Positions 1 to 54,873 of a stretch of 54,873 bases of DNA are shown here, one piece after another. A model generated the notes under the pieces. That model was given only the letters and a program-made list of their open reading frames with translations. It made no database searches and was not told the origin of the DNA. The stretch spans positions 1 to 54,873 of the forward strand of contig JAGLIO010000028.1 in NCBI GenBank assembly GCA_023142915.1. Reading direction: 5' to 3'. Position 1 is the first letter of the stretch, and every line of letters begins with the position of its first letter. The DNA is from Candidatus Parcubacteria bacterium (lineage in GTDB: Bacteria; Patescibacteriota; Patescibacteriia; Patescibacteriales; UBA12075). The position numbers were made by a program, and so were the translations under genes.

Positions 1-351
1 ATCCGCTTGTGGAGGTCAACTGCCCATTGCTATCCGCAAGCAGACAACAACGGCAGTTGTATTTTTCGAGCTATAAAAATTATGTAATTGTAGGCAGACA
101 TTAATAATCTATCATATATTCAAATAAATGACAATGAATAACACGTTTATAACAATGTTTATTAATTTTAAAAAAAATGTTATAATAATATTAATATTAA
201 TTCCTCATCCCCATGTCACTAATTAATCAAAAAATAATCGTTTTTTGTTTTATTCTATGAATACTGTAAATTTTTATTGACTTGATTTTTTTATTGACTT
301 TTTTTTATAAAATAGCTATTCTAATATTTCTACTAATATTTATTTAAAAAT

Positions 352-915
352 ATGACATTTGATACAATTTTAAAAATTTTAATGACCATAGGGATTCCAG
401 CGATTTTAAGTTGTGCAATAATAATAGGAAGAAAATTTCAATGTATTGATGCCCTAGAAAAACAAACTGAAAAAATTGAAACCAAGACAGACAAACTCAC
501 AGAAAGCATTAATTATATCAAGGGAAAAATTGAAACAAACTGGCGTGAAGAACTGGCGCCTGCTAGCTCTCCCATGAAATTAAACGAAAGAGGAGAAAAA
601 ATATTAAAAAAAAGCGGTATAAAAGAAATAATTGATACAAGATTAAGTGAATTTTTTAAAACAGTAAAAAATAAAAATCCTCGTAATGCTTACTGGGTTC
701 AAGAAAACGCAATTAGTACAATTTACAAATTACGCAAAGAATCGAAACTTCTACCGAAATTAGAGGAGTCTGCCTACGAAGCAGGAAGTGATGTTGACGC
801 TGTTTTATTTGTTGGAGGAATCTATCTACGTGACATAATTTTACCTAAATTTGAATTTAAACTTGAAGAGATTGACAAATATGACCCTAAAATAAATAAC
901 CCTCTAAAAACATAA
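352..915 (+). CDS. hypothetical membrane-anchored protein (N-terminal TM helix, coiled-coil-like segment)
   Basis: Intact 187-aa ORF. Hydrophobic N-terminus ILKILMTIGIPAILSCAIIIG. No family motif recognised. Confidence 0.5.
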   Translation: MTFDTILKILMTIGIPAILSCAIIIGRKFQCIDALEKQTEKIETKTDKLTESINYIKGKIETNWREELAPASSPMKLNERGEKILKKSGIKEIIDTRLSEFFKTVKNKNPRNAYWVQENAISTIYKLRKESKLLPKLEESAYEAGSDVDAVLFVGGIYLRDIILPKFEFKLEEIDKYDPKINNPLKT

Positions 916-1394
916 AACAACCACCCAAAATAGGTAGCTGTTTTACTATATACATTACATCATTTCTCTATAAAAGTGTTGCCCATATATCGCCCAAAAA
1001 GTGATAAAAGTTGACAGAAATGTATAATTTTGATAATTTTTGATAAGTAGTGCTTTAAACTAGAATTACATTAAAACCCCTATTTATAAGGAATTCAAAA
1101 AATCCTCTTTAAATTTTCAACTCCCGCCATCTCCACTAATTTAAAGACAAGTCTGTATGGGCTTGTTTTTGTTTTGTGTTAGCGAATAATTCGTTGTCAT
1201 AGCCGTCAATTACACTGCTAAATAATGTAAAATCAGAGTACTGATTGTTTTTAGGTATGCCCATAATCCCTCTAAATACGGAACGTTTAATACTGAGAAT
1301 CCCTGTTTCCCAATTTATATCCTGCCATTTTAGCGCGCGTAGTTCGCCAAATCTCGCTCCTGTTTTTAAGATAAAATAAATCATCTCTTGCCAA

Positions 1395-1424
1395 GTATAG
1401 TGGTAATACTTTAAATTCAACCAA
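1395..1424. repeat. left arm of a perfect 30-bp inverted repeat (partner 1639-1668)
   Basis: 1395-1424 gtatagtggtaatactttaaattcaaccaa is the exact reverse complement of 1639-1668. The arm lies inside the integrase-fragment coding sequence (encodes WLNLKYYHYT). Confidence 0.9.
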
Positions 1425-1429
1425 TTTTT

Positions 1430-1438
1430 TGGTATAAT
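1430..1438 (+). promoter_or_regulatory. extended -10 promoter element (TGgTATAAT) just inside the IR-bounded segment
   Basis: tggtataat at 1430-1438. There is no good -35. Confidence 0.35.
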
Positions 1439-1638
1439 GCAGGCATAACCAATAAAAATAATCTTGGCTTATGTCTACAAAAATAAAATTAATCAAAAAA
1501 GAAAAACAACAATTATCAAAAATTAAAAAGAAATTTAAATCAGAATTAATTCGCGACAGAGCTCACGCTGTTTAATAAAAGACTGTCCTAAATTTTTAAA
1601 GAAAACCGATTTTAGCTCAATCAAATTTGAAAAGTTAT

Positions 1639-1668
1639 TTGGTTGAATTTAAAGTATTACCACTATAC
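1639..1668. repeat. right arm of a perfect 30-bp inverted repeat (partner 1395-1424)
   Basis: Exact reverse complement of 1395-1424. Decayed similarity to the integrase fragment continues to about 1700 on the + strand (WLNLKYYHYTRQWIY*). Confidence 0.9.
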
Positions 1669-1793
1669 GCGCCAATGGATCTACTGAATCTTAATTTGCC
1701 GTATGAACAAAAAAGTGAAATTTTTCTTAGCTATAAAATATATGAAACAAGAAACACAACAATATAATTAACAAGGCAATAGCCATTTACAGA

Positions 1794-1802
1794 TGCTATA
1801 AT
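1794..1802 (+). promoter_or_regulatory. extended -10 promoter element (TGcTATAAT) upstream of the GH1 gene
   Basis: tgctataat at 1794-1802, 17 nt before the ATG at 1819. Confidence 0.35.
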
Positions 1803-1818
1803 AAAAAGTTAAAACAAT

Positions 1819-3123
1819 ATGGAAAATAATCAAAAAAAATTAAAGTTTCCCAACGGTTTTTTATGGGGAACTTCAACCAGCGCTTATCAGGTAGAGGGCG
1901 GAATTACCAATGACTGGAGCGAGTGGGAGGCGAAGCGGGTTAAAAGCAAAAAATTTAAAAATAAAAAATTAAATCCAAATGATTATATTTGCGGCAAGGC
2001 TTGCGATTCATATAATAGATATGAAGAGGATTTGGATTTGGCTAAATCGTTAAACACAAACGCGGTTCGTTTTGGAATTGAATGGGCGCGAATTGAGCCG
2101 AAAAAAGGCGTTTGGGATGTAGCTGAAATCAAACACTACGCGCAAGTTTTGGCCGCGACAAAAAAACGCGGGCTAAAAACCGTTGTAACGCTTTGGCATT
2201 GGACAAACCCAGCGTGGATTGCAAAGGCAGGCGGATGGGCGAACAAGGAAACGGTTACACGCTATTTGCGATATGTTGATTTGATAGTTAATGAACTTGG
2301 AGGCAATATTGATTATTGGGTGACGCTGAATGAGCCAATGCTTTTGGCAAATTATGGATATTTTCTTGGGTATTTTCCGCCAAACAGACATTCTTTTTTT
2401 AAATTTAAAAAAGCTACTAAAAATTTAATAAACGCGCATATCGGAGCTTACAAAAAAATCCATGAATATTTTCCCAACGCGCAAGTAAGCATAACAAATT
2501 TAAGTAACCATTTTGAGCCTAATAAAAAATGGTTTTTCCCAGATGTGATGTTAAAAAAAATTGTTGCGTATTATGGAATAAATAAATTTTTTAATGAGAT
2601 TAATAATTATATTGACTATATCGGAGTGGATTATTACAGAAGAATACATTTAACATTAATACCCCCATTTATAAAAAGAAAAAAAGAAAATATTACAGAT
2701 ATGGGCTGGGAGATTTATCCTGAAGGCATTTATCATGTATTAAAATATCTAAGCAAATTTAAGAAGCCGATTATTATTTTGGAAAACGGATTAGCAGATG
2801 CCGATGATAGCAGGCGAGCGGAGTTTATTAAAAAACATTTATATTTTGTCCATAAAGCCATAGAAGATGGGGTTGATGTACGTGGCTATTTTCACTGGTC
2901 TTTATTAGATAATTTTGAATGGGATAAAGGCTACGCGCCGAAATTTGGGTTATTCGCGGTTGATAGAAAAACATTTGAACGCAAAGCAAGACTAAGCGCG
3001 GAGGTTTATGGAGAAATTTGTAAAACAAACAGTATAAATTTTTGTACAGGAATTTCAATCCCACCGTTAAACAAAATTAATCACCATGTTAATGCCGTTT
3101 TTTATTCGTCAGATTTAAAATAG
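1819..3123 (+). CDS. glycoside hydrolase family 1 beta-glucosidase
   Basis: GH1 acid/base motif VTLNEP and nucleophile motif IIILENGLAD. N-terminal FPNGFLWGTSTSAYQVEGG. No signal peptide. Confidence 0.9.
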   Translation: MENNQKKLKFPNGFLWGTSTSAYQVEGGITNDWSEWEAKRVKSKKFKNKKLNPNDYICGKACDSYNRYEEDLDLAKSLNTNAVRFGIEWARIEPKKGVWDVAEIKHYAQVLAATKKRGLKTVVTLWHWTNPAWIAKAGGWANKETVTRYLRYVDLIVNELGGNIDYWVTLNEPMLLANYGYFLGYFPPNRHSFFKFKKATKNLINAHIGAYKKIHEYFPNAQVSITNLSNHFEPNKKWFFPDVMLKKIVAYYGINKFFNEINNYIDYIGVDYYRRIHLTLIPPFIKRKKENITDMGWEIYPEGIYHVLKYLSKFKKPIIILENGLADADDSRRAEFIKKHLYFVHKAIEDGVDVRGYFHWSLLDNFEWDKGYAPKFGLFAVDRKTFERKARLSAEVYGEICKTNSINFCTGISIPPLNKINHHVNAVFYSSDLK

Positions 3124-3146
3124 CAAAAGCAACATACAAAATTATT

Positions 3147-4769
3147 TTGCAACAAATGAAAAAAAATACACAAAAAAAGCAAGCCATAGCGGAACTTTTA
3201 GCGTCAAAAATCAACACGCGCAAAGATTTAATGAAAATGAAAAGAAAAATTGCCAAAAAATACGGAATTGGCATTTTTAGCAATTCTGAAATTTTGGTAG
3301 AGATGCATTGCAATGCGTCTCCACGTTATGCGTTTTTACGGAAAATTTTGCGCAAACGCGCGGTTCGCACAATGTCCGGCATCGCGCCGGTGGCGGTTCT
3401 GACAAAACCCTACCACTGCCCGGGCAAATGCGCTTATTGCCCGACTGAAAAAAATGTGCCGCAAAGTTATTTATCTAACGAGCCGGCGGTAATGCGCGCG
3501 ATTCGCTGTAATTATAATCCTTATGTTCAGGCGCAAGATCGCTTGCGCGCCTTGGTTGCAAACGGGCATGAGCCGACAAAAATAGAATTAATCGTTATCG
3601 GCGGAACATGGTCTTATTTGCCGAAAAAATATAAATATTGGTATGTGTTGAATTTATTTGCCGGAGCCAATGGATTTAAAAAAATCAATAATCAATATCC
3701 AATAAATCTATCTATAAAAAAATTAAAAGAATTATTAATAATTGAGCAGAAACGAAATGAAAAAACAAAATATAAAATTATCGGTTTGACCTTGGAGACG
3801 CGGCCGGATTATATTAATGAAAAGGAATTATTGGAAATGCGCGAGTTTGGCTGCACGCGCGTTGAGATCGGGGTTCAGTGTTTGGATGATGAGATTTTAA
3901 AATTAAATAAGCGGGGGCACGGCGTTGCGGAAATTGCAAAAGCGACCGCTTTGCTTAAACAATTCGGCTTTAAAGTAACATATCATCTTATGCCGGGACT
4001 GCCTGGCGCAACGCCTGCCAAGGATTTTAAAATGTTTAAAACTTTATTTTCCGATAAACGTTTTCAGCCGGATCAGATTAAATTTTATCCGACTGTCGTA
4101 ACTCGCGGAAGTTTGCTTTATCGCTGGTGGAAGCAGGGAAAATACAAGCCGTATTCTGATAAAATTTTGCGGAATTTGATTATTAAATGCAAAAACATTG
4201 TTCCTGAGTATGTTCGCATCATCCGTTTAATTCGCGATATTCCGGGCGAGTCAATTATTGCAGGCAATTTAATAACAAATTTACGGCAAGTTATGAAGGA
4301 CGAGGGGGCAAGGTGCCGGTGTATTCGGTGTCGAGAAGCGCGCGAACGCGTTTCAATAACAAATTGCCGATTACACATTACGAATTATTTCGCATCTGGC
4401 GGAGAGGAATACTTTATTGCCTTTGAATCAAAAGACGGAAAAATACTTTATGGCTTTTGCCGTTTGCGCTTGCCTGTTTGCAATGCGCTAGACAAAAGGA
4501 AGCTTGGCTTCAGTGTTATTCAGGAAGCGGCGCTTATTCGCGAGCTCCATGTTTATGGAGAGCTGGTTTCGGTTGCTAAAAATAAAAAGAAGAATAAAAT
4601 CCAGCACTCGGGGCTGGGCAAGAAATTATTGGTTGAGGCGGAAAAAATAGCTTTTAAAAATAGTTATAAAAAAATCGTTGTTATCTCAGGGGTCGGCGTT
4701 CGCGATTATTATCGAAAGTTTGGTTATCGTTTGAATGGGACTTACATGGTAAAGGCGATTAAGGCTTGA
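3147..4769 (+). CDS. elp3: Elp3-like radical SAM / GNAT acetyltransferase (tRNA wobble-uridine modification family)
   Basis: Radical SAM cluster motif HCPGKCAYCP. TIM-barrel core LTLETRPDY...CTRVEIGVQ. C-terminal GNAT motif QHSGLGKKLLVEAEKIA. 540 aa, the typical Elp3 size. Confidence 0.85.
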   Translation: MQQMKKNTQKKQAIAELLASKINTRKDLMKMKRKIAKKYGIGIFSNSEILVEMHCNASPRYAFLRKILRKRAVRTMSGIAPVAVLTKPYHCPGKCAYCPTEKNVPQSYLSNEPAVMRAIRCNYNPYVQAQDRLRALVANGHEPTKIELIVIGGTWSYLPKKYKYWYVLNLFAGANGFKKINNQYPINLSIKKLKELLIIEQKRNEKTKYKIIGLTLETRPDYINEKELLEMREFGCTRVEIGVQCLDDEILKLNKRGHGVAEIAKATALLKQFGFKVTYHLMPGLPGATPAKDFKMFKTLFSDKRFQPDQIKFYPTVVTRGSLLYRWWKQGKYKPYSDKILRNLIIKCKNIVPEYVRIIRLIRDIPGESIIAGNLITNLRQVMKDEGARCRCIRCREARERVSITNCRLHITNYFASGGEEYFIAFESKDGKILYGFCRLRLPVCNALDKRKLGFSVIQEAALIRELHVYGELVSVAKNKKKNKIQHSGLGKKLLVEAEKIAFKNSYKKIVVISGVGVRDYYRKFGYRLNGTYMVKAIKA

Positions 4770-4846
4770 GAATTTAATTTAATTTTATATTTTTGCAAAT
4801 ACGCAGAATAACTGTTAATCATTTTATTTTTCATCAAACAACTATT

Positions 4847-5977
4847 ATGAATAAAAAATACAAACTATCAGATTTTGATTATAATTTGCCAAAAGAATTA
4901 ATTGCTCAAAAACCGGCAACACCGCGAGATTATTCGTGGCTGCTTTTGTTAAAAAAAACAAGCGGCGAAATTATTCATAAGCGTTTTTATAATATAATTG
5001 ATTATTTTAAAAAAGGCGATGTTTTAGTGATGAATAATTCCAAAGTAATGCCTGCGCGCCTAATTGGAAAAAAAGAAACAGGAGGAAAAATGGAAGTTTT
5101 TTTGCATAAATTTGTTAAAAAAAATAATTGGCAGTGTTTAGTTGGCGGACGGGGAGCGCGGCAGGATTTAAAAATATTTTTTAGTGAAAATTTAGAATGT
5201 AAAATTTTGAAAAATAATAATGACGGTACTTGGGAGATAGAGTTTAATATGGAGTATGGCGAGATGATGAAAGTTGTAGAAAAAATCGGGCAAGTGCCGT
5301 TGCCGCCATATATAGATCGGAAATCGGATGTCGTAAATCTGATTTCGGATAAAGATGATTATCAAACTGTTTACGCGGATGATTCTAAGCTGGGGTCGGT
5401 GGCGGCGCCGACTGCCGGTTTGCATTTTACGCCGGAGTTATTGCGGAAATTGAAAAATAAGGGCGTGCAGATTGAATACGTAACTTTACATGTCGGGCTT
5501 GGAACTTTTGCGCCGGTTAAAATTGATGACGTTACTAAGCATAAAATGCACGCGGAGTTTGTTGAAATAAATGGCGAGGTTTTACAAAGAATTATTTTGG
5601 CAAAAGAAGAAGGAAGGCGGGTAATCGGCGTAGGAACAACATCGGTTAGAAGTTTGGAGGCGGTTTTTTCTTGTGCCGTGTATAAAAGATTTCTCACCTT
5701 CGCTGACGCTCCGGTTCGAAATGACAAAAAAGAGAAGACACTAGAGCAAAAATTATTAATGAAAGATTACCATGATTGGGTGGATATTTTTATTTATCCC
5801 GGCTATAAATTTAAAATCATTGACGCTATGATTACGAATTTTCATTTGCCAAAATCAACTTTATTAATGCTTGTGTCCGCTTTGGCAGGGAAAGAAAATA
5901 TTGACAAAGCTTACGAAAGCGCCATAAAAAATAAATACCGGTTTTACAGCTATGGCGACGCCATGTTTATTATTTGA
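4847..5977 (+). CDS. queA: S-adenosylmethionine:tRNA ribosyltransferase-isomerase
   Basis: LSDFDYNLPKELIAQKP, AAPTAGLHFT, GVGTTSVRSLE and RFYSYGDAMFI. Start placed at ATG 4847 rather than the TTG at 4793 in the ORF track. Confidence 0.9.
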   Translation: MNKKYKLSDFDYNLPKELIAQKPATPRDYSWLLLLKKTSGEIIHKRFYNIIDYFKKGDVLVMNNSKVMPARLIGKKETGGKMEVFLHKFVKKNNWQCLVGGRGARQDLKIFFSENLECKILKNNNDGTWEIEFNMEYGEMMKVVEKIGQVPLPPYIDRKSDVVNLISDKDDYQTVYADDSKLGSVAAPTAGLHFTPELLRKLKNKGVQIEYVTLHVGLGTFAPVKIDDVTKHKMHAEFVEINGEVLQRIILAKEEGRRVIGVGTTSVRSLEAVFSCAVYKRFLTFADAPVRNDKKEKTLEQKLLMKDYHDWVDIFIYPGYKFKIIDAMITNFHLPKSTLLMLVSALAGKENIDKAYESAIKNKYRFYSYGDAMFII

Positions 5978-6164
5978 TTTATTATCTATTTCCATTTTAG
6001 CCAGCTTGAATATTATCCAAATTTTAGCTATTATATCGATAAGTTTAATACTAACAATAATATCAAATCAGATTAGTTGGAAAATGGGGATTAGGAAAGA
6101 AAGGTGGTAGTGGGGTTAAAAATTTAATCCAAATATTTATTTAATATTAGCAGTTTTTAAAACA

Positions 6165-6797
6165 ATGAAAGAAATAATCAACAATAAAATATCAGCGGAA
6201 AATATTTGTCCAATAGATAAAATTGAAGAATTTGAAAAGATTAAAAATCCTGAAGAATTATTGTCTTTTATGAAAGACAATATAACTTATGGTTTTGTTG
6301 GCAAAGATAACGAAAAAATATATTCTCCAAAGCAGAAACGCTGGGGCGTAGGAGAGCAGCCGGAACAAAAACTGCAAAGCCCCGAAGAAATTTTGAAAAG
6401 CGGGCATGGGACTTGTTGGGAGCAGACGGAATTTGAAAAGCAATGGTTTGCGAAAAATAATTTTGAATTTAAAACATTTCTTTTAATGTTTAAGGAAGAT
6501 ATTAGCCAAAAAAATCCAGCGCACACTTTTTTAGTTTATAAAAAAGATGACGATTGGTATTGGTTTGAAAACGCCCTTGATAAACACAATGGAATCCATA
6601 AATTTGATAATTTAGATGATTTGATTGAAAATGTAAAAGTAAAACTCATAAATAATGCCATCAATTACGGAGCAACAAAGGACGATATTAAGAAATACAA
6701 ATTATGCGAATATGATACGCCGGCATACGGTTGTAGCACGGATGAATTTATTTCAAATATTATTGACAATAATCCACCGCTTATTTCAGAAAAATAA
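6165..6797 (+). CDS. hypothetical protein with a possible transglutaminase/papain-like Cys-His core
   Basis: Intact 210-aa ORF. GHGTCWEQ is followed 38 residues later by AHTFLVY, then WYWFENALD. The spacing resembles a transglutaminase-like C/H/D core (weak). Confidence 0.55.
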   Translation: MKEIINNKISAENICPIDKIEEFEKIKNPEELLSFMKDNITYGFVGKDNEKIYSPKQKRWGVGEQPEQKLQSPEEILKSGHGTCWEQTEFEKQWFAKNNFEFKTFLLMFKEDISQKNPAHTFLVYKKDDDWYWFENALDKHNGIHKFDNLDDLIENVKVKLINNAINYGATKDDIKKYKLCEYDTPAYGCSTDEFISNIIDNNPPLISEK

Positions 6798-6807
6798 TAT
6801 TTGAAAT

Positions 6808-6837
6808 TTGACTTTTTTCATAAATTCAGGCTATACT
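6808..6837 (+). promoter_or_regulatory. sigma70-like promoter for rpmF (TTGACT-N18-TATACT)
   Basis: ttgact at 6808-6813 and tatact at 6832-6837. Confidence 0.5.
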
Positions 6838-6874
6838 AAAGTCAGTAAATTAAAAATAATCAAAAATAACCATT

Positions 6875-7072
6875 ATGTCAGTACCAAAAAAGAGAAGAAC
6901 CTCAAGTTCGGCTGGAAGACGGCGTTCCCACCATGCCTTAGGCGAGGTTAGTTTAATTGAATGTCCGGAATGTAAAAACGCGCTTGTGCCGCATCAGGCA
7001 TGCGCTATTTGTGGATATTATAAAGGGAAAGAAATTATTAAAATAAAAGAAAAAAAAGCAAAGAGCAAATAA
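6875..7072 (+). CDS. rpmF: 50S ribosomal protein L32
   Basis: MSVPKKRRTSSSAGRRRSHHAL plus the zinc ribbon CPEC...CAICG. Confidence 0.9.
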   Translation: MSVPKKRRTSSSAGRRRSHHALGEVSLIECPECKNALVPHQACAICGYYKGKEIIKIKEKKAKSK

Positions 7073-7090
7073 CGCGCTCTTTGTTTTTTT
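7059..7090 (+). terminator. rho-independent terminator overlapping the rpmF stop
   Basis: 8-bp stem caaagagc (7059-7066) / gctctttg (7076-7083), followed by T7 (7084-7090). Confidence 0.6.
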
Positions 7091-7171
7091 GTAATTTTAT
7101 AATCTATTTGTAGCATCCGGATATTATTTTTTGTAGTATTTGGATATATTTGTAGATTCGCATTATTATTT

Positions 7172-7603
7172 ATGTCTAATCGCCATTTAGCCAGAACAAT
7201 AGCCATGCAAACGCTTTTTCTTTGGGATTTTAACGGGAAAAACGGTGTTGACGTTAATAAAATTACCAAAGAAGTATTTGCTAATTTTGCGCCTGAATTT
7301 AATGATCACGGGTTTGTTGAAAACGCCATCAAAGGAACTTTTAGGCATTTAAAAGAAATTAATACTTATATCACGAAATACGCGACTGAATGGCCATTGG
7401 AACAAATCACGATTGTTGACAGGAATATTTTAAGAATCGGTGTTTATGAATTGATTTTTAATGATGATATTCCGTCGCGCGTCGCGATTAACGAGGCAAT
7501 TGAAATAGCCAAAACTTTTGGTTCGGAAGCTTCAGGTAAATTTATAAACGGTGTTTTAGGGGCGATTTATAAGGATATGGACAGTAAAAATAAAAAAGAA
7601 TAA
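7172..7603 (+). CDS. nusB: transcription antitermination factor NusB
   Basis: [25 protein letters not shown] and [14 protein letters not shown]; 143 aa. Confidence 0.85.
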
Positions 7604-7685
7604 ATTTAACAATTAATTATTGTTATATTATTATGTCGCTATATTATTTTAATTTAGCGATTTAATAGTTTGACAATTTAAAAAA

Positions 7686-8378
7686 ATGAAAGATTTTTCC
7701 AAGTTAGAGGAAATTATCAAGATTAAATTTAAAAATCTTGATTATCTCAGGCAGTCTGTTGTTCACAGGTCTTATATTAATGAACATTCAAGTTTTGAGC
7801 TTGGACATAATGAACGTTTGGAATTTTTAGGCGATGCCGTCCTGGAAATTATCGTTACCGAGCATTTGTTTAAAAATTTCCCGGATACGCCGGAAGGAGA
7901 GCTTACTAATTGGCGGGCGAGTTTGGTTAATTCAAAAATGCTGGCTTTGGTTGCCAATGAAATTAAATTGGAAAAGTTTTTGTATTTGTCAAAAGGAGAA
8001 TCAAAAGACAAGGATTCAAAAGCGCGCCAATATATTGTGGCAAACGCCGTGGAAGCGGTTATAGGCGCGATTTATTTGGATCAGGGCGTAAGAGCAGCTA
8101 CGAAGTTTGTGAAAAAATATATGCTTTCCAAGCTTGAAAATATTTTATCAAATCAATTGTTTTTGGATCCAAAATCAAAATTTCAGGAAAAAGCGCAGGA
8201 GATTCACAAAACCACCCCGCATTATAAAGTATTAAACGAAAGCGGACCCGATCATGACAAAATTTTTGAAGTCGGATTATATTTGGGAGATAAAATTATA
8301 AGCAAAGGCAAGGGCTCATCCAAACAAGAAGCCCAAGTTGACGCGGCAGGTAAAGGGATTAAGAAGAAGAAGTGGTAA
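7686..8378 (+). CDS. rnc: ribonuclease III
   Basis: RNase III signature NERLEFLGDAVLE and ANAVEAVIGAIYLD. C-terminal dsRBD (GPDHDKIFEV...GSSKQEAQ). Confidence 0.9.
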   Translation: MKDFSKLEEIIKIKFKNLDYLRQSVVHRSYINEHSSFELGHNERLEFLGDAVLEIIVTEHLFKNFPDTPEGELTNWRASLVNSKMLALVANEIKLEKFLYLSKGESKDKDSKARQYIVANAVEAVIGAIYLDQGVRAATKFVKKYMLSKLENILSNQLFLDPKSKFQEKAQEIHKTTPHYKVLNESGPDHDKIFEVGLYLGDKIISKGKGSSKQEAQVDAAGKGIKKKKW

Positions 8379-8412
8379 GTCAGCTTTAAATTTATTAATT
8401 TTGGAATATTGA

Positions 8413-9489
8413 TTATTTTTCGTTTCCAGATTCTACGTTTACGTTTCCTGTTTTTAAAATAGCAGAAGGAAAATGCACAACCCTTTGCGGGAACGGAATT
8501 TCAATGTTATTTTCTTTAAATTGTTTATGAATTTCTTTAATTAAAGCATGCTGTACTCGCCCTTCATCGCGCACTTTGTCAATTTTTACAATTACGATAA
8601 ATTCAATCGCCGAGTCAGCAAAGCCTTTGAATCGCACAATCGGGTTATTGTCAATTTCTTTGATATTTTCATCTTTGATAATTTTTTCAGCAGCTTGCAA
8701 AGCCACATACTCCGCTTTTTCCAAATCCGTATCGTAAGAAATTCCAACTCTAATGGAAGTGAAAAAAGAAGAAACAGGATAGTCGTAGCTGGAAATTTTT
8801 TGGCCCACAAAAACCGAATTAGGCACAATAACCGTATTGTTGCCGATTGTCCGAATACGAACCGAGCGCCATGAAATATCCTCAATATACGCTTTGGTGC
8901 CGTCCTCAAGCTGAATCCAGTCCCCGATATTTATTGACTTATCCATTACCAAAAAAAGAGCGGCAAACAAATTTTCCATAGTGCTTTTAAGCCCGAAAGC
9001 CACTGCCAAGCCGACAATTCCCAAAGCTCCGAGAATCGGCGCAATCTGAATTTCCATCTGAGAAAAAACAGTTAGTAAAACAATCACATAAACTATTATA
9101 GAAATCATCTTCCGCGCAAACACAAACATAGTCTGTGAAATTTTAACGTCATCCCGCTTGCCATACCAGATAAAAACCGTTTTTAAGACCCTGCTGATGG
9201 TAAAACCGGCCAAAAACGCTATCAAAACAAACATAATATCCCCGACTCCAAAATCTCTGTTCTTAATCGTCCAGCTTAAATCCAAATTTCGCGCGGCATA
9301 AAAAAGCCCGAGCATCATAGCCAAATACCTAATTGGCAATTTAACTGATTCAATAATTCTGTCATCCAAATCAATATTGGTTTTCGCGGTTGCTTTTTCA
9401 ATCAATTTTAATAAAAATGTCACAACATAAGACCCGAGCAAAAATAAAATAATAATCGCAAGGGAATTTATTATTTGGTTTTCAAACAT
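8413..9489 (-). CDS. mechanosensitive ion channel (MscS family)
   Basis: TM helices followed by IGDWIQLEDGTKAYIEDISWRSVRIRTIGNNTVIVPNS. Start placed at the internal ATG 9489 (MFENQII...); the ORF track starts at 9525. Confidence 0.8.
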   Translation of the reverse strand: MFENQIINSLAIIILFLLGSYVVTFLLKLIEKATAKTNIDLDDRIIESVKLPIRYLAMMLGLFYAARNLDLSWTIKNRDFGVGDIMFVLIAFLAGFTISRVLKTVFIWYGKRDDVKISQTMFVFARKMISIIVYVIVLLTVFSQMEIQIAPILGALGIVGLAVAFGLKSTMENLFAALFLVMDKSINIGDWIQLEDGTKAYIEDISWRSVRIRTIGNNTVIVPNSVFVGQKISSYDYPVSSFFTSIRVGISYDTDLEKAEYVALQAAEKIIKDENIKEIDNNPIVRFKGFADSAIEFIVIVKIDKVRDEGRVQHALIKEIHKQFKENNIEIPFPQRVVHFPSAILKTGNVNVESGNEK

Positions 9490-9564
9490 AGAACATTGCA
9501 ACGCGCGACACATAGCGCGCAACATAACAATTTGCGCTGCATACCGGCGTATTTTTAAATAATT

Positions 9565-10134
9565 TTATAAATATTTTAATATTTTTTTATCCATCCCCTT
9601 GTTATCAAATTTTTTTAAATATTTTTTTATCTTTTTTATGTTTAAATTTTTTAAATCCATTTCTTCAACATCAAATAAAACACATCCATTAAGAGACAAA
9701 TAAATCTGATCTAAAAAGGCTTTTTCAGGCTCGGCTATTAAAATAGAATTTATTTTTTTAAACCCCCAAAAATATTTTTCCTGGATTTGATGATAGCGTA
9801 TTACGGTATTGTTGATTTCATAGCTTTTGCAGCGTTTTATTGACGCCAAAGTAATAGCATGTGATTGCTGGCTTAAAATATTATAATAAGCAAGCGCCCA
9901 TTCAAAAGACAAATAGCTTGGCTTATAAATATCAATGCTGAATTTTTCCAAATCAACTCTTAGCGAATCAACCGCGTAATATCCGCGAATTAATCTTTTT
10001 AACTTGCCCTTTTTAACCAATCTGTTAATCGCGACTTTTAGGCTAGCTTCTCGCGTAGCTGATATTTTTTTAATATCATTAAAAGTAAAATAGCCTTTTG
10101 GTATTTTATTTAGTTTTTGAATTAATTTGTTCAT
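9565..10134 (-). CDS. AbiEi-like antitoxin / wHTH regulator (type IV TA)
   Basis: N-terminal wHTH-like FTFNDIKKI...AINRLVKKGKLKRLIRGYYAV. Paralogous to 17806-18402 (YKPSYLSFEWAL / AEPEKAFLD). Overlaps the NTase gene by 29 nt. Confidence 0.7.
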   Translation of the reverse strand: MNKLIQKLNKIPKGYFTFNDIKKISATREASLKVAINRLVKKGKLKRLIRGYYAVDSLRVDLEKFSIDIYKPSYLSFEWALAYYNILSQQSHAITLASIKRCKSYEINNTVIRYHQIQEKYFWGFKKINSILIAEPEKAFLDQIYLSLNGCVLFDVEEMDLKNLNIKKIKKYLKKFDNKGMDKKILKYL

Positions 10135-10801
10135 AAAGCTGCTCTATGATTTTATAATATTTTTTTGGCAAAAAAACTTGCAATTCATTTTTAAAATGCC
10201 TTTTTGTGTAATTCGCGATTTTATAATCAAAAATAAAATTTTTTCGCTGCAGTTTGGCAATATACCATAAATCAAAAATATCACGAGCTTTTTTTCTATC
10301 CAAAATCGCGGCTATTTTTAAATTTTTTAATTCATTCAAAGTCGGCACGAGCAGTAGCGGCGACAAAATACTAACAGGGCTTTTTATTAGAAGCAATTCG
10401 GTTTTTAATTTAAGTTTTTCTTTTGGTTTGCGGATTTCAATTTTCAATGAAAAATTATGTTTTAATTTTTTATCACTGACGTTAACTAAGCCAAACCAAG
10501 TATTTCGCTTATCTTTTATATCTTTTAATTTCCAATTATTATTTTCTTTTATGATTTTTCTTAAAAAATTTTCAAATTCAATATACTTTGCCGTTTTATT
10601 TAATATCAAATCAATATCCTCCGAATACCTTGGTGAATTATAAGCTAAGCGAAGCGCGGTTCCGCCGTAAAAAATGATTTTTGTTCCAAAATCATCATTA
10701 GCGAGCTTGTCCAAAAAAATCATTTCAGCCTCTTCCCTGATAATTTTATCAATGGAAATATCTAATTTTTTTTGATATTTATTTAATTCTTCCAAATTCA
10801 T
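10106..10801 (-). CDS. AbiEii/AbiGii-family nucleotidyltransferase toxin
   Basis: NTase motif IIFYGGTALRLAYNSPRYSEDIDL (DUF1814/AbiEii type). Confidence 0.8.
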   Translation of the reverse strand: MNLEELNKYQKKLDISIDKIIREEAEMIFLDKLANDDFGTKIIFYGGTALRLAYNSPRYSEDIDLILNKTAKYIEFENFLRKIIKENNNWKLKDIKDKRNTWFGLVNVSDKKLKHNFSLKIEIRKPKEKLKLKTELLLIKSPVSILSPLLLVPTLNELKNLKIAAILDRKKARDIFDLWYIAKLQRKNFIFDYKIANYTKRHFKNELQVFLPKKYYKIIEQLYEQINSKTK

Positions 10802-10810
10802 AAATACTGG

Positions 10811-10834
10811 AAAGTTAACAAATTTGTTAACTTT
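10811..10834. promoter_or_regulatory. perfect 24-bp palindrome, candidate AbiEi operator
   Basis: aaagttaacaaa|tttgttaacttt, 10-34 nt upstream of the ATG of the minus-strand NTase gene. A TATAAT (revcomp of 10847-10852) lies 12 nt upstream of it on the minus strand. Confidence 0.55.
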
Positions 10835-10962
10835 TATGTATTGTTAATTATATTTAAATAATAGCTTATTTTTTTGTTTTTGTCTAATTTTTATAAAAGG
10901 CAACACTCGGCGGTTTCTGTCGCAGAGAGGGGTTCACAAAAAAATAATCACAACTCTTGCTC

Positions 10963-10991
10963 TTGCATTCCTCGTCTAAAAATCTTATAAT
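10963..10991 (+). promoter_or_regulatory. near-consensus sigma70 promoter for smc (TTGCAT-N17-TATAAT)
   Basis: ttgcat at 10963-10968, tataat at 10986-10991, ATG at 11017. Confidence 0.55.
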
Positions 10992-11016
10992 ATAACTATA
11001 AAATAAACTCATTTTT

Positions 11017-13677
11017 ATGTATTTGGAAAAATTAGAAATTCAAGGCTTTAAGTCTTTTGCAAATAAAAATACGCTTGTGTTTCCCGGCATGCTTGATGAG
11101 AGCAAACGGGGAATTACTGCCGTGGTCGGACCGAACGGTTCCGGCAAGTCTAATGTGGCTGATGCCGTGCGCTGGGCGCTGGGAGAGCAGAGCATGAAGA
11201 CTTTGCGCGGAAAAAAATCCGAAGATGTGATTTTTTCAGGCTCGGACAAAAAAGGAAAACTCGGTATGGCTGAGGTTTCTTTGCATTTGAATAATGAGAA
11301 TGGAGTTAAATCCGGCAAATCCCCGATTGAATATTCGCAAGTTGTTATTACCCGCCGTTTGTATCGCGATGGCGACAGCGGGTATATGATTAATAACAAT
11401 CGTGTCCGCTTGTCAGATATTCAAATGCTGCTCGCGCGCGCGAAATTCGGACAAAAAACTTATAGCGTAATCGGACAGGGCATGGTTGAAGGTTTTTTAA
11501 ATACTTCTTTGGCGGAACGCAAGGAATTTTTTGATGAAGCTACCGGAGTTAAGCAATATCAAATTAAGCGCGATGAATCCTTAAATAAGCTTAGATCAAG
11601 TTATGAAAATTTATCCCAAGCCCGCATGCTTTTGTCCGAAATTGAACCAAGGCTAAAAAGTTTGACCAGGCAAGTCAGCCGCCTGCATAAGCGAGGCGAG
11701 CTGGAAACGGAGTTAAAAAGCGCGCAAACAGATTATTATAGCCGGATTTGGCATGATATTAACGAAAAATTCAAGAATTATAATCATGAATACTTGGAAT
11801 TGGAAAAAATTAAATTTGTTAAAGAAAAAAAACTGGATAATTTAAATAAAGATTTAGAGCAGTTGAAAATTGAAAGCGAAAAGGAAAATGAATTTAATTC
11901 ATTGCAAAACGAATTGGGGCAGATTCAAGGAAAAAAAGACGAGTTAAACCGCGCCTTAGCCAAAATTGAAGCGCAAATGGAAACCAAGTTGGAGGCAAGC
12001 GGACAGCATGATTTGTCTTTTTTGTTTAATAAAAAAGAAGTAATTAATAAGGATTTGGAAAAAATAAGCGAAGAAGACGCGAATTTAAATTTAAGCATAA
12101 AGCAAGAACAGGAAAAAAATCAAAGCTTAAAATTCACAAAAGACAAAATTGATTCTGAAATCAAAAAAATAAGCAAAACTCTCTCAACAGAAGAGGAAAA
12201 CACGGAAGATGATAATATGAAAACCGCTAATGAAATGCTGCATAAAATATTAACGGATTTGGAAATAGCCGAGAGCATTACTGAATTTGAAAAAATCAAA
12301 GCCCTTACTTTAAGAATAAAAAAAGAGTTAAAAAAACTGAAAAATATTATTTTTAACAACGGCAATTTAAATAATCAAAATAATAAATTAAAAGAAGCGC
12401 AAATTGTTTTAAGCAAACTGTCGCAGGAAAAAGAAGAATTAATAAATAAAATTAATGAAAATAATCTTTTATTGTCAACAAAAACAGAAAGAATAAGATT
12501 GTTAAATGAAAAAAAACAAAGCCTTGCAAATGAATTATTAGAAATTGAAAAACGTTTGCAGCAGAATGAAAAAAAATCAGATTTTAAAGAATTGGGCAAA
12601 GAGCAGTCTGCTTTAAAAATGGAAATTGTTGCCGCGCAAGAGAATATTTTAATCATTAAAGAAAAAATAAGCAGCATCAGCGCGTCAGAAGAGGAAAAAC
12701 GCAATCGCCTTTTTTCTTTGCAAAAAAATTTACAGGAATTGCAGAGTGAATTAAATGACAGCAATAACAAAATGCAGTCAATAAAAATTAACGCAACTCG
12801 TTATGAAACGCGCTTGGAGGATTTGGAAATTGAGATTAGGCAGGAACTAAAAGATTTAAGCGCGATTAAAAATAAAAGCGGGGAAACAGGCGAAATTGAC
12901 AATGATTTTATTGCCGGACTTAAGGAAAAAATCAAACAGATTAAAAAACAGCTTGAGCTTATCGGCGGAATTGATCCGCAAACAGAGCACGAATACAATG
13001 AAACCAAAGAACGTTTTGATTTTTTAAATAATCAAGTAACGGATTTTAGTTCCGCGGTTGATTCTCTTAGAAAAATAATTAAAGAGCTTGACTCTGTAAT
13101 TAAAGAGCAGTTTGACAAAGAATTTAAGGTCATCGCGCAGAATTTTGAAAAATATTTTAAAATTTTATTTAACGGAGGCAAGGCAAAAATCGTAAAAGTT
13201 TTAGAAGAAGCAATGGATGAAGAAGAAGACACTAGCGAGAAGAATCAAGCAGGACAAAAATCGGAATTGGTTGCTTTGCCGGATATCAAAAAAATTAAAT
13301 TCTTGCAAAAGCATAACGCGACCGGCCTTGCCGGCATAGAAATTCAGGCTACTCCTCCTGGCAAAAAAATAGGATCAGTTTCAATGCTTTCCGGCGGCGA
13401 ACGCGCCTTAACCGCGATTGCCTTGATTTGCGCGATTATCAGCTCCAATCCATCTCCGTTTGTTGTTTTGGATGAAGTTGACGCGGCTTTGGACGAAGCA
13501 AATTCCGAGCGCCTCGCGAAAATTTTTGACGAGCTATCCCTTAAAACCCAATTTATAGTCATAACCCACAACCGCGCTTCAATGCGCCGCGCCAGCATTT
13601 TATACGGCGTAACAATGAGAGACGACGGAATTTCCAAGTTGTTGTCGGTTAAGTTGGATGAGGTTAAGGGGAGATAA
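11017..13677 (+). CDS. smc: chromosome segregation protein SMC, short form without a recognisable hinge domain
   Basis: Head motifs FKSF, VVGPNGSGKSNVADAVRWALGEQS, LSGGERALTAIAL and FVVLDEVDAALDEAN. 886 aa. The middle is continuous coiled-coil-like sequence. Confidence 0.85.
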   Translation: MYLEKLEIQGFKSFANKNTLVFPGMLDESKRGITAVVGPNGSGKSNVADAVRWALGEQSMKTLRGKKSEDVIFSGSDKKGKLGMAEVSLHLNNENGVKSGKSPIEYSQVVITRRLYRDGDSGYMINNNRVRLSDIQMLLARAKFGQKTYSVIGQGMVEGFLNTSLAERKEFFDEATGVKQYQIKRDESLNKLRSSYENLSQARMLLSEIEPRLKSLTRQVSRLHKRGELETELKSAQTDYYSRIWHDINEKFKNYNHEYLELEKIKFVKEKKLDNLNKDLEQLKIESEKENEFNSLQNELGQIQGKKDELNRALAKIEAQMETKLEASGQHDLSFLFNKKEVINKDLEKISEEDANLNLSIKQEQEKNQSLKFTKDKIDSEIKKISKTLSTEEENTEDDNMKTANEMLHKILTDLEIAESITEFEKIKALTLRIKKELKKLKNIIFNNGNLNNQNNKLKEAQIVLSKLSQEKEELINKINENNLLLSTKTERIRLLNEKKQSLANELLEIEKRLQQNEKKSDFKELGKEQSALKMEIVAAQENILIIKEKISSISASEEEKRNRLFSLQKNLQELQSELNDSNNKMQSIKINATRYETRLEDLEIEIRQELKDLSAIKNKSGETGEIDNDFIAGLKEKIKQIKKQLELIGGIDPQTEHEYNETKERFDFLNNQVTDFSSAVDSLRKIIKELDSVIKEQFDKEFKVIAQNFEKYFKILFNGGKAKIVKVLEEAMDEEEDTSEKNQAGQKSELVALPDIKKIKFLQKHNATGLAGIEIQATPPGKKIGSVSMLSGGERALTAIALICAIISSNPSPFVVLDEVDAALDEANSERLAKIFDELSLKTQFIVITHNRASMRRASILYGVTMRDDGISKLLSVKLDEVKGR

Positions 13678-13784
13678 ATTTTTAAGAGAAATATTTTCTA
13701 CTATCTGGTCTTTAACAGCCAGTTTTTTTATATCTTTTTTAATATGTTTTTAGCTAAAATTAAATAAAAAATAGCCAACCCTAC

Positions 13785-13813
13785 TTGACAAAATAATTAT
13801 TATGTGATATGTT
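13785..13813 (+). promoter_or_regulatory. sigma70-like promoter with extended -10 (TTGACA-N17-TGaTATGTT)
   Basis: ttgaca at 13785-13790 and tatgtt at 13808-13813, preceded by tga. It lies upstream of the ATG at 13889. Confidence 0.45.
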
Positions 13814-14067
13814 GAATTATTGAAATATTTTTTTGGTTGATTTTTTATCAAAAAGTGCTATTATTTAATGAGATATTAAAATCTTTATATGGATATTGGA
13901 AATAAAATACAATTAAATACAATTGAGCAACCTGCGAAAAAATACATTCTGATAATAAAAGCACCGAATTACATAATCAAGACGAAAAAATAACAGTATC
14001 ATTAGAAAAAATTAAAAAAGCGCGGGAAACAATTTTAAAAACATTTGGCATTGAATCGGATAAGAAT

Positions 14068-14967
14068 TTGGACGATTTTAATGAAATATTAGAAAGCGCA
14101 ACAAAATCTTTGCCAAAATATCAAGAAATAGAAAAAATGTTATCCTGCGTAGAAAAGCAAAAATTACCATACGAACTTTTTAAGATTTTAAAAAAAGAAG
14201 CTGATGTTAATATGCAAAATGATTTAAATATCCCGGAGGATGGAGCATTATTTGAATCAATGAAGCAAGGAATGCTTGAATGCGCCGGCAGAACCTTGGT
14301 CGCCTCTACTTTTTTTCAAGAACACAGCGTTGACCATGTTGCCGTTTCCGCGCCAGGACATTCTTTCCTAATTATTGAGCAGTCAGAAAAAACATTAATT
14401 TATTTTGATGTCAATAATAATTTATTTTTTACATTTTCGAGATCAGCGCTTAAGGGCTATGAAGGAATTAGCACATCAAAAGAATGCCAATTAAAAGAGT
14501 ACGCGCCGAGAAAAACTGATTTTTACGACGGAATTAATACGACATTTTCTCACTTTCTTGCTATGCCGGCAAAAGAGGCTATCGACCGCCAATATCTTGT
14601 CAATGTCGCGGCGGCGTTAAATGGAAATAAAGAATTTTCAAAATCCAATATTCAAGTTGATAAAGACGCGGCTGAAGCTGTTTTTCAAATTGAAAAAGAA
14701 ATTTATGGTGAAAATTTTGTTGCAGAAAACTTTTATTCAAAAATGGATAATCTTTTTGAATCGCAAAAACTACAAGAAGAGAATGATAAAAGAGTTATTA
14801 ACAAAATATTAAAAGAGCACCCAACACGTGATGAATTTATAAATTTTTTACCTACATTGCTTAGCGGAAACGCGGGAAATAGAGTGCCGTATGTTAAAAA
14901 TGCCTCGCTTGAACAGAAAAATTTTTTGCAAAAAAACTTTGGAATTTATTGCAAAAAGAAAATATAG
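14068..14967 (+). CDS. hypothetical protein (possible papain-like Cys-His core); N-terminus probably lies upstream across a frameshift
   Basis: 299-aa ORF starting at TTG. The frame is open back to 13927 with coding-like sequence. ATG 13889 is in the +1 neighbouring frame (see finding). ECAGRTLV...GHSFLII...YFDV. Confidence 0.5.
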   Translation: MDDFNEILESATKSLPKYQEIEKMLSCVEKQKLPYELFKILKKEADVNMQNDLNIPEDGALFESMKQGMLECAGRTLVASTFFQEHSVDHVAVSAPGHSFLIIEQSEKTLIYFDVNNNLFFTFSRSALKGYEGISTSKECQLKEYAPRKTDFYDGINTTFSHFLAMPAKEAIDRQYLVNVAAALNGNKEFSKSNIQVDKDAAEAVFQIEKEIYGENFVAENFYSKMDNLFESQKLQEENDKRVINKILKEHPTRDEFINFLPTLLSGNAGNRVPYVKNASLEQKNFLQKNFGIYCKKKI

Positions 14968-15111
14968 AGAAGAAATCCGAGTAGGAGAATAGGCAAAATT
15001 TTTTCAGAGTTTTTGGCTAGGCTTCAAGTTTAGGGTTAGTAAGTAGTTACATGCTTGCCTATTAACTGCATAATTATTATTTTAATAAAATAACTCAAAT
15101 GCTTTCTACGG

Positions 15112-15170
15112 GATTCCCGATCATTTAATATAATACTCTGCGGGGCTAATGTGTGTCGGGAATGACAAAA
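15112..15170 (-). repeat. 59-bp hairpin-forming repeat element, copy A (inverted relative to copy B)
   Basis: The reverse complement ttttgtcattcccgacac...gcagag...ttatattaaatgatcgggaatc aligns with 17162-17220 at roughly 80% identity by eye. Its own termini gattcccga/tcgggaatc are inverted repeats. Confidence 0.8.
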
Positions 15171-16622
15171 AATAAAATGCCAGAACAAAAAAGCAAAAAT
15201 CAAGTTGATATATTGTTTGTCAATCCGCCGGTTTCGCAAGAAGAGCGCTATGGCATAAAACTTAAAGCCGGAGGGCAAACTTTGCAGACGGGTTTAGCGG
15301 TTTTAGCCGCTATCACACGCGCAAAAGGATATAATACGCGCGTTTTGGACGCAACCGCCTTGGAATTAAGTTATGATGAAGCAGTTAACGAGATATGTAA
15401 AATCAATCCAAAGTATATCGGCATAACCGCGGTTACTATTTCCATATTTAACGCCGTAGAGATAATTAAGCGCCTAAGAGCTAAAAATAAAAACTATACA
15501 ATTTTTTTAGGCGGTTCGCATATTACCGCGGTTCCAAAAGAAACTTTTAAAAGATTTCAAGAAATTGAAATCGGCGTAATCGGCGAGGGAGATATAACGG
15601 TTTTGGAATTAATTAAAGCTTGCGATGATAATGAGGATTTAAGCAAGATAAAAGGCTTGGTTTTTAGGCGCGGTAAAGAGTTGATAATTACGGAAGCGCG
15701 TGAGCCTTTTATGGATTTGGATTCTTTGCCAATGCCTGCATGGGATTTGTTCCCGAACATTGCTGAATATTATTATCCTCCCGCTCATACGGTTAAAAGA
15801 TTGCCAGCGACGGTGTTAATTACATCCAGAGGCTGTCCGGGAATGTGCACTTATTGCGATAATAAAGTTTTTGGCCGCCGCCTGCGCTGTTACTCCGCCG
15901 GTTATGTAATAAAAATGATAAGGCATTTGCAAAAAGAATACGGGATGCGGGAAATTCAGTTTCGGGATGATAATTTTCTTGTTTTCAAGGACAGGCTTAA
16001 AGAATTATGCAATCGTATTATTGATGAAAAAATTGATATAGTTTGGAGTTGCGCCGGGCGAGTTGACATGATAAATGAAGAGATGTTGGAGCTTATGAAA
16101 AAAGCGGGATGCTGGCAGATTTGGTACGGGGTTGAATCCGGCAGCCAAAAAGTTTTAGACACGATTAAGAAAAATACAAGTCCTGAAAAAATTAGAAACG
16201 CGATCAATTTGACAAAAGAGGCCGGCATTTCACCTTGCGGATTTTTCATGATCGGCATGCCGAATGAAACCGAAGAAGATATTAAGATGACAATAGATTT
16301 GTTGCTTGAGCTGCCATTGGATGAATTTCATATGACGCATTTAACGCCTTTGCCAGGCTCGGAAATACACGCGACCGCGCGCGATTACGGCGAGTTTGAA
16401 AATGATTGGAAAAAAATGAGCGTTTGGTCAACTATTTTTGTGCCCAAAGGCTTAAGCAAAGAAAAATTAACCTATTATTCAAATTTGGCGTTTAAAAAAT
16501 TTTATTTCCGCCCGAGAATAATTTGGCAATATTTATTAAAAATAAGATCACCTCGCCATCTATCTGTATATTTCAAGGCGTTTTTAGCTTTAATTTCTTA
16601 TGTTACGCAAAAAAAGAGATAA
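15162..16622 (+). CDS. B12-binding-domain (class B) radical SAM protein
   Basis: N-terminal Rossmann-like B12 domain (ILFVNPP, IGITAV, FLGGSHIT). Radical SAM motif ITSRGCPGMCTYCDN. C-terminal FYFRPR. Start at ATG 15162 (track: GTG 15153). Confidence 0.85.
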   Translation: MTKNKMPEQKSKNQVDILFVNPPVSQEERYGIKLKAGGQTLQTGLAVLAAITRAKGYNTRVLDATALELSYDEAVNEICKINPKYIGITAVTISIFNAVEIIKRLRAKNKNYTIFLGGSHITAVPKETFKRFQEIEIGVIGEGDITVLELIKACDDNEDLSKIKGLVFRRGKELIITEAREPFMDLDSLPMPAWDLFPNIAEYYYPPAHTVKRLPATVLITSRGCPGMCTYCDNKVFGRRLRCYSAGYVIKMIRHLQKEYGMREIQFRDDNFLVFKDRLKELCNRIIDEKIDIVWSCAGRVDMINEEMLELMKKAGCWQIWYGVESGSQKVLDTIKKNTSPEKIRNAINLTKEAGISPCGFFMIGMPNETEEDIKMTIDLLLELPLDEFHMTHLTPLPGSEIHATARDYGEFENDWKKMSVWSTIFVPKGLSKEKLTYYSNLAFKKFYFRPRIIWQYLLKIRSPRHLSVYFKAFLALISYVTQKKR

Positions 16623-16639
16623 TTATTAATTCAAAATAT

Positions 16640-17227
16640 ATGAACAAAAAAGAATTTACAATTGTATTATTAGTGTTGGTAGTTTTCGGCGTTATGTATC
16701 GCTTATTGGATTATCCGCCGAATTTTACTCCAATCGCGGCAATCAGCTTGTTTGCCGGTTATTATTTTAGAAGCAAATGGGTTTTTATATTGCCTTTGTT
16801 AATTTTGTTTTTAAGTGATATAATGATAGGGTTTTATGATTTTAAAATTATGCTCGCGGTTTATTTATGTTTCGCGATAATTCCTTTTTTAGGATTTTTA
16901 ATTAAAGGAAAAAACAAAACAGGCAAGACTATTTTTGCTTCGCTATCAGGCTCAATTTTATTTTTCGTAATCACAAATTTCGCGGTATGGTTTTTTGGAA
17001 GCTGGTATAGCCATGACTTCAGCGGTTTAATTAGCTGTTACACAATGGCAATCCCATTTTTCCGCAATACCTTAACAGGCGATTTATTTTTCAGCGGAGT
17101 AGTTTTCGGAAGCTTCGCGCTTTATCAGGTTTTCGCGGCAAAATTAATGGATAACCCTCACTTTTGTCATTCTCGACACTCCCAGCCTCGCAGAGAAATT
17201 ATATTAAATGATCGGGAATCTCTTTAA
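16640..17227 (+). CDS. small polytopic membrane protein, DUF6580-like putative (vitamin) transporter
   Basis: About 5-6 TM segments. YPPNFTPIAAISLFAGYYF and CYTMAIPFFRNTL motifs as I recall them for DUF6580 (unverified). Start at ATG 16640. The last 21 codons are encoded by repeat copy B. Confidence 0.65.
   Translation: MNKKEFTIVLLVLVVFGVMYRLLDYPPNFTPIAAISLFAGYYFRSKWVFILPLLILFLSDIMIGFYDFKIMLAVYLCFAIIPFLGFLIKGKNKTGKTIFASLSGSILFFVITNFAVWFFGSWYSHDFSGLISCYTMAIPFFRNTLTGDLFFSGVVFGSFALYQVFAAKLMDNPHFCHSRHSQPRREIILNDRESL
17162..17220 (+). repeat. 59-bp hairpin-forming repeat element, copy B
   Basis: See copy A. It forms the 3' end of the membrane-protein ORF (FCHSRHSQPRREIILNDRES). Confidence 0.8.
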
Positions 17228-17256
17228 AAGATACGAATATAAAATAATCCACAAAG

Positions 17257-17712
17257 ATGAAAAAAAAATATATCTATTATGAAAAAATTCTTTTTATACT
17301 AATAATTATATTAGTATTAACCGGCTGTACAACAGTTAAAACAAATTTGGTTTTACAAAATCCAAAAGAGCTTGGCGTTGAAGAGGAAGCCAAAGAAATT
17401 TTAGTAACTTTAAAAATTAACAACGGACAAGACGAAAAAGTTTTTGAACATAATATTCAAAAAGGAAAAACAGCGTTTGATTTAATGAAAGAATTGCAAA
17501 CTAAAGGCAGCATTGAATTTGTTTATGAGGAAAGCAATGTCGGGGTATTTGTTAATAGCATTAATAACATTGAAAATAACGTAAGTGATAATATTTTTTG
17601 GATGTTTTATGTAAACGATAAAATGGCAGGCGTTGGAATCGGCGCTTATGATTTGCAGAATGGAGATGTGGTAGAATGGAAATATATTAATACTGAAAAT
17701 ATAGATTTTTAG
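17257..17712 (+). CDS. lipoprotein with DUF4430 / transcobalamin-like C-terminal domain
   Basis: Lipobox LVLTGC. DUF4430-type motif IFWMFYVNDKMAGVGIGAYDLQNGDVVEWKY. Confidence 0.75.
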   Translation: MKKKYIYYEKILFILIIILVLTGCTTVKTNLVLQNPKELGVEEEAKEILVTLKINNGQDEKVFEHNIQKGKTAFDLMKELQTKGSIEFVYEESNVGVFVNSINNIENNVSDNIFWMFYVNDKMAGVGIGAYDLQNGDVVEWKYINTENIDF

Positions 17713-17734
17713 TACTTTGTTAATAATCAGTAGA

Positions 17735-17763
17735 TTGACGCTTTATTGAATATTTGGTATGAT
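17735..17763 (+). promoter_or_regulatory. sigma70-like promoter with extended -10 (TTGACG-N17-TGgTATGAT) for the second AbiE pair
   Basis: ttgacg at 17735-17740 and tatgat at 17758-17763. The palindrome atgata-N6-tatcat (17759-17776) overlaps the -10. Confidence 0.45.
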
Positions 17764-17805
17764 AATTTCATATCATTTTTTTATTAAAAATAATAAAAAA
17801 AGCAA

Positions 17806-18402
17806 ATGAAATTTTTTGATATAATAGACAATATCAAACAGCCTATTTTTTCTTTGCATGATCTTAGGATGGCTAAGATTAATATATTTCCTTATCAAAT
17901 GACCAAGTGGACAAAAGATGGGCATCTGATTAAGATTAGGAACGGTTTGTATGCAATCGCGGATAAAAAGGATCAGCTGAACATGGAAATGATATCCCAT
18001 CTTTTGTATGAACCAAGCTATATCAGCTTGGAAAGAGCATTGTCAAAGTACGGTTTGATTCCGGAGATGGTTTACAATTCTACCGCAATAACCACCAGGC
18101 AAACCAAAACCTTTCAGAATGAATTCGGATCTTTTATGTATCGGAGTATAAAGAAAGATTTATTTTTTGGTTTTAAGAAAATAAAAGAAATGGGCGGAGT
18201 ATATTTATTGGCAGAGCCGGAAAAAGCGCTTCTGGATTATTTTTATTTGAATTCCGCGCGGATTAATGATTTGCATGATGTATCTGAATTAAGATTAAAT
18301 AAAGCGGTTATTAGGGGTTTGGATAAAAAAAAGTTAAAAAAATATTTAAAAGTATTTAGGAGTAAAAAATTGGAACAGATATGCTTACTTTTGAACAAAT
18401 AA
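17806..18402 (+). CDS. AbiEi-like antitoxin / wHTH regulator
   Basis: FSLHDLRMA...WTKDGHLIKIRNGLYAI and YEPSYISLERAL...LAEPEKALLD. Overlaps the downstream NTase gene by 22 nt. Confidence 0.7.
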   Translation: MKFFDIIDNIKQPIFSLHDLRMAKINIFPYQMTKWTKDGHLIKIRNGLYAIADKKDQLNMEMISHLLYEPSYISLERALSKYGLIPEMVYNSTAITTRQTKTFQNEFGSFMYRSIKKDLFFGFKKIKEMGGVYLLAEPEKALLDYFYLNSARINDLHDVSELRLNKAVIRGLDKKKLKKYLKVFRSKKLEQICLLLNK

Positions 18403-19157
18403 AAAAATATTATTCTGCAGAGCTGTTAATGAAGAGCCCCAAGGCCGTTTTGGTGGAGTATTTGCAATATGAATTATTGGATTCCATATTTCAGCAGACC
18501 GGCAGCGAATATCTCAGCTTTATCGGCGGAACAGCTATCCGCATAGTGTATAACAGTTCTCGGTTTTCAGAAGATATTGATTTTGACAATTTCGGGCTGA
18601 CTTTTGAGGATTTTGAGATTTTACTTAAAAGGGCTGTTGCTAATATGGAAGACAAGGGCTTTGACCTGGAGTTTAGGCTGATAGAAAAAGGCGCTTATCA
18701 TTGTTTTATAAAATTTCCTCAGATTTTATCAGCAAACGGATTGCCGCAGCAGCCAGGCGAAAAGATATTGGTGCGAGTGGATGCTGTGCGCAAGGAAAAA
18801 TTGTTTGAACCAAAACAGCATATACTGGATAGTTTCGCCGTGTACCGAAGAATATTGGTAAACGCGCCGGATATAATTTTATCGCAAAAGATTATTGCCA
18901 TTTTAGAAAGAAAGCGAGCCAAGGGGCGCGATTTTTATGACGTGTCGTTCCTCTTGGGGTTGGGCGATCCAAACTTTGAATATCTTGAGAAAATGAAAGG
19001 AATAAAAAGGAGTAATCTATTATCCGCGCTTTTAAAAAGAATTGACGAGTTGGATATGCCGTTGCTCGTTAAGGATGTCTTGCCTTTTTTGCAAAAACCT
19101 TCCGATCAGGAGCGGATATTGAGTTTTCGGGAGTATGTTAAGCAGAGATTGAAATAA
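18381..19157 (+). CDS. AbiEii/AbiGii-family nucleotidyltransferase toxin
   Basis: LSFIGGTAIRIVYNSSRFSEDIDFD and C-terminal KGRDFYDV. Confidence 0.8.
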   Translation: MLTFEQIKKYYSAELLMKSPKAVLVEYLQYELLDSIFQQTGSEYLSFIGGTAIRIVYNSSRFSEDIDFDNFGLTFEDFEILLKRAVANMEDKGFDLEFRLIEKGAYHCFIKFPQILSANGLPQQPGEKILVRVDAVRKEKLFEPKQHILDSFAVYRRILVNAPDIILSQKIIAILERKRAKGRDFYDVSFLLGLGDPNFEYLEKMKGIKRSNLLSALLKRIDELDMPLLVKDVLPFLQKPSDQERILSFREYVKQRLK

Positions 19158-19159
19158 TA

Positions 19160-20341
19160 ATGTATGGCATTAAGCATATGAGAAAAATAATTAAAAAAAT
19201 AATTATAAATATGCCGATTTTGTCGGGTTTTGTTAAAAAGCGCTATGACGATAAGCAGGAAGAGCGTTTGCAAAAAAGAATTAGAGATTTTTTAAAGAGA
19301 GATGAGTTGCCGTACGCAAAAAAAGCGCCGCAACAATATAGTGTCGGCCATGAACCGACTATTCGCTGTAATTTGCGCTGTAAAATGTGCTATCAGGCGG
19401 ATACCAGGGCAATGCGCCAGAGCGAACTTGATGCTGAGCAGATTTTAAAAATATATGCTAAACTAAAAGATAAGATAAAATCAATTAAATTGGTAGGTGG
19501 CGAGCCAATGGTTAGGAGCGATATTTTTGATTTGATTGATTATTTGGATAAAAATGATATTAAAATTACTTTGCAGTCAAATTGTACTTTGATTAATAAA
19601 GATAATATTAATAAATTCAAGAAATATAAAAATATTACCGATGTTGTTGCATCTTTAGACGGTTCGCGAGAAACTCATGACGCGATCAGAGGAGTAAAAG
19701 GCACTTTTGACCGTTTAAAAAACGCCTTAAATTTATTGCAAAAAAATCGCCCTGATATTCCAATTACTATTTTCGGCATGCTGCTTATTAACGATAATAT
19801 TGATAAAATGTTTGAGTTGGTTGATACTTGCAAAAATTTGGGCATTAATTCCATTAATATTTTATTTGAACAGGTTTATTCCAAAGGAAGCGTTGAAAAT
19901 TCAAAAAAAATATTAAAGCAAGAATTTGGCTGGGAGCCTGATTCGTATCAGATTAATACGCAGACCAGAGAGCCGGATTTTTCTGTTGATTTGGATAGCA
20001 GTAAGTTAAGAAAAAAATTAGAAAAAATAAGAGATTATGGCATTAAGAAAAAATGTTACGTAAATTTTACGCCGTTTAATTATTATAATAATTTGGACGG
20101 ATATTTAAAGAAAAAGCCGATTAAAGTTTTTTGCACAAAGTTATTATCACCGCAATTGCGGATTAACCAAAAAGGCAATGTGATTTGGTGCGATACGATT
20201 GAAAAATCATTTGGAAGTCTGCTTGAAAAAACTCCAGACGAAATTTGGCTTTCAGATGATTATCAAAAATTTAGAAAATTTTTATTCAAACACTCCCTGC
20301 CGGTTTGTACTAGGTGTTGTAAGGGGGTTTATGTGCAGTGA
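19160..20341 (+). CDS. radical SAM protein with C-terminal SPASM/twitch-like Cys-rich domain
   Basis: EPTIRCNLRCKMCYQ, LVGGEPMVRSD, and C-terminal CTKL...WCDT...CTRCC. The ATG lies 2 nt after the abiEii stop. Confidence 0.8.
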   Translation: MYGIKHMRKIIKKIIINMPILSGFVKKRYDDKQEERLQKRIRDFLKRDELPYAKKAPQQYSVGHEPTIRCNLRCKMCYQADTRAMRQSELDAEQILKIYAKLKDKIKSIKLVGGEPMVRSDIFDLIDYLDKNDIKITLQSNCTLINKDNINKFKKYKNITDVVASLDGSRETHDAIRGVKGTFDRLKNALNLLQKNRPDIPITIFGMLLINDNIDKMFELVDTCKNLGINSINILFEQVYSKGSVENSKKILKQEFGWEPDSYQINTQTREPDFSVDLDSSKLRKKLEKIRDYGIKKKCYVNFTPFNYYNNLDGYLKKKPIKVFCTKLLSPQLRINQKGNVIWCDTIEKSFGSLLEKTPDEIWLSDDYQKFRKFLFKHSLPVCTRCCKGVYVQ

Positions 20342-20360
20342 CCGTTTTTAATGAAAAATA

Positions 20361-21809
20361 ATGATTAATACTGATAATAAATTAGATTGCTTATTAATTT
20401 CTCCGCCGATTTTTTATAGCGAGAGCGATAATATATGGACAAAAGTTAATTCAAATTTTCCGCCATTAGGACTAGCGTCTATCGCGGCTTATGTGCGCAG
20501 TAAAAATTTCAGTGTTAGGATGATTGATTGCAATATTGAATCGCCGGCTGTTGAAAATTTTGAAACATTTTTTATTAAAAATTTTGTTAATAAATATAAA
20601 GATATAAGAGTAATCGGTTTGACCGCGATGACGCCTACAATAAAAAAGGCTTACCAAATAGCGCGGATATGTAAAAATTTTTATTCTGGCGCGTTGATTG
20701 TGTTTGGCGGGGTTCATCCGACCTTTGTGACAAAAGAAGTAATAAGCAAGCCGTTTATAGATATAGCTGTAATTGGAGAAGGGGAGCAGACATTTTTGGA
20801 AATTATAAAGCAAAAAGAATTAAAAAGCATAGACGGGATAGCATATAAAAATGGAAAAAATAAAAACGAGATAATTATTAATCAACCAAGAGCAAGAATT
20901 ATAGATTTGGATAAATTGCCAATGCCGGCTTATGATCTATTGCCGATTTTAAAATATAGGCCTGCAAAAGGCTCTTATAAGAGGCTGCCGGCAATGGCTA
21001 TGATGACATCGCGAGGCTGTCCCGGGCGATGCACTTTTTGCGCGAAAACTTTGGGCTTGCAATTATTTTTTAAATCAGCTAAAAAAATTTTTAAAGAAAT
21101 AAAATATTTAGTTAATAATTATGGAATAAAAGAAATACTTTTTTATGACGATACATTTACGGTTCACAAAAAAAATGTTATTGAATTATGTAATTTATTA
21201 TTAGCAAATAATATTGATATAACTTGGACTTGTTTTGCAAGAGTTGATTTTGTGGATGAAGAAATGCTTTATAAAATGAAAAAGGCCGGCTGTCATCAGA
21301 TAATGTACGGTGTTGAGAATATTGATCAAAGCGTACTCAAAAATATTAAAAAACAAATAAATATTAAGCAAGTTTTTAATGCGGTTAAGTTTACAAAAAA
21401 AGCCAAAATTGAATGCCGGCTTGCTTTTATGGTTGGCAATCCCGGAGATAGCGTGGAAATCGTAAAGAAAAATATTAAAGTTATTAAAAAATTAGATCCT
21501 GATTTGTTAATAGTAAATATAACTACTCCTTTTCCCGGTACGGAAATGTTTGAATGGGCTGATAAAAAAGGCTTGATTTTAAGTTATAATTGGGATGATT
21601 ATGATTTGGCAAATCCTGTCATGAGGCTTGAAGACATGAACGTGGAAGAAATTAAGAATTTATATAAAATCATGTATAGCAGTTTTTATTTTCGTCCCAG
21701 ATTTATTTTTAAAAAAATATTCAGCATCAGATCGTGCGAGGATTTTAAGGTTTTGTTCAGCGGTTTTACCGCGCTATTATCATTTTTTGCAATAAAAATT
21801 AAAAAATAA
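20361..21809 (+). CDS. B12-binding-domain (class B) radical SAM protein
   Basis: LLISPP, GLTAMTP, VFGGVHPT, MTSRGCPGRCTFCAK and FYFRPRF. Paralog of 15162-16622. Confidence 0.85.
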   Translation: MINTDNKLDCLLISPPIFYSESDNIWTKVNSNFPPLGLASIAAYVRSKNFSVRMIDCNIESPAVENFETFFIKNFVNKYKDIRVIGLTAMTPTIKKAYQIARICKNFYSGALIVFGGVHPTFVTKEVISKPFIDIAVIGEGEQTFLEIIKQKELKSIDGIAYKNGKNKNEIIINQPRARIIDLDKLPMPAYDLLPILKYRPAKGSYKRLPAMAMMTSRGCPGRCTFCAKTLGLQLFFKSAKKIFKEIKYLVNNYGIKEILFYDDTFTVHKKNVIELCNLLLANNIDITWTCFARVDFVDEEMLYKMKKAGCHQIMYGVENIDQSVLKNIKKQINIKQVFNAVKFTKKAKIECRLAFMVGNPGDSVEIVKKNIKVIKKLDPDLLIVNITTPFPGTEMFEWADKKGLILSYNWDDYDLANPVMRLEDMNVEEIKNLYKIMYSSFYFRPRFIFKKIFSIRSCEDFKVLFSGFTALLSFFAIKIKK

Positions 21810-21814
21810 CAAGC

Positions 21815-22519
21815 ATGAAACTTTCAATAATTATTCCGGTTTATAATGAAAAAAATACAATTTTAGAAATTCTTAAAAGAGTGGAAACTGTTAATTTGCC
21901 TGATGTATGCAAGGAGATAATTATTATTGATGATAAATCCAATGATGGAACTGTTGATATTTTAAAATCAATTGAAAATAAATTTAAAGTAATTTTTAAA
22001 GAAAAAAATCAAGGAAAAGGCTCAGCGGTTATTACCGGCTTTAAAGAAGCAACAGGAGATTTAATTATAATTCAAGATGCTGACTTGGAATATGACCCAA
22101 ATGAGTATAAAGAAGTTTTAGATCCGATAATTAAAGGCAGCGCGGATGTAGTTTACGGTTCAAGGTTTATATCCAATAAGCCGCATCGTGTTTTATATTT
22201 TTGGCATAGTGTCGGCAATAAGTTATTAACTTTATTCTCAAATATGTTGACAAATTTAACTTTAACAGATATGGAAACATGCTACAAAGCTTTTAATCGC
22301 AAAGCATTGGATTCTATTAAAGATAAATTAACATCAACAAAATTCGGTATTGAACCGGAAATCACTGCATTTATCGCCAAGAATAAAAATTTAAGAATAT
22401 ATGAAGTTGGTATTTCTTATTTCGGGCGCACTTATGAAGATGGCAAGAAAATAAATTGGAAGGATGGTTTTACGGCTATATGGAGCATTATCAAATTTAA
22501 TCTTTTTTATCGGCGGTAA
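21815..22519 (+). CDS. glycosyltransferase family 2 (soluble, DPM1-like)
   Basis: LSIIIPVYNEKNTI, IIIIDDKSNDGT and IIIQDADLEYDP. Confidence 0.85.
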   Translation: MKLSIIIPVYNEKNTILEILKRVETVNLPDVCKEIIIIDDKSNDGTVDILKSIENKFKVIFKEKNQGKGSAVITGFKEATGDLIIIQDADLEYDPNEYKEVLDPIIKGSADVVYGSRFISNKPHRVLYFWHSVGNKLLTLFSNMLTNLTLTDMETCYKAFNRKALDSIKDKLTSTKFGIEPEITAFIAKNKNLRIYEVGISYFGRTYEDGKKINWKDGFTAIWSIIKFNLFYRR

Positions 22520-22537
22520 TGTATAAAAAATTAAAGC

Positions 22538-23950
22538 ATGAATAAGCAAAAAATAATAGAATATTTCAATAAAAACGCGAAAGATATTTACAAATGGCGC
22601 GACCGCAACAGTTATTATTATAATGATTTAAAATCATTTTTTTGTTTTAATATTGAAAAAAATTCAAAAGTATTAGAAATAGGCTCCGGCTCAGGTGAAT
22701 TACTGGACGCGGTTAATTCGCGAGTCGGTTTTGGAATGGATTTAAGCAGTGAAGTGATAAAAATATCGCAAGAAAAATACCCGCAATTAAAATTTATATA
22801 TGGCGACATAGACAAAGAATTAAATATTGATGAAAAATTTGATTATATTATACTTTCAGATTTAATCGGCTATCTTGAAGACATTCAGACAAGTTTTGAA
22901 AATTTAAAAAAAGTTTGCCATGATCGCAGCCGTATTATAGTAACGCAATATAATAATATTTGGTGGCCGATTTTAAAATTCGGCGAGCATATCGGACTTA
23001 AGCAAAAACAGCCGATAACAAATTGGATTAGCAGAGGCGACATAATAAATTTATTTGATTTGGCCGGTTTTGAAGTAATTAAAAACGGAAAGCGCTTGCT
23101 ATTTCCAAAATATATTCCATTAATAAGTTTTCTGTTAAATAAAATTGTTGCTAATTTGCCGTTGATAAATCATTTATGTCTGGTAGAGTATTTTACTTTG
23201 CGGCAAAAATCAAAAAAGAGTAATGCTGATTATTTAGTTTCTGTTATTATTCCGGCTAGAAACGAGAAAGGCAACATTGAGGACGCTGTTAAACGGATCC
23301 CCGCTATGGGGAAAAATGTTGAAATAATATTTGTTGAAGGCAATTCAAATGATAATACCTGGGAAGAAATAAAAAGAGTGGCAGATAAATATGGCAGCGT
23401 AAAAGATATTAAATATTTTAAACAGGAGGGCAAAGGCAAATATGACGCTGTTAAAAAGGGATTTGCAAATTCACACGGAGATATATTAATGATTTTGGAC
23501 GCTGATTTGACTGTTCAGCCAGAAGTATTGCCGAAATTTTATGAAGTGATAAGCAGAGGAAAAGCCGAATATGTTCAAGGAACTCGCTTAATATATCCAA
23601 TGGAAGGCCAAGCAATGAGATTTTTAAATTATTTGGCCAATAAATTTTTTGGTTTTGCTTTTTCATGGCTGCTTGGACAATATATAACCGACACTTTATG
23701 CGGAACCAAAGTGCTGTTTAAGCATGATTATGAAAAAATAGCTCAAGCAAGAAAATTTTTCGGCGATTTTGATCCATTTGGAGATTTTGATCTTATTTTT
23801 GGCGCTGATAAGTTAAATTTAAAAATCGTTGAATTACCGATTCATTATAAGGACAGGCAATACGGTTCAACAAATATCAGCCGTTTTAGGCACGGCATTA
23901 TATTATTTCAAATGCTTTATGTAGGAATTAAAAAATTTAAATTATTTTAA
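22538..23950 (+). CDS. bifunctional class I SAM methyltransferase / GT2 glycosyltransferase
   Basis: N-terminal VLEIGSGSGELLD. C-terminal VSVIIPARNEKGNI, IIFVEGNSNDNT and LMILDADLTV. Confidence 0.8.
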   Translation: MNKQKIIEYFNKNAKDIYKWRDRNSYYYNDLKSFFCFNIEKNSKVLEIGSGSGELLDAVNSRVGFGMDLSSEVIKISQEKYPQLKFIYGDIDKELNIDEKFDYIILSDLIGYLEDIQTSFENLKKVCHDRSRIIVTQYNNIWWPILKFGEHIGLKQKQPITNWISRGDIINLFDLAGFEVIKNGKRLLFPKYIPLISFLLNKIVANLPLINHLCLVEYFTLRQKSKKSNADYLVSVIIPARNEKGNIEDAVKRIPAMGKNVEIIFVEGNSNDNTWEEIKRVADKYGSVKDIKYFKQEGKGKYDAVKKGFANSHGDILMILDADLTVQPEVLPKFYEVISRGKAEYVQGTRLIYPMEGQAMRFLNYLANKFFGFAFSWLLGQYITDTLCGTKVLFKHDYEKIAQARKFFGDFDPFGDFDLIFGADKLNLKIVELPIHYKDRQYGSTNISRFRHGIILFQMLYVGIKKFKLF

Positions 23951-23954
23951 TTTT

Positions 23955-24689
23955 ATGAGTGATACAAAAATAGCAACTGAAATAGAGCATGGCAAATTTA
24001 TTGCTCAAAAAGGCGAAGAAATATGGAACTGGTCATCTCCGGCAGGGATTGTCAGATGGCAGAGAAGAATAGAGATGTTTAAAAGTTTTATAGGAAATAA
24101 AAACAGAAAAGTTTTAGAAGTCGGGTGCGGCACAGGGCTTTTTACCAAAGAAATCGCGGAAACTAAAAATAAAATTATTGCGATAGATATTTCGCATGAG
24201 CTTTTAAATATTGCCAGAAAAAAAATTCAAAAAAATAACCTTACATTTTTACTAAGCAATGCTTATAAAACAGAATTTTCTGAAAATACATTTGATTTTA
24301 TAATCGGCAGCTCAGTACTGCACCACTTGAATGTTGACTTAGCATTGAAAGAATTTTACAGAATTCTTAAGCCGGGAGGAAAAATCATGTTTACAGAGCC
24401 GAATATGCTGAACCCTCAAATCGCAATTCAAAAAAATATTCCGTTTATAAAAAAAATGGTTGGAGATTCTCCAGATGAAACGGCTTTTGTAAAATGGAAA
24501 ATAAAAAATAAACTGAAAAAAGAAGGTTTTAATAATATTTCTGTGAATACATTTGATTTTTTGCATCCGTTTATTCCCGGATTTATTATTAAATTTGTCC
24601 AGCCAATTTTTAATTTTTGTGAAAAACTCCCGCTAATAAAAGAGATAGCTGGCTCTCTGGTAATAACTGCCAGTAAAGAGATAAAATAA
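23955..24689 (+). CDS. class I SAM-dependent methyltransferase
   Basis: VLEVGCGTGLFTKE and LKPGGKIMFTEP. Confidence 0.8.
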   Translation: MSDTKIATEIEHGKFIAQKGEEIWNWSSPAGIVRWQRRIEMFKSFIGNKNRKVLEVGCGTGLFTKEIAETKNKIIAIDISHELLNIARKKIQKNNLTFLLSNAYKTEFSENTFDFIIGSSVLHHLNVDLALKEFYRILKPGGKIMFTEPNMLNPQIAIQKNIPFIKKMVGDSPDETAFVKWKIKNKLKKEGFNNISVNTFDFLHPFIPGFIIKFVQPIFNFCEKLPLIKEIAGSLVITASKEIK

Positions 24690-24705
24690 TTTTTAATAAA
24701 ATAAA

Positions 24706-26169
24706 ATGGCAAATGTCTGTTTAATATATCCAAGAGATATAAATTTAAATTTTTTTCCTTTAGGGCTGGGCTATATAGCTTCTTTTTTAAAGCAAAAAGG
24801 GCATAATGTAATCTTTCTTGATTTATCTGAAAAAGATTTTTATTTATTAAAAGATCCAAAGGTTTTTAACGCTGATATTGTCGGTATTAGTATTACAACT
24901 CCGCAATTGGGAATGTCAGAAAAGATAATAAAAATTTTAAAATCCATGAATTCTAAGCTGCCAATTTCGGTCGGCGGAATACATCCTTCTTTTTTTAAAG
25001 ATAAATTTCTTAAAGATTATAAAGATGTTGATTATGTCGTATATGGAGAGGGCGAGGAAACTACGCGAGAGCTTTGCGATTATATAGACGGAAAAATTAA
25101 AGATATAAATATGATTGACGGTTTAATATTCAGGATGAACGAAAAAATAATTATTAATAAGCCAAGAGAGATGATCTCTGATTTAAATTCTTTGCCTTTT
25201 CCGGCAAGAGAGCTGGTTAATTATGAAACTTATTTAAAGCCGCCAGGCTTGATTAGGGGAATATGGACTAAGCGAAGCGCCAATATTAGCACAAGCAGAG
25301 GATGTCCAGGAAGATGCACGTATTGCGGTGTGAATTATATATTTAATAGAAGCTATCGGCGAAGAAGCACGGACAATGTAATTTCAGAGATTGATTTTTT
25401 AGTGCGAGAATATAATATTGACGGTCTTTATTTTATGGATGATACATTTTTAATGAATACTGAATGGATTGAAGAATTTACAAAAAAATTTATTGCGAAA
25501 AAATATAATATAACTTGGTCTTGTTATGGAAGAGTGGATACCGTAAATGAGCGCATTTTAAAAGCAATTAAAAAAGCAGGCTGTGTCCAAGTTGAATATG
25601 GAATTGAATCCGGTTCCAAAGGAGTTCTTAAAAGAATACAAAAAAATACTGACATAGACAAAATAAAGCAGGCAATTAAAATGACAAAGGAGAATAAACT
25701 AAGGGCGCTTGGTTCTTTTATTTTCGGTTTTGTTGAAGATACGGAAGAGGATTTACAGGAATCAATTGATTTAGCCAGAGAATTAAATTTGGATTTTAGC
25801 GCCGCTTTTTTCGCCACTCCTTATCCGGCATCGGAAATTTACAAACAAGCCGTTTTAGAAGATAGAATCATAGAAAAAGATTTGTCAAAATGGTATGTGA
25901 GAAATAATAATATTTGGAGAGTTAATCTCAGTAAAGAAGCCATAACAAAGTATCGCAATAAATTTTTAAAAGAGACCAGGTTTAATAATCTCACCTTCTT
26001 TTTAAAAGACCCAAAGCTGTTTTTTAACCTGATTTTTTTTGTTATAAAAAATTATGACGCGATTTTTAAAGCGATTAAGCAATCTTTTAAAGCGCGCTCT
26101 TTTGATGATATAGGTTATTATTTTTATACTTATTTATCAAAAGATTTAGAAATTAGAAATAAAATATGA
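24706..26169 (+). CDS. B12-binding-domain (class B) radical SAM protein
   Basis: VCLIYP, VGISITTP, SVGGIHPS and STSRGCPGRCTYCGV. Confidence 0.85.
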   Translation: MANVCLIYPRDINLNFFPLGLGYIASFLKQKGHNVIFLDLSEKDFYLLKDPKVFNADIVGISITTPQLGMSEKIIKILKSMNSKLPISVGGIHPSFFKDKFLKDYKDVDYVVYGEGEETTRELCDYIDGKIKDINMIDGLIFRMNEKIIINKPREMISDLNSLPFPARELVNYETYLKPPGLIRGIWTKRSANISTSRGCPGRCTYCGVNYIFNRSYRRRSTDNVISEIDFLVREYNIDGLYFMDDTFLMNTEWIEEFTKKFIAKKYNITWSCYGRVDTVNERILKAIKKAGCVQVEYGIESGSKGVLKRIQKNTDIDKIKQAIKMTKENKLRALGSFIFGFVEDTEEDLQESIDLARELNLDFSAAFFATPYPASEIYKQAVLEDRIIEKDLSKWYVRNNNIWRVNLSKEAITKYRNKFLKETRFNNLTFFLKDPKLFFNLIFFVIKNYDAIFKAIKQSFKARSFDDIGYYFYTYLSKDLEIRNKI

Positions 26170-26828
26170 CTATGAATAAAAAAAATGTAAAATTTATTTT
26201 ACCGCCTAAGAATTCTTTTTCTGTAAATGGTCCAAGCGACCCTTTATTTTTTTATTACAGATTTATTGTAGGTTTTTTGTACAGAAGAAGAATACAAATA
26301 GGGCTTAATTTTTTAAAGCCGTCCTACGAGTCAGTGCTTGAATTCGGACATGGCAGCGGACTGCTTTTGCCGACGCTTGCGTCAATTTCAAAAAAATTAT
26401 TTGCGATTGATATTGATTCTAATCCGATTTTAGTGCGAGAAAGTTTAAAAAAATTAAATATTAATGCTGAAATTTCCAATAAAGACTTATTTGAGAGAAA
26501 ATATGAATCTGAAAGTTTTGATTTGGTTGTTGCTTTTTCAGTATTTGAGCACATAAAAGACCCATGCGATATTTTAAAAGAATTATTTAGAATTTTAAAG
26601 CCAAATGGAAAATTGCTTGTTGGCATGCCAAGGGTAGACAGGACAATGGAAAAAATGTTTGCGCTTATCGGCTTTAAAAATATCAACAGCCTTCACGTAA
26701 CAAGCCATAAAGATTTTTTATCTGTGGCTGATAAGCGTTTTGAGTTAATAAAAACTAAGCACATGCCGTTTTTTCTGCCTTCTTGCGCAGGTTTGTATTA
26801 TAATATGCTTTTTAAAAAAAATAGATAA
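26166..26828 (+). CDS. class I SAM-dependent methyltransferase
   Basis: VLEFGHGSGLLLP and LKPNGKLLVGMP. ATGA start/stop overlap with the upstream radical SAM gene. Confidence 0.75.
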   Translation: MTMNKKNVKFILPPKNSFSVNGPSDPLFFYYRFIVGFLYRRRIQIGLNFLKPSYESVLEFGHGSGLLLPTLASISKKLFAIDIDSNPILVRESLKKLNINAEISNKDLFERKYESESFDLVVAFSVFEHIKDPCDILKELFRILKPNGKLLVGMPRVDRTMEKMFALIGFKNINSLHVTSHKDFLSVADKRFELIKTKHMPFFLPSCAGLYYNMLFKKNR

Positions 26829-26839
26829 TATATATTTTT

Positions 26840-28429
26840 ATGCAATTTGTCGATATAAAAAATTTTTGTTTAAATAATAAAAATTATATCATCCTCGTTT
26901 TAATTATTATCCTTGGTTTTTATTTCAGATTCAAAGGATTAATAAGTCAAGGCGGTTTAATTTTGGGAGATGAGGAAGTTTATATCGGGATAGCTAGAAG
27001 TGTAAGAGGGTCAATTATTTTTTTATATGATTTTATTGTTAACGGTTTTGATTTGTCTGATATCAGAGAAAAGGCAATGGATTTTTTTTCAGGGGGTTTT
27101 AGGATTTCCACAATACAAAGACCCGGATATATATTTTTAATTACTATCCCAATAATATTTTTTGGCGCGTATGATTTTATTCCATTGTTTATTAACGCGG
27201 CATTATCAACAGCCAGTATTTATTTGATTTTTTTGGTCGCTAAGGAAATAACAAAAAGAGAAGATATTGGCTTAATATCGGCGTTATTATTTTCTCTTTC
27301 CGGTTACGCGATATTTTGGTCGCGATCAGGACTAGCCCAAACAACAACCGCTTTCCTTTTTATTTTAGGAATTTTATTTTATTTATTTTCGTTAAGAAAT
27401 GATGAATTTTTAAGAAACAGTTATTTTTTAAAAATTTCCGCTTTGACTTTTGGGTTTTTATTCACAACGCATTACAGTATATTTATTTTTTTGATTTTGA
27501 TTTTTTGTTTTGATTTTTTTTATTTTTTCAAAAAGAAAAAATTTTATAGGCGCGCTAAAAATATGATAATATTTTTTTTATCGCCGGTTTTATTTTTTCA
27601 ATTGATTAGCCTGTTTTATTCATTTGTTTTAAATAATTTGGGATATAAATCCGGTTCTATTTCGTATTTTTCCGAAATAATTCATGTATTAAAAAGTATG
27701 CCGAATTTTATATCGGCATACGCGCATTCCCATTCTTTTTGGAGATACTTTGAATATATCATAGCGCATGACAGCATAATAATAGTAGTTTTAATGATAT
27801 TATTTATCCCAATATTTATTTACAAAAAATGGCACAGAAACATTCGTTATTTATTTTTAGCGTTAATCTTTTTTTTGCCGTTCATATTTTATAGTTCAAT
27901 GAAGCTAAAAACAGAATATAATTTTGTTGTATTCTTGCCGTTGCTGGCTATTATATGCGGAATAAGTTTTTGTTCAATAATGGATTTTATAAAAAATATA
28001 AAAATAAAAAAAACTGTTTTTAGCTTGCTATTAATTGTAATATTATTTTTTGGCATAAAAAGCAGTATTATTTTTAGCGGTTTTACCAATCATTACGCGG
28101 ATGTTGCAAAGTATTTAAAAAAACAGGGAAATATTTCCGCATTGTGCGGAACCAGAAACGGGGTTGAAAATACAAAATTTTATTTAAATGATTTTTCAAT
28201 AAAAAGCGCGGACAATGACTGTGAGGGCGCGCAGTATGCTATTCTTGATTGGCAAATGGCATATTTTCCATATATTCATAATCAATATGATTATATTGTC
28301 AAAGAAAATGAATCTGTATTAGTGTTTGAACAACAATATTCAGATTATATGTGTCCGCGATTAAGATGGGAAGACGACATTAGCCGGTGTAAAGATGACA
28401 GTTTGCTTAGGGTATATAGATTAAAATAA
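26840..28429 (+). CDS. GT-C fold membrane glycosyltransferase (ArnT/PMT_2-like)
   Basis: More than 10 TM segments. First-loop acidic motif LGDEEVY. RPGYIFLI. C-terminal soluble domain. Confidence 0.7.
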   Translation: MQFVDIKNFCLNNKNYIILVLIIILGFYFRFKGLISQGGLILGDEEVYIGIARSVRGSIIFLYDFIVNGFDLSDIREKAMDFFSGGFRISTIQRPGYIFLITIPIIFFGAYDFIPLFINAALSTASIYLIFLVAKEITKREDIGLISALLFSLSGYAIFWSRSGLAQTTTAFLFILGILFYLFSLRNDEFLRNSYFLKISALTFGFLFTTHYSIFIFLILIFCFDFFYFFKKKKFYRRAKNMIIFFLSPVLFFQLISLFYSFVLNNLGYKSGSISYFSEIIHVLKSMPNFISAYAHSHSFWRYFEYIIAHDSIIIVVLMILFIPIFIYKKWHRNIRYLFLALIFFLPFIFYSSMKLKTEYNFVVFLPLLAIICGISFCSIMDFIKNIKIKKTVFSLLLIVILFFGIKSSIIFSGFTNHYADVAKYLKKQGNISALCGTRNGVENTKFYLNDFSIKSADNDCEGAQYAILDWQMAYFPYIHNQYDYIVKENESVLVFEQQYSDYMCPRLRWEDDISRCKDDSLLRVYRLK

Positions 28430-28441
28430 ATTAGAATATTT

Positions 28442-29800
28442 ATGTTTTCATTGTTAAAAAAATATAATTTTTTTTTAATATTATTTATATTGTTTTTATT
28501 TAGCACCTTTTTTTGGTGGTATTTTTTTGGCGGGTTTAATCTCGGCAATGACGGCGATCAGTATAACGAGCTGGCATTAAGCATGCTAAATGATGGCAGT
28601 TTTAGCATTAATGGAGAAATATCCATGATGAGGGAGCCTGGTTACCCATTTTTTATTTATTTAATATATCAACTTTTCGGGGTTAGCATATTTATAGTTT
28701 GCGTTTTTCAAGCCTTTATTCATTTCGCGATAGTCTTATTGACTTATTATTTGACAGACAAAATATTTAATAAAAAAATAGCAAGAATTTCTTCTATTTT
28801 AGTAATTTTGTTTCCAAATTTGTATATATTATCAAGTACCCTGCTATCAGAAGTTTTCGCGTGCTTTCTGGTAATGATGTTTTTTTTATTTTATTATTTA
28901 GCTCAACGCAAGAATGCTAATATTTTTTTTGCGCTAGCCAGTTTATTTTTAGGCGGATTAGTATTGGTAAAATCAATGTTTGCTTTGTTTGTAATTTTTG
29001 TAGTAATAATAATATTTTTAAATGAAAAATCAGTTGTTAAAAAATTTGGTTATAAAAAGCCGTTATTAATGTTTTTATTTTTCGCGCTGGTTGTATTTCC
29101 ATGGATTGCGAGAAGCTATACGCATTTTAACGAGGTATCCATTGCGTCGCGCGGCGGAAATATGATTTATACCAGAGCCTTGAAAAATTTGTATAGTTTT
29201 GATGAAAGTTTAAAATATACGATTTCAGTTTTAAGCGGAGAATATATAGTTCGCCGTTATATTGACAACAATTATATTTTTGAGGAAAGTTGGGCTGACA
29301 GCAGCGGGCTAAATGCTTTTACTGATAATATAAATAATAGTGAAGATAAAAATAACTATGATAAATTGGATATATTAATGAGGCAAGAATCAAAAAGATT
29401 GATATTGGAACACCCTTTTAAATATTTATATTATGGAATAGTTGAGATAAGCAATTTGAACAGCCCAATGATCTATCAAGAAAAGCATTTTAGCATATTT
29501 CATGATAATATTTATAGTAATACATTTGTTAAAGTTTTGTGTATATTAATTATGAGATTAATTTGGTTAATATTCTTAAGTATGGCAATATATGGTATAA
29601 TCAATATTGTTGTAAAACGAAAAAAAAATGCCTATATATTCGTATTAATGATATTTTATGTTAACGGAATATTGTTCTTTTTACAGGGTAATCCCAGATT
29701 TCTTATTCCTATTTTTCCAATTTATTTAATTTTAGCTTCGTTTGGTTTTTGTAAAATAATAAATAAATGTCATATAAAATTATTAAAAAAGATTTGTTAA
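28442..29800 (+). CDS. GT-C fold membrane glycosyltransferase (ArnT/PMT_2-like)
   Basis: GNDGDQYNELALSM, REPGYPFFIY, multiple TM segments. Confidence 0.7.
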   Translation: MFSLLKKYNFFLILFILFLFSTFFWWYFFGGFNLGNDGDQYNELALSMLNDGSFSINGEISMMREPGYPFFIYLIYQLFGVSIFIVCVFQAFIHFAIVLLTYYLTDKIFNKKIARISSILVILFPNLYILSSTLLSEVFACFLVMMFFLFYYLAQRKNANIFFALASLFLGGLVLVKSMFALFVIFVVIIIFLNEKSVVKKFGYKKPLLMFLFFALVVFPWIARSYTHFNEVSIASRGGNMIYTRALKNLYSFDESLKYTISVLSGEYIVRRYIDNNYIFEESWADSSGLNAFTDNINNSEDKNNYDKLDILMRQESKRLILEHPFKYLYYGIVEISNLNSPMIYQEKHFSIFHDNIYSNTFVKVLCILIMRLIWLIFLSMAIYGIINIVVKRKKNAYIFVLMIFYVNGILFFLQGNPRFLIPIFPIYLILASFGFCKIINKCHIKLLKKIC

Positions 29801-30864
29801 TAATCGGAAGCTATAGCAAGGGCTATCAGCGAAATAAAGTAATGCTTAATGCTTTTAACGGCTTATTTAACATTTCTGAAATAAACATTATAAAAGGCGG
29901 AGTTAAGAAATATTTATTTTTTTTAAAAGAAGTATTTTTAAATTGTAAGAATAAAGATTATATTTTTTTAATGAACGAGCTTTCCTATCGGCCGGTATTT
30001 TTTTTGTTTTTTGTAAAATTTTTTTTTAGAAAAAAAATTATTTTTGATTGTTTTGTTTCAATTTATGATACTTATATATATGATCGCAAGTTAGTAAAAA
30101 AGTATTCTTTTAAAAGTTTGTACTATTATTTGTCTGATTATTTTGCCTGCCAGTTAGCTGATATTATAATTTTTGACACTTTTGAGCATAAAAAATATTT
30201 TGTTAAATTATTTAAAATTAGAAAAAGCCAAGATAAAATAGTTCTGCCTGTTTCTCTTGATATTGAGCATATTGATAATATTAAGACTGATAATAATTTT
30301 TATGATAATTTAGGAGAAAAAAAATTTAATATATTATTTTACGGTTACTATATACCTTTGCAAGGGGTTAAATATATAGCCGAAGCCGCGAAGATTTTAA
30401 AGAAAAATAGTAATTTAAGATTTATTTTAATAGGCTCTGGCCAGCAGAAAAAAGAAATTGAAGAATTTTGTAAAAAATTTAATTTAAATAATTTAATTTT
30501 TATTTCAAGAATAGATTATAAAGATTTAATCGCGCGAATCAAAGGAGCTGATGCTTGTTTGGGAATTTTTGGAAATACTGATAAAGCCAAGCGAGTGATA
30601 CCGAATAAAGTTCTTGACTGCATGGCTTGCAATAAAATAGTAATTACCGGACGTAATAAGGAAATGGAAAGATATTTTAAAGACAAACAAGATATAGTTT
30701 TTTGCAATATGGCGGATTCAAAGGATTTGGCTAAAAAAGTTGAGTTTGTGTATAATAACTATAAAGATTTAAAATATATTGAAAAAAATGCTGTTGAGAA
30801 AATAAAGAAAAATTTTAGCAAGGAGAGTTTGGGATATTTGATCAAAGAAAGTATTAAAATTTGA
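29767..30864 (+). CDS. GT-B fold glycosyltransferase (GT4-like)
   Basis: LRFILIGSGQQKKEIEEF and RVIPNKVLDCMACNKIVITG (C-terminal GT-B motif with E->D). 34-nt overlap with the upstream gene. Confidence 0.6.
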   Translation: MSYKIIKKDLLIIGSYSKGYQRNKVMLNAFNGLFNISEINIIKGGVKKYLFFLKEVFLNCKNKDYIFLMNELSYRPVFFLFFVKFFFRKKIIFDCFVSIYDTYIYDRKLVKKYSFKSLYYYLSDYFACQLADIIIFDTFEHKKYFVKLFKIRKSQDKIVLPVSLDIEHIDNIKTDNNFYDNLGEKKFNILFYGYYIPLQGVKYIAEAAKILKKNSNLRFILIGSGQQKKEIEEFCKKFNLNNLIFISRIDYKDLIARIKGADACLGIFGNTDKAKRVIPNKVLDCMACNKIVITGRNKEMERYFKDKQDIVFCNMADSKDLAKKVEFVYNNYKDLKYIEKNAVEKIKKNFSKESLGYLIKESIKI

Positions 30865-30914
30865 AATTATCGCGCGAAAATATGAATTTTTATAATAAAG
30901 TAACAAAATAAAAT

Positions 30915-31850
30915 ATGGCGAAAATACTAATTACAGGAGGCGCGGGTTTCATTGGTTCTCGTTTATCAAAAAAATTATTAAACGAAGGGCATGAGATTTT
31001 GTGCGTTGATAATTTTTACACAGGTCAAAAGAAAAATATTATTGAATTAATGGATGATAAGAAATTTGAATTAATACGGCACGATATAACTTTTCCTCTT
31101 TATATTGAGGTGGATCAAATATATAATTTAGCTTGTCCGGCTTCCCCGATTCATTATCAATTTGATCCAGTGCAAACCACAAAGGTTTCTGTTCATGGCG
31201 CGATAAATATGCTGGGTTTGGCAAAAAGGACAAAAGCTAAAATTTTGCAAGCCTCAACTTCAGAAGTCTATGGAGATCCGGAACAGCATCCTCAATCTGA
31301 AAGTTATTGGGGCAGAGTCAATCCGATTGGTCCGCGTTCGTGCTATGATGAAGGCAAGAGATGCGCGGAAACATTATTTTTTGATTATCGCCGCCAGCAC
31401 AATCTTGATATTAAAGTAGTAAGAATTTTTAATACTTATGGGCCAAATATGTGCAAAGATGATGGCCGCGTAGTGTCAAATTTTATTGTGCAGGCTTTAA
31501 GGGGTGAGGACATTACTATTTATGGCGACGGTTCTCAAACGCGTTCGTTTCAGTATATTGACGATCTAATAAATGGAATGATAAAAATGATGAATACCAA
31601 AAAAGATTTAACGGGGCCAATTAATTTGGGAAATCCAGATGAATTTACCATTAAAGTGCTGGCGGAAACCATTTTAAAATTAATACCTGATTCTAAAAGC
31701 AGTATAGTATATAAAAAATTGCCGATAGACGATCCTCAAAAGCGTAAGCCGGATATTAGTCTGGCAAAAGAGAAGCTTGGTTGGCAGCCGAAAATAAAGC
31801 TAGAAGATGGATTAATTAGAACAATTAATTATTTTAGAGAACAAATTTAA
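30915..31850 (+). CDS. uxs: UDP-glucuronate decarboxylase (UDP-xylose synthase family SDR)
   Basis: [34 protein letters not shown] and [28 protein letters not shown]. Confidence 0.9.
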
Positions 31851-31898
31851 ATTTAATGGAAGTAGAAAATTTTTATAATTTATTTAGTGATAAAAATA

Positions 31899-32918
31899 AT
31901 GAAAATAACAATTATAATCCCGCGTTTAAAAATTTCAGGCGGCGTAATAATTTTAGCGATTTATGCCCACTATTTGTTTTTATTGGGGCATGAAGTAAAA
32001 ATAATAATGAATAATCCGGTTGCTTGGCGGCGGTTTTTGGCAAATTTATTAAAATACAAACCGAATTGGATGAGCGATTTTAAATTAAAAATAATTAGAA
32101 CTCCAGAAATTAATGAAAAATATTTTTCAGAAGCTGATATTTTAATGATATCAACGTATAGGCATGCTAATTTAATTAAAAATTTTTCAAATAAATTTGG
32201 GAAAAAAGTTTATTTAATCCAGCATGATGAAAGATTGTACCATGGCAAATCCGATGAGGTAGCCGAGGCATATAAATTGCCTTTTAAATTTATCGCAGTG
32301 TCAACTTGGGTAAAAGAAAGATTGAAAAAAGATTTTAATCAGGACACCGAATTATTATTAAATACTTTGGATAAAAATATTTTTTATCCGCGAGAAATAA
32401 AAAGGAGTGATCGCGATATTAGAATTTTAATGCTCCATCATACGTATGAGTGGAAAGGCGCCAAAGAAGGCATGGAAATTATAAATGATTTAAAGAAAAA
32501 GCATAATAATATAAAATTAATTATGTATGGCGCACGCCAAGAAAACGTTGAATGCGATGAATATTATTATAAACCTTTTGGCAAAGAAACCGCGGAGTTA
32601 TTTTCCGGATGTGATGTTTTTCTTTGCCCGTCATGGGACGAAGGTTTTGGCTTGCCGTCTTTAGAAGCTATGGCTTGCGGATGCGCTTTGGCAACTTACG
32701 ATAACGGCGGTTCGCGCGATTTTGCGTTTCACAATAAGACCGCTTTAGTCGCTGAGAGGCGGAATAAAAAAGACTTGAAAGAAAAATTAGAATTATTAAT
32801 TAAAAATAGCGGTTTAAGAAAGCAGATTGCGAAAAACGGCTGCCAGTTTGTTAAAGAAATGCCAACATGGAAAGAGCAAGCTAAAAAAATGGAATTAATT
32901 TTGCAAAAATTATTATAA
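31899..32918 (+). CDS. glycosyltransferase family 4 (GT-B)
   Basis: EGFGLPSLEAMACGCALATYDNGG. Start at ATG 31899 (track: GTG 31887). Confidence 0.8.
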   Translation: MKITIIIPRLKISGGVIILAIYAHYLFLLGHEVKIIMNNPVAWRRFLANLLKYKPNWMSDFKLKIIRTPEINEKYFSEADILMISTYRHANLIKNFSNKFGKKVYLIQHDERLYHGKSDEVAEAYKLPFKFIAVSTWVKERLKKDFNQDTELLLNTLDKNIFYPREIKRSDRDIRILMLHHTYEWKGAKEGMEIINDLKKKHNNIKLIMYGARQENVECDEYYYKPFGKETAELFSGCDVFLCPSWDEGFGLPSLEAMACGCALATYDNGGSRDFAFHNKTALVAERRNKKDLKEKLELLIKNSGLRKQIAKNGCQFVKEMPTWKEQAKKMELILQKLL

Positions 32919-32927
32919 ATTTTTTAT

Positions 32928-33788
32928 ATGAAGCCAAAAGTCAGTATTATAATACCAACATGTAATCGCCCGAATTTAATTAAACGAGCCATTAATTCTG
33001 TTTTAAAGCAAACTTTTCAAGATTTTGAAATTATTATTGTTGACGATGGTTTTAAAGAAAGAGCCGAAAAGGTTGTTAAAAATATTAAAGATGAACGGAT
33101 AAAATATATTCAGCATGAAGTTAATAAGGGCGGCGGGGCGGCTCGGAACACGGGAATTAAAGCAACGCAAGGCGAGTATATTGCTTTTTTGGATGATGAT
33201 GACGAGTGGGTGCTAGAGAAGCTTGGGTTACAGATGTCTGCGTTGGAAAATACCACGGACGATGTTGGTTTTTGTTTTACGGCTGTTGAAAATATTTATG
33301 ATGAAAGAACGGAAAGATCGCATATTCCGGAAGGAAAAGATGATTATCACAATCTTGCTCTTTCAAGTTTTAAAAAATTTTTGACTGTTACACTAGTAAT
33401 TAAAAAAAATGTTTTTGATGAAATTGGTTTTTTTGATGAAAATTTACCTAGCCATCAAGAGGCCGAGCTAATGATAAGGGTAACTAAAAAATTTTTGGGT
33501 GTTGGTATTAATCAGCCATTAGTAAGGGTAAACATGAAAAGCGAGCATAGTCAAGTTGGTAAAAATTATGCAAGAAAAATTAATGGAGCGGAGTTGTTGA
33601 TTAAAAAACATTTTGATAAGTACAAAGATAAGTCGGAAAAACTAGCTAAACATTATTTTCAATTAGGGATTTATTGTAGAGATAATAAAGAGATAAAAAA
33701 AGCAAGAAGATATTTTTTAAAGGCATGGAAATTGAATTATAAAGAAATAAGATATTTGTTTCATTTTTTTGTTAATATTGTTAAGTAA
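32928..33788 (+). CDS. glycosyltransferase family 2
   Basis: VSIIIPTCNRPNLIKRAINSVLKQTFQDFEIIIVDDG and IAFLDDDDEW. Confidence 0.85.
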   Translation: MKPKVSIIIPTCNRPNLIKRAINSVLKQTFQDFEIIIVDDGFKERAEKVVKNIKDERIKYIQHEVNKGGGAARNTGIKATQGEYIAFLDDDDEWVLEKLGLQMSALENTTDDVGFCFTAVENIYDERTERSHIPEGKDDYHNLALSSFKKFLTVTLVIKKNVFDEIGFFDENLPSHQEAELMIRVTKKFLGVGINQPLVRVNMKSEHSQVGKNYARKINGAELLIKKHFDKYKDKSEKLAKHYFQLGIYCRDNKEIKKARRYFLKAWKLNYKEIRYLFHFFVNIVK

Positions 33789-33807
33789 TAAAATTAAAAT
33801 TATTTTA

Positions 33808-34542
33808 ATGAATATAAATAAAAATTTGAAAATTGATAACAGTGAAAGATGCTATCTTGATTATTCTAAGAAAAGAATAGTGAATGACCATATTGAAAGA
33901 TATATGTTCGCGCAAAAATACGTTAAAGATAAAATTGTTTTGGATATAGCCTGCGGGGAGGGTTATGGAAGTGAAATGATTAAAAACGGAGGAGCAAAAC
34001 AAGTTTACGGCTCTGATAATGATTCTAAAATAATAGAGCATGCGAGCAGTAAATATTCAGATATTAATTTTGAGGCGACGGATGCGGCAAAAACGTCTTA
34101 CGCGAATAATATTTTTGATTTAATTATTTCTTTTGAAACTTGGCACCATTTGGATAATTATAGCGTTTTTATACCGGAAATGCATAGAATATTAAAATTA
34201 GGCGGAAAATTAATAATTTCCGTTCCTAATGAAAAAATAATATACCTAAATCCTTTTTTCCATGGTTATTTAACTAAATATTATCGAGTGAATTTTAATG
34301 TCAAAAAAATTAAAAAAATGATTAATGGTTTTTTTGAAGTAGAAGAAATATATGGGCAAAGATTTGTTAAAAAAGCCTATATAAACTTTTTTTCTAAATT
34401 AATTTTATCGGTTTTAAGTTTAGTAAATAAAAATTTAAAAGAAAGAATAAGCATTGCGTTTAAACTTGCTGATGGCGCTAAAGTAAAAAGGATGAAAAAC
34501 GATAACGCCAGGTATATTATTTTTGTTTGTAAAAAAATTTAA
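33808..34542 (+). CDS. class I SAM-dependent methyltransferase
   Basis: VLDIACGEGYGS and LKLGGKLIISVPN. Start at ATG 33808. Confidence 0.75.
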   Translation: MNINKNLKIDNSERCYLDYSKKRIVNDHIERYMFAQKYVKDKIVLDIACGEGYGSEMIKNGGAKQVYGSDNDSKIIEHASSKYSDINFEATDAAKTSYANNIFDLIISFETWHHLDNYSVFIPEMHRILKLGGKLIISVPNEKIIYLNPFFHGYLTKYYRVNFNVKKIKKMINGFFEVEEIYGQRFVKKAYINFFSKLILSVLSLVNKNLKERISIAFKLADGAKVKRMKNDNARYIIFVCKKI

Positions 34543-34551
34543 TAAATAAAA

Positions 34552-35799
34552 ATGAACAAAATCAAAAAAAATAAAATAGCTTTTTTTATCGGAGCTTTTC
34601 CGGCAATTTCGGAATCTTGGTTTATTGAACAGTTAGCTGGCTTGATTGATATGGGCGCGAAAATTGATATTTTTTCATTTAAAAAAGGGGGCAAAGGCAA
34701 TATTTCCGAGAAAGTGCAAAAATATGATTTAATTAACAAAACAACATATCTTGAATATCCAAATTCGTGGTTCAAAAGAATATCGATTGGTTTATATTTT
34801 TTCTTAAAGATAATTTTATTAAAACCTTCGGTTATTTTTAATTATTATATATATACTCGCTCCAACAAACAAAAATTTACTTTAAAATATTTATTTTGGA
34901 TTGGACCGATAGTTAATAAAATTAATAATTATTATTTAATCCATTGTCATTTTGGCATGATTGGAAATAGATTTTTGATTATCAGGAAAATATTAAAACT
35001 TAAACAAAAAATTGTCGTTACTTTTTATGGGCAAGATTCAAGCAAGTATATTCAGCAAAAGGGTTTAAGAGTTTATGATAATTTAAAAAGAGAAAGCAGT
35101 TATTTTTTGTTGATGACACAGGAGATGAAGGAAAGATTTGTCAAACTTGAATTTCCTGTTGAAAAATTATTAGTTCATTATACAGGAGTTAATATGGATA
35201 ATTATATTTTTAATTTTAAAACATTTAAGAGGCCTAATGTTTTTAGAATTATCACTGTGGGCAGATTTGTGGAAAAGAAAGGGCTGGAAGACGCGCTTAG
35301 AGCCATTAAAATTGCCGTAAAAGAATATAATAATATTGAATTGAATATTGTCGGAGGAGGAGAAAAAGAGTATAAAGATAAATTAATGAAAATGGTGTCT
35401 GAAATGGGGCTTGAGAAAAATGTAAAATTTTTAGGATTATTACCGCACCAAGAAACAATTAGTTTATTCAGAAAAATGCATGTTATGCTTCAAATGAGCA
35501 AGCGGGCGAAAAACGGGGATACGGACGACCTGCCTTTCGTGATTCTTGAATCACAAGCAAGCGGTTTGCCGGTAATAACAACCAGACATGTAGGCATACC
35601 CGATGGAATTTGTGATAAGAAAACCGGATATATTGTTCGCGAGGGGGATTATAATGAGGCATCTGAAAAAATCATGTATTTAATAAATAATCCCGAGTTA
35701 TTACAAAATTTTAGCTATAGCGCCGCGAAGTTTGTTAAAAATAAGTTTGATTTAAAAAAATTAAATCAAAAACTGATTTTTTTATATAAATCCTTGTAA
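34552..35799 (+). CDS. glycosyltransferase family 4 (GT-B)
   Basis: RIITVGRFVEKKG and FVILESQASGLPVITTRHVGIPD. Confidence 0.8.
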   Translation: MNKIKKNKIAFFIGAFPAISESWFIEQLAGLIDMGAKIDIFSFKKGGKGNISEKVQKYDLINKTTYLEYPNSWFKRISIGLYFFLKIILLKPSVIFNYYIYTRSNKQKFTLKYLFWIGPIVNKINNYYLIHCHFGMIGNRFLIIRKILKLKQKIVVTFYGQDSSKYIQQKGLRVYDNLKRESSYFLLMTQEMKERFVKLEFPVEKLLVHYTGVNMDNYIFNFKTFKRPNVFRIITVGRFVEKKGLEDALRAIKIAVKEYNNIELNIVGGGEKEYKDKLMKMVSEMGLEKNVKFLGLLPHQETISLFRKMHVMLQMSKRAKNGDTDDLPFVILESQASGLPVITTRHVGIPDGICDKKTGYIVREGDYNEASEKIMYLINNPELLQNFSYSAAKFVKNKFDLKKLNQKLIFLYKSL

Positions 35800-35830
35800 T
35801 AAATAATTAATTTTAATAGTTATTACGCAA

Positions 35831-36478
35831 ATGTTTAAATTGCTTATATCCAAAATTAAGATTCTTTGCGATACGCGTTATCTGGTAAAAAAAATAATGA
35901 GATTATTTATAGTTAATCAAGCGGCGATTGGCAATTATGAAACAATCGTTGATATTGGAGCGGGCAAGGCTCCATATAAAAAAATATTTAAATATAAGAA
36001 ATATATAATTTGTGATGTTGAAAATAAGTATAATTTTGAGGATATAGTTATTATTAAGCCAAACGATATATTGCCGTTGAAAGATGATTATGCGGATTTA
36101 GCGCTGTCAACAGAAGTATTAGAACATGTAAAAGATATTGATTTGTTTTTATCCGAAATATACAGGATAATGAAGAGCGGCGGAAAACTGATTATGACTA
36201 CTCCATTTTTGTGGCCGGTTCATGAAGCCCCAAATGATTACCGGCGGTTTACAAATTTTGGCATTAAACATCTGCTAACAAAAAAAGGGTTTAAGAATAT
36301 AAAAATAATTCGCAGTAATGGGTTTTTATTTACTTTATGCCAATTGATAGTAATGAATTTAAAAGCGAGAATTTTTGTTCCAATTGTTATTGTATTTAAT
36401 TTAATCGGAAGAATAATCTATAAAATAGAAAAAAATAAGAATTTGTATTTAATTAATTTTATTACCGCAACAAAATAA
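35831..36478 (+). CDS. class I SAM-dependent methyltransferase (Methyltransf_11-like)
   Basis: VDIGAGKAPYK, LSTEVLEHV and GGKLIMTTP. Confidence 0.7.
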   Translation: MFKLLISKIKILCDTRYLVKKIMRLFIVNQAAIGNYETIVDIGAGKAPYKKIFKYKKYIICDVENKYNFEDIVIIKPNDILPLKDDYADLALSTEVLEHVKDIDLFLSEIYRIMKSGGKLIMTTPFLWPVHEAPNDYRRFTNFGIKHLLTKKGFKNIKIIRSNGFLFTLCQLIVMNLKARIFVPIVIVFNLIGRIIYKIEKNKNLYLINFITATK

Positions 36479-36518
36479 TTTTATTGTATTTTGTTAGAAT
36501 AATTGTTAACATAAATTT

Positions 36519-37559
36519 ATGCATAAATCTATCCGAAAAATCAAACATTTTATTTTTTTATTAAAAAATAAAATGTTTGATTTAATTTTTTATAAAATTG
36601 CGCAAATGTTAAATATTAAGATGTTGCCGCCTCTCCCAAATTGGCTGGTGATTGAACCCAATAATACTTGTAATTTAAATTGCATAACTTGTCCTACCGG
36701 CAACAAAACGCTTGGTCGGCCGCCTCGTTTAATGTCAATTGAAGAATTTAAATCAATAGTAGATCAGGTTTATGGTTATGTGGGCAAAATAGTATTATTT
36801 AATTATGGCGAACCATTTTTAAATAAAGACATTTTTAAAATGATAAAATACGCAACCCGAAAAAAAATTTTAGTAAAGGTAAGCACAAATGGAATGGTTA
36901 CTAATAATAAAGAAATTTGCAAAAAAATTATTGAAAGCGGTTTACAGCGCTTAATAATATGTATTGATGGTCTGGATGATGAAACAATTAACATATCAAG
37001 GCCGGGGGCAAAAATAAAAAATATTTTAGAGAGTTTTGAATATATGCGTAACGCGAAAAGAGAATTAAAATCTAAGCTGCCAAGAGTTGAGATGCAATAT
37101 ATCGTAATGAAGCATAATGAATCCCAAAAAGAAGAAATAAAAAAATTGGCAAAAAAATATAATGTTGATGTTTTTTCGGAAAAAACAATCGGGCTTGATG
37201 TAAGAGAGAAAAATTTTGATAAAATGGCAAAAATGTTATTGCCGGAGAATGAAAGCAGCTCCAGATATTTTAGGGATGAAAATGGCAAGGCAAGATTAAA
37301 AGGGGATGTAATGAACAATTGTGAGATAATAAAAAATTCGTCTGTTATTAATTCCGATGGTTCAGTTGTTCCGTGTTGTTATGATTTGTTTTCAGAACAT
37401 GTGATGGGTAATGTAAATAATGAGAGTTTAAAAAGCATATGGAAAGGCGAAAAGTATAAAAAATTTAGAGTGGCTGTTAAAAGTAATAGAAAATTTATAT
37501 CAATGTGCGGTATTTGCCCGGAGGGGAGAGTAAAAGCTTCGGACAAAAAATGTATTTAA
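36519..37559 (+). CDS. radical SAM / SPASM domain protein
   Basis: EPNNTCNLNCITCPTG, NYGEPFLNKD, and SPASM-type DGSVVPCCYD...CGICPEG. Confidence 0.8.
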   Translation: MHKSIRKIKHFIFLLKNKMFDLIFYKIAQMLNIKMLPPLPNWLVIEPNNTCNLNCITCPTGNKTLGRPPRLMSIEEFKSIVDQVYGYVGKIVLFNYGEPFLNKDIFKMIKYATRKKILVKVSTNGMVTNNKEICKKIIESGLQRLIICIDGLDDETINISRPGAKIKNILESFEYMRNAKRELKSKLPRVEMQYIVMKHNESQKEEIKKLAKKYNVDVFSEKTIGLDVREKNFDKMAKMLLPENESSSRYFRDENGKARLKGDVMNNCEIIKNSSVINSDGSVVPCCYDLFSEHVMGNVNNESLKSIWKGEKYKKFRVAVKSNRKFISMCGICPEGRVKASDKKCI

Positions 37560-37596
37560 TATGTATAATTAATTTTAATATAAATTTGTAAAAGTT

Positions 37597-38754
37597 ATGA
37601 AAACATTTTTTTTTGGCGAACCCAATATAGGCAAGGATGAAATTGATGAAATTTCTAAAGTAATCAAATCAAACTGGATTGGTTATGGGAAAAAAAGCAT
37701 AGAATTTGAAAATAAATTATTAAGATATATCGGAGCCAAGGCCGGCGTTGCTTTGAGTTCTTGTACAGCTGCTCTTCATTTATCGTTGATTTTAAATGGA
37801 GTTAAAGAAGGAGATGAAATAATTACAACTTCTTTTACTTTCGCGGCTACTTCAAATGTGATTGTCCAGATGCGGGCTAAACCGGTTTTTGTTGATATTA
37901 ACAAAAAAACGCTTAATATTGACGAAGATTTGGTAGAGGAAAAAATCAACAAAAAAACAAAAGGAATTATTGTTGTTCATTTTGGCGGCTTGCCGTGTAA
38001 TATGAATAAAATAAATAAAATTGCCAAGAAATATAAGCTGTTTGTTATTGAAGATGCGGCGCATGCTTTTGGCGCTGAAATCAACGCAAAAATGATAGGT
38101 AACTCCAATAATTTAACATGTTTTAGTTTTTATGCAAACAAAAATTTAACTACGATTGAAGGAGGTTTTTTGTGTTGTAATGACATAAAAAAAATTGAGC
38201 GGGCAAAAATTTTACGTTTACACGGATTGGATAATAATGCATGGAAAAGATATAAAGAAAAAAGCAACTTATCTTTTGAGGTGATTGAATTGGGGTATAA
38301 ATACAACATTACTGATATTCAATCCGCATTTGGATTGTCGCAATTAAAAAAATTCAAAACTTCGCTTAAATTAAGACAAAAAAGAGCAACGCTTTATGAT
38401 AATATTTTGTCGGATATTAGAGAAATTGAATTACAGCCTAAGTTTGATTTAAATATAAAGCACGCATTTCATTTATACGCTATCGTGATTAAACCCAATA
38501 AATTTCGCGTTAAGCGCGATGAAATTGTTTATGAATTAAGAAGAAACGGCGTGTTTGCAGTTGTGCATTATAAGCCGTTGCATTTGCATAAATTTTATAA
38601 AGAAAAATTTGGATACAAAAAGGGAGACTTTAAAAATACGGAAATAGTTGGTGATAATATTTTTACTTTACCGTTATTGCCGCAAGTTAGCCTACAAAAT
38701 TCAAAAAAAATTGCCCTTGTCGCGAAAAAAATATTACAAAAATATCAAAAATAA
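37597..38754 (+). CDS. DegT/DnrJ/EryC1/StrS family sugar aminotransferase (PLP-dependent)
   Basis: GDEIITTSFTFAAT, IEDAAHAFGAE and FSFYANKNLTTIEGG (PLP lysine). Confidence 0.9.
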   Translation: MKTFFFGEPNIGKDEIDEISKVIKSNWIGYGKKSIEFENKLLRYIGAKAGVALSSCTAALHLSLILNGVKEGDEIITTSFTFAATSNVIVQMRAKPVFVDINKKTLNIDEDLVEEKINKKTKGIIVVHFGGLPCNMNKINKIAKKYKLFVIEDAAHAFGAEINAKMIGNSNNLTCFSFYANKNLTTIEGGFLCCNDIKKIERAKILRLHGLDNNAWKRYKEKSNLSFEVIELGYKYNITDIQSAFGLSQLKKFKTSLKLRQKRATLYDNILSDIREIELQPKFDLNIKHAFHLYAIVIKPNKFRVKRDEIVYELRRNGVFAVVHYKPLHLHKFYKEKFGYKKGDFKNTEIVGDNIFTLPLLPQVSLQNSKKIALVAKKILQKYQK

Positions 38755-38800
38755 AATTTTATAGTTTTAGCATTTTATAATATTAAGTTAACAATTACCT

Positions 38801-39541
38801 ATGATTAAAACAAAGACGGAGATTTTCGTTAAACTAAAAAACTATTGCCAAAAACACAAAGAAGATAGATTGTATTTTACAAAAAGTCGCGCACCTTTTT
38901 ACGAACTGGCAGGAAAATATTTGCCTAACGATAAAAATGCAATTGTGGCAGATATTGGATGTTCAGATTGTTCTTTTGCAAGATTTTTAGAGTTAGATGA
39001 AAAATATACTAATTTTTATAATCTTGATAAAGTTGATGATATTATTAATAGTTATCCCAACGCGCGCAATTATCTTGCGCCGGAAAGACTTCCATTTGAC
39101 AATAATACAGTAAGCTATATTCATTGCAGTCATTTAATAGAACATTTAAATATAGATGATGCGTATGAATTAGTAAGAGAAATGAATCGCGTTTTAAAGA
39201 AAGACGGTATATTGGTTATATCCGCCCCTTTGTTCAATAGACTGTTTTTTGAGCACCCTTTTCACGTTAAAATTTACAGCCCTTTATTTTTCCAGTTATG
39301 CTTGGTTGATCGTAAAAATATTGGATATGAAGGAGCGGAAGGCGACATAATTTCCAAAAAATATAAAATAGAGAAAGTTGTTTATCGCTATGCGCAGACT
39401 TCGGTTGAGAGGCTTTGGTATTCTGATTATTGCATAATTGAGTTTTTTATTAAAGCGTATTTACGTTTATTACGTTTCCTTAAATTTCGTAAATTTCATA
39501 GAGATGCTTACACAATGGTACTTAAAAAAATGGGGGAATGA
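38801..39541 (+). CDS. class I SAM-dependent methyltransferase (Methyltransf_11-like)
   Basis: VADIGCSDCSFA, IHCSHLIEHL and DGILVISAP. Confidence 0.7.
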   Translation: MIKTKTEIFVKLKNYCQKHKEDRLYFTKSRAPFYELAGKYLPNDKNAIVADIGCSDCSFARFLELDEKYTNFYNLDKVDDIINSYPNARNYLAPERLPFDNNTVSYIHCSHLIEHLNIDDAYELVREMNRVLKKDGILVISAPLFNRLFFEHPFHVKIYSPLFFQLCLVDRKNIGYEGAEGDIISKKYKIEKVVYRYAQTSVERLWYSDYCIIEFFIKAYLRLLRFLKFRKFHRDAYTMVLKKMGE

Positions 39542-39550
39542 GCATTTGAT

Positions 39551-40798
39551 TTATATTTTTTTAAAAAGATAATATAGCAATAAATTATTAATAATAGAAG
39601 ACGCTAGCAAAGCAATGATGGCGCCCCATATTCCGTAGATTGGCAAAAGGCAAGCCAAGAGGATAATTTTAAGCGCGGGACCGAAAATATTTATAATATA
39701 TAGGCTTTTTTGTTTAACCTTGGCAACCAAGGGGTGAGCCAGTAATCTCAAGGGGAATAATAACAAAGTCAAAGAAAAAAGCCATGAGTATTTTACAGAG
39801 TCCGTATATCCGCTAAAAAATATTTTATAAAAATATGTGGAAAGCAGGATATATATAATAATAATCGCGATTAAAATAACCATGAATTTTAATATTTTAA
39901 TCGGCAGAGTTTTTTTGGTTATGTTTACATCTTGACCGGATATTTTAGGGAAAGCCATTATAGATATGGATTTTAAAAATGACTGAATTTGCGTAATCGG
40001 TATTGTGGCAAACGAGTATATTGCCAGTTGAGCCGGACCTAAAAAATGCCACATTAATATTTTATCAAATTGATCGGCAATCAAGCCTAAAACGCTCATA
40101 AAACTTAAATGTTTTCCAAAAGAAATCGTTTTTGGATCTTCTTTGTCGTTGGGGTGGTATTTTTTATACGTTCTGATTAGCAAAATAAATTTTATTAAGA
40201 GATTGGCGAAAAAGTAAGCGAAAACAATAAGAATAATATTCGGGTATATTAATAATACGGCAAGAATAAAAATGGCAACTGTTATTTGGCTGATTACGCT
40301 GTATTGGCTTAAAGTTTTAAATAATTTTCTTCCTTCTAAAAAAGGGCTGTAAACTATGGAATTTATTAACGGAGAAAATAACGCTGCAAAAAGAAAACTA
40401 ATGCCAAGCGTATTGTTTTCATTGATAAAATAATAAGCGGAAACAATTAATCCGGCAGCAAGCCCCAAAAGGCTCCATTTCATTTTTATTTTTATTACTT
40501 TTTTTAATGAGCCTTCGTAGCCGTTAATTATGCTTCTAGCCAAAGATATGTCCATGCCGGTTAGCGCTGTTATCCCAAAAAGGCTTGATATGGATAATAT
40601 GTATTTATATTGTCCATATGTTTCTTGAGGGAGAAGATTCGCGTACGCGATAGCCAAGGCAAACGCGGTAAAACTCCCAACTATCTTACTCCCGGTCAGC
40701 CAAAAACCGCCTTTTGCCAAATAAACCATATCGGTTTTGGTCCATTTCTCGGAAAGGCGGAGGAGCTTGTAGGTTTTTTGTTTTAGGCTGTTTGGCAT
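39551..40798 (-). CDS. Wzx-like oligosaccharide flippase (MOP superfamily polysaccharide biosynthesis protein)
   Basis: 415 aa with about 12 TM segments. N-terminal LAKGGFWLTGSKIVGSFTAFALAIAYANLL, typical of Polysacc_synt proteins. Confidence 0.75.
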   Translation of the reverse strand: MPNSLKQKTYKLLRLSEKWTKTDMVYLAKGGFWLTGSKIVGSFTAFALAIAYANLLPQETYGQYKYILSISSLFGITALTGMDISLARSIINGYEGSLKKVIKIKMKWSLLGLAAGLIVSAYYFINENNTLGISFLFAALFSPLINSIVYSPFLEGRKLFKTLSQYSVISQITVAIFILAVLLIYPNIILIVFAYFFANLLIKFILLIRTYKKYHPNDKEDPKTISFGKHLSFMSVLGLIADQFDKILMWHFLGPAQLAIYSFATIPITQIQSFLKSISIMAFPKISGQDVNITKKTLPIKILKFMVILIAIIIIYILLSTYFYKIFFSGYTDSVKYSWLFSLTLLLFPLRLLAHPLVAKVKQKSLYIINIFGPALKIILLACLLPIYGIWGAIIALLASSIINNLLLYYLFKKI

Positions 40799-40919
40799 TA
40801 AATCTATTTTTAAACTTTATAACTCCAATTTAGCAGTATTTTTGGAGTTTGTCATGCCATTTTTACATATTTTATAGGTTTTTTGTTTTAGATCGTTTAG
40901 CATTAATATTTATCGGAAA

Positions 40920-42170
40920 TTATTTTTTTGTATTTGCGTTTTCAGGCAATGATGATAGCCATTGGTCAGCTGTTGCAACTAATATTTTATTATCATTATT
41001 TTTTTGTATTCTGTAAATATTTTGCTTATTTACTAATTGTATTGCCGGTATATTCAGTATATTTTGAAAATTAATTAATGATTTTGATATTTTTGTGTCT
41101 GAATTTTTTGTTTCTATAAGCATAATCGGAGCGTTATTGTTGCTAATCGCAAAATCAACCTCTTCTTTCTCTTTATTTCTTATATAATGAAGTTTAAAAT
41201 TTCCATATCCGGATTCATTCCAGTAATGGATTATCCTGTATAATTCTACCGCAACCATGTTTTCAAATCTTTCTCCCTCTTCTTGGATTATAGGATAATT
41301 AAAAAGGTATATTTTTTTTTCTTTGGTTATCGCACGCGATATTTTTTTTGTCCACGGAGATAATTTAAAAGTTAAATATGTTGTATCAAATAGATTGAGC
41401 CAATCTTGCGCTGTTTTATTGGCAATTTGTATATCGTTGGCTAAGTTGTTTACGGAAATCGGACTGCCGACTTTTGAGGGGAGCAATGAGAATAATATTT
41501 CCACATTGTTTACATTTTTAATGTTTGATATATCTCTAATATCTTCGCGTATAATTTGATTTGTATAATTTTTCGTCCATTTTGTCCAAAATGTTTTTTT
41601 GTTTTTCGCAAACGGTTCGGGAAATCCGCTTAATTCAAATAATTTTTTCCAATTTTTGCGTGTTGTTGCCAGGTTGTTAATTTGAAAATTACTAATAGGG
41701 TCTTTAATAAAATTGGAAAATAGCCTTTTTTTTGCGCTTAATTCCGAAATAGTGAATGGAAATAAATGGAACATTAAATATCTGCCAGCCAAAGAATCTC
41801 CTCCTTTTTGATAAGTGTCCAGCCGTCCGCTTCCTGAAATCAAGAATAGGTATTCTTGAAAAAATTCGTCATAAATTCCTTTTAAATAATTTTTCCAATT
41901 TTTATATTTATGTATTTCATCAAAAATAATAAATGGCTTTGAATTGTCAATTCTGTTTATGTTTTCAAAAAATGTAGGGTTTTTTATTAGAATTTTTTTA
42001 TTAGACAATATATCCCAATTAAAATAAAAATTATTTTTAAAATTTTGCGCGATTTCTTTGGTTAATGTTGTTTTTCCAGCTTGTCTCGGACCAGCTAAAA
42101 AAACCATCTCTTTTTCTTGAGATTGCTCCTTCCATAGGCTTAAATAGGATTTTCTTTTTATATTTTTCAT
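40920..42170 (-). CDS. AAA-type ATPase with DUF4143-like C-terminal domain (COG1373-type)
   Basis: Walker A LAGPRQAGKTTL and Walker B FIIFDEIHKY. C-terminal EVDFAI region, typical of the nuclease-fold DUF4143. Confidence 0.8.
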   Translation of the reverse strand: MKNIKRKSYLSLWKEQSQEKEMVFLAGPRQAGKTTLTKEIAQNFKNNFYFNWDILSNKKILIKNPTFFENINRIDNSKPFIIFDEIHKYKNWKNYLKGIYDEFFQEYLFLISGSGRLDTYQKGGDSLAGRYLMFHLFPFTISELSAKKRLFSNFIKDPISNFQINNLATTRKNWKKLFELSGFPEPFAKNKKTFWTKWTKNYTNQIIREDIRDISNIKNVNNVEILFSLLPSKVGSPISVNNLANDIQIANKTAQDWLNLFDTTYLTFKLSPWTKKISRAITKEKKIYLFNYPIIQEEGERFENMVAVELYRIIHYWNESGYGNFKLHYIRNKEKEEVDFAISNNNAPIMLIETKNSDTKISKSLINFQNILNIPAIQLVNKQNIYRIQKNNDNKILVATADQWLSSLPENANTKK

Positions 42171-42176
42171 GTCTTA

Positions 42177-42205
42177 ATCGTATCACTAAACTTTAAAAAA
42201 GTCAA
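42177..42205 (-). promoter_or_regulatory. sigma70-like promoter for the ATPase gene (TTGACT-N17-TGaTACGAT), implies a near-leaderless mRNA
   Basis: Minus-strand ttgact (42205-42200) and tacgat (42182-42177). Only 6 nt separate the -10 from ATG 42170. Confidence 0.4.
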
Positions 42206-42302
42206 GACTTTTTGGGAATATAGTTTAAAAAAGTCGCTAAAGTTTTTGCGATTTACGGATTTTTAGAGACGTAAAAGAATTTTTTGTTAATAGCCGTTTG
42301 TT

Positions 42303-43475
42303 TTATTTTTTCTGTCTGCATGTTTTTTGTTTTATGTTGTAAAACGAATAAAAAGCCAAGATAATCATTAACGGAATTATAGGCAAAGTGTAGCGCGGAT
42401 AGGGATGCAGTACGACGTGCAATGCCCATGAGTATAAGATAACCAGCCATAATATTGTTATATTTGTTTTGCGGTAAAAGCGAATAGACAGAAAAAATAA
42501 AGCTAGCAAAATATAAAATTCTATTTTATAGGCAATGATTAAAATATTTGCTTTGGGGTGGTTTTTTATTACATCTTCAGCTTGAGTGCCATTGGCGCCT
42601 GACTCCCAAAAACGATAAATATTTTTTAATTTTATTGATATAATTTTAGAAGCGGTAACCTTTGCCTCAGGTTCATACCCGGGAGTTTTATAATGCGCCC
42701 ACTCATAAATATAGGTTTTATTATCATCATTATATATTTCCGTTAAGGTGGATGTAACCGGAGTAAATACTCCGGTTTTGCTTGTCGCGAAAACAGTCCA
42801 TGGAAGGATTGTAAGAATATATATGGCTATAACAAAAATTATTTTTTTAAAATAATTATTTTTGATAATCGGTTTTTTCTTTATTAAAAGAATAAAAATA
42901 AAAAATCCAAATAGCCAAAAAAGGAGAAGCAGGCTGGTTGGGCGAGTTAAAGCGCTAAGTCCTGATATCGCGCCCAAAATAATAATATTTTTAGTATTGG
43001 GGTTTTGCCAGAATTTAAGCAAGAAATAAATTGACCAAGTCAATAGAAAAGTAAATAATATTTCCGTCATTATTTGATTGGCATATACGCTAAAGTATGG
43101 CCAAAAAACAATAATTAAAGCAGGCAGAAACGATTGCAGGCGTGATAATTTTAAGAATTTATAACTGATTAAAAAAACCGCATAACTGATTCCGCTAAGC
43201 AAAATAAATTGGCAAAAATAAAATATATTATAATTCTGCCCGAATATTTTAAAAACTAAAGCCAAAAAAAACGGCAGACCGGGTGGTAATAAAATATCAC
43301 CAACGATTGGATATGTGTTGCTATTTACCAAACTTAGAGCCGCCTCATTATACTTAGGCCCGTCGCCAGCCAATGGGTTTGCAAGAAATTTAACCGTAAT
43401 TAATCCTATTATAGAAGTTAGCAGGAGGATTGTTAGGTAGTAGTATAGAGTTGGGGTGTTTGGTGTTTTTTTCAT
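42303..43475 (-). CDS. GT-C fold membrane glycosyltransferase (ArnT/PMT_2-like; GtrV-like role)
   Basis: GDGPKYNEAALSL, LPPGLPFFLAL, multiple TM segments. Confidence 0.7.
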   Translation of the reverse strand: MKKTPNTPTLYYYLTILLLTSIIGLITVKFLANPLAGDGPKYNEAALSLVNSNTYPIVGDILLPPGLPFFLALVFKIFGQNYNIFYFCQFILLSGISYAVFLISYKFLKLSRLQSFLPALIIVFWPYFSVYANQIMTEILFTFLLTWSIYFLLKFWQNPNTKNIIILGAISGLSALTRPTSLLLLFWLFGFFIFILLIKKKPIIKNNYFKKIIFVIAIYILTILPWTVFATSKTGVFTPVTSTLTEIYNDDNKTYIYEWAHYKTPGYEPEAKVTASKIISIKLKNIYRFWESGANGTQAEDVIKNHPKANILIIAYKIEFYILLALFFLSIRFYRKTNITILWLVILYSWALHVVLHPYPRYTLPIIPLMIILAFYSFYNIKQKTCRQKK

Positions 43476-43478
43476 TTT

Positions 43479-43844
43479 TTATTTAAAAATCCAAGTACGT
43501 AATACAAGAAATCTTATTAATCCCAAAAAGACAATATTGCAAATAATTGCTAGTAAATAATGTATGTTCAAATATTCTATTAATAAATTAAAGAAAATAT
43601 TATTTATAAACCAAAAAATTATCAAGTAAATGCAAAATTTTAATATCCTTTTTTTATTAGATTGAGTATCAAATACAAATTTTGTGTAGATAAAGTAGGT
43701 GCTGATATAAATAATTGTTATTGAGATAAAATAGGAAAATATTTTTGAGCATCTCAATATTTCTACAAAAAATAAAGTAGATAAAAATAAAAAAATATAG
43801 CCAAAAATTGTTACCAAGCCATATTTTAATAAATTTGCAAACAT
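43479..43844 (-). CDS. GtrA-family small membrane protein
   Basis: 121 aa with 4 TM segments. Characteristic TKFVFD and RTWIFK ends of the TM pairs. Confidence 0.7.
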   Translation of the reverse strand: MFANLLKYGLVTIFGYIFLFLSTLFFVEILRCSKIFSYFISITIIYISTYFIYTKFVFDTQSNKKRILKFCIYLIIFWFINNIFFNLLIEYLNIHYLLAIICNIVFLGLIRFLVLRTWIFK

Positions 43845-43867
43845 ATATTCTACGCTAAATAGTTGGG

Positions 43868-44587
43868 TTATAATATTTTTTTTGCGGTATAGAATTGTCT
43901 AATACCCAATTCTTTTATTGGTGTATTTTGAAATATGTTAATTATTTTTTCTCCAAATTGTTGCAAAAATTTTGGTCCGGCAGGAATTAATAAAGTACCA
44001 CTATGTTCAATGATTTTAAATCGAGCATTTTTTAATAGATTTTTTACTTCTTTTGACGGCATAAATCGATGCGGACCCTCTCCGTGATTTTCAAAAAATA
44101 ATTCATAAATTTTTAAAGGAATTTCAGCTGTTTTTGGTGGAAGACTCATTACTAACGTTCCTCCTGGTTTTAGTACTCGATAAAATTCTGTTATTAATTT
44201 TTTTGGATTTGGTGAATGTTCAAGAGTCTCTAATGATAAAATTGCATCAAAATAATTAGTGTCAAATTGTAAATTTTGTAAATCTGTAATCATTAATTTT
44301 TCATTTGGATATTTTTTTTGGGTAATTTTAATCATTTCTGGAGATACCTCAAGATTATATAAATTAATTTTTGGATATTCTTTTTTTAGGTATGAAATAG
44401 CATTTCCCGTTCTTGACCAAATGTTTAAAATTTTCTCTTCTTTATTTTTATTTATGTTAAGGCGATTAACACTCTTGACAAATCTTTGGTAATGAGAGTC
44501 TCCTATTTTACTATTTATCCTGTCGTATTCGCTTGCAACATTATCCCAAAATTTTTTTACTTCTTCAATTGTAAAATTATTTTTCAT
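43868..44587 (-). CDS. class I SAM-dependent methyltransferase
   Basis: ILNIWSRTGNA, LSLETLEHSPNP and LKPGGTLVMSLP. Confidence 0.75.
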   Translation of the reverse strand: MKNNFTIEEVKKFWDNVASEYDRINSKIGDSHYQRFVKSVNRLNINKNKEEKILNIWSRTGNAISYLKKEYPKINLYNLEVSPEMIKITQKKYPNEKLMITDLQNLQFDTNYFDAILSLETLEHSPNPKKLITEFYRVLKPGGTLVMSLPPKTAEIPLKIYELFFENHGEGPHRFMPSKEVKNLLKNARFKIIEHSGTLLIPAGPKFLQQFGEKIINIFQNTPIKELGIRQFYTAKKIL

Positions 44588-45920
44588 AAGACGTTATTTT
44601 AAATTTTAAATTTTTTATATTATTTTTTTTAGTAGATTTTGTTCTTTTTTTCCATATATTCCTAGCCTGTATAAAAATTTTTCCAGTTATTGCTGGAGGT
44701 ATTATTTCAAGCAGGTAAATAATGACCTTGGATCGAAATATTTTAAATAAAATTATTAATAGAAGTTCAAATCTTTTTCTTCCTGCTGGAATATTAGTTG
44801 GTTTATAGCCATAATCCGGCGCTGGCAATCCATCTTTTTTTCTTTTTGCAATTCGTATAAATGAACCTCGTTTTTTAAAATCAAGACCATGCGAATGCAT
44901 TTTAATTAGTTCATCTTCTGATATTTCGTTTAAAGAGAGCAATTCTTTATTTTTTATTTCATTTAGTAAAGATTCCCCCTTGTTATTTCTGCTGATAATA
45001 ACCGACCATCCTTCACCTCTTTTTTCATAAACAGGAGCCCAGGCATCACCAACCGATATATCGGCTAGTTCGCTCATATAGTCGACTTGATAAAATGAAT
45101 ATTTAGTTATATGGGATGGTATTAAGTAATTCGCATAAAATTTTGGAATAGATATAATTTTGTTATTTATTAAATCTATTTTCATATGTCCCGGCCATTC
45201 TCCGTCTCTAAATTTTAAAGATTTTATTTGATCTAAATTTTTTATTCCATGTGCCTTAAGAAAACTCTTTATTGCGTTAAATTTTATAGTATTTCCATGA
45301 AAAATACCTAAGATATAATTGATATTTTTTACCGTTTCATGGTTTATTATTTGCAATTTTCTTATTGCTGCTATTTGTTCTGGTAGCCCAGTGTATGATA
45401 GAGATTTATATTTTCCGGGAAGTTCTGCAAGAATTTGATTTATCGGAGTGACCGTGTATTTGCTTTGCGCGCCGGAAATAATATCATCAATTGAATTCGC
45501 GATAATTGGTTTTGCTAAGTACGGCTTGTCTTTTCTCATTTTAGTCGTTATCGCACCATTAATTTTGTTGTTTTCAAATAAATATTTTTGTATTCCCGTT
45601 ATGACACCTCCAGAAGAAGCATTTTTTCTAATATTTTTATTATTATAATGACCTACATATATTTTTTTGTAGTTTCCGATTAACCAATTTTTTGGCAATT
45701 TTCCAAAAACCTCCTTATTTAATAAGGGATAATTTAAATATCTATCGCAACAAGCGCTATATGCTACCTCGGGTACATCATCATCTGAGATTTTTTCTAT
45801 TTTATAATTTCCTTGATTTTCTTTGAATTTTAATATTCCTTTTGATAAACCAACAATAGTACCAGAGCATGAAAATAAATCAGTATTTATTATTTCATTT
45901 TTAATTTTTTTCCACCACAT
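44577..45920 (-). CDS. coenzyme F420 hydrogenase/dehydrogenase beta-subunit-like (FrhB/FdhB family) protein
   Basis: ASSGGVITGIQKYL, GLPEQIAAIRKL and ELADISVGDAW. Confidence 0.7.
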   Translation of the reverse strand: MWWKKIKNEIINTDLFSCSGTIVGLSKGILKFKENQGNYKIEKISDDDVPEVAYSACCDRYLNYPLLNKEVFGKLPKNWLIGNYKKIYVGHYNNKNIRKNASSGGVITGIQKYLFENNKINGAITTKMRKDKPYLAKPIIANSIDDIISGAQSKYTVTPINQILAELPGKYKSLSYTGLPEQIAAIRKLQIINHETVKNINYILGIFHGNTIKFNAIKSFLKAHGIKNLDQIKSLKFRDGEWPGHMKIDLINNKIISIPKFYANYLIPSHITKYSFYQVDYMSELADISVGDAWAPVYEKRGEGWSVIISRNNKGESLLNEIKNKELLSLNEISEDELIKMHSHGLDFKKRGSFIRIAKRKKDGLPAPDYGYKPTNIPAGRKRFELLLIILFKIFRSKVIIYLLEIIPPAITGKIFIQARNIWKKRTKSTKKNNIKNLKFKITSYEK

Positions 45921-45928
45921 TTAATATA

Positions 45929-46801
45929 TTACAATTTCATTTCACGACGTATAGAGGCAAGCTGATCCGCTATTAATCCGATAAAAAAGAAAAGAATTGC
46001 ATTTATGAATAAAATTAGAGTGCTTTCGCTCAAATTAAAATTATATATAAAAAAATCAACGCTTAATGAAATTAGCATTGCGAAAAAGATAATAATTGAT
46101 GTTGGCAAAAATATTTTTAATGGAGAAAAAAGCATAATTATTCTAAAAATTAAATTTATTGCTTTAAATCCATCTATTATTTTTACGCTACTTTTCCCTT
46201 GGCGAATTTTTACGTCAATTGGAACATATTTTACATTTAACCCTTGTTTTAAAAATGCAAGTGTTATTGTCGTGCTTAATGAAAAACTGTCAGGGTATAA
46301 ATGCAAGAATTTATTAAAATATTTTTTCTTTACTATTCTTAATCCAGAATTAAGGTCTGCAATTTTAAAATTTACTAAATAATTAGCTATTAAATTAATT
46401 ATTTTTTTCCCTGGTTGACGCCATAGTGGACCATTGTATTTATTACGGCTACCTATTATCATTTCATAATTTTTTGAATATTTTAATAATTTTTCAAGAT
46501 TTTTCGGCGTATGTTGATCGTCGCCGTCATAGAATATTAAATATTCGCCGTTTGAATATTTTGCACCCAATTTTAACGAAGAGCCATATCCTTTGTTGTA
46601 TGGATTTTGAAGAAAATTATAATTTTTAATATCCAATTTTTTTAAAATGGTTGCAGTTTTGTCTGTTGAGCCATCATCGATAACAATTATTTCGTAATTA
46701 TTTGGCATTTTTTTTTCCAAGAATAATGACAAATTAGCAACAACTATCTTTATGGCTTTTTCTTCATTAAAACAAGGAACTATTACGCTATATTTTATCA
46801 T
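45929..46801 (-). CDS. GT2 polyprenyl-phosphate glycosyltransferase (GtrB/ArnC-like, C-terminal TM helices)
   Basis: YSVIVPCFNEEKAI, IIVIDDGSTDKT, LIFYDGDDQH and two C-terminal TM helices. Confidence 0.85.
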   Translation of the reverse strand: MIKYSVIVPCFNEEKAIKIVVANLSLFLEKKMPNNYEIIVIDDGSTDKTATILKKLDIKNYNFLQNPYNKGYGSSLKLGAKYSNGEYLIFYDGDDQHTPKNLEKLLKYSKNYEMIIGSRNKYNGPLWRQPGKKIINLIANYLVNFKIADLNSGLRIVKKKYFNKFLHLYPDSFSLSTTITLAFLKQGLNVKYVPIDVKIRQGKSSVKIIDGFKAINLIFRIIMLFSPLKIFLPTSIIIFFAMLISLSVDFFIYNFNLSESTLILFINAILFFFIGLIADQLASIRREMKL

Positions 46802-46934
46802 AAATAGAGATTTTAAATAATCAATTAAATAATATATTAATTATATATTTTCTATATAATTATTGCAATAGAATATTTAATTTTGTAAAAAATTAAAAGC
46901 ATGTTATTATAAAATTATAATAATTAAGGAGGGG

Positions 46935-46971
46935 TAATGATTGCTTTCTCGTAAAGCAATCATTATTTTTT
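46935..46971 (+). terminator. strong intrinsic-terminator-like hairpin in the 5' leader of the LamG/phosphoesterase gene
   Basis: 13-bp perfect stem taatgattgcttt / aaagcaatcatta (46935-46947 / 46953-46965), 5-nt loop, then T6 (46966-46971). It ends 9 nt before ATG 46980. Confidence 0.6.
46937..46954 (+). other. 5-codon upstream ORF (MIAFS*) behind a perfect AAGGAGG
   Basis: aaggagg at 46926-46932, then atg att gct ttc tcg taa at 46937-46954. It is embedded in the hairpin below. Confidence 0.3.
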
Positions 46972-46979
46972 AAAAATTT

Positions 46980-49900
46980 ATGCCAAGAGCATCTAAGTTT
47001 TTGTTAATACCTATTTCAGGTATTTTTTTATTTTTTTTCGGGTTGAATGTTGATTATGTTTCAGCGTCTTTAAGCGACGGTTTGGTTGGTCATTGGAATC
47101 TTGATAATGGAGAAACTATAGATTATTCAGGAAGGGGTAACAATTTAATTAACAATAATGCGATAAGCGCAAAAGGAGTATTTGGTATAGATGATACTGC
47201 TTTTGATTTCGAAAATGCCAATTCAAGCTATTTGTATATAGCAGATGATGACTATAATGGACTTGATGTTGTTGGTGATATGAGTGTGTCAACTTGGGTT
47301 AACTTTAAATCGCTACCTAATAGCAGATATGTTATTGTAGCTAAATATAATGAGAACATTGCTGAAAGATCCTATTTTTATTCTTTACAAAATGATGGTA
47401 TGGAATTTAAGCTACAAGCAATATTGTCCGCAGACGGAGTCGGTAATACTGTTCATTTACTTTCACCTTCGCATTTAATGGCAACAAGTACTTGGTATCA
47501 TTTTATTTGGGTTTATAATTCAACTGAGAGAACGGTAAATTTTTTTGTTGATGGAATAAATATTGGCGAAGCAAGCGGGGCACCAAATTCTTTGTATAAC
47601 TCAAATGTAACTTTTCAAATTGGAGGATATGCTCGTAAATGGCCAGCTTTTTATTTCGACGGCTCCATAGACGAAGTCCGAATCTACAACAGAGTCTTAT
47701 CCGAAGAAGAAATAGATGAGCTGTATAATCAATTTAACTCGCCGCCGCAGCCTGAAGATTTTTCTTTTGTTCATATGACAGATCCGCATATCGGAAGTAG
47801 TTGGATTCCGGGGCATAAGTGGTATGAAGAATTGTCTTATCCGCGTTTTACAGATGGATTATATGAAATTGGACAGCTGGAAGAAAAGCCTGATTTTATT
47901 TTGATGGGCGGGGATTTAGTTGAGTATGCTGAGTCAAGATGGCTTGGAGATTATCAGTCAATGATAGATAGTTTTACGGCGCAAACAAGTATTCCGGTTT
48001 ATGCAGTACCGGGAAACCATGATCGTTATATGTGGGCTACCGGCAGCGCTCTTTGCGGATTATCAGATGGTTTTAATTGTGATGATAAATTAGCAGAGTA
48101 TAAAAATCAAATTAATATTCCCGGGCAAGGGCTTGATGAAAATAATTATTTAAATCCAGACAACCCGCTTGATTATCGGTTTACGCATAAGGGCATACAA
48201 TTTATCGGTCTTGATACGGGAGCGGATTATATACCGGATTTTGAAATTAGGGATTTGTTTGTCAAAGTATCCGGCGATAAAGGCATAGAAGGAGACGGGC
48301 TTACAGATGAGCAAATGTCGGCTTTGGAAAATTTAGATTTAGAAACACCGAAAATTATTTTTATGCACCATCCGGTTTTAAGCGGCGGAAAAGATTATTG
48401 TTATGACAGTGAATGTCCGCAAAGCGTTTTGGAAGACGCGTCATTCGTAAATAATTATGACGAGTTTTTTAATTGGGCGGTAAGTTCAAATTTGCAATTA
48501 GCTTTAACCGGCCATACTCATCGGGCGGAAGTTTATGATGAGCATGATCGCCAATATGATAATATTGCCAAGGCGAAAAAACGCCCTTTATTTATTCAAA
48601 CCCAAAGCGCTACACATGATAGCTCTATCGACCATGGTTATCGTTTGGTGGATGTTGAAAGCGGTGCGGTTAATCCTCAAAACGCTTCCAGCACTAAAAA
48701 TTATATTAAATTAATCAGCCAATTAGAAACCGAAAGTAATCATGAATTTCGTTTATATGATTCTGAAGATGATTTAAAATATGTTAAAGTCGGCGATATA
48801 GATGGATTGTCAGCGCCGTTTTTTATTGCCTCAAGTTCAAAAAGAATATTGTTGTATGGCTTGGATGAAAATCGTATAAAATTGCAGGTATGGCAAAAGG
48901 ATGTTAACGACAAGAATTTTGGTTTAAATACTAAAATAGAAGGAGTTGTTTTGGATGATGTTGATTATGAAAATGATTTTGGGTATCGCATTGGCAATAT
49001 TTTTAAGCGCGATTTTGTTAATTTTCATTTGGAAAATAAGCTGGCGATGTTAAACGTAAAAAATATATCGTTTGAAGATAGCAATAAATATCAATTTGCT
49101 ATAAATTGGGATGATTTAATTGAAACAGAAGATATTAATAACTTAGAAGTAATGAATGATTTTGATCAAAATTCAGGAGAGATTTTGCAATTAAAAAAAC
49201 TTAAATATTCTATTATTGCCAAGCTTTTTTCTCCGGCAGAATTAGTTATAATTGATAATGACACAGGCAGCAGCACAGGAATTGTTAATCATGGATCAAT
49301 TGAAGAGATTGATTATTCTTTGAGCGATGAAGCGCGCGAACGAGTATTGATTTATGATGGCGAGGATTTAGCTGGCAAAAATTTTATTTATCGCGTGCGG
49401 GGACTGGAAGATATTTACGGCTCAGGCGATAATGATTTTAGCTTGAAAATTGTTTATCGCATTGATGATGAAAATGAGGAAGAAATAAAAGAAGTAAATA
49501 TAATCGGCATGCCGATTAACGCTTCAACAACTTATCAATTTTATGTTGATTGGGAGAATTTGTCAGATACTGGCGGCGTTATTATGGAAATTGACGAAGA
49601 CGGGGATGGAATTTTTGAAATTAGAGTTGAATTGGGGCAAGAAATTAATTCTGATAATCCTTATTGTTTAAGAATAAAAATGATTTTTGATTTGGAAGAA
49701 GAACTTGGAACGCAAGCAGATGAAAAAATTAATTTTATAATAGGCTTGATTAAAAAAAGCATAAATCCGGAGTGGTGGGACGGAGAGCATAAGCTGAATC
49801 AAGAAAATGGCGATAATGTATTTAAAACTGATTTAATAACAGTTCAAAAATTAAGATTGTTTTTAAGATTGGATTCTGTTTTTAGCGATAAAAAATATAT

Positions 49901-50165
49901 TCCGGAATTTATTGAAGATAAATTTGAATTGCCAGAAGATGTGAGAGCGGTTTTTGAGGATGTTTTGAACGGCTTATTAAATTCAGACATAACTTTGGTG
50001 CAATCGGCTGTAAATAGTTTTACGGAGGAAGTTGATTCCAAAAAAGATGAGAAAATATTAAAAAACGCAGAAAAGAAATTGGAAAAAGCTGATCAATTAT
50101 TGCATGATGAAAAAATACAAGTTGTGCAGTTTTGCCAACAGGCGTGGAGAGCGGTTAATTTTTAA
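46980..50165 (+). CDS. secreted LamG-like lectin + calcineurin-like metallophosphoesterase protein with a long uncharacterised C-terminal region
   Basis: Signal/anchor FLLIPISGIFLFFFGLNVDYVSA. LamG_3-type FDGSIDEVRIYNRVLSEEEIDELY. MPE motifs FVHMTDPHIG, GGDLVEY, VPGNHD and LTGHTHRAEV. Confidence 0.8.
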   Translation: MPRASKFLLIPISGIFLFFFGLNVDYVSASLSDGLVGHWNLDNGETIDYSGRGNNLINNNAISAKGVFGIDDTAFDFENANSSYLYIADDDYNGLDVVGDMSVSTWVNFKSLPNSRYVIVAKYNENIAERSYFYSLQNDGMEFKLQAILSADGVGNTVHLLSPSHLMATSTWYHFIWVYNSTERTVNFFVDGINIGEASGAPNSLYNSNVTFQIGGYARKWPAFYFDGSIDEVRIYNRVLSEEEIDELYNQFNSPPQPEDFSFVHMTDPHIGSSWIPGHKWYEELSYPRFTDGLYEIGQLEEKPDFILMGGDLVEYAESRWLGDYQSMIDSFTAQTSIPVYAVPGNHDRYMWATGSALCGLSDGFNCDDKLAEYKNQINIPGQGLDENNYLNPDNPLDYRFTHKGIQFIGLDTGADYIPDFEIRDLFVKVSGDKGIEGDGLTDEQMSALENLDLETPKIIFMHHPVLSGGKDYCYDSECPQSVLEDASFVNNYDEFFNWAVSSNLQLALTGHTHRAEVYDEHDRQYDNIAKAKKRPLFIQTQSATHDSSIDHGYRLVDVESGAVNPQNASSTKNYIKLISQLETESNHEFRLYDSEDDLKYVKVGDIDGLSAPFFIASSSKRILLYGLDENRIKLQVWQKDVNDKNFGLNTKIEGVVLDDVDYENDFGYRIGNIFKRDFVNFHLENKLAMLNVKNISFEDSNKYQFAINWDDLIETEDINNLEVMNDFDQNSGEILQLKKLKYSIIAKLFSPAELVIIDNDTGSSTGIVNHGSIEEIDYSLSDEARERVLIYDGEDLAGKNFIYRVRGLEDIYGSGDNDFSLKIVYRIDDENEEEIKEVNIIGMPINASTTYQFYVDWENLSDTGGVIMEIDEDGDGIFEIRVELGQEINSDNPYCLRIKMIFDLEEELGTQADEKINFIIGLIKKSINPEWWDGEHKLNQENGDNVFKTDLITVQKLRLFLRLDSVFSDKKYIPEFIEDKFELPEDVRAVFEDVLNGLLNSDITLVQSAVNSFTEEVDSKKDEKILKNAEKKLEKADQLLHDEKIQVVQFCQQAWRAVNF

Positions 50166-50232
50166 AATATATTGCATATTTTTTTAATTTAATATATTAT
50201 TATATTAAGCTTATATTGGTAAGCCTAAAAAA

Positions 50233-50329
50233 CTATAATTTTCCGAAGCGAGGTGAAAATCCTCCGCTGTCCCGCAGCTGTGATGTTTGTCTACAATAGA
50301 CAAGCTAAGCCAGAACGAGTTGATTATAG
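50233..50329 (+). promoter_or_regulatory. cobalamin riboswitch aptamer (short, AdoCbl-variant/class II-like)
   Basis: Closing helix ctataat/attatag. Core GAAGCGAGGTGAAAATCCTCCGCTGTCCCGCAGCTGTGA (50245-50283). 9-bp hairpin at 50285-50305. AGCCAG B12-box start at 50308. Confidence 0.75.
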
Positions 50330-50425
50330 CTTAATTAATTAATAAAACTCTTCGAGGATTGAGAGTTGGTTTTTAAACTAATTAGTTTCAAGCCATCTTT
50401 CCCTTTTTTAGAGGGAATTTTTTTT

Positions 50426-52216
50426 ATGAAAAAAAAGAATTTAAGCGTTATTATGTTATTAATTTTTATGATTTTTTTGTTAAGGCCGGTTTTTTCAATT
50501 GCCGGAGTAGATGACGCGATTACGTATTTAAAAGCGCAGGCTCAGGATTCTTGGATTACCCAGGCGTTAGCTGCGGCCGGTGAAACAACAATTGCGAATG
50601 ATCACTTAAAAAGCGTATCCGGTACCTTAGCAACGGATTACGCTAAAGCGATATTGGCAGTAGCGACCATAGGCGAAGATCCGGCTGCGTTTGGGAATAT
50701 TGACTATGTCGCAAAATTAAAAACTTATTACGCGAATAATCAGATGGGTGATGATGGATTGATAAATGATGATATGTGGTCAATATTGGCTTTAGCGTCA
50801 ATCGGAGAAGGAGCCTCTAACGAAGCCTTAAAAGCAAAAGATTTTATTTTGGATAACCAGAACGCGGATGGCGGCTGGGGTTATAGCGTTGGCGGAGATA
50901 GCGACACCAATGACACGGCAGCGGCAATAATTTCTCTTTTGGAAGCAGGAGTAAGCGAAACAGACGCTGTAATTATTAATGCTGTTTCTTTTCTCAGATC
51001 TGTTCAAAATGCGGATGGCGGCTTTGGCTGGACTCAAGGCTCAAATTCTGATTCCGGGTCAGACGCTTGGGTAATTTGCGCGCTGAACAAATTAAGTGTA
51101 CAGCCTGCCAGTTGGGAAAAAAACGGGCACAATCCGGTTTCGCATTTGGAATCCTTGCAAGACACGGACGGCGGATATTGGTGGGTTGCGCCCGGCGCAT
51201 CAGATTATAATAATAAGGCTATGACTACTTACGCTGTCATAGCCTTGAGCGGCAAGAGTTTTCCTGTTGCTTATTATTTAGGAGATTCATTGCCTGCTCC
51301 GGGCGAATATAGATTGCGTGTTGAAGGGGAGTTGAGCGCTATTTGTGATATTTCAATATACGGGGATAATGCGCTTGATTTGCTTATTAACGCGGCCGAT
51401 GAATGCGCTTATACTTATAATATTGAAGATACGTCGTATGGACCTTATTTAAATCAAATAAATAATGAAGCGGCAGAAGGGATGAATGGCTGGCTTTATT
51501 TCGTGAATTCCGTATCACCAACAGTGGGTTCCGCTGATTATGATTTAAGCGAAGGCGATGAAGTGTTATTTTATTATGGAGAATGGGGATGGAGTCCTGT
51601 TAGGCTTGTTATTGATAAAGAAATTATTGATTCCGGACAAAGCGTGAACGCGGCAGCAGAATATTTTCAGGATTCGCAGTGGAAAGCATTAGAGGGCGCG
51701 GTAATCAAAGGCGGCTCAGAGAATTATATTGCCGATTCCGCAGGTACTGTTATTATTACGCTTCCGGATGGTTTTTATTCTCTATATGCAGAGAAAGACG
51801 GTTTTGTTCGTTCAAATACTGAAGATTTAACGGTTGGAGACGGAATCGCGCAAAATATCAGCATGACTATTGAAATTGAACAAGGCGCAATACCAAATGT
51901 GGCCAGTGAGTCGCTAATTTTTGAAGTGAGTCCGGGACAATTGGATTTTGGAAAGACACAGCCGGGACAAGCTAGTGTTCAAACCGTAATTTTATCCAAT
52001 TCGGGAACAGTAAGTCTGGATATTACAGCGCTTGTGAACGGCGATCAGGTGTTTATTGATAATACTAAAATTAATAATAATCCTTGGAATCAATACCAGG
52101 AAAATCTTGAAGGAAGCGCTAATAAAGAGACCGAGGTAAACGTTGCCATACCTGAGAATTATACCGGTTCCGGAGTTAAAATCGGCGAGCTGATTTTTTG
52201 GGCAATGCCGAAATAG
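50426..52216 (+). CDS. secreted alpha/alpha-toroid (prenyltransferase/squalene-oxidase repeat) + DUF4430 protein, transcobalamin-like corrinoid-binding candidate
   Basis: Signal peptide MKKKNLSVIMLLIFMIFLLRPVFSIAG. Repeats NADGGWGYSVGGDSDTNDTAAAI, NADGGFGWTQGSNSDSGSDAW and DTDGGYWW. DUF4430 motif NGWLYFVNSVSPTVGSADYDLSEGDEVLFYYG. Then CarboxypepD_reg-like and beta-sandwich domains. Start at ATG 50426 with SD gaggga. Confidence 0.8.
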   Translation: MKKKNLSVIMLLIFMIFLLRPVFSIAGVDDAITYLKAQAQDSWITQALAAAGETTIANDHLKSVSGTLATDYAKAILAVATIGEDPAAFGNIDYVAKLKTYYANNQMGDDGLINDDMWSILALASIGEGASNEALKAKDFILDNQNADGGWGYSVGGDSDTNDTAAAIISLLEAGVSETDAVIINAVSFLRSVQNADGGFGWTQGSNSDSGSDAWVICALNKLSVQPASWEKNGHNPVSHLESLQDTDGGYWWVAPGASDYNNKAMTTYAVIALSGKSFPVAYYLGDSLPAPGEYRLRVEGELSAICDISIYGDNALDLLINAADECAYTYNIEDTSYGPYLNQINNEAAEGMNGWLYFVNSVSPTVGSADYDLSEGDEVLFYYGEWGWSPVRLVIDKEIIDSGQSVNAAAEYFQDSQWKALEGAVIKGGSENYIADSAGTVIITLPDGFYSLYAEKDGFVRSNTEDLTVGDGIAQNISMTIEIEQGAIPNVASESLIFEVSPGQLDFGKTQPGQASVQTVILSNSGTVSLDITALVNGDQVFIDNTKINNNPWNQYQENLEGSANKETEVNVAIPENYTGSGVKIGELIFWAMPK

Positions 52217-52250
52217 GCGCCAAGCATCGGGTGCTTTTAAGCAGGATGAT

Positions 52251-52763
52251 ATGAAAAAATTATTGTTAAATTTATTACTGATTATCAGCATATTGCTGCC
52301 GTTTTTTGGCGCGCGCGCGGCTGGTGTCAGCGTAAAACCTAAAGAATTAAATGTTAACGCGCAATTTGGAAAGGTTGTTGAAGCGGCGGTTTTGATAACA
52401 AATGTCGGAGATGAACCAGTGCTTTATCAAGTATATTCGGATTTATATCAAAAAAATATAGTTATCAGCCCAACTGATTTTCAATTGGAAGCAGGCGGCA
52501 GTCGGGAAGTAGCGATAAAAACGAAAATGTGGCGGAACGGAAAGTACGATTTTAATTTGTCAGTTGTCGCTCGTCCTTTAAATGCTTCCGGCTTGATAGC
52601 GGCTACGGGCGTTAAAATACCGATCAAACTCACTGTTTCAGGATGGTATTTTTGGGGTTTAGCCGCGCTAATGCTGTTTGTTGTTTTTGTGATAATTTTT
52701 CACCTCCCCATCTGCCGAAAAACCGTAGCGATTGTTTTTAGAAAAATCGCAAAGTCAAGGTAG
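52251..52763 (+). CDS. secreted beta-sandwich protein with C-terminal TM anchor, hypothetical
   Basis: Signal peptide LLLNLLLIISILLPFFGARAAG and C-terminal TM GLAALMLFVVFVIIF. Resembles the C-terminal domain of the upstream protein in pattern only. Confidence 0.6.
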   Translation: MKKLLLNLLLIISILLPFFGARAAGVSVKPKELNVNAQFGKVVEAAVLITNVGDEPVLYQVYSDLYQKNIVISPTDFQLEAGGSREVAIKTKMWRNGKYDFNLSVVARPLNASGLIAATGVKIPIKLTVSGWYFWGLAALMLFVVFVIIFHLPICRKTVAIVFRKIAKSR

Positions 52764-54055
52764 GGGGAGCGGTTTTTTATGTAATAGAGATCGTATTGTA
52801 TTTTTTTTAAAGTGTCTTCCAAAGTCGGGGAATGGTATTCATTGACTTGCGCCCAGCCGGAAAGTCCGGGTTTAACCAGCAGTCTTTCTTGGTAAAAAGG
52901 AATTTTCTCTTTTAAGCCCTTGATTAATTCCGGACGTTCCGGGCGCGGTCCGATAAAACTCATTTCGCCTTTCAGGATATTTATTAATTGCGGTAATTCA
53001 TCAATTCTGGTACGTCGCGTAAATTTTCCGAATTTGGTAACGCGCGGATCGTTTGTTTCGGTAATGCGGCCATCATTGTTTTCTTCGCGCATAGACCGGA
53101 ATTTGATTAAATTAAAAATTTTGTTATTTTTTCCCAGTCTTTTGCTAAGAAAAAAAATATTACCCTTGCTTTCAATTTTAATTATTAGCGCGATAATAAT
53201 CCAAAAAGGCATGCTGATAATTAAAAGAATTAAAGCTAGTATAATATCATAAAATCTTTTTAAAATGTTAAACCATTTTTTTTTGCCAACGCTGAGATTT
53301 TCCAAAAACCACATTTGGTTAATGGCTTCAATCGGAATTTTTCCAGTGATGGTTTCGTAAAAATTCGGCAAGCTGATGATGTTTATATTAAGCGGCAAGC
53401 AGGCAAACAAAGAATTTCTCAGTTCTCCGGATTGATGCGGGTCTGATGCCAGAATGATTGTTGATATTTTTTGCTGAGCAATAATTTTGTTCAGCTTTTT
53501 TGTATCGCTGGTTGTTATGATGCCGTGGATTTTATCAATTAAATTATCACCTACGATTAAAGCGACGCTAAGCCCCAGATGCGGTCTTTTGTTAAGGTAA
53601 TGTATAAGTTCCTTTACTTGGTTGTTGCATCCGATAAACGCGATTTTTTCTTTGGCAAGGCGTGAAACTAAAAGCCAATTAAATATTCTGCGCCAAAGAA
53701 AAAATAAGACAAGAAAAACAAAAAAATGAATTATCAGATTTGTTTTCGGAGCAATTGCTATTGCCGGATTAATATAGAAATACACAGCGCTTAAAAGTCC
53801 GGCAATACTGATTGAACGGACAGTGATTTGAAAAAATTTGGCGTTATTAACCGCTAGATGTAGATTATACAAATCGGAAATATAGAAAATAAGCAGCCAA
53901 AAAAGAAAAACCGTTGTAAAGGGCAATAAATGATTTTCCCAGTCAACAGCTTCAATAGCGCCTAAATTGCGAATATGCAAGGTTAAATATAGCGCGATAT
54001 AAAGAACCGCGATATCGCCGAATAGAAGAATGATTTTTTTTAATTTGTTGTTCAT
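52700..54055 (-). CDS. polyprenyl glycosylphosphotransferase (WbaP-like initiating sugar transferase)
   Basis: N-terminal TM helices and a central Rossmann-like domain. Bac_transf motifs KFRSMRE and RIDELPQLINILKGEMSFIGPRPERPE. Confidence 0.85.
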   Translation of the reverse strand: MNNKLKKIILLFGDIAVLYIALYLTLHIRNLGAIEAVDWENHLLPFTTVFLFWLLIFYISDLYNLHLAVNNAKFFQITVRSISIAGLLSAVYFYINPAIAIAPKTNLIIHFFVFLVLFFLWRRIFNWLLVSRLAKEKIAFIGCNNQVKELIHYLNKRPHLGLSVALIVGDNLIDKIHGIITTSDTKKLNKIIAQQKISTIILASDPHQSGELRNSLFACLPLNINIISLPNFYETITGKIPIEAINQMWFLENLSVGKKKWFNILKRFYDIILALILLIISMPFWIIIALIIKIESKGNIFFLSKRLGKNNKIFNLIKFRSMREENNDGRITETNDPRVTKFGKFTRRTRIDELPQLINILKGEMSFIGPRPERPELIKGLKEKIPFYQERLLVKPGLSGWAQVNEYHSPTLEDTLKKIQYDLYYIKNRSPYLDFAIFLKTIATVFRQMGR

Positions 54056-54193
54056 TAATTTAAATTTAGCAGATTTTTAGGGAAAATTCAAGGTGATTTT
54101 TATATGGTTTTTAAATTTTTTGTTTTGCAATAAATTCGTTTATCAGTCTTTAGCGAAATGCAGGCATGCGGGTTGATGAGCGGGCTGATTTTT

Positions 54194-54222
54194 TTGACTT
54201 TTTCCGTATTTTTTGTTAGAAT
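54194..54222 (+). promoter_or_regulatory. sigma70-like promoter with extended -10 (TTGACT-N17-TGtTAGAAT) for ybeY
   Basis: ttgact at 54194-54199 and tagaat at 54217-54222. Confidence 0.5.
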
Positions 54223-54292
54223 ATAACTAATAAGTTTAGAAAAACAGATCAACTAAATTCGTTTGAGTTGGTTAATTATCATTATTTATGTT

Positions 54293-54691
54293 ATGATTGA
54301 GATAAATAATAAAACAAAAGCAAAAATAGACATAAAATTAATTAAAAAAATTACAGAGAAATTTTTTGCTTATTATAAAATTAAAAATAAAGACGTGTCA
54401 ATCGCTTTTGTCGGAGACAGAATGATGACTCGCTTAAATAACAAATATCGCGGTAAAAACAAATTTACGGATATTTTATCTTTTCGGGGCGAGGGAGATG
54501 ATTTCGGCGAAATTATAATAGATTACGCCCAAATAAAAAGGCAGGCCGGAAAATTTTCCAAATCAATCAAGGATGAATTGATTTTTATATTAACGCATGG
54601 ACTTTTGCACTTGCTAGGGCACGAGGACAAGACGGCAGAAGGAAGGATAAATATTGAAAAAGCAGGGAATAAATTTGTTAAAAATTTATAA
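54293..54691 (+). CDS. ybeY: rRNA maturation RNase YbeY
   Basis: Zinc motif LTHGLLHLLGHED. Start at ATG 54293 (MIEINNK...). Confidence 0.85.
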   Translation: MIEINNKTKAKIDIKLIKKITEKFFAYYKIKNKDVSIAFVGDRMMTRLNNKYRGKNKFTDILSFRGEGDDFGEIIIDYAQIKRQAGKFSKSIKDELIFILTHGLLHLLGHEDKTAEGRINIEKAGNKFVKNL

Positions 54692-54705
54692 ATTTTAAAA
54701 TTTTT

Positions 54706-54873
54706 ATGAAATCAAGAACAGCAATAATTATTTTAATGGCAATAAGCATTTTTTGCTGTTTGCTTATGTTTTATTTGTTGAAAGTATCAAATCCTGTAAA
54801 AGATATCAGTGAAATAAAAAATTCTGATTATTCCAATTCTATTAAAATAAAAAAGAACAATCCAAATAATCCA
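54706..54873 (+). CDS. hypothetical membrane protein, 5' partial (runs off the window)
   Basis: ATG 54706, open for 56 codons to the window end. Hydrophobic N-terminus MKSRTAIIILMAISIFCCLLMFYLL. Confidence 0.4.
   Translation, partial: MKSRTAIIILMAISIFCCLLMFYLLKVSNPVKDISEIKNSDYSNSIKIKKNNPNNP

Follow-up and report, generated by a model that had tools for sequence, protein, structure and literature searches.

The DUF6580 membrane protein and the DUF4430 lipoprotein encoded side by side in the window (the whole 54,873-nt stretch of DNA analysed here, from an uncultured member of the Patescibacteria) most probably act in the uptake of corrinoids (vitamin B12), as the half of the system that lies nearest the membrane, a reading to which we give a probability of roughly 0.78. 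Judged from gene content and order, the pair corresponds to the last two genes of a conserved operon of four, the front half of which lies at 50.2–52.8 kb of the same window under a cobalamin riboswitch. An earlier note on this DNA had proposed that a lipoprotein and a small permease may make up a compact and minimal cobalamin import route. The role in corrinoid uptake is supported by fold, a match to CbrT, riboswitches and a MetH/TonB context, but the supposed completeness is not, as the pair is half of a four-gene operon and the window also holds the riboswitch and the other two genes of that operon.

Most bacteria that require B12 cannot synthesise it. The BtuCDF importer is present in about half of B12 auxotrophs (PMC6072759), and the inner-membrane importer of the remainder is an open problem (PMC6593275). 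If the proposed reading is true, the system would explain the cofactor supply of the many class B radical SAM enzymes in the very small genomes of Patescibacteria, and would provide a simple bacterial model of how a transcobalamin-type domain passes B12 on to a membrane carrier. In the literature searched we found no mention of DUF6580, no binding or transport experiment on any DUF6580 or bacterial DUF4430 protein, and nothing relevant on cobalamin riboswitches or ECF transporters in Patescibacteria, nor on an S-component combined with a cobalamin riboswitch.

Organisation of the three-gene unit

Three tightly packed genes on one strand encode, in order, a class B radical SAM enzyme, the DUF6580 membrane protein and the DUF4430 lipoprotein, with gaps of only 17 and 29 nt between them (Table 1). 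Gene calling done independently on the source contig yields identical products of 486, 195 and 151 aa. The open reading frames, the three family assignments and the quoted motifs of the earlier note (YPPNFTPIAAISLFAG, AIPFFRNTL and the lipobox LVLTGC) were all recovered, the families as Pfam matches and the motifs in the translations. No terminator-like sites were seen in the intergenic gaps of the trio, promoter and terminator scans being uninformative in such AT-rich DNA, and a search with permissive Rfam settings found no riboswitch 5' of the trio in 13600–18000 at E ≤ 5. It had also been remarked that no BtuFCD, BtuB or ECF-CbrT genes are visible; where the window has been annotated (which excludes about 1–6.6 kb), the gene calls include no ABC or ECF genes and no cob/cbi genes. 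A repeat of about 70 nt occurs in two copies inverted relative to each other, which we do not call a terminator or attenuator because its folding is no better than that of shuffled sequence (z = 0.38).

Table 1. Features of the window discussed in the text
Feature	Coordinates	Strand	Assignment and remarks
~70-nt repeat, copy A	15102..15170	-	In the opposite orientation to copy B
Class B (cobalamin-binding) radical SAM enzyme, 486 aa	15162..16622	+	PF02310 + PF04055; first gene of the trio
DUF6580 membrane protein, 195 aa	16640..17227	+	PF20221; S-component-like, proposed corrinoid translocator
~70-nt repeat, copy B	17162..17230	+	Encodes the last ~20 codons and stop of the DUF6580 ORF
Lipoprotein, 151 aa	17257..17712	+	PF14478; proposed membrane-tethered corrinoid binder
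Second class B radical SAM enzyme	20361..21809	+	PF02310 + PF04055; same glycan cluster, presumed further B12 consumer
Third class B radical SAM enzyme	24706..26169	+	PF02310 + PF04055 on the source contig; presumed further B12 consumer
Cobalamin riboswitch aptamer	50200..50338	+	Rfam RF00174, 38.2 bits (gathering score 31.5)
616-aa transcobalamin-like protein, predicted secreted/surface	50366..52216	+	Pfam DUF4430, Prenyltrans, SQHop_cyclase
170-aa protein	52251..52763	+	Signal peptide, Ig-like domain, C-terminal membrane anchor; second canonical-operon gene

DUF6580 and the S-component fold

The membrane protein matches the DUF6580 profile with 172.8 bits (cut-off 27; E 8.5e-51) over positions 5–156 of 162. 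This is a large family, with 6,563 clusters at 50% identity and hosts among the Patescibacteria, Bacteroidota, Ignavibacteria and Verrucomicrobia, and is labelled by NCBI only as 'putative transport protein'. An AF2 model of the window protein (pLDDT 89.6) is a bundle of six to seven helices with the S-component fold, for which the best Foldseek match is the B12 transporter BtuM with hydroxycobalamin (8ovv; TM 0.58/0.63, probability 1.0), followed by ECF S-components only. Foldseek probabilities are 0.98–1.0 to BtuM, FolT, ThiT and the S chain of 4huq (TM 0.45–0.67), and 0.72 to RibU, although the structural likeness is moderate, at a TM of about 0.6 and a Foldseek E of 0.015.

At the level of sequence, the sole match of the family profile in the PDB is chain 6fnp_A (E 0.0057), the CbrT subunit of ECF-CbrT (PMC5997447), and hhalign of DUF6580 against this chain gives a weak link of 84.5% probability (E 7e-6) in which the R...PN..P loop is aligned. 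CbrT was reached by the family profile only, a single-sequence phmmer search of the PDB with the window protein giving no match, and the BtuM chains (6FFV, 8OVV) were matched by neither query at E up to 10. The window protein has no match to the S-component families PF12822 or PF07155 at E ≤ 0.01, and so lies outside the CbrT subgroup, which is marked by PF12822 and a linked ECF module, and is related to it by distant homology only; two other members of the family, P0012 and P0041, do also match PF12822 (ECF_trnsprt), P0012 with 32.9 bits (cut-off 30.7). As read from the profiles and the predicted structure, DUF6580 belongs to the ECF S-component superfamily as a remote member, so that CbrT and BtuM serve as close precedents for its proposed function. 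The statement in the earlier note that the lipoprotein–permease pairing is not an established transporter consequently needs qualifying by these precedents, while it stands in that no transporter of this type was found in the literature searched.

The extracytoplasmic loop 1 of DUF6580 carries the conserved motif R-x3-H-P-x-N-F-x-P. Residue 25 is His in 92% of the family and Tyr in the window protein; if this His is a cobalt ligand, the window ortholog would bind its substrate differently. There is no invariant Cys among 196 aligned sequences, the position of Cys133 being Cys in 71% and Ser in 24%.

That DUF6580 acts as a conventional 'group II' S-component on a shared ECF module (EcfT, EcfA and EcfA') encoded elsewhere, as CbrT does, and not as a solitary carrier resembling BtuM, seems to us rather unlikely, even though CbrT, its sole sequence-level relative with a solved structure, depends on such a module and members of the family match PF12822. 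Group II S-component genes are, moreover, typically located away from their module. However, the closest structural match is the solitary BtuM, and an ABC-ATPase-like gene occurs within the DUF6580 operon at none of 80 loci, two such genes within 6 kb both being on the opposite strand. The annotated parts of the window contain no ECF module either, and many hosts of DUF6580 are Gram-negative (Ignavibacteria, Bacteroidota and Verrucomicrobia), where ECF modules are uncommon (PMC6072759).

The lipoprotein as a transcobalamin beta domain

The product of the third gene matches DUF4430 with 75.5 bits (cut-off 23.8; E 4.4e-21) and consists of a signal peptide, a linker of about 20 residues and a single transcobalamin beta domain. 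It is a predicted lipoprotein, with the signal peptide MKKKYIYYEKILFILIIILVLTG-C24 and the lipobox LTGC, the Cys24 of which is present in at least 90% of 11 aligned sequences. Its profile matches the beta domains of intrinsic factor, haptocorrin and transcobalamin, and all of the top 19 Foldseek matches of its model are to these three proteins or to the DUF4430 structure 3u7z. The model superposes with a TM of 0.84 (rmsd 2.2 Å) on 5np4, which according to the title of the entry is an isolated human beta domain with cyanocobalamin bound. With both PF14478 and the beta-grasp fold, the lipoprotein falls within the transcobalamin-like SLBB clade.

One member of the DUF6580 family, P0007, appears to be a natural DUF6580-TM-DUF4430 fusion, the topology of which places the DUF4430 domain outside the cell, although this is a single case on a 1.9-kb contig and might reflect misassembly or a frameshift error; no further fusion was present among the best 150 representatives. 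P0159 (372 aa) was considered as a second candidate and set aside, as its N-terminal extension is without DUF4430 and may itself be artefactual.

The riboswitch and the conserved operon

The cobalamin riboswitch, which had escaped the earlier note, lies directly 5' of the gene for the 616-aa protein, whose alpha/alpha toroid, DUF4430 beta domain and Ig-like domains make up a full transcobalamin-like architecture. Orthologs of this protein (E 1e-127 to 1e-196) are encoded by the first operon gene at six related loci (L025, L018, L008, L014, L010 and L011). The 170-aa protein, for which Pfam gives weak Ig-like matches only, is homologous to the second genes, of 184–204 aa, at L018, L008, L010 and L011 (E 1e-17 to 3e-24). 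The canonical operon in Patescibacteria thus runs from the riboswitch through genes for proteins of ~600 aa and ~190 aa to DUF4430 and finally DUF6580.

Beyond the window, 27 related loci were tested against Rfam, of which 19 have a cobalamin/AdoCbl riboswitch that reaches the gathering score and six gave no match; L004, L024, L027, L028 and L029 are among the loci missed by Rfam. A wider nhmmer search seeded with the Rfam matches located 56 elements in 53 of 80 loci (a count that comes partly from an iterated profile), in addition to the window copy that was part of the seed. The 56 are all on the strand of DUF6580 and 52 are upstream of it, mostly at the head of its operon; at two loci (L034 and L042) the riboswitch-like element is 46–81 nt 5' of DUF6580 itself. 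Operons of this kind, headed by cobalamin riboswitches, are found in many phyla. In Ignavibacteria the riboswitch is followed by a TonB-dependent receptor gene directly 5' of DUF6580 and then by MetH, and in Verrucomicrobia the order is riboswitch, TonB-dependent receptor, a 240-aa gene, DUF6580 and a BtuF-like binding protein, in both cases a linkage that recalls the one between BtuM and btuB. Genes for DUF4430 or transcobalamin-like proteins adjoin DUF6580 on its upstream side in 33 of 42 loci of Patescibacteria.

As B12 riboswitches also control transporters of cobalt and cobinamide, they do not fix the exact substrate. Cobinamide is imported alongside B12 by ECF-CbrT and BtuCDF (PMC6593275), and transcobalamin-like proteins are mentioned in a Lactobacillus sakei preprint that is, by its title, on an ECF-like haem uptake system. 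We nevertheless regard it as improbable that the system imports something other than complete cobalamin, be it cobinamide or another incomplete corrinoid, cobalt, or a different tetrapyrrole such as haem. DUF6580 shares one operon with MetH and a TonB-dependent receptor, its partner has the beta domain with which transcobalamin and intrinsic factor bind cobalamin, and cob/cbi genes are absent from the annotated parts of the window. Patescibacteria are not known to finish the cofactor, and an organism unable to do so would gain nothing from taking up cobalt or early precursors. The riboswitch, receptor, MetH and transcobalamin-like contexts of DUF6580 all point to one specific substrate.

Class B radical SAM enzymes and the glycan cluster

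The first gene of the trio encodes a class B radical SAM enzyme, with a B12-binding domain at residues 34–150 (PF02310, E 2.6e-17), a Radical_SAM domain at residues 220–381 (PF04055, E 1.7e-27) and the CxxxCxxC motif visible in the translation as CPGMCTYC. Its best NCBIfam models are BchE and HpnJ, both far under their cut-offs, and it is presumed to be a consumer of B12. Two further enzymes of this class are encoded downstream (Table 1), the third being similar to the first (phmmer E 1.8e-74). The DUF6580/DUF4430 pair is here surrounded by a large gene cluster that encodes glycosyltransferases, methyltransferases and radical SAM enzymes; the order radical SAM, DUF6580, DUF4430 is kept in the closest relative (L084), a conservation of neighbourhood in line with the earlier note, and at L081 the pair again belongs to a glycan cluster that includes class B radical SAM enzymes.

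The suggestion that the module is encoded beside its consumer accordingly describes this locus and L084 well, but not DUF6580 in general. A class B radical SAM gene lies within about 4 kb of DUF6580 in only four of 80 loci (L015, L037, L002 and L011) plus close relatives, and because of this rarity we have dropped co-encoding with the consumer as a property of the family and treat it as lineage-specific. In this lineage the pair has left the riboswitch operon and now stands directly behind the gene of a B12-dependent class B radical SAM enzyme, so that importer and consumer are probably co-transcribed.

The surroundings might instead be taken to mean that the pair serves the glycan/lipid pathway, for example in product export or anchoring, its adjacency to a B12 enzyme being incidental; the embedding in the cluster and the lack of a riboswitch before the pair at this locus are what one would then expect. 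We hold this to be very improbable, given that outside this lineage the pair is found in riboswitch-controlled operons with transcobalamin-like proteins and without glycan genes, that in Gram-negative bacteria DUF6580 accompanies a TonB receptor and MetH, and that both folds suggest the binding and transport of a B12-related small ligand.

Proposed route of corrinoid uptake

From these folds, families, gene orders and riboswitch linkages we infer a route of four steps for the uptake of corrinoid. Extracellular corrinoid would first be captured by the transcobalamin-like proteins, that is, by the 616-aa protein, predicted to be under riboswitch control, with its anchored 170-aa partner, and by the small lipoprotein, whose lone transcobalamin beta domain would be anchored on the external side of the membrane. 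It would then be passed to DUF6580, as a six-helix protein of the ECF S-component type, and may be bound in a pocket beneath the conserved loop 1. DUF6580 could bring it through the membrane by toppling, as has been proposed for S-components, and inside the cell the corrinoid would be trapped by B12-dependent enzymes, here putatively the three class B radical SAM enzymes of the glycan/lipid cluster.

Comparison with known systems

A close precedent is BtuM of Thiobacillus denitrificans (6FFV, 8OVV), a solitary S-component-like B12 transporter, which shares with DUF6580 a size of about 20 kDa, six helices with the S-component fold, an operon without an ECF module and, in Gram-negative hosts, co-localisation with the gene for a TonB-dependent (BtuB-type) receptor (PMC6072759 for BtuM). 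The two differ in that no sequence similarity between them is detectable (profile E up to 10), in that the invariant, essential and cobalt-ligating Cys80 of BtuM (PMC6072759) has no counterpart in DUF6580, and in their hosts, BtuM being mainly proteobacterial and DUF6580 occurring in the phyla listed above. BtuM is also not known to have an extracytoplasmic binding-protein partner, unlike the system proposed here. The B12-specific ECF-CbrT of Lactobacillus delbrueckii (6FNP) resembles DUF6580 in the R...P-N-x-x-P motif of loop 1 and in the proposed class of substrate, but CbrT belongs to PF12822 and works with EcfT, EcfA and EcfA', whereas DUF6580 is a separate Pfam family with no ECF module nearby in 80 loci. 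DUF6580 could be an independent family of S-component-type B12 carriers, the third beside CbrT and BtuM and one free of an ECF module. It would be fed by membrane-tethered transcobalamin-like proteins in the Patescibacteria, which have no outer membrane, as a bacterial counterpart of the transcobalamin relay, and would act as the inner-membrane partner of a BtuB-type receptor in Gram-negative bacteria; given the size of the family, it would then be responsible for the uptake of B12 in many lineages with no identified importer. We advance this tentatively, at somewhat less than even odds.

On the side of capture, bacterial transcobalamin-like surface proteins of the SLBB/DUF4430 type have been predicted to scavenge B12 in hosts that do not synthesise it (Burroughs et al. 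2007, PMC1796856). These have a beta domain that is sometimes fused to an alpha/alpha toroid and often occur as paralogous pairs within an operon (PMC1796856), a description that the 616-aa and 151-aa proteins of the window fit. The operons of that study also include an ECF module, made up of a CbiO-like ATPase and a CbiQ-like membrane protein, whereas here DUF6580 is the sole membrane partner. Human transcobalamin, intrinsic factor and haptocorrin have a beta domain that superposes on the folded part of the lipoprotein, and their whole toroid-plus-beta architecture recurs in the 616-aa protein; the lipoprotein differs from them in having no alpha domain, in its predicted lipid anchor and in its proposed delivery to a membrane carrier rather than to an endocytic receptor. 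Finally, the Bacteroides system of BtuBFCD with BtuG, BtuH and BtuJ follows the same logic, with surface lipoproteins that pass cobamides to a transporter under riboswitch control (PMC13616437). It is built from unrelated families (the beta-propeller BtuG and the jelly-roll DUF4465 BtuJ), so that BtuH and BtuJ, which we had considered as relatives of DUF4430, were rejected on account of their folds, and it spans an outer membrane and relies on an inner-membrane ABC importer.

Identity of the three-gene unit

The class B radical SAM (rSAM), DUF6580 and DUF4430 genes are consecutive plus-strand ORFs lying 17 and 29 nt apart, and their products of 486, 195 and 151 aa were also called on the public contig from which the window comes, a 135.8-kb ENA metagenome scaffold. 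The earlier note's three tightly spaced genes on one strand are thus confirmed, as are its family names by Pfam HMM assignment, and the motifs and lipobox that it quoted are seen in the translations. The nearest NCBIfam models for the rSAM are BchE and HpnJ, with scores far under their cut-offs. The window has a G+C content of ~31%, its relatives are Patescibacteria and its riboswitch operon is also found on a contig of NCBI MAG GCA_030632665.1.

Features of the window and of related loci carrying DUF6580
Feature	Location	Coordinates	Strand	Basis or content
AbiEi-like/AbiEii toxin-antitoxin pair	window	9565-10801	-	
~70-nt element, copy A	window	15102-15170	-	inverted relative to copy B
Class B rSAM, 486 aa	window	15162-16622	+	ORF list; Pfam B12-binding and Radical_SAM
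DUF6580 membrane protein, 195 aa	window	16640-17227	+	ORF list; Pfam DUF6580, E 8.5e-51
~70-nt element, copy B	window	17162-17230	+	inverted relative to copy A
DUF4430 lipoprotein, 151 aa	window	17257-17712	+	ORF list; Pfam DUF4430, E 4.4e-21
AbiEi-like/AbiEii toxin-antitoxin pair	window	17806-19157	+	
Surface-glycan or lipid cluster, very large	window	19160-46801		gene annotation
Secreted protein, 1061 aa	window	46980-50165	+	LamG, calcineurin-like phosphoesterase
Riboswitch	window	50200-50338		Rfam, single match
616-aa protein	window, first gene after riboswitch			signal peptide, alpha/alpha toroid, DUF4430, Ig-like domains
170-aa Ig-like protein	window, second gene after riboswitch			C-terminal anchor
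Riboswitch-like elements flanking DUF6580	L034 (Bacteroidota)	5777-5925, 6521-6728		nhmmer
Riboswitch-like elements flanking DUF6580	L042 (Bacteroidota)	5790-5920, 6521-6679		nhmmer
Diphthami_syn_2 protein, 240 aa	L033 (Verrucomicrobia)	5266-5988		PF01902
Diphthami_syn_2 protein, 240 aa	L070 (Verrucomicrobia)	5247-5981		PF01902

DUF6580 resembles B12-carrying S-components

A PDB search with a single DUF6580 sequence gave no match, and an alignment of 39 homologs was used for a PDB profile search, hhalign and an AlphaFold2 model. The sole PDB match of this profile was 6FNP chain A (182 aa, E 0.0057), from the vitamin B12 ECF transporter ECF-CbrT of Lactobacillus delbrueckii (PMC5997447). We take this chain to be the S-component CbrT because of its length and because the matched fragment scores as PF12822 (ECF_trnsprt), a family whose threshold is also passed by some DUF6580 proteins, such as P0012. 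In hhalign the alignment with the fragment (probability 84.5%, E 7e-6) spans helix 1, loop 1 and helices 2-3, with an R...P-N-x-x-P motif common to both. The AlphaFold2 model is confident (pLDDT 89.6) and its top Foldseek match in the PDB is BtuM with bound hydroxycobalamin (8ovv), followed by the S-components FolT, ThiT and the 4huq S chain (TM 0.45-0.67, probability 0.98-1.0) and then RibU (probability 0.72), the remainder being noise. Together, the profile, hhalign and fold matches place DUF6580 within the S-component structural class as a divergent member, and its nearest structural and sequence relatives, BtuM and CbrT, are both known S-component-type B12 carriers.

The defining feature of BtuM is Cys80, which is both invariant and essential (PMC6072759), whereas no cysteine is invariant in 196 DUF6580 sequences (Cys133 occurs in 71%), and assignment of DUF6580 as a BtuM was rejected. 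The invariant residues in this set are R21, N28, D60, F108, N113, Y123, P139 and F140. Of the members, 92% have His at position 25, within the loop-1 motif R-L-L-P-H-P-x-N-F, where the window protein (codon at 16712-16714) and its closest relatives have Tyr; if His25 is a cobalt ligand, the window sub-lineage would bind the corrinoid differently.

The lipoprotein is a transcobalamin-like beta domain

The search for close homologs of the window lipoprotein gave only nine, and a profile built from them matches intrinsic factor (E 8.6e-6), haptocorrin and transcobalamin in their beta domains. Its AF2 model has a confident core (residues ~46-148, mostly pLDDT above 90), preceded by a linker predicted to be disordered (residues 25-43) that joins the domain to Cys24, the predicted lipidation site. 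The top 19 Foldseek matches are transcobalamin, intrinsic factor, haptocorrin and the DUF4430 structure 3u7z, and superposition on 5np4, the human beta domain alone with cyanocobalamin, gives a TM of 0.84 and an rmsd of 2.2 A.

Genomic context across the family

A scan of GTDB representative genomes yielded at least 585 loci, and the analysis continued with the best 80, from species-level genomes; ORFs were called, and DUF6580 and DUF4430 were marked with purpose-built HMMs, the latter spot-checked by Pfam, which did not confirm a 130-aa ORF flagged in L004. The usual order in Patescibacteria-labelled loci is a small DUF4430 gene, a large gene (600-900 aa; alpha/alpha toroid plus DUF4430), sometimes a second small DUF4430 gene, and DUF6580, on a single strand. 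An N-terminal helix tethers most of the small DUF4430 proteins to the membrane, and a lipobox does so for a few. Co-occurrence of the two families, proposed as a check in the earlier note, was found in part: DUF4430 genes lie in such operons in 33 of 42 Patescibacteria-labelled loci, but in none of 26 loci of Bacteroidota, Ignavibacteria and Verrucomicrobia. There, a TonB-dependent receptor precedes DUF6580, which is followed by full-length B12-dependent methionine synthase (MetH) in L041 and L077 and by a BtuF-like periplasmic binding protein in Verrucomicrobia. One protein, P0007, is a natural fusion of DUF6580, an extra transmembrane helix and DUF4430; if the C-terminus of its DUF6580 part is cytoplasmic, as in solved S-components such as BtuM (PMC6072759), the extra helix would place DUF4430 outside the cell. 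As a single short contig, it counts as weak support.

Another twelve records carry the labels 'uncultured Gammaproteobacteria', 'uncultured Rickettsiales' or 'bacterium', and eight of them have the same DUF4430 operon type; their taxonomic labels are doubtful. Several TPA MAG records titled 'uncultured Gammaproteobacteria' (among L009, L013, L018, L026, L031, L036, L038, L055 and L063) carry the Patescibacteria-type operon of DUF4430 proteins and DUF6580 at a G+C of 35-43%, and their DUF6580 proteins group among those of Patescibacteria, so that these labels look unreliable. In four Verrucomicrobia loci (L033, L070, L043 and L076) the B12-riboswitch operon includes an ATP pyrophosphatase-like Diphthami_syn_2 gene, placed after the TonB receptor gene and before DUF6580.

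Cobalamin riboswitches

At the gathering threshold, Rfam detected a cobalamin or AdoCbl riboswitch in 7 of 12 loci and a riboswitch in 11 of 14 further loci, while in permissive (E-value) mode, run on five loci, L008 was over threshold and L011 and L014 just under it; over all runs the gathering score was reached in 19 of 27 loci. With an nhmmer profile seeded with eight Rfam matches, one round gave 48 elements and three rounds gave 57, namely the seed's own window copy and 56 in 53 of the 80 loci. All 56 are on the DUF6580 strand and 52 are upstream of DUF6580, most heading its operon. The association that the earlier note suggested looking for is therefore present by both methods, and in comparative genomics such a pattern is the classical mark of a gene for B12 uptake. 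In L034 and L042 one element lies 46-81 nt upstream of DUF6580 itself and a second, just downstream, heads the gene that follows, so that DUF6580 forms a unit of one gene here with its own riboswitch.

Patescibacteria riboswitches score near or under the Rfam gathering thresholds (~28 bits against 31.5 in L011 and L014), and those of L004, L024, L027, L028 and L029 were detected by the nhmmer profile only. Surveys that rely on Rfam probably miss part of the B12 regulation in this phylum.

A split operon and a glycan cluster

The 616-aa and 170-aa proteins encoded behind the window's riboswitch are orthologs of the first (E 1e-127 to 1e-196; L008, L010, L011, L018, L014, L025) and second (E 1e-17 to 3e-24; L008, L010, L011, L018) genes of the canonical operon, which in L008, L010, L011 and L018 runs on into a small DUF4430 gene and DUF6580. 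In the window genome the canonical four-gene operon is thus split: the riboswitch has stayed with the front half, and the back half, reversed to DUF6580 then DUF4430, now stands behind the class B rSAM gene. The module called compact in the earlier note is so in that its three genes adjoin, but the first half of the canonical operon sits at the distant riboswitch. Linkage to the rSAM is likewise partly upheld: L084 (DUF6580 82% identical) has the order rSAM, DUF6580, DUF4430, two SPASM rSAMs and a glycosyltransferase, in L081 the pair lies within a glycan cluster, 2.6 kb from two class B rSAM genes, and glycosyltransferases precede DUF6580 in L086, but a class B rSAM is near DUF6580 in only 4 of the 80 loci.

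The window's three class B rSAM genes (at 15162, 20361 and 24706) are part of a ~35-kb cluster with glycosyltransferases, methyltransferases, SPASM rSAM enzymes, a flippase and related genes. Its annotated stretch, with the first class B rSAM just upstream, holds the other two, two SPASM rSAMs, many SAM methyltransferases, GT1/GT2/GT4 and PMT_2 glycosyltransferases, a DegT aminotransferase, a Polysacc_synt flippase, GtrA and an FrhB/FdhB-like protein. For a small genome, this is an unusually large commitment to radical chemistry. The 1061-aa secreted protein gene ends 35 nt before the riboswitch.

The two ~70-nt copies bracket the rSAM and DUF6580 genes and occur nowhere else in the window. 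Copy B supplies the final ~20 codons of the DUF6580 ORF (tail ...FCHSRHSQPRREIILNDRESL), a tail that relatives lack, and L084, the closest relative, has two tandem copies in the same place. The element folds no better than shuffled sequence and may be a small mobile or recombination element tied to gene relocation. The plus-strand toxin-antitoxin pair, between the lipoprotein and SPASM genes, looks like an insertion into the cluster because these two genes adjoin in L084.

A proposed route for corrinoid uptake

In our best reading, surface transcobalamin-like proteins would capture the corrinoid, the tethered beta-domain lipoprotein would present it to DUF6580, DUF6580 would carry it across the membrane in the fashion of an S-component, and intracellular B12 enzymes would trap it. 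Cobinamide could be among the substrates; cobalt or haem seems unlikely in view of the MetH, receptor and transcobalamin-domain contexts. DUF6580 could be solitary like BtuM or could depend on an ECF module from another part of the genome. The annotated parts of the window contain no ABC, ECF or cob genes, and for these parts the reported absence of other B12-importer genes thus stands. Among the 80 loci, just 2 have ORFs with ABC-ATPase motifs within 6 kb, in both cases on the opposite strand. The solitary carrier is favoured by local evidence and by the Gram-negative hosts.

Comparison with known systems

We found no mention of DUF6580 in the literature searched, where recent papers name BtuCDF, ECF-CbrT, BtuM and Rv1819c/BacA as B12 importers. 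NCBI names the family, which comprises 6,563 clusters at 50% identity (E <= 1e-3), 'putative transport protein'. The present work offers a concrete, testable assignment for this large family without known function, and a plausible answer to how B12 is imported in Patescibacteria and several Gram-negative lineages. Its components resemble known kinds, namely S-component carriers and transcobalamin-like scavengers; B12 scavenging by such bacterial proteins was predicted in 2007 by Burroughs et al. (PMC1796856), in whose examples the operon partners are CbiO- and CbiQ-like, that is, an ECF module.

Follow-up and report, generated by a model that had tools for sequence, protein, structure and literature searches.

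What is built by a bacterial gene cluster in which radical SAM (rSAM) enzymes stand among glycosyltransferases (GTs) and methyltransferases (MTs)? The question is raised by the window, that is, the whole stretch of 54,873 nt analysed here (contig JAGLIO010000028.1 of assembly GCA_023142915.1, Candidatus Parcubacteria bacterium). Judged by its gene families, the region of ~15.1–54.1 kb, with a cell-surface sugar locus of roughly 30–40 kb, is best explained as an island that serves to glycosylate the cell envelope of a tiny-genome Patescibacteria (CPR) bacterium. The first-pass annotation had described a single-strand run of 20 genes with overlaps or gaps of 50 nt or less, and the ORF listing agrees: 20 plus-strand ORFs extend from 19160 (or 19211) to 39541, with intergenic distances of −34 to +50 nt. 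The same-strand run begins further upstream, where rSAM 15153 is followed by two genes putatively for B12 uptake and by an AbiE toxin–antitoxin pair. The island is also AT-rich, as had been supposed. Genes at 19.2–46.8 kb have a mean GC of 0.297 versus 0.347 in the rest of the window, and a GC3 of 0.265 versus 0.335 (Mann–Whitney, p = 3.6e-4 and 2.4e-4, respectively). The rSAM genes, the partners of two of them and the AbiE pair are as follows.

15153..16622, plus strand: class B rSAM, third paralogue (Pfam B12-binding 63 bits, Radical_SAM 97 bits)
17806..19157, plus strand: AbiEi/AbiEii toxin–antitoxin pair, splitting the B12/rSAM genes from the main operon (AbiEii by Pfam; AbiEi by NCBIfam, 35.9 bits, below cut-off)
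19160..20341, plus strand: rSAM with abbreviated SPASM/Twitch-type C-terminal domain (Pfam Radical_SAM 88.7 bits, SPASM 34.7 bits)
20361..21809, plus strand: class B rSAM, cassette A (Pfam B12-binding and Radical_SAM)
21815..22519, plus strand: soluble GT2, predicted polyprenyl-phosphate sugar synthase type, cassette A (NCBIfam, profile comparison)
22538..23950, plus strand: class I MT–GT2 fusion, cassette B (Pfam MT residues 24–182, GT2 235–363)
23955..24689, plus strand: class I MT, cassette B (Pfam Methyltransf_11, 88 bits)
24706..26169, plus strand: class B rSAM, cassette B (Pfam B12-binding 85 bits, Radical_SAM 92 bits)
26166..26828, plus strand: class I MT, cassette B (Pfam), overlapping 24706 by 4 nt
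36519..37559, plus strand: Twitch/SPASM rSAM, BtrN/BlsE-like (Pfam)

All five rSAMs have an intact CX3CX2C motif, and Pfam confirms the two SPASM proteins (19160, 36519) and the class B proteins (20361, 24706 and a third paralogue, here starting at 15153) that had been read from the sequence. Comparison by HMM with characterised rSAM families had been proposed earlier; in NCBIfam, none of the five reaches the curated cut-off of any such family. The best model of 15153 (motif CPGMCTYC, 37% identity to 20361) is BchE, with 223 bits versus a cut-off of 481. For 20361, HpnJ is the top model (210 bits, cut-off 577.6 bits), followed by BchE (207 bits, also far under its cut-off), and 24706 reaches 206 bits with BchE, again under the cut-off. 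Neither HpnJ nor BchE, the top family scores of the class B rSAMs, is a methylase, an observation that counts against a methylation model. The AF2 model of 20361 (pLDDT 92.9) has AprD4 as its best fold match (E 6e-28, TM 0.73/0.78), followed by TsrM, MgmA, OxsB, CysS, and TokK, and AprD4 also leads the solved structures when sequences are compared (E 6.4e-22). A hydrophobic C-terminal helix at 462–480 is conserved in 20361. The model of 36519 (pLDDT 96) matches BlsE and BtrN best (E 1e-13), and its residues C268, C286/287, C330, and C333 align with the auxiliary-cluster cysteines of BtrN. The rSAMs look functional and, because the best solved relatives, AprD4 for 20361 and BtrN/BlsE for 36519, act on sugars, also sugar-related.

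The first-pass annotation had named RiPP maturases with a nearby precursor as the finding that would overturn a glycan reading. In such a case, the SPASM/Twitch and class B rSAMs would modify a peptide and the glycan genes would be unrelated neighbours. The sequence match of 19160 (start 19211 and 376 aa according to the source-contig gene caller, motif CNLRCKMC) that is best in the PDB, albeit weak, is the sactipeptide maturase SkfB (E 4e-12), and ApyD and other RiPP models occur in the NCBIfam lists. However, all SkfB/ApyD-type scores lie far under cut-off, no free-standing small ORF lies beside any rSAM in an operon with gaps of ≤50 nt, and all rSAM orthologues whose surroundings were examined lie in glycan loci. 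Among them are orthologues of 15153 (47–51% identity) in L004, L055, and L057, and of 36519 (45–55% identity) in L088–L090. This explanation is largely refuted and highly improbable.

Cassette A consists of rSAM 20361 and GT2 21815. The top NCBIfam models of GT2 21815 are AglJ (121 bits), PgfS, ArnC, Dol-P-hexose transferase, and PpgS. A profile built from its orthologues aligns with PfDPMS across the entire catalytic domain (110.7 bits), with ArnC at 83–87 bits and with GtrB at 76.6 bits; other GT2s match this profile over the N-terminal (nucleotide-binding) half only. No transmembrane segment is predicted in 21815. Cassette B comprises the MT–GT2 fusion 22538, the generic UbiE/BioC-like MT 23955, rSAM 24706, and MT 26166. 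The GT2 domain of 22538 has AglJ (95.6 bits), Dol-P-hexose transferase, PgfS, and ArnC as top models. By these profile matches, both GT2s are of the polyprenyl-phosphate-sugar-synthase type (DPMS/ArnC/GtrB/AglJ-like), with scores under every curated NCBIfam cut-off.

A synteny search for the 20361–26828 core, suggested earlier, shows that both cassettes recur. They were found across CPR, DPANN, Saganbacteria, Elusimicrobia, Promethearchaeota, and the cultured Desulfocarbo indianensis. Orthologues of 20361 with 60–70% identity occur in CPR, DPANN, Saganbacteria, and Promethearchaeota. Among loci picked by rSAM similarity, with genes found by tblastn rather than full annotation, GT2 21815 has a same-strand orthologue no more than 3 kb from the rSAM in 9/10 loci at ≥60% rSAM identity to 20361 and in 17/26 at ≥44% identity, but in only 2/17 at 40–43% identity, which serves as an internal control. 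The pair is seen in both gene orders, with gaps of 3–115 nt. Cassette B is kept as a block in 7/7 loci with enough flank, including that of Desulfocarbo indianensis. Here, orthologues of 24706 (55–67% identity; L021 from Desulfocarbo indianensis, L091–L099) are adjoined by those of 22538 (34–50% identity, likewise 7/7) and 23955 (40–65%), with those of 26166 (30–62%) immediately downstream. Fusions of MT–GT2 in the window, GT2–MT in L006, and rSAM–MT (719 aa) in L004 indicate that these activities are linked. Cobalamin-type rSAM enzymes had been considered rare in ordinary O-antigen/CPS loci. The genome collection contains at least 560 confirmed relatives, other loci carry 5–9 rSAMs each, and glycan loci rich in rSAMs are no rarity among uncultured anaerobes.

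Both cassettes adjoin GT-C transferases, which are followed by genes of a more ordinary glycan pathway and by a minus-strand module.

26840..28429, plus strand: divergent GT-C-like polytopic membrane protein (hhalign to PMT_2 set)
28442..29800, plus strand: GT-C glycosyltransferase, PMT_2/ArnT-like (Pfam PMT_2, 38 bits versus cut-off 26.1)
29767..30864, plus strand: GT4 glycosyltransferase (Pfam Glycos_transf_1)
30915..31850, plus strand: UDP-glucuronate decarboxylase, UXS (human UXS1 match, 415 bits, E 1.9e-123)
31887..35799, plus strand: backbone-type enzymes (Pfam, NCBIfam), listed in the next four lines
31887, plus strand: GT4 (Pfam)
32928, plus strand: GT2, TuaG/WcaA-like (Pfam; TuaG/WcaA best in NCBIfam, unlike the other three GT2s)
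33769 (also 33808), plus strand: MT (Pfam)
34552, plus strand: GT4, WcaL-like (Pfam, NCBIfam)
35831..36478, plus strand: class I MT with hydrophobic C-terminus, segment 165–199 (Pfam)
37597..38754, plus strand: DegT-family sugar aminotransferase (Pfam, 380 bits)
38801..39541, plus strand: class I MT, last gene of the plus-strand run (Pfam)
39551..40798, minus strand: Wzx-type flippase, Polysacc_synt (Pfam, 68 bits)
42303..46801, minus strand: module C, canonical Gtr-like (Pfam), listed in the next five lines
45929, minus strand: GT2 with two C-terminal transmembrane helices (NCBIfam AglJ/PgfS/ArnC-type matches)
44577, minus strand: FrhB-like Fe-S/flavin protein (Pfam)
43868, minus strand: class I MT (Pfam)
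43479, minus strand: GtrA flippase (Pfam)
42303, minus strand: GT-C PMT_2 (Pfam PMT_2 threshold passed)
52700..54055, minus strand: initiating phosphoglycosyltransferase, Bac_transf (Pfam, 216 bits)

Most of this content had been recognised in the first-pass annotation and is recovered by profile searches: six MT domains (22538 N-terminus, 23955, 26166, 33769/33808, 35831, 38801) and a seventh at 43868, GT-A enzymes at 21815, 22538 C-terminus, and 32928 (Pfam GT2), GT-B enzymes at 29767, 31887, and 34552 (Pfam GT4/GT-B), GT-C proteins at 26840 and 28442, UXS, and DegT. Of the GT-C pair, 28442 is found by Pfam PMT_2. A remote relationship supports 26840 as a GT-C protein: it has no Pfam match even at E≤5 and no NCBIfam match, aligns with the PMT_2 set over its N-terminal 208 columns (94.7% probability, E 6e-8) and with 28442 by BLASTP (E 3e-5), and has ~12 hydrophobic segments. 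The Wzx flippase 39551 and the phosphoglycosyltransferase 52700 lie just beyond the 19160–39541 region delimited earlier. Synteny over the whole locus is seen in L089 and L099. Orthologues of 26840 (43–47% identity) are syntenic in both, those of 28442 (44–48%) and of the 31887–35799 genes (37–56%, syntenic) occur in L088, L089, and L099, and L089 also contains orthologues of Wzx in the same position (47% identity) and of 52700 (60%). Cassette A or B adjoins a UXS orthologue (52–70%) in L014, L016, L020, and L092. In total, the window encodes three DPMS-like GT2s and three GT-C proteins.

The rSAM–GT2 pair has PMT/PMT_2 genes as immediate neighbours in L005 (Woesearchaeote), L006 (Saganbacteria), L025 and L088 (Portnoybacteria), as well as in L011, L089, and L099. 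Within 5 kb of 18/24 anchors, there is a protein that is ≥250 aa long and has ≥8 hydrophobic segments; nine of these match a PMT_2-type HMM. Judged by gene neighbourhood and family placement, the class B rSAMs are specifically coupled to GT2s of the polyprenyl-phosphate-sugar-synthase type and to GT-C transferases.

This coupling bears on two other explanations. The first is a conventional Wzx-dependent heteropolysaccharide locus, with rSAMs acting on cytoplasmic nucleotide sugars, the rSAM–GT2 pair providing donor and transferase, and a polymerase- or ligase-like GT-C. In its favour are the phosphoglycosyltransferase, Wzx, the three GT4s, and the TuaG/WcaA-like GT2 of the window, the lack of a membrane anchor in GT2 21815, and the divergent polytopic 26840, which could serve in place of Wzy. 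Neither Wzy nor a 4,6-dehydratase has a match in the window in Pfam or NCBIfam, in agreement with the first reading. Yet both 28442 and 42303 score above the PMT_2 threshold of Pfam, 26840 aligns with these two rather than with Wzy or ligase families, and the GT2s match DPMS, ArnC, and GtrB across the full catalytic domain. Furthermore, the minimal three-gene unit PMT–rSAM–GT2 stands alone beside ribosomal genes in L005, leaving this explanation rather unlikely.

In the second, a GT2 would glycosylate a membrane lipid and the rSAM would contract the sugar ring, similar to HpnI/HpnJ or calditol synthase, to a carbocyclic cyclitol head group that stays in the membrane. In favour of this idea, CPR bacteria rely on scavenged lipids, which they might remodel, HpnJ is the top model of 20361, and polysaccharide-deacetylase genes lie near the rSAM–GT2 pair in L004 and L006. 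The order of action also corresponds, as HpnJ and Cds act on lipid-bound hexoses after a glycosyltransferase (PMC13459092). On the other hand, the HpnJ score of 20361 is far under cut-off and equal to that of BchE, and GT2 21815 resembles polyprenyl-phosphate sugar synthases, with HpnB (24 bits) as the sole hopanoid-associated GT2 model matched. The co-conserved GT-C partner fits poorly, as a ring-contracted cyclitol phosphate would, by its chemistry, no longer be a glycosyl donor for GT-C. Such a product is decidedly doubtful.

The preferred reading, to which a probability of about 0.55 is given, is that polyprenyl-phosphate sugars are radical-modified and O-methylated and that GT-C enzymes then pass them, outside the membrane, to a glycan flipped by Wzx or to a surface protein. 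The proposed lipid-linked substrate, sequence of reactions, chemistry and acceptor are as follows. An ordinary lipid-pyrophosphate backbone pathway would be initiated by 52700 and involve GT4s 29767, 31887, and 34552, GT2 32928, MTs, UXS, DegT, and Wzx 39551. Alongside it, three side-branch modules of the Gtr/Arn/Pgf type would operate. In each, a DPMS/ArnC-like GT2 (21815, the 22538 C-terminal domain or 45929) would attach a single sugar to polyprenyl phosphate on the cytoplasmic side. This lipid-linked sugar would then be tailored, and a GT-C (26840, 28442 or 42303) would hand it to the flipped glycan or surface protein. Tailoring in modules A and B would involve a class B rSAM (20361, 24706) and one to three class I MTs. 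The radical step most likely methylates an unactivated carbon of the sugar or extends an O-methyl group; the class I MTs would be responsible for O-methylation. For the BtrN/BlsE-like 36519, oxidation or decarboxylation of a sugar is the probable role. As a 4,6-dehydratase is absent, its product could be a keto-sugar source for aminotransferase 37597, for which PseC (329 bits) and ArnB (307 bits) score under cut-off; the adjacency of 36519 and DegT is not kept in L088–L090.

Cobalamin for these enzymes would be scavenged through the following genes.

16640..17227, plus strand: DUF6580 membrane protein (Pfam, 172 bits; ~6 hydrophobic segments)
17257..17712, plus strand: DUF4430 protein (Pfam, 75.5 bits; 1 hydrophobic segment)
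50200–50338, plus strand: cobalamin riboswitch (Rfam RF00174, 38.2 bits versus gathering 31.5, E 3.5e-6)
50366–52216, plus strand: transcobalamin-like surface protein (Pfam DUF4430 and alpha/alpha-toroid domain; N-terminal hydrophobic segment)

The transcobalamin-like protein would be riboswitch-controlled, and the pair at 16640–17712 is putatively involved in cobalamin uptake or binding. Transcobalamins have DUF4430 as their C-terminal domain (PMC4350170), and a DUF6580 homologue is found next to a class B rSAM in L048 too.

C-methylation is the most likely chemistry of the class B rSAMs, and deoxygenation is its main rival. With the architecture unchanged, the rSAMs would be AprD4-like radical diol-dehydratases or epimerases producing deoxy or keto sugars, and the class I enzymes would supply all methyl groups. 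The sequence and fold matches of 20361 to AprD4, whose substrate is a sugar ring, point in this direction. In addition, a different source of deoxy or keto sugars would be of use in the absence of a 4,6-dehydratase, and the keto product could feed DegT 37597. However, the AprD4 family HMM scores 98 bits versus a cut-off of 500, well under the HpnJ, BchE, and P-methyltransferase models, and no AprD3-like partner reductase was identified beside the cassettes. The B12-binding Pfam domain of the cassette rSAMs is well matched (73–85 bits) and the island holds B12-uptake genes, one set right after rSAM 15153. AprD4 is not known to bind cobalamin. In a review, it is treated as unrelated to B12-dependent enzymes. 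Cobalamin binding is not readable from the sequence; AprD4 has the same N-terminal domain. Deoxygenation is possible but on balance improbable.

The interpretation in the first-pass annotation is partly supported. The island is a glycan locus, and neither a RiPP locus nor a plain O-antigen operon. The surface-glycan locus with lipid-linked intermediates put forward in the first-pass annotation stands, whereas its O-antigen/CPS framing does not, because the host is a CPR/Parcubacteria-like bacterium. The gene set might also have been a well-described pathway; in the searchable literature, neither a description of an rSAM–GT2–GT-C glycosylation system nor a reported function for such pairings was found.

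Among known systems, GenK, MoeK5, and CysS are precedents for the proposed radical methylation or O-methyl extension. DPMS, ArnC, and GtrB have transmembrane or anchoring helices, in contrast to GT2 21815 and the GT2 domain of 22538, and modules A and B have no GtrA-type flippase with them. The rSAM substrate could be a nucleotide sugar, modified ahead of the GT2 step, rather than a lipid-linked sugar. As a whole, the locus combines Gtr/Arn/Pgf-like side-branch modules with a Wzx-type backbone, and what is new is its organisation, with class B rSAM genes in two conserved cassettes.

The run between 19160 and 39541 holds 20 consecutive plus-strand ORFs, named here by their start coordinates, with intergenic distances of -34 to +50 nt according to the ORF listing and gap arithmetic. 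In the gene calls of the source contig, the first gene starts at 19211. The first-pass annotation had described an uninterrupted same-strand operon of 20 surface-glycan genes, dense in radical SAM (rSAM) enzymes and methyltransferases (MTs). This run is borne out, and every entry of the accompanying domain list was recovered by Pfam.

Pfam domains of the glycan genes
19160 and 36519, plus strand: Radical_SAM with SPASM
20361, 24706 and, upstream of the operon, 15153, plus strand: B12-binding with Radical_SAM
22538 (N-terminus), 23955, 26166, 33769, 35831 and 38801, plus strand: class I MT domains
43868, minus strand: class I MT
21815, 22538 (C-terminus) and 32928, plus strand: GT2
29767, 31887 and 34552, plus strand: GT4
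28442, plus strand: PMT_2
30915, plus strand: SDR
37597, plus strand: DegT

Cassette A denotes rSAM 20361 with GT2 21815, cassette B the genes 22538, 23955, 24706 and 26166, and module C the minus-strand Gtr-like gene set at 42303-46801. The SDR protein 30915 aligns with human UXS1 over residues 3-310 with 415 bits (E 1.9e-123), the next families reaching at most 132 bits; in line with the first-pass annotation, it is a genuine UDP-glucuronate decarboxylase (UXS). The island was also correctly described as AT-rich, with a GC content of 0.297 versus 0.347 and a GC3 of 0.265 versus 0.335 elsewhere in the window (p ~3e-4). Promoter and terminator scans for the limits of the operon were uninformative in this AT-rich DNA, as the matches were intragenic and about as frequent as expected from shuffling. 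For MT 23955, the second-best NCBIfam match is the corrinoid protein-associated methyltransferase CpaM (70.5 bits, below the cut-off of 180), which is curious given the neighbouring B12-domain rSAM.

The glycan region extends beyond 19160-39541 on both sides, and the island is flanked by the bacterial housekeeping genes NusB, RNase III, QueA and YbeY. The DNA comes from a metagenomic scaffold of 135.8 kb (ENA ERZ23498512). Candidatus Parcubacteria or the Patescibacteria group are the source of the nearest named homologues of QueA (72-78% identical), which places the host among the CPR bacteria and makes the "O-antigen" framing used at first inapt.

Features around the operon
3147-4769, plus strand: Elp3-like bacterial rSAM (ELP3_N, Radical_SAM, Radical_SAM_C), adjoining QueA; the sixth rSAM gene of the window
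9565-10801, minus strand: first AbiEi/AbiEii pair (type IV toxin-antitoxin)
11017-13677, plus strand: 886-aa SMC_N/AAA_21/AAA_15 ATPase, adjoining the AbiE pair
15153-17712, plus strand: rSAM 15153, then a DUF6580 membrane protein, then a DUF4430 protein, with gaps of 17 and 29 nt
17806-19157, plus strand: second AbiEi/AbiEii pair, separating the rSAM 15153, DUF6580 and DUF4430 genes from the operon
39551, minus strand: Wzx-type flippase (Polysacc_synt, 68 bits)
40920-42170, minus strand: AAA_14/DUF4143 ATPase
45929, 44577, 43868, 43479 and 42303, minus strand: GT2, FrhB-like protein, MT, GtrA and PMT_2 protein of module C, a complete Gtr-like module
44577-45920, minus strand, between 45929 and 43868: FrhB/FdhB-like (F420 hydrogenase beta-type) Fe-S/flavin protein with a hydrophobic C-terminal segment
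46980-50165, plus strand, between glycan island and riboswitch: 1061-aa protein combining Laminin_G_3 (concanavalin-like lectin) with a calcineurin-like phosphoesterase domain
50200, plus strand: cobalamin riboswitch RF00174 (38.2 bits, E 3.5e-6), directly upstream of the gene for a 616-aa protein
616-aa protein, plus strand: N-terminal hydrophobic segment, alpha/alpha-toroid (prenyltransferase/SHC-like) and DUF4430
52251-52763, plus strand: small Ig-like ORF, after the 616-aa protein
52700, minus strand: initiating phosphoglycosyltransferase (Bac_transf, 216 bits)

The phosphoglycosyltransferase and the Wzx-type flippase are components of a Wzx/Wzy-dependent pathway. No match to Wzy_C, O-antigen ligase or Wzz was found among the scanned window ORFs of at least 100 aa, which agrees with the earlier remark that a Wzy-type polymerase is missing. 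The two AbiE pairs and the AAA_14/DUF4143 ATPase suggest a recombination-prone, variable island; the GC content of the second pair (0.32-0.40) lies above that of the operon. With 886 aa, the ATPase at 11017-13677 is short for a bacterial SMC, and it could represent either a CPR SMC of reduced size or an ATPase of the defence type. The Elp3-like rSAM presumably acts in tRNA modification, and the 1061-aa protein may be an enzyme that is secreted or sits on the cell surface.

Class B rSAMs form a large and mostly uncharacterised family. In 15153, 20361 and 24706, a Rossmann-type B12-binding domain (PF02310, 63-85 bits, cut-off 32.1) lies N-terminal to the rSAM core. The cluster motif CX3CX2C is intact in all five rSAMs of the glycan island, with the versions CPGMCTYC in 15153, CPGRCTFC in 20361 and CPGRCTYC in 24706. 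A comparison with HMMs of characterised families, as the first-pass annotation had proposed, showed that no island rSAM reaches a curated NCBIfam cut-off (HpnJ, BchE, AprD4, PhpK and other class B equivalogs). The scores of 20361 are 210 for HpnJ (TIGR03471, cut-off 577.6), 207 for BchE (TIGR02026, cut-off 481) and 98 for AprD4 (NF033070, cut-off 500), while 24706 and 15153 score 206 and 223 for BchE. The three class B proteins share 32-37% identity with each other and 47-69% with orthologues elsewhere. They are thus distinct subfamilies, and a recent duplication is ruled out. A conserved hydrophobic helix is located at the C-terminus of 20361.

In the comparison with solved structures, 20361 comes closest to AprD4, both in sequence (E 6e-22, 18-19% identity) and in fold, where AprD4 is the top Foldseek match to the AF2 model (pLDDT 92.9; E 6e-28, TM 0.73/0.78). 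The cobalamin enzymes TsrM, MgmA, OxsB, CysS and TokK superpose after it. An AprD4-like deoxygenation is accordingly the main rival to the C-methylation or alkyl extension favoured here for the radical step. A role as RiPP maturases with a nearby precursor, which had been raised as the case against a glycan substrate, was rejected: no free-standing small ORF adjoins any rSAM, the gaps are too short, and the contexts of the orthologues are glycan loci.

The window encodes three GT2s of the dolichyl-phosphate mannose synthase (DPMS) type and three GT-C proteins. For 21815, the GT2 domain of 22538, and 45929, the top NCBIfam models are AglJ, PgfS, ArnC, a haloarchaeal Dol-P-hexose transferase and PpgS; GT2 32928 is TuaG/WcaA-like instead. 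A profile built from 14 orthologues of 21815 (A7) matches P. furiosus DPMS with 110.7 bits over positions 1-209, and ArnC (83-87 bits) and GtrB (76.6 bits) over the whole catalytic domain, whereas matches to other GT2 structures are confined to positions 1-115, the nucleotide-binding half. Over its full length, the catalytic domain is most like those of polyprenyl-phosphate sugar synthases (DPMS/Dpm1, ArnC, GtrB, AglJ, PgfS, PpgS). The curated equivalog cut-offs are missed (AglJ 121 versus 325, PgfS 75 versus 500, ArnC 68 versus 529, PpgS 52 versus 370), and these GT2s are relatives, not members, of the named equivalogs. Two C-terminal transmembrane helices are present in 45929 and none in 21815 and 22538; soluble polyprenyl-phosphate sugar synthases exist, such as PpgS and human DPM1.

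Two of the GT-C proteins, 28442 (38 bits) and 42303 (48.6 bits), exceed the PMT_2 cut-off of 26.1. The third, 26840, has no Pfam or NCBIfam match, and a permissive-threshold Pfam search of this and the other unannotated ORFs gave nothing meaningful. It contains about 12 hydrophobic segments and aligns with the PMT_2 set in hhalign (94.7% probability, E 6e-8) with the first-loop acidic motif inside the alignment, so that it is a remote GT-C relative. A GtrA-type flippase was recognised only in module C (43479), and none for modules A and B. The redox protein 44577 lies within this predicted lipid-linked sugar module.

Homologues of 20361 number in the thousands. Those with 60-70% identity occur in Patescibacteria, Woese- and Nanoarchaeota, Saganbacteria, Omnitrophota, Promethearchaeota and Elusimicrobia, a taxonomic scatter that has the appearance of horizontal spread. 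That cassette A stems from phages or is carried by them, as considered by analogy with phage gtr clusters, was rejected, as the class B rSAMs in IMG/VR are at most 32% identical and include no orthologues. Synteny was analysed by tblastn with the window proteins in 80 genome loci and several metagenome loci selected by their rSAM (comparison loci carry the prefix L). A GT2 was counted as paired if an orthologue of 21815 (40-75% identical) lay at most 3 kb from the rSAM on the same strand. With stratification by identity to 20361 as the only control, pairing was found in 9 of 10 loci at ≥60% identity, 17 of 26 at ≥44%, and 2 of 17 at 40-43%. Hence the rSAM-GT2 pairing belongs to the 20361 subfamily and not to class B rSAMs at large.

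The synteny search suggested in the first-pass annotation thus yielded two conserved cassettes, A with the frequency just given and B, whose block 22538/23955/24706/26166 is kept in all seven loci with adequate flanks. Both gene orders occur in the rSAM-GT2 pair, with gaps of 3-115 nt. An MT usually adjoins the pair and is fused with the GT2 in L006 and with an rSAM in L004. A PMT/PMT_2 GT-C gene lies immediately beside the pair in L005, L006, L011, L025, L088, L089 and L099, and a large polytopic membrane protein is encoded within 5 kb of 18 of 24 anchors. Long synteny with the window is seen in L089 and L099, comprising 26840, 28442, GT2 21815, rSAM 20361, two GT4s, GT2 32928, Wzx and the phosphoglycosyltransferase. 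UXS orthologues (52-70% identity) adjoin the cassettes in L014, L016, L020 and L092, which makes UDP-xylose a candidate donor sugar. At L089 12567-13829, a Methyltransf_13/14 protein, of the sugar C-methyltransferase type, adjoins DegT, which hints that the backbone part of such loci involves keto-sugar chemistry.

One carrier of cassette B is in culture, Desulfocarbo indianensis SCBM, in which large membrane proteins, including a DUF6044 protein, follow the cassette. Two of its proteins are candidates for unrecognised transferases able to fill the GT-C role.

L021 4536-6473, Desulfocarbo indianensis: 645-aa protein without Pfam match, interleaved with cassette B
L021 11651-13918, Desulfocarbo indianensis: 755-aa DUF6044 protein, after cassette B

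That the locus is dense in rSAM genes holds, but this density is not unusual for uncultured anaerobes, in which comparable glycan loci are common, and the window is not unique. L004 (Patescibacteria, on a 957 kb contig) encodes five class B rSAMs, including a 719-aa rSAM-MT fusion, L036 and L037 (Bacteroidales) five each, and L076 (Deltaproteobacteria) about seven class B and three SPASM-type rSAMs.

Cobalamin use by the class B rSAMs is indicated circumstantially by the riboswitch, the transcobalamin-like proteins and DUF6580 in the island. The segment 50200-52763 looks like a riboswitch-controlled surface B12 scavenger of a CPR bacterium; the alpha/alpha-toroid and DUF4430 of the 616-aa protein reproduce the two-domain layout of transcobalamin. 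The DUF6580 protein after rSAM 15153 has six segments, and a homologue immediately precedes a class B rSAM in L048 (Coxiellaceae MAG, 2235-4092). It may be a B12 transporter, a role kept at the level of inference because no solved relative was found at E≤1. Likewise, no further cobalamin riboswitch was detected at E≤1 ahead of 15153 or of the gene for the DUF6580 protein. A PF02310-type domain alone is no proof of cobalamin use, as illustrated by AprD4, which is regarded as unrelated to B12-dependent enzymes (PMC12931638).

In the proposed mechanism, each DPMS-type GT2 would make a polyprenyl-phosphate monosaccharide. This lipid-linked sugar would be tailored at the cytoplasmic face by the class B rSAM and class I MTs, after which the GT-C enzyme would attach it, on the outer side of the membrane, to an acceptor. 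Candidate acceptors are a surface protein and an oligosaccharide that is assembled by the phosphoglycosyltransferase, the GT4s and the GT2s and flipped by Wzx. C-methylation or alkyl extension is favoured for the radical step because methylases make up most of the class B enzymes characterised so far (PMC12931638), the island contains genes for B12 acquisition, and MTs are constant partners. The 20361 and 24706 families may be the first rSAMs acting on polyprenyl-phosphate-linked monosaccharides, adding C-methyl or longer alkyl branches or extending an O-methyl group on the donor sugar before the GT-C step, as a horizontally spread, B12-dependent surface diversification of CPR, DPANN and other anaerobes. 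This reading is tentative, with a chance of roughly three in ten. If true, such diversification could matter for episymbiont-host recognition or phage evasion.

The SPASM-type protein 36519 has the rSAM motif CNLNCITC, and its residues C268, C286/287, C330 and C333 are in register with the Twitch-domain cysteines of BtrN. These auxiliary-cluster cysteines are invariant among 55 homologues. The AF2 model (pLDDT 96) has BlsE, a cytosylglucuronate decarboxylase, and BtrN, a 2-deoxy-scyllo-inosamine dehydrogenase, as top folds (E 1e-13), barely ahead of MoaA, SuiB and anSME, which follow within two orders of magnitude; identity to BtrN and BlsE is only ~14-19%. BtrN works with the aminotransferase BtrS, and 36519 adjoins the DegT aminotransferase 37597, for which it may provide a keto or decarboxylated sugar. 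Since the adjacency to DegT is absent in the orthologous loci L088-L090, such an oxidise-then-transaminate pair is a secondary inference only.

CPR genomes are generally small (~1 Mb) and encode little biosynthetic capacity. In this host, ~30-40 kb with five rSAMs and B12-scavenging genes are devoted to surface glycans, which argues that the decoration matters for its lifestyle. Cassettes A and B retain 55-75% identity across bacterial and archaeal phyla and thus mark a widespread, unstudied enzyme-substrate pairing. A lipid-linked sugar substrate, if true, would be a new reaction context for class B rSAMs. It is directly testable, as cassette B is found in the cultured D. indianensis and cassette A comprises only two to four genes, and it could guide the annotation of thousands of metagenomic "B12-binding radical SAM" genes.

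Several characterised enzymes combine an N-terminal B12-binding domain and an rSAM core with a carbohydrate substrate, namely GenK and GenD1 (gentamicin), Fms7 and MoeK5. MoeK5 methylates C-4 of the first sugar in moenomycin, a phosphoglycolipid, and its substrate is a lipid-phosphate-linked sugar. All four are classed as Csp3-methyltransferases (PMC12931638). They belong to secondary-metabolite clusters of Actinobacteria, whereas the genes considered here lie in envelope glycosylation loci of CPR, DPANN and other anaerobes, and the nearest HMMs of the window rSAMs are HpnJ and BchE, all below cut-off. AprD4, the rSAM 1,2-diol dehydratase of apramycin biosynthesis, also acts on a sugar, but is as distant from 20361 as its low identity and sub-threshold family score convey.

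HpnI/HpnK/HpnJ (bacteriohopanetetrol cyclitol ether) and the calditol synthase Cds share with the window a GT2 beside a B12-domain rSAM, which in their case acts on a lipid-bound hexose. HpnJ is the top NCBIfam model for 20361, yet scores far below its cut-off; the window lacks hopanoid and GDGT genes, and its GT2s are DPMS/ArnC-like. The GT-C partner implies that the sugar is passed on and not kept as a head group. Ring contraction of the HpnJ/Cds type (PMC13459092) is disfavoured, as on chemical grounds a carbocyclic phosphate could not act as donor to the GT-C enzyme that is conserved alongside. Recent reviews of rSAMs that depend on B12 or modify lipids (PMC12931638, PMC13459092) contain no enzyme of polyprenyl-phosphate-sugar or surface-glycan pathways, and the literature, subscription-only papers aside, gave no account of a B12-rSAM/polyprenyl-phosphate-sugar system.

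The closest parallels are the three-component systems GtrA/GtrB/GtrV (Shigella/Salmonella phages), ArnC/ArnT (lipid A Ara4N), PgfS/PgfM1 (Streptococcus mutans), Ppm1/Pmt (Actinobacteria) and AglJ/AglD/AglS (Haloferax). They share with the window a DPMS-type GT2 and a GT-C transferase, and in module C also GtrA. As in the Arn system, there is ArnA-like decarboxylase chemistry (UXS) and an ArnB-like DegT aminotransferase. To our knowledge, radical SAM enzymes are absent from all known Gtr, Arn, Pgf, Ppm and Agl systems, and MTs are rare in them. The locus appears to resemble the Gtr/Arn/Pgf/Ppm-Pmt systems with the addition of class B rSAMs, probably sugar-tailoring like GenK and MoeK5, that belong to no curated family, an arrangement that is widespread and unstudied. 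It differs from these systems in that two of its three GT2s are without membrane helices and in that the class B rSAM is the tightest-linked partner of the GT2.

Follow-up and report, generated by a model that had tools for sequence, protein, structure and literature searches.

This locus raises two connected questions: what signal governs the gene for a secreted, transcobalamin-like protein in a Candidatus Parcubacteria bacterium, and what that protein does for the cell. The window, by which is meant the whole stretch of DNA that was analyzed (54,873 nt; contig JAGLIO010000028.1), carries the features collected in Table 1. The best overall explanation is a cobalamin OFF riboswitch controlling an operon for the capture and uptake of corrinoids, and we regard this as likely to be correct. 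A preliminary description, made from the sequence alone, had already placed a cobalamin riboswitch ahead of a B12-scavenging protein; its observation was confirmed and its interpretation largely supported.

Table 1. Positions of the features discussed, numbered from the first nucleotide of the window
Feature	Position	Strand	Evidence and remarks
B12-binding radical SAM enzyme	15153..16622	+	PF02310 and PF04055; NCBIfam B12-rSAM; directly upstream of DUF6580
DUF6580 membrane protein, ECF S-component-like fold	16640..17227	+	PF20221, 172 bits; no riboswitch detected before gene
Solo DUF4430 lipoprotein	17257..17712	+	PF14478, 75.5 bits; lipobox LTGC; paralogue of the binder's beta domain
Two further B12-binding radical SAM genes	20361-21809; 24706-26169		PF02310 and PF04055; NCBIfam B12-rSAM families
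Promoter-like site TTAATA-17-TATATT	50189..50217	+	Consensus scan only, 9 of 12 positions matched; weak
Cobalamin riboswitch aptamer core	50233..50329	+	RF00174 38.2 bits; own covariance model R1 88 bits; pairing statistics; compensatory changes
Aptamer P1	50233-39 with 50323-29	+	
Aptamer P4 hairpin	50250-50263	+	
Aptamer P5/L5	50267-50279	+	L5 = UCCC
Aptamer short P6 hairpin	50285-50305	+	9 bp, 3-nt loop
B12 box AAGCCAGAAC	50307-50316	+	
P13 hairpin AACUCUU-CGAGGAUU-GAGAGUU	50346..50367	+	Conserved; loop is the proposed L5 kissing partner
Variable spacer hairpin, P13 to terminator	50368..50394	+	RNAfold MFE; relatives have a hairpin of varying sequence here
Terminator-like, SD-sequestering hairpin and U8	50399..50425	+	Terminator scan; 8-bp stem 50399-50417, U8 50418-50425
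Transcobalamin-like secreted protein (binder), 596 aa	50426..52216	+	Pfam, NCBIfam, AF2 model, Foldseek
Binder: signal peptide	aa 1-26		
Binder: alpha/alpha toroid	aa ~27-285		
Binder: DUF4430/SLBB beta domain	aa ~293-386		
Binder: CarboxypepD_reg-like beta-sandwich	aa ~390-480		
Binder: ASH/PapD-like domain	aa ~497-596		
170-aa type I membrane protein	52251..52763	+	Signal peptide, ASH/MSP/PapD-like beta-sandwich, C-terminal TM helix

A cmscan of the entire 54.9-kb window, on both strands, returned RF00174 (Cobalamin) as the sole Rfam match at the gathering threshold, at 50200-50338 on the forward strand. Its score of 38.2 bits (cut-off 31.5; E 3.5e-6, or 2.5e-8 when only a 401-nt region was scanned) is far beyond chance. 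This confirmed the cobalamin riboswitch core that had been proposed, and the strings on which that proposal rested were all located as placed, with GAAGCGAGGTGAAAATCCTCCGCTGTCCCGCAGCTGTGA at 50245-50283 and AGCCAG at 50308-50313, as were the closing helix CTATAAT/ATTATAG and the internal 9-bp hairpin, which has a 3-nt loop. The closing helix is backed by covariation, as the corresponding P1 of the related locus L001 reads CUAUUAC/GUAAUAG, with two compensatory changes relative to the window. A longer P1 in the Rfam alignment, beginning at 50200, was dropped in favor of the helix 50233-39/50323-29 because only the latter covaries. The weak promoter-like site just upstream would, going by its consensus match, put the transcript start just ahead of the aptamer, and this agrees with an aptamer that begins at 50233 and not at 50200. 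An inverted repeat at 50208-50225, upstream of the aptamer, forms a separate hairpin, and L081 has one too.

The aptamer structure was explored further with our own covariance model (R1), the structure of which was entered by hand after a run of RNAalifold; on 11 aptamers that program recovered P4 and P6 but, owing to misalignment of the outer helix, missed P1 and P5. The window aptamer scored 88 bits with R1. Over 80 matches, in an alignment fitted to the model, 92.6% of the cells in aptamer helices could pair, compared with 64% after shuffling, and cells with a double change numbered 344 against 105 in the shuffled control. The pairwise compensations seen against L001 and L081 are independent of that fit; in L081, a 79%-identical relative, they affect P4 (G-C to A-U) and P6 (U-A to C-G).

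The core elements shared by cobalamin riboswitches (clan CL00101: RF00174, RF01482, RF01689), namely GAAG, GGUGAAAAUCC, the L5 CCC and the AGCCAG B12 box, are all present, and the resemblance extends to the four-way junction, the downstream P13 hairpin, the place before a predicted B12-acquisition gene and the proposed OFF-switch logic. The window aptamer differs from these in being very compact, with a length of 97 nt and a P6 reduced to a single 9-bp hairpin with a 3-nt loop and no peripheral extension, and in structure its closest counterparts are compact class II aptamers of the env8 type, which have an L5-L13 kissing loop. An earlier assignment to the class II or AdoCbl-variant type was correct as to the missing P6 extension, but the best model was the general RF00174, which was retained for the window after clan competition, and not RF01689. 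RF01482 is the top-scoring model for near relatives that share the architecture of the window aptamer, and among the relatives sampled only L047 has RF01689 as its best.

The length of about 97 nt given originally holds for the aptamer core, but the functional element is longer, with P13 and a terminator-like or SD-sequestering hairpin downstream. P13 is kept as CUCUUCGAGG...GAGAG in L001, L004, L009, L007, L019, L027 and L081, and belongs to the RF01482 matches in relatives. Its loop contains GGAU (50356-59), which is complementary to GUCC (50270-73) of L5. Over 24 loci, L5/L13 complementarity, in runs of only 3-4 bp, was 3.54 compared with 3.06 in a partner-shuffled control, and 1 of 500 shuffles was as high. 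Further downstream, the U8 tract directly adjoins the AUG, and the 3' half of the preceding stem includes an SD-like GAGGG (50411-50415); the same design, CUCCCUCGAAAAGGGAGA followed by U5-8 and AUG, occurs in at least 31 of the 80 loci, with an SD-like 3' half in 29. Alternative pairing between this hairpin and P13 is predicted. The leader of the window has two mutually exclusive predicted folds (-20.3 vs -15.7 kcal/mol), and L004, L027 and L019 are predicted to rearrange in the same way; in the window, the terminator loop is without the UCGAA that most relatives have, and the antiterminator is weaker.

These features are consistent with the leader (50233-50425) being a cobalamin-sensing OFF riboswitch. 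Binding of a corrinoid to the compact four-way-junction aptamer would fix P13 through the L5-L13 loop-loop contact and leave the downstream strand free to form the 8-bp hairpin and the U8 running up to the start codon, with the SD buried, so that transcription would stop, translation would be blocked, or both. When no ligand is bound, the loop of P13 and its 3' strand would pair with the 5' half of the terminator-like hairpin, and the operon would be expressed. The arrangement differs from that of other cobalamin riboswitches in that P13 does not itself contain the SD and instead appears to control a separate hairpin whose U-tract enters the AUG.

The reading frame that follows specifies a product of 596 aa, as had been stated, but its start codon is 50426-50428 rather than 50428. 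All of the domains originally named were found. Pfam matches above cut-off comprised DUF4430 (PF14478; aa 314-385, 40.6 bits, cut-off 23.8) and, in the toroid, Prenyltrans (PF00432; 34.5 bits) and SQHop_cyclase_C (PF13243; 30.7 bits); three QxxDGG[WFY] repeats occur at aa 145, 194 and 245, and the signal peptide, judged by eye, has an S-I-A cleavage motif (family consensus PxxVxA). The eukaryotic cobalamin-binding family PF01122 was absent among the Pfam matches of the protein at E ≤ 0.01. Its AF2 model (pLDDT 86.6) bore out the transcobalamin-like fold, as the first 15 PDB matches in Foldseek were all transcobalamin (TC), intrinsic factor (IF) or haptocorrin (E 1.8e-11 to 2e-9), with alignments covering about 420 columns over both domains. 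Superposition on TC gave an rmsd of about 24 Å and TM values of 0.27-0.44, and the inter-domain orientation of the apo model therefore differs from that of TC. By itself, the toroid superposes better on prenyltransferase beta subunits than on TC, and in family profile comparisons it is nearer to squalene-hopene cyclase (SHC; E 1.6e-23) than to TC, while the TC beta domain (5no0) was detected with an E-value of 2.4e-4. No DxDD (D.DD) motif occurs anywhere in the protein. In its place is SDTNDTA, an invariant motif matched to DVDDTA of SHC by an alignment segment that is weak (7.9 bits), and the position aligned with the SHC general acid is Asn in 65 of 65 sequences.

Like the eukaryotic carriers TC, IF and haptocorrin (PF01122; PDB 2BB5, 2PMV, 4KKI), the binder is predicted to be secreted and combines an alpha6/alpha6 toroid at its N terminus with a beta-grasp (SLBB/DUF4430) domain after it. 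These carriers are its top structural matches over both domains, and the likeness of the beta domain can be detected by sequence profile. Unlike them, it has no PF01122 match, its toroid retains terpene-cyclase-like QxxDGG repeats, and it carries two additional C-terminal beta-sandwich domains, one of which is choice-of-anchor-D-like. It is predicted to be an exported corrinoid-capture protein: after Sec-dependent export, the toroid and the DUF4430/SLBB domain would close on a single corrinoid from two sides, as transcobalamin does.

The preliminary description considered this combination of folds poorly characterized in bacteria. That is so experimentally, and no biochemical test of the bacterial toroid-plus-SLBB family was found in the searchable literature, including that on DUF4430 and cobalamin, but both the architecture and a B12-scavenging role had been predicted computationally in 2007 (Burroughs, Balaji, Iyer & Aravind; PMC1796856), and the window protein is a further member of that family. 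The fusions described in 2007 likewise have a signal peptide, a toroid N-terminal to SLBB, extra Ig-like domains and a paralogous solo SLBB protein in the operon, and were predicted to scavenge B12 where its synthesis is absent. They differ in coming from Firmicutes and archaea and in being linked to CbiO/CbiQ-type ECF genes, whereas those studied here belong to Patescibacteria, are linked to DUF6580, and have a riboswitch and an ASH-domain membrane partner that are near-universal.

Comparison with related Patescibacteria loci showed how tightly the riboswitch and the binder gene are associated. In 75 of 80 loci the gene is preceded, on its coding strand, by a cobalamin riboswitch match (median gap 152 nt), a linkage that supports the earlier claim that the riboswitch drives this gene, and all 80 covariance-model matches in 734 kb adjoin toroid or DUF4430 genes. 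One further locus (L024) gave only a sub-threshold Rfam match, and in L031, L045 and L053 the riboswitch was detected neither by R1 nor by an Rfam E-value scan of the loci that R1 had missed. A literature search on cobalamin riboswitches in Patescibacteria or CPR found nothing relevant.

The binder gene is not solitary but forms a conserved operon with the gene for the 170-aa membrane protein, which is directly downstream in 72 of the 80 loci, a pattern that includes the window. The profile of the latter protein matches the Hydin ASH repeats (E 1.5e-11), and 56 of 62 such proteins have a hydrophobic stretch at the C terminus. When the 170-aa protein was compared directly with the binder by BLASTP, nothing past the signal peptides matched; hhalign against aa 494-590 of the binder (E 1.2e-4, probability 55%) suggests an ASH-like domain common to both. 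The 170-aa protein is probably a membrane tether or partner that keeps the binder at the cell surface, a bacterial membrane protein where the eukaryotic carriers have the CD320 and cubilin receptors.

Genes predicted to serve import and use of the cofactor accompany this pair in many relatives, where the operon also carries a solo DUF4430 protein, located between the 170-aa gene and DUF6580, and where nrdJ and corrinoid adenosyltransferase genes adjoin. Across the 80 loci, DUF6580 was a neighbor in 38, nrdJ in 18, CobO/BtuR in 19 and PduO in 4. CbiO/CbiQ genes linked to the binder were not found, the S-component-like DUF6580 being linked instead. In the window, DUF6580 and the solo DUF4430 gene lie 33 kb from the binder, and neither Rfam nor R1 detected a second riboswitch before this pair or before the B12-rSAM genes. 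The AF2 model of DUF6580 (pLDDT 90) has FolT, ThiT, RibU and PanT as its top Foldseek matches, its sole PDB sequence match is 6FNP_A (ECF-CbrT, a B12 transporter subunit; E 0.0016), proteins of the family show PF12822 co-matches, and a fusion (P0127) joins DUF6580 to DUF4430. A search of the literature on DUF6580 found nothing relevant. From this fold and linkage, DUF6580 is probably the corrinoid permease of the same system as the binder.

No ECF A/T module, BtuCD or cob/cbi genes were found in the window, which represents part of the genome, and the organism probably cannot make B12. The three B12-rSAM enzymes, recognized by their domains, appear as the window's visible consumers of the cofactor. 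The binder gene borders on a large cluster for glycan biosynthesis in which these three genes lie.

Under the import reading, the captured corrinoid would be handed on, probably via the DUF4430 lipoprotein, to the S-component-like DUF6580 permease, the parts for this being encoded at 16640-17712 in the window and in the riboswitch operon in many relatives, and the cofactor would then supply B12-dependent enzymes such as the radical SAM proteins of the window and NrdJ of the relatives. More tentatively, Patescibacteria may possess an undescribed, riboswitch-governed corrinoid relay, consisting of a TC-like capture protein, an ASH partner as receptor or tether, a DUF4430 lipoprotein and a DUF6580 permease, perhaps without a dedicated ECF module; this broader proposal is plausible rather than probable. 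To our knowledge, descriptions of ECF systems normally include no extracellular binding protein. The known systems nearest to DUF6580, which has the S-component fold, are the ECF-CbrT transporter of Lactobacillus delbrueckii (PDB 6FNP, PMC5997447) and solitary S-components, BtuM among them, although DUF6580 is a separate Pfam family and no EcfA/A'/T genes were seen in its neighborhood. The gene order nrdJ-cbrS-cbrT-pduO of L. delbrueckii (PMC5997447) is mirrored by nrdJ-cobO-[riboswitch]-binder-...-DUF6580 in Patescibacteria; CbrS has a single mention in the ECF-CbrT paper. Riboswitch-regulated, high-affinity extracellular capture that feeds a membrane transporter is also known from Bacteroides BtuG and BtuH/DUF4465 (PMC6143338, PMC10404256, PMC13398666), but there the folds are unrelated (beta-propeller, DUF4465) and the systems are TonB-dependent and of the outer membrane, whereas the window host is single-membraned.

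Import was weighed against the view that corrinoid is bound but goes no further, the protein serving to withhold it from competitors or hosts, to keep a reserve of it on the cell surface, or to act in adhesion to, or recognition of, a host cell that produces B12, in which case the 170-aa protein and DUF6580 would form no relay. Patescibacteria are often episymbionts, the window operon has no transporter gene, and the two extra beta-sandwich domains of the binder, the choice-of-anchor-D-like one included, are typical of surface and adhesion proteins. However, about half of the relatives have an S-component-like membrane protein in the riboswitch-led operon beside nrdJ and adenosyltransferase genes, the DUF6580-DUF4430 fusion exists, and repression by B12 is the control expected of an uptake system, all of which make binding without import unlikely. 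That the toroid/DUF4430 pair binds another tetrapyrrole, such as heme, is very unlikely. The split Lsa1839/Lsa1840 system of Lactobacillus sakei offers a precedent, with heme-uptake phenotypes and heme modeled in an ECF-linked, transcobalamin-like alpha+beta pair (bioRxiv 10.1101/864751), but the cobalamin riboswitch ahead of 75 of the 80 genes, neighbors that are B12 users and B12 adenosyltransferases with no heme genes among them, and B12-specific CbrT as the only PDB sequence relative of DUF6580 all point to a corrinoid. The least probable reading, that of an active terpenoid cyclase or prenyltransferase-type enzyme working on envelope lipids or glycans and regulated by B12 via the neighboring B12-radical-SAM glycan cluster, draws on the strong SHC similarity of the toroid, its QW-type repeats and the position of the gene bordering that cluster, but was rejected because the DxDD motif is absent, and it is opposed also by the invariant Asn at the general-acid position, the constant fusion of the toroid to a DUF4430/SLBB ligand-binding domain, export of the protein away from prenyl diphosphate pools, and conserved neighbors in relatives that are nrdJ, cobO and DUF6580, or ftsAZ-nrdR, and not glycan genes.

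A large part of bacterial diversity belongs to Patescibacteria (the candidate phyla radiation), a mostly uncultured group with minimal biosynthesis. On how they acquire cofactors, the data presented here supply a concrete, near-universal candidate module for B12 acquisition in one large branch, the parts of which are clearly defined, clonable and equipped with a built-in regulatory read-out. The module also provides a bacterial example of the transcobalamin fold that lends itself to study; that this fold binds B12 in bacteria was predicted computationally as early as 2007. The module would tie DUF4430 and DUF6580, both domains of unknown function, to corrinoid transport, a link that would better annotate thousands of metagenomic genes and help to predict the B12 dependence of communities. 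If the proposed relay is true, it would be the first bacterial case of an extracellular transcobalamin-type binder feeding an S-component, and a living model of the prokaryotic stock proposed as the source of animal transcobalamin.

The riboswitch and protein at this locus are real, and the preliminary reading, a class II-type cobalamin riboswitch ahead of a B12-scavenging, transcobalamin-like secreted protein (the binder, 596 aa), was essentially right. The riboswitch strings it had quoted were all present in place, and an Rfam scan of the whole window identified a Cobalamin aptamer (RF00174; 38.2 bits against a cut-off of 31.5, E = 3.5e-6), the sole Rfam match at gathering threshold on both strands of the 54,873 bp. 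A local scan of 401 nt returned the same match at E = 2.5e-8. The Rfam alignment drew a long P1 from 50207, but the short closing helix proposed earlier is preferred because the compared relatives covary there: CUAUAAU/AUUAUAG in the window is CUAUUAC/GUAAUAG in the related locus L001, two compensatory changes. The closest relative, L081, with a binder 79% identical and the same local layout, differed from the window in P4 (G-C to A-U) and P6 (U-A to C-G). A covariance model, R1, built from the window and ten relatives detected by Rfam, gave 80 matches in total; on their alignment, which was fitted to R1 itself, 92.6% of cells were paired versus 64% in shuffles, and both sides had changed in 344 cells versus 105 expected.

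Class I cobalamin aptamers carry a peripheral extension at P6. The window lacks this extension, as had been described, with one 9-bp hairpin at P6, but the class II label is not established, RF00174 having won the competition within clan CL00101. Among relatives, L004, L007 and L009, with the same architecture as the window, fell to RF01482, and L047 was the only one placed in RF01689. Just 5' of the aptamer is an inverted repeat (GCTTAT-ATTG-GTAAGC), present in L081 with loop changes and absent in L001; it may belong to the promoter region or be what is left of a terminator of the preceding gene.

Coordinates of features in the window and in related loci
Feature	Locus	Position	Strand	Remark
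AbiEi/AbiEii pair	window	9565-10801	-	type IV toxin-antitoxin
SMC homologue	window	11017-13677		886 aa
B12-binding radical SAM gene	window	15153-16622		
DUF6580 membrane protein	window	16640-17227		S-component-like
DUF4430 lipoprotein	window	17257-17712		lipobox LTGC
AbiEi/AbiEii pair	window	17806-19157	+	type IV toxin-antitoxin
B12-binding radical SAM gene	window	20361-21809		within glycan cluster
B12-binding radical SAM gene	window	24706-26169		within glycan cluster
LamG/metallophosphoesterase protein	window	46980-50165		1061 aa, exported
RF00174 aptamer	window	50200-50338	+	
Inverted repeat	window	50208-50225		
P13 hairpin	window	50346-50367	+	AACUCUU-CGAGGAUU-GAGAGUU, conserved
Variable hairpin	window	50368-50394	+	between P13 and last hairpin
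8-bp hairpin	window	50399-50417	+	then U8 running straight into AUG
Binder	window	50426-52216	+	ATG 50426-50428
170-aa ORF	window	52251-52763	+	immediately 3' of binder in 72/80 loci
Bac_transf sugar-transferase gene	window	52700-54055	-	
Second riboswitch and split gene	L007	2421-3662		
Second riboswitch and split gene	L010	2500-3700		
Second riboswitch and split gene	L044	3149-3641		
Second riboswitch and split gene	L011	3132-3649	-	
Riboswitch operon after ftsA-ftsZ-nrdR	L056	769-3714		

The pairing of riboswitch and binder proved to be widely kept. At least 632 members of the binder family could be detected; those named were nearly all Patescibacteria (Falkowbacteria, Buchananbacteria, Kerfeldbacteria and others) and were annotated only as DUF4430 domain-containing proteins. 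Fifteen loci were sampled with Rfam at gathering threshold, and in 10 of them a CL00101 riboswitch preceded the binder gene. When each GTDB species was scanned through a single genome, 338 relatives emerged, of which the best 80 loci were retained; in 75 of these 80, R1 placed a riboswitch upstream on the coding strand, a median of 152 nt from the protein match. Of the other five loci, one is cut short at the 5' end and another had a sub-threshold RF00174 match. All 80 R1 matches in 734 kb adjoined a toroid or DUF4430 gene, with none elsewhere. The extra matches in L007, L010, L044 and L011 preceded separate genes, encoding either a toroid-only protein (about 330 aa, with a C-terminal transmembrane anchor) or a small secreted DUF4430-like protein. 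These represent split forms of the binder that each have a switch to themselves. Many loci (L002, L006, L008, L013, L021 and others) came from bulk MAG records labelled 'uncultured Gammaproteobacteria' in some cases and 'Candidatus Saccharibacteria' in others, and a single protein was labelled 'Candidatus Methanoperedens'; these labels look like taxonomic mislabels or mis-binning.

Between aptamer and start codon lie three hairpins, the last containing an SD-like GAGGG in its 3' half, 10 nt before the AUG. Searching strictly in frame recovered the consensus CUCCCUCGAAAAGGGAGA followed by U5-8 and AUG in at least 31 of 80 loci, 29 of them with an SD-like 3' half. When that 3' half was blocked in RNAfold, the 5' half paired with the loop and 3' strand of P13 (-15.7 vs -20.3 kcal/mol in the window), and the same rearrangement was found in L004, L027 and L019, which indicates two exclusive RNA states. 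The P13 loop GGAU (50356-59) is complementary to L5 GUCC (50270-73). Across 24 loci, with L5 CGCG partnered by L13 CGCG and L5 CCCG by L13 CGAGG, L5/L13 complementarity was 3.54 versus 3.06 in partner-shuffled controls, of which 1 in 500 scored as high. In the proposed mechanism, which follows the customary logic of cobalamin switches, the cobalamin ligand would fix P13 through an L5-L13 kissing loop, the terminator/sequestor hairpin would then form, and expression of the operon would be switched off; we infer both the OFF direction and the mode, which may be transcriptional, translational or both.

The binder shows the predicted domains, with DUF4430 (aa 314-385), Prenyltrans and SQHop_cyclase_C all above the Pfam cut-off and the three expected repeats recognisable as QxxDGG[WFY] at aa 145, 194 and 245. 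Its N-terminus (MKKKNLSVIMLLIFMIFLLRPVFSIA/G; family consensus PxxVxA), judged by eye, resembles a Sec signal peptide. Weak matches suggest two more beta-sandwich domains, one CarboxypepD_reg-like (aa 429-481) and one PapD-like or choice-of-anchor D (aa 499-543), and the invariant Cys307 and Cys327 of the beta domain would fit an extracytoplasmic disulfide. An AlphaFold2 model from 65 homologues (mean pLDDT 86.6) supported the proposed transcobalamin-like fold: its best 15 PDB matches in Foldseek were transcobalamin, intrinsic factor and haptocorrin (E = 1.8e-11 to 2e-9), with alignments of about 420 columns covering both domains. Terpene cyclases and prenyltransferase beta subunits ranked after these and aligned to the toroid alone. 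The rmsd to the transcobalamin-type structures was about 24 Å, meaning that the relative domain pose is unlike that of the holo crystal structures. The beta domain matched the isolated transcobalamin beta domain 5no0 (E = 2.4e-4), while the Pfam search gave no PF01122 match in the protein. The toroid sequence lies closer to squalene-hopene cyclase (profile E = 1.6e-23) than to transcobalamin. The binder contains no DxDD motif; an invariant SDTNDTA aligns weakly to the cyclase DVDDTA, with Asn in 65 of 65 sequences at the position of the central Asp, the catalytic acid of the cyclase. On this sequence evidence, the missing motif and the invariant Asn argue for a binder rather than an enzyme.

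The 170-aa protein encoded next to the binder combines a signal peptide with a beta-sandwich that matches Hydin ASH repeats at profile level (E = 1.5e-11), and 56 of 62 proteins of this type carry a C-terminal hydrophobic anchor. In profile-profile comparison it aligned to the last binder domain (aa 494-590; E = 1.2e-4, 55% probability). It may tether the binder to the membrane. The 3' end of its gene overlaps by 64 nt (52700-52763) that of the convergent Bac_transf gene, an arrangement also seen in L081, L082 and L001.

Many relatives have two further genes at the end of the operon, for a solo DUF4430 protein (about 150 aa) and a DUF6580 membrane protein (about 180 aa; 38 loci). Ahead of the operon stand nrdJ (18 loci) and a CobA/CobO/BtuR (19 loci) or PduO-type (4 loci) adenosyltransferase gene, or, in another group, ftsA-ftsZ-nrdR. 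In this latter, large group (L056-L079; Komeilibacteria and others) the operon comes directly after these genes, and a small coiled-coil/TM protein and prfB lie beyond it, a neighbourhood distinct from that of the nrdJ-cobO group. The DUF6580 model (pLDDT 90, six to seven helices) had its best PDB fold matches in the ECF S-components FolT, ThiT, RibU and PanT (TM 0.5-0.63), and some members also matched PF12822. The only PDB sequence match of the family profile was 6FNP chain A (E = 0.0016), from the ECF-CbrT vitamin B12 transporter (PMC5997447); the chain is taken to be CbrT from its length (182 aa) and 'Membrane protein' label. A natural DUF6580-DUF4430 fusion in one polypeptide (P0127, 337 aa, on a 1.9-kb contig of a Logan assembly) provides Rosetta-stone evidence that the two act together. 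The window has its own DUF6580 and DUF4430 lipoprotein genes directly after the first B12-binding radical SAM gene; no riboswitch was detected before this pair, which in many relatives lies inside the riboswitch-led operon. An AbiEi/AbiEii pair immediately follows the lipoprotein gene.

The three B12-binding radical SAM genes indicate that the organism needs corrinoids. Judging by what is generally known of Patescibacteria, it probably cannot make them; cob/cbi, ECF A/T and btuCDF genes were not found within the window. All three genes lie in or beside a surface-glycan cluster of about 30 kb, with GT2/GT4 transferases, many SAM methyltransferases, SPASM radical SAMs, a DegT aminotransferase, a Wzx-like flippase and PMT_2 proteins, which suggests that envelope glycans are methylated B12-dependently. 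Directly upstream of the riboswitch is an exported protein with LamG (Laminin_G_3) and calcineurin-like metallophosphoesterase domains, syntenic in L081 (1187 aa there) and not in the wider family. The SMC homologue is short against the 1181 positions of the NCBIfam profile, with head regions matched in two stretches, and its coiled coil may be shortened.

Cobalamin riboswitches preceding B12 transport genes are textbook knowledge. BtuG and BtuH of Bacteroides, and BtuF, are analogous to the binder in function but unrelated in structure. Burroughs et al. 2007 (PMC1796856) described, from computation, exported bacterial proteins in which an alpha/alpha toroid is fused to an SLBB domain of transcobalamin type. 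They also covered solo SLBB paralogues encoded in one operon with such fusions and linkage to ECF-type genes, predicted that the proteins scavenge B12, and proposed a bacterial origin of animal transcobalamin. For L. sakei, where the alpha and beta parts are split, heme has been suggested as the ligand (bioRxiv 10.1101/864751). A literature search of incomplete coverage found no biochemical B12-binding test of any bacterial member, and no publication that mentions DUF6580 by name or reports this module from Patescibacteria. The system is a further case, in a new phylum, of a kind already predicted, to which it adds a near-universal riboswitch, an ASH-domain membrane partner and the DUF6580 linkage. 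The concept will not surprise a specialist, but the system is well defined and widespread, and it opens to direct testing both the transcobalamin fold in bacteria and the way in which the candidate phyla radiation acquires B12.
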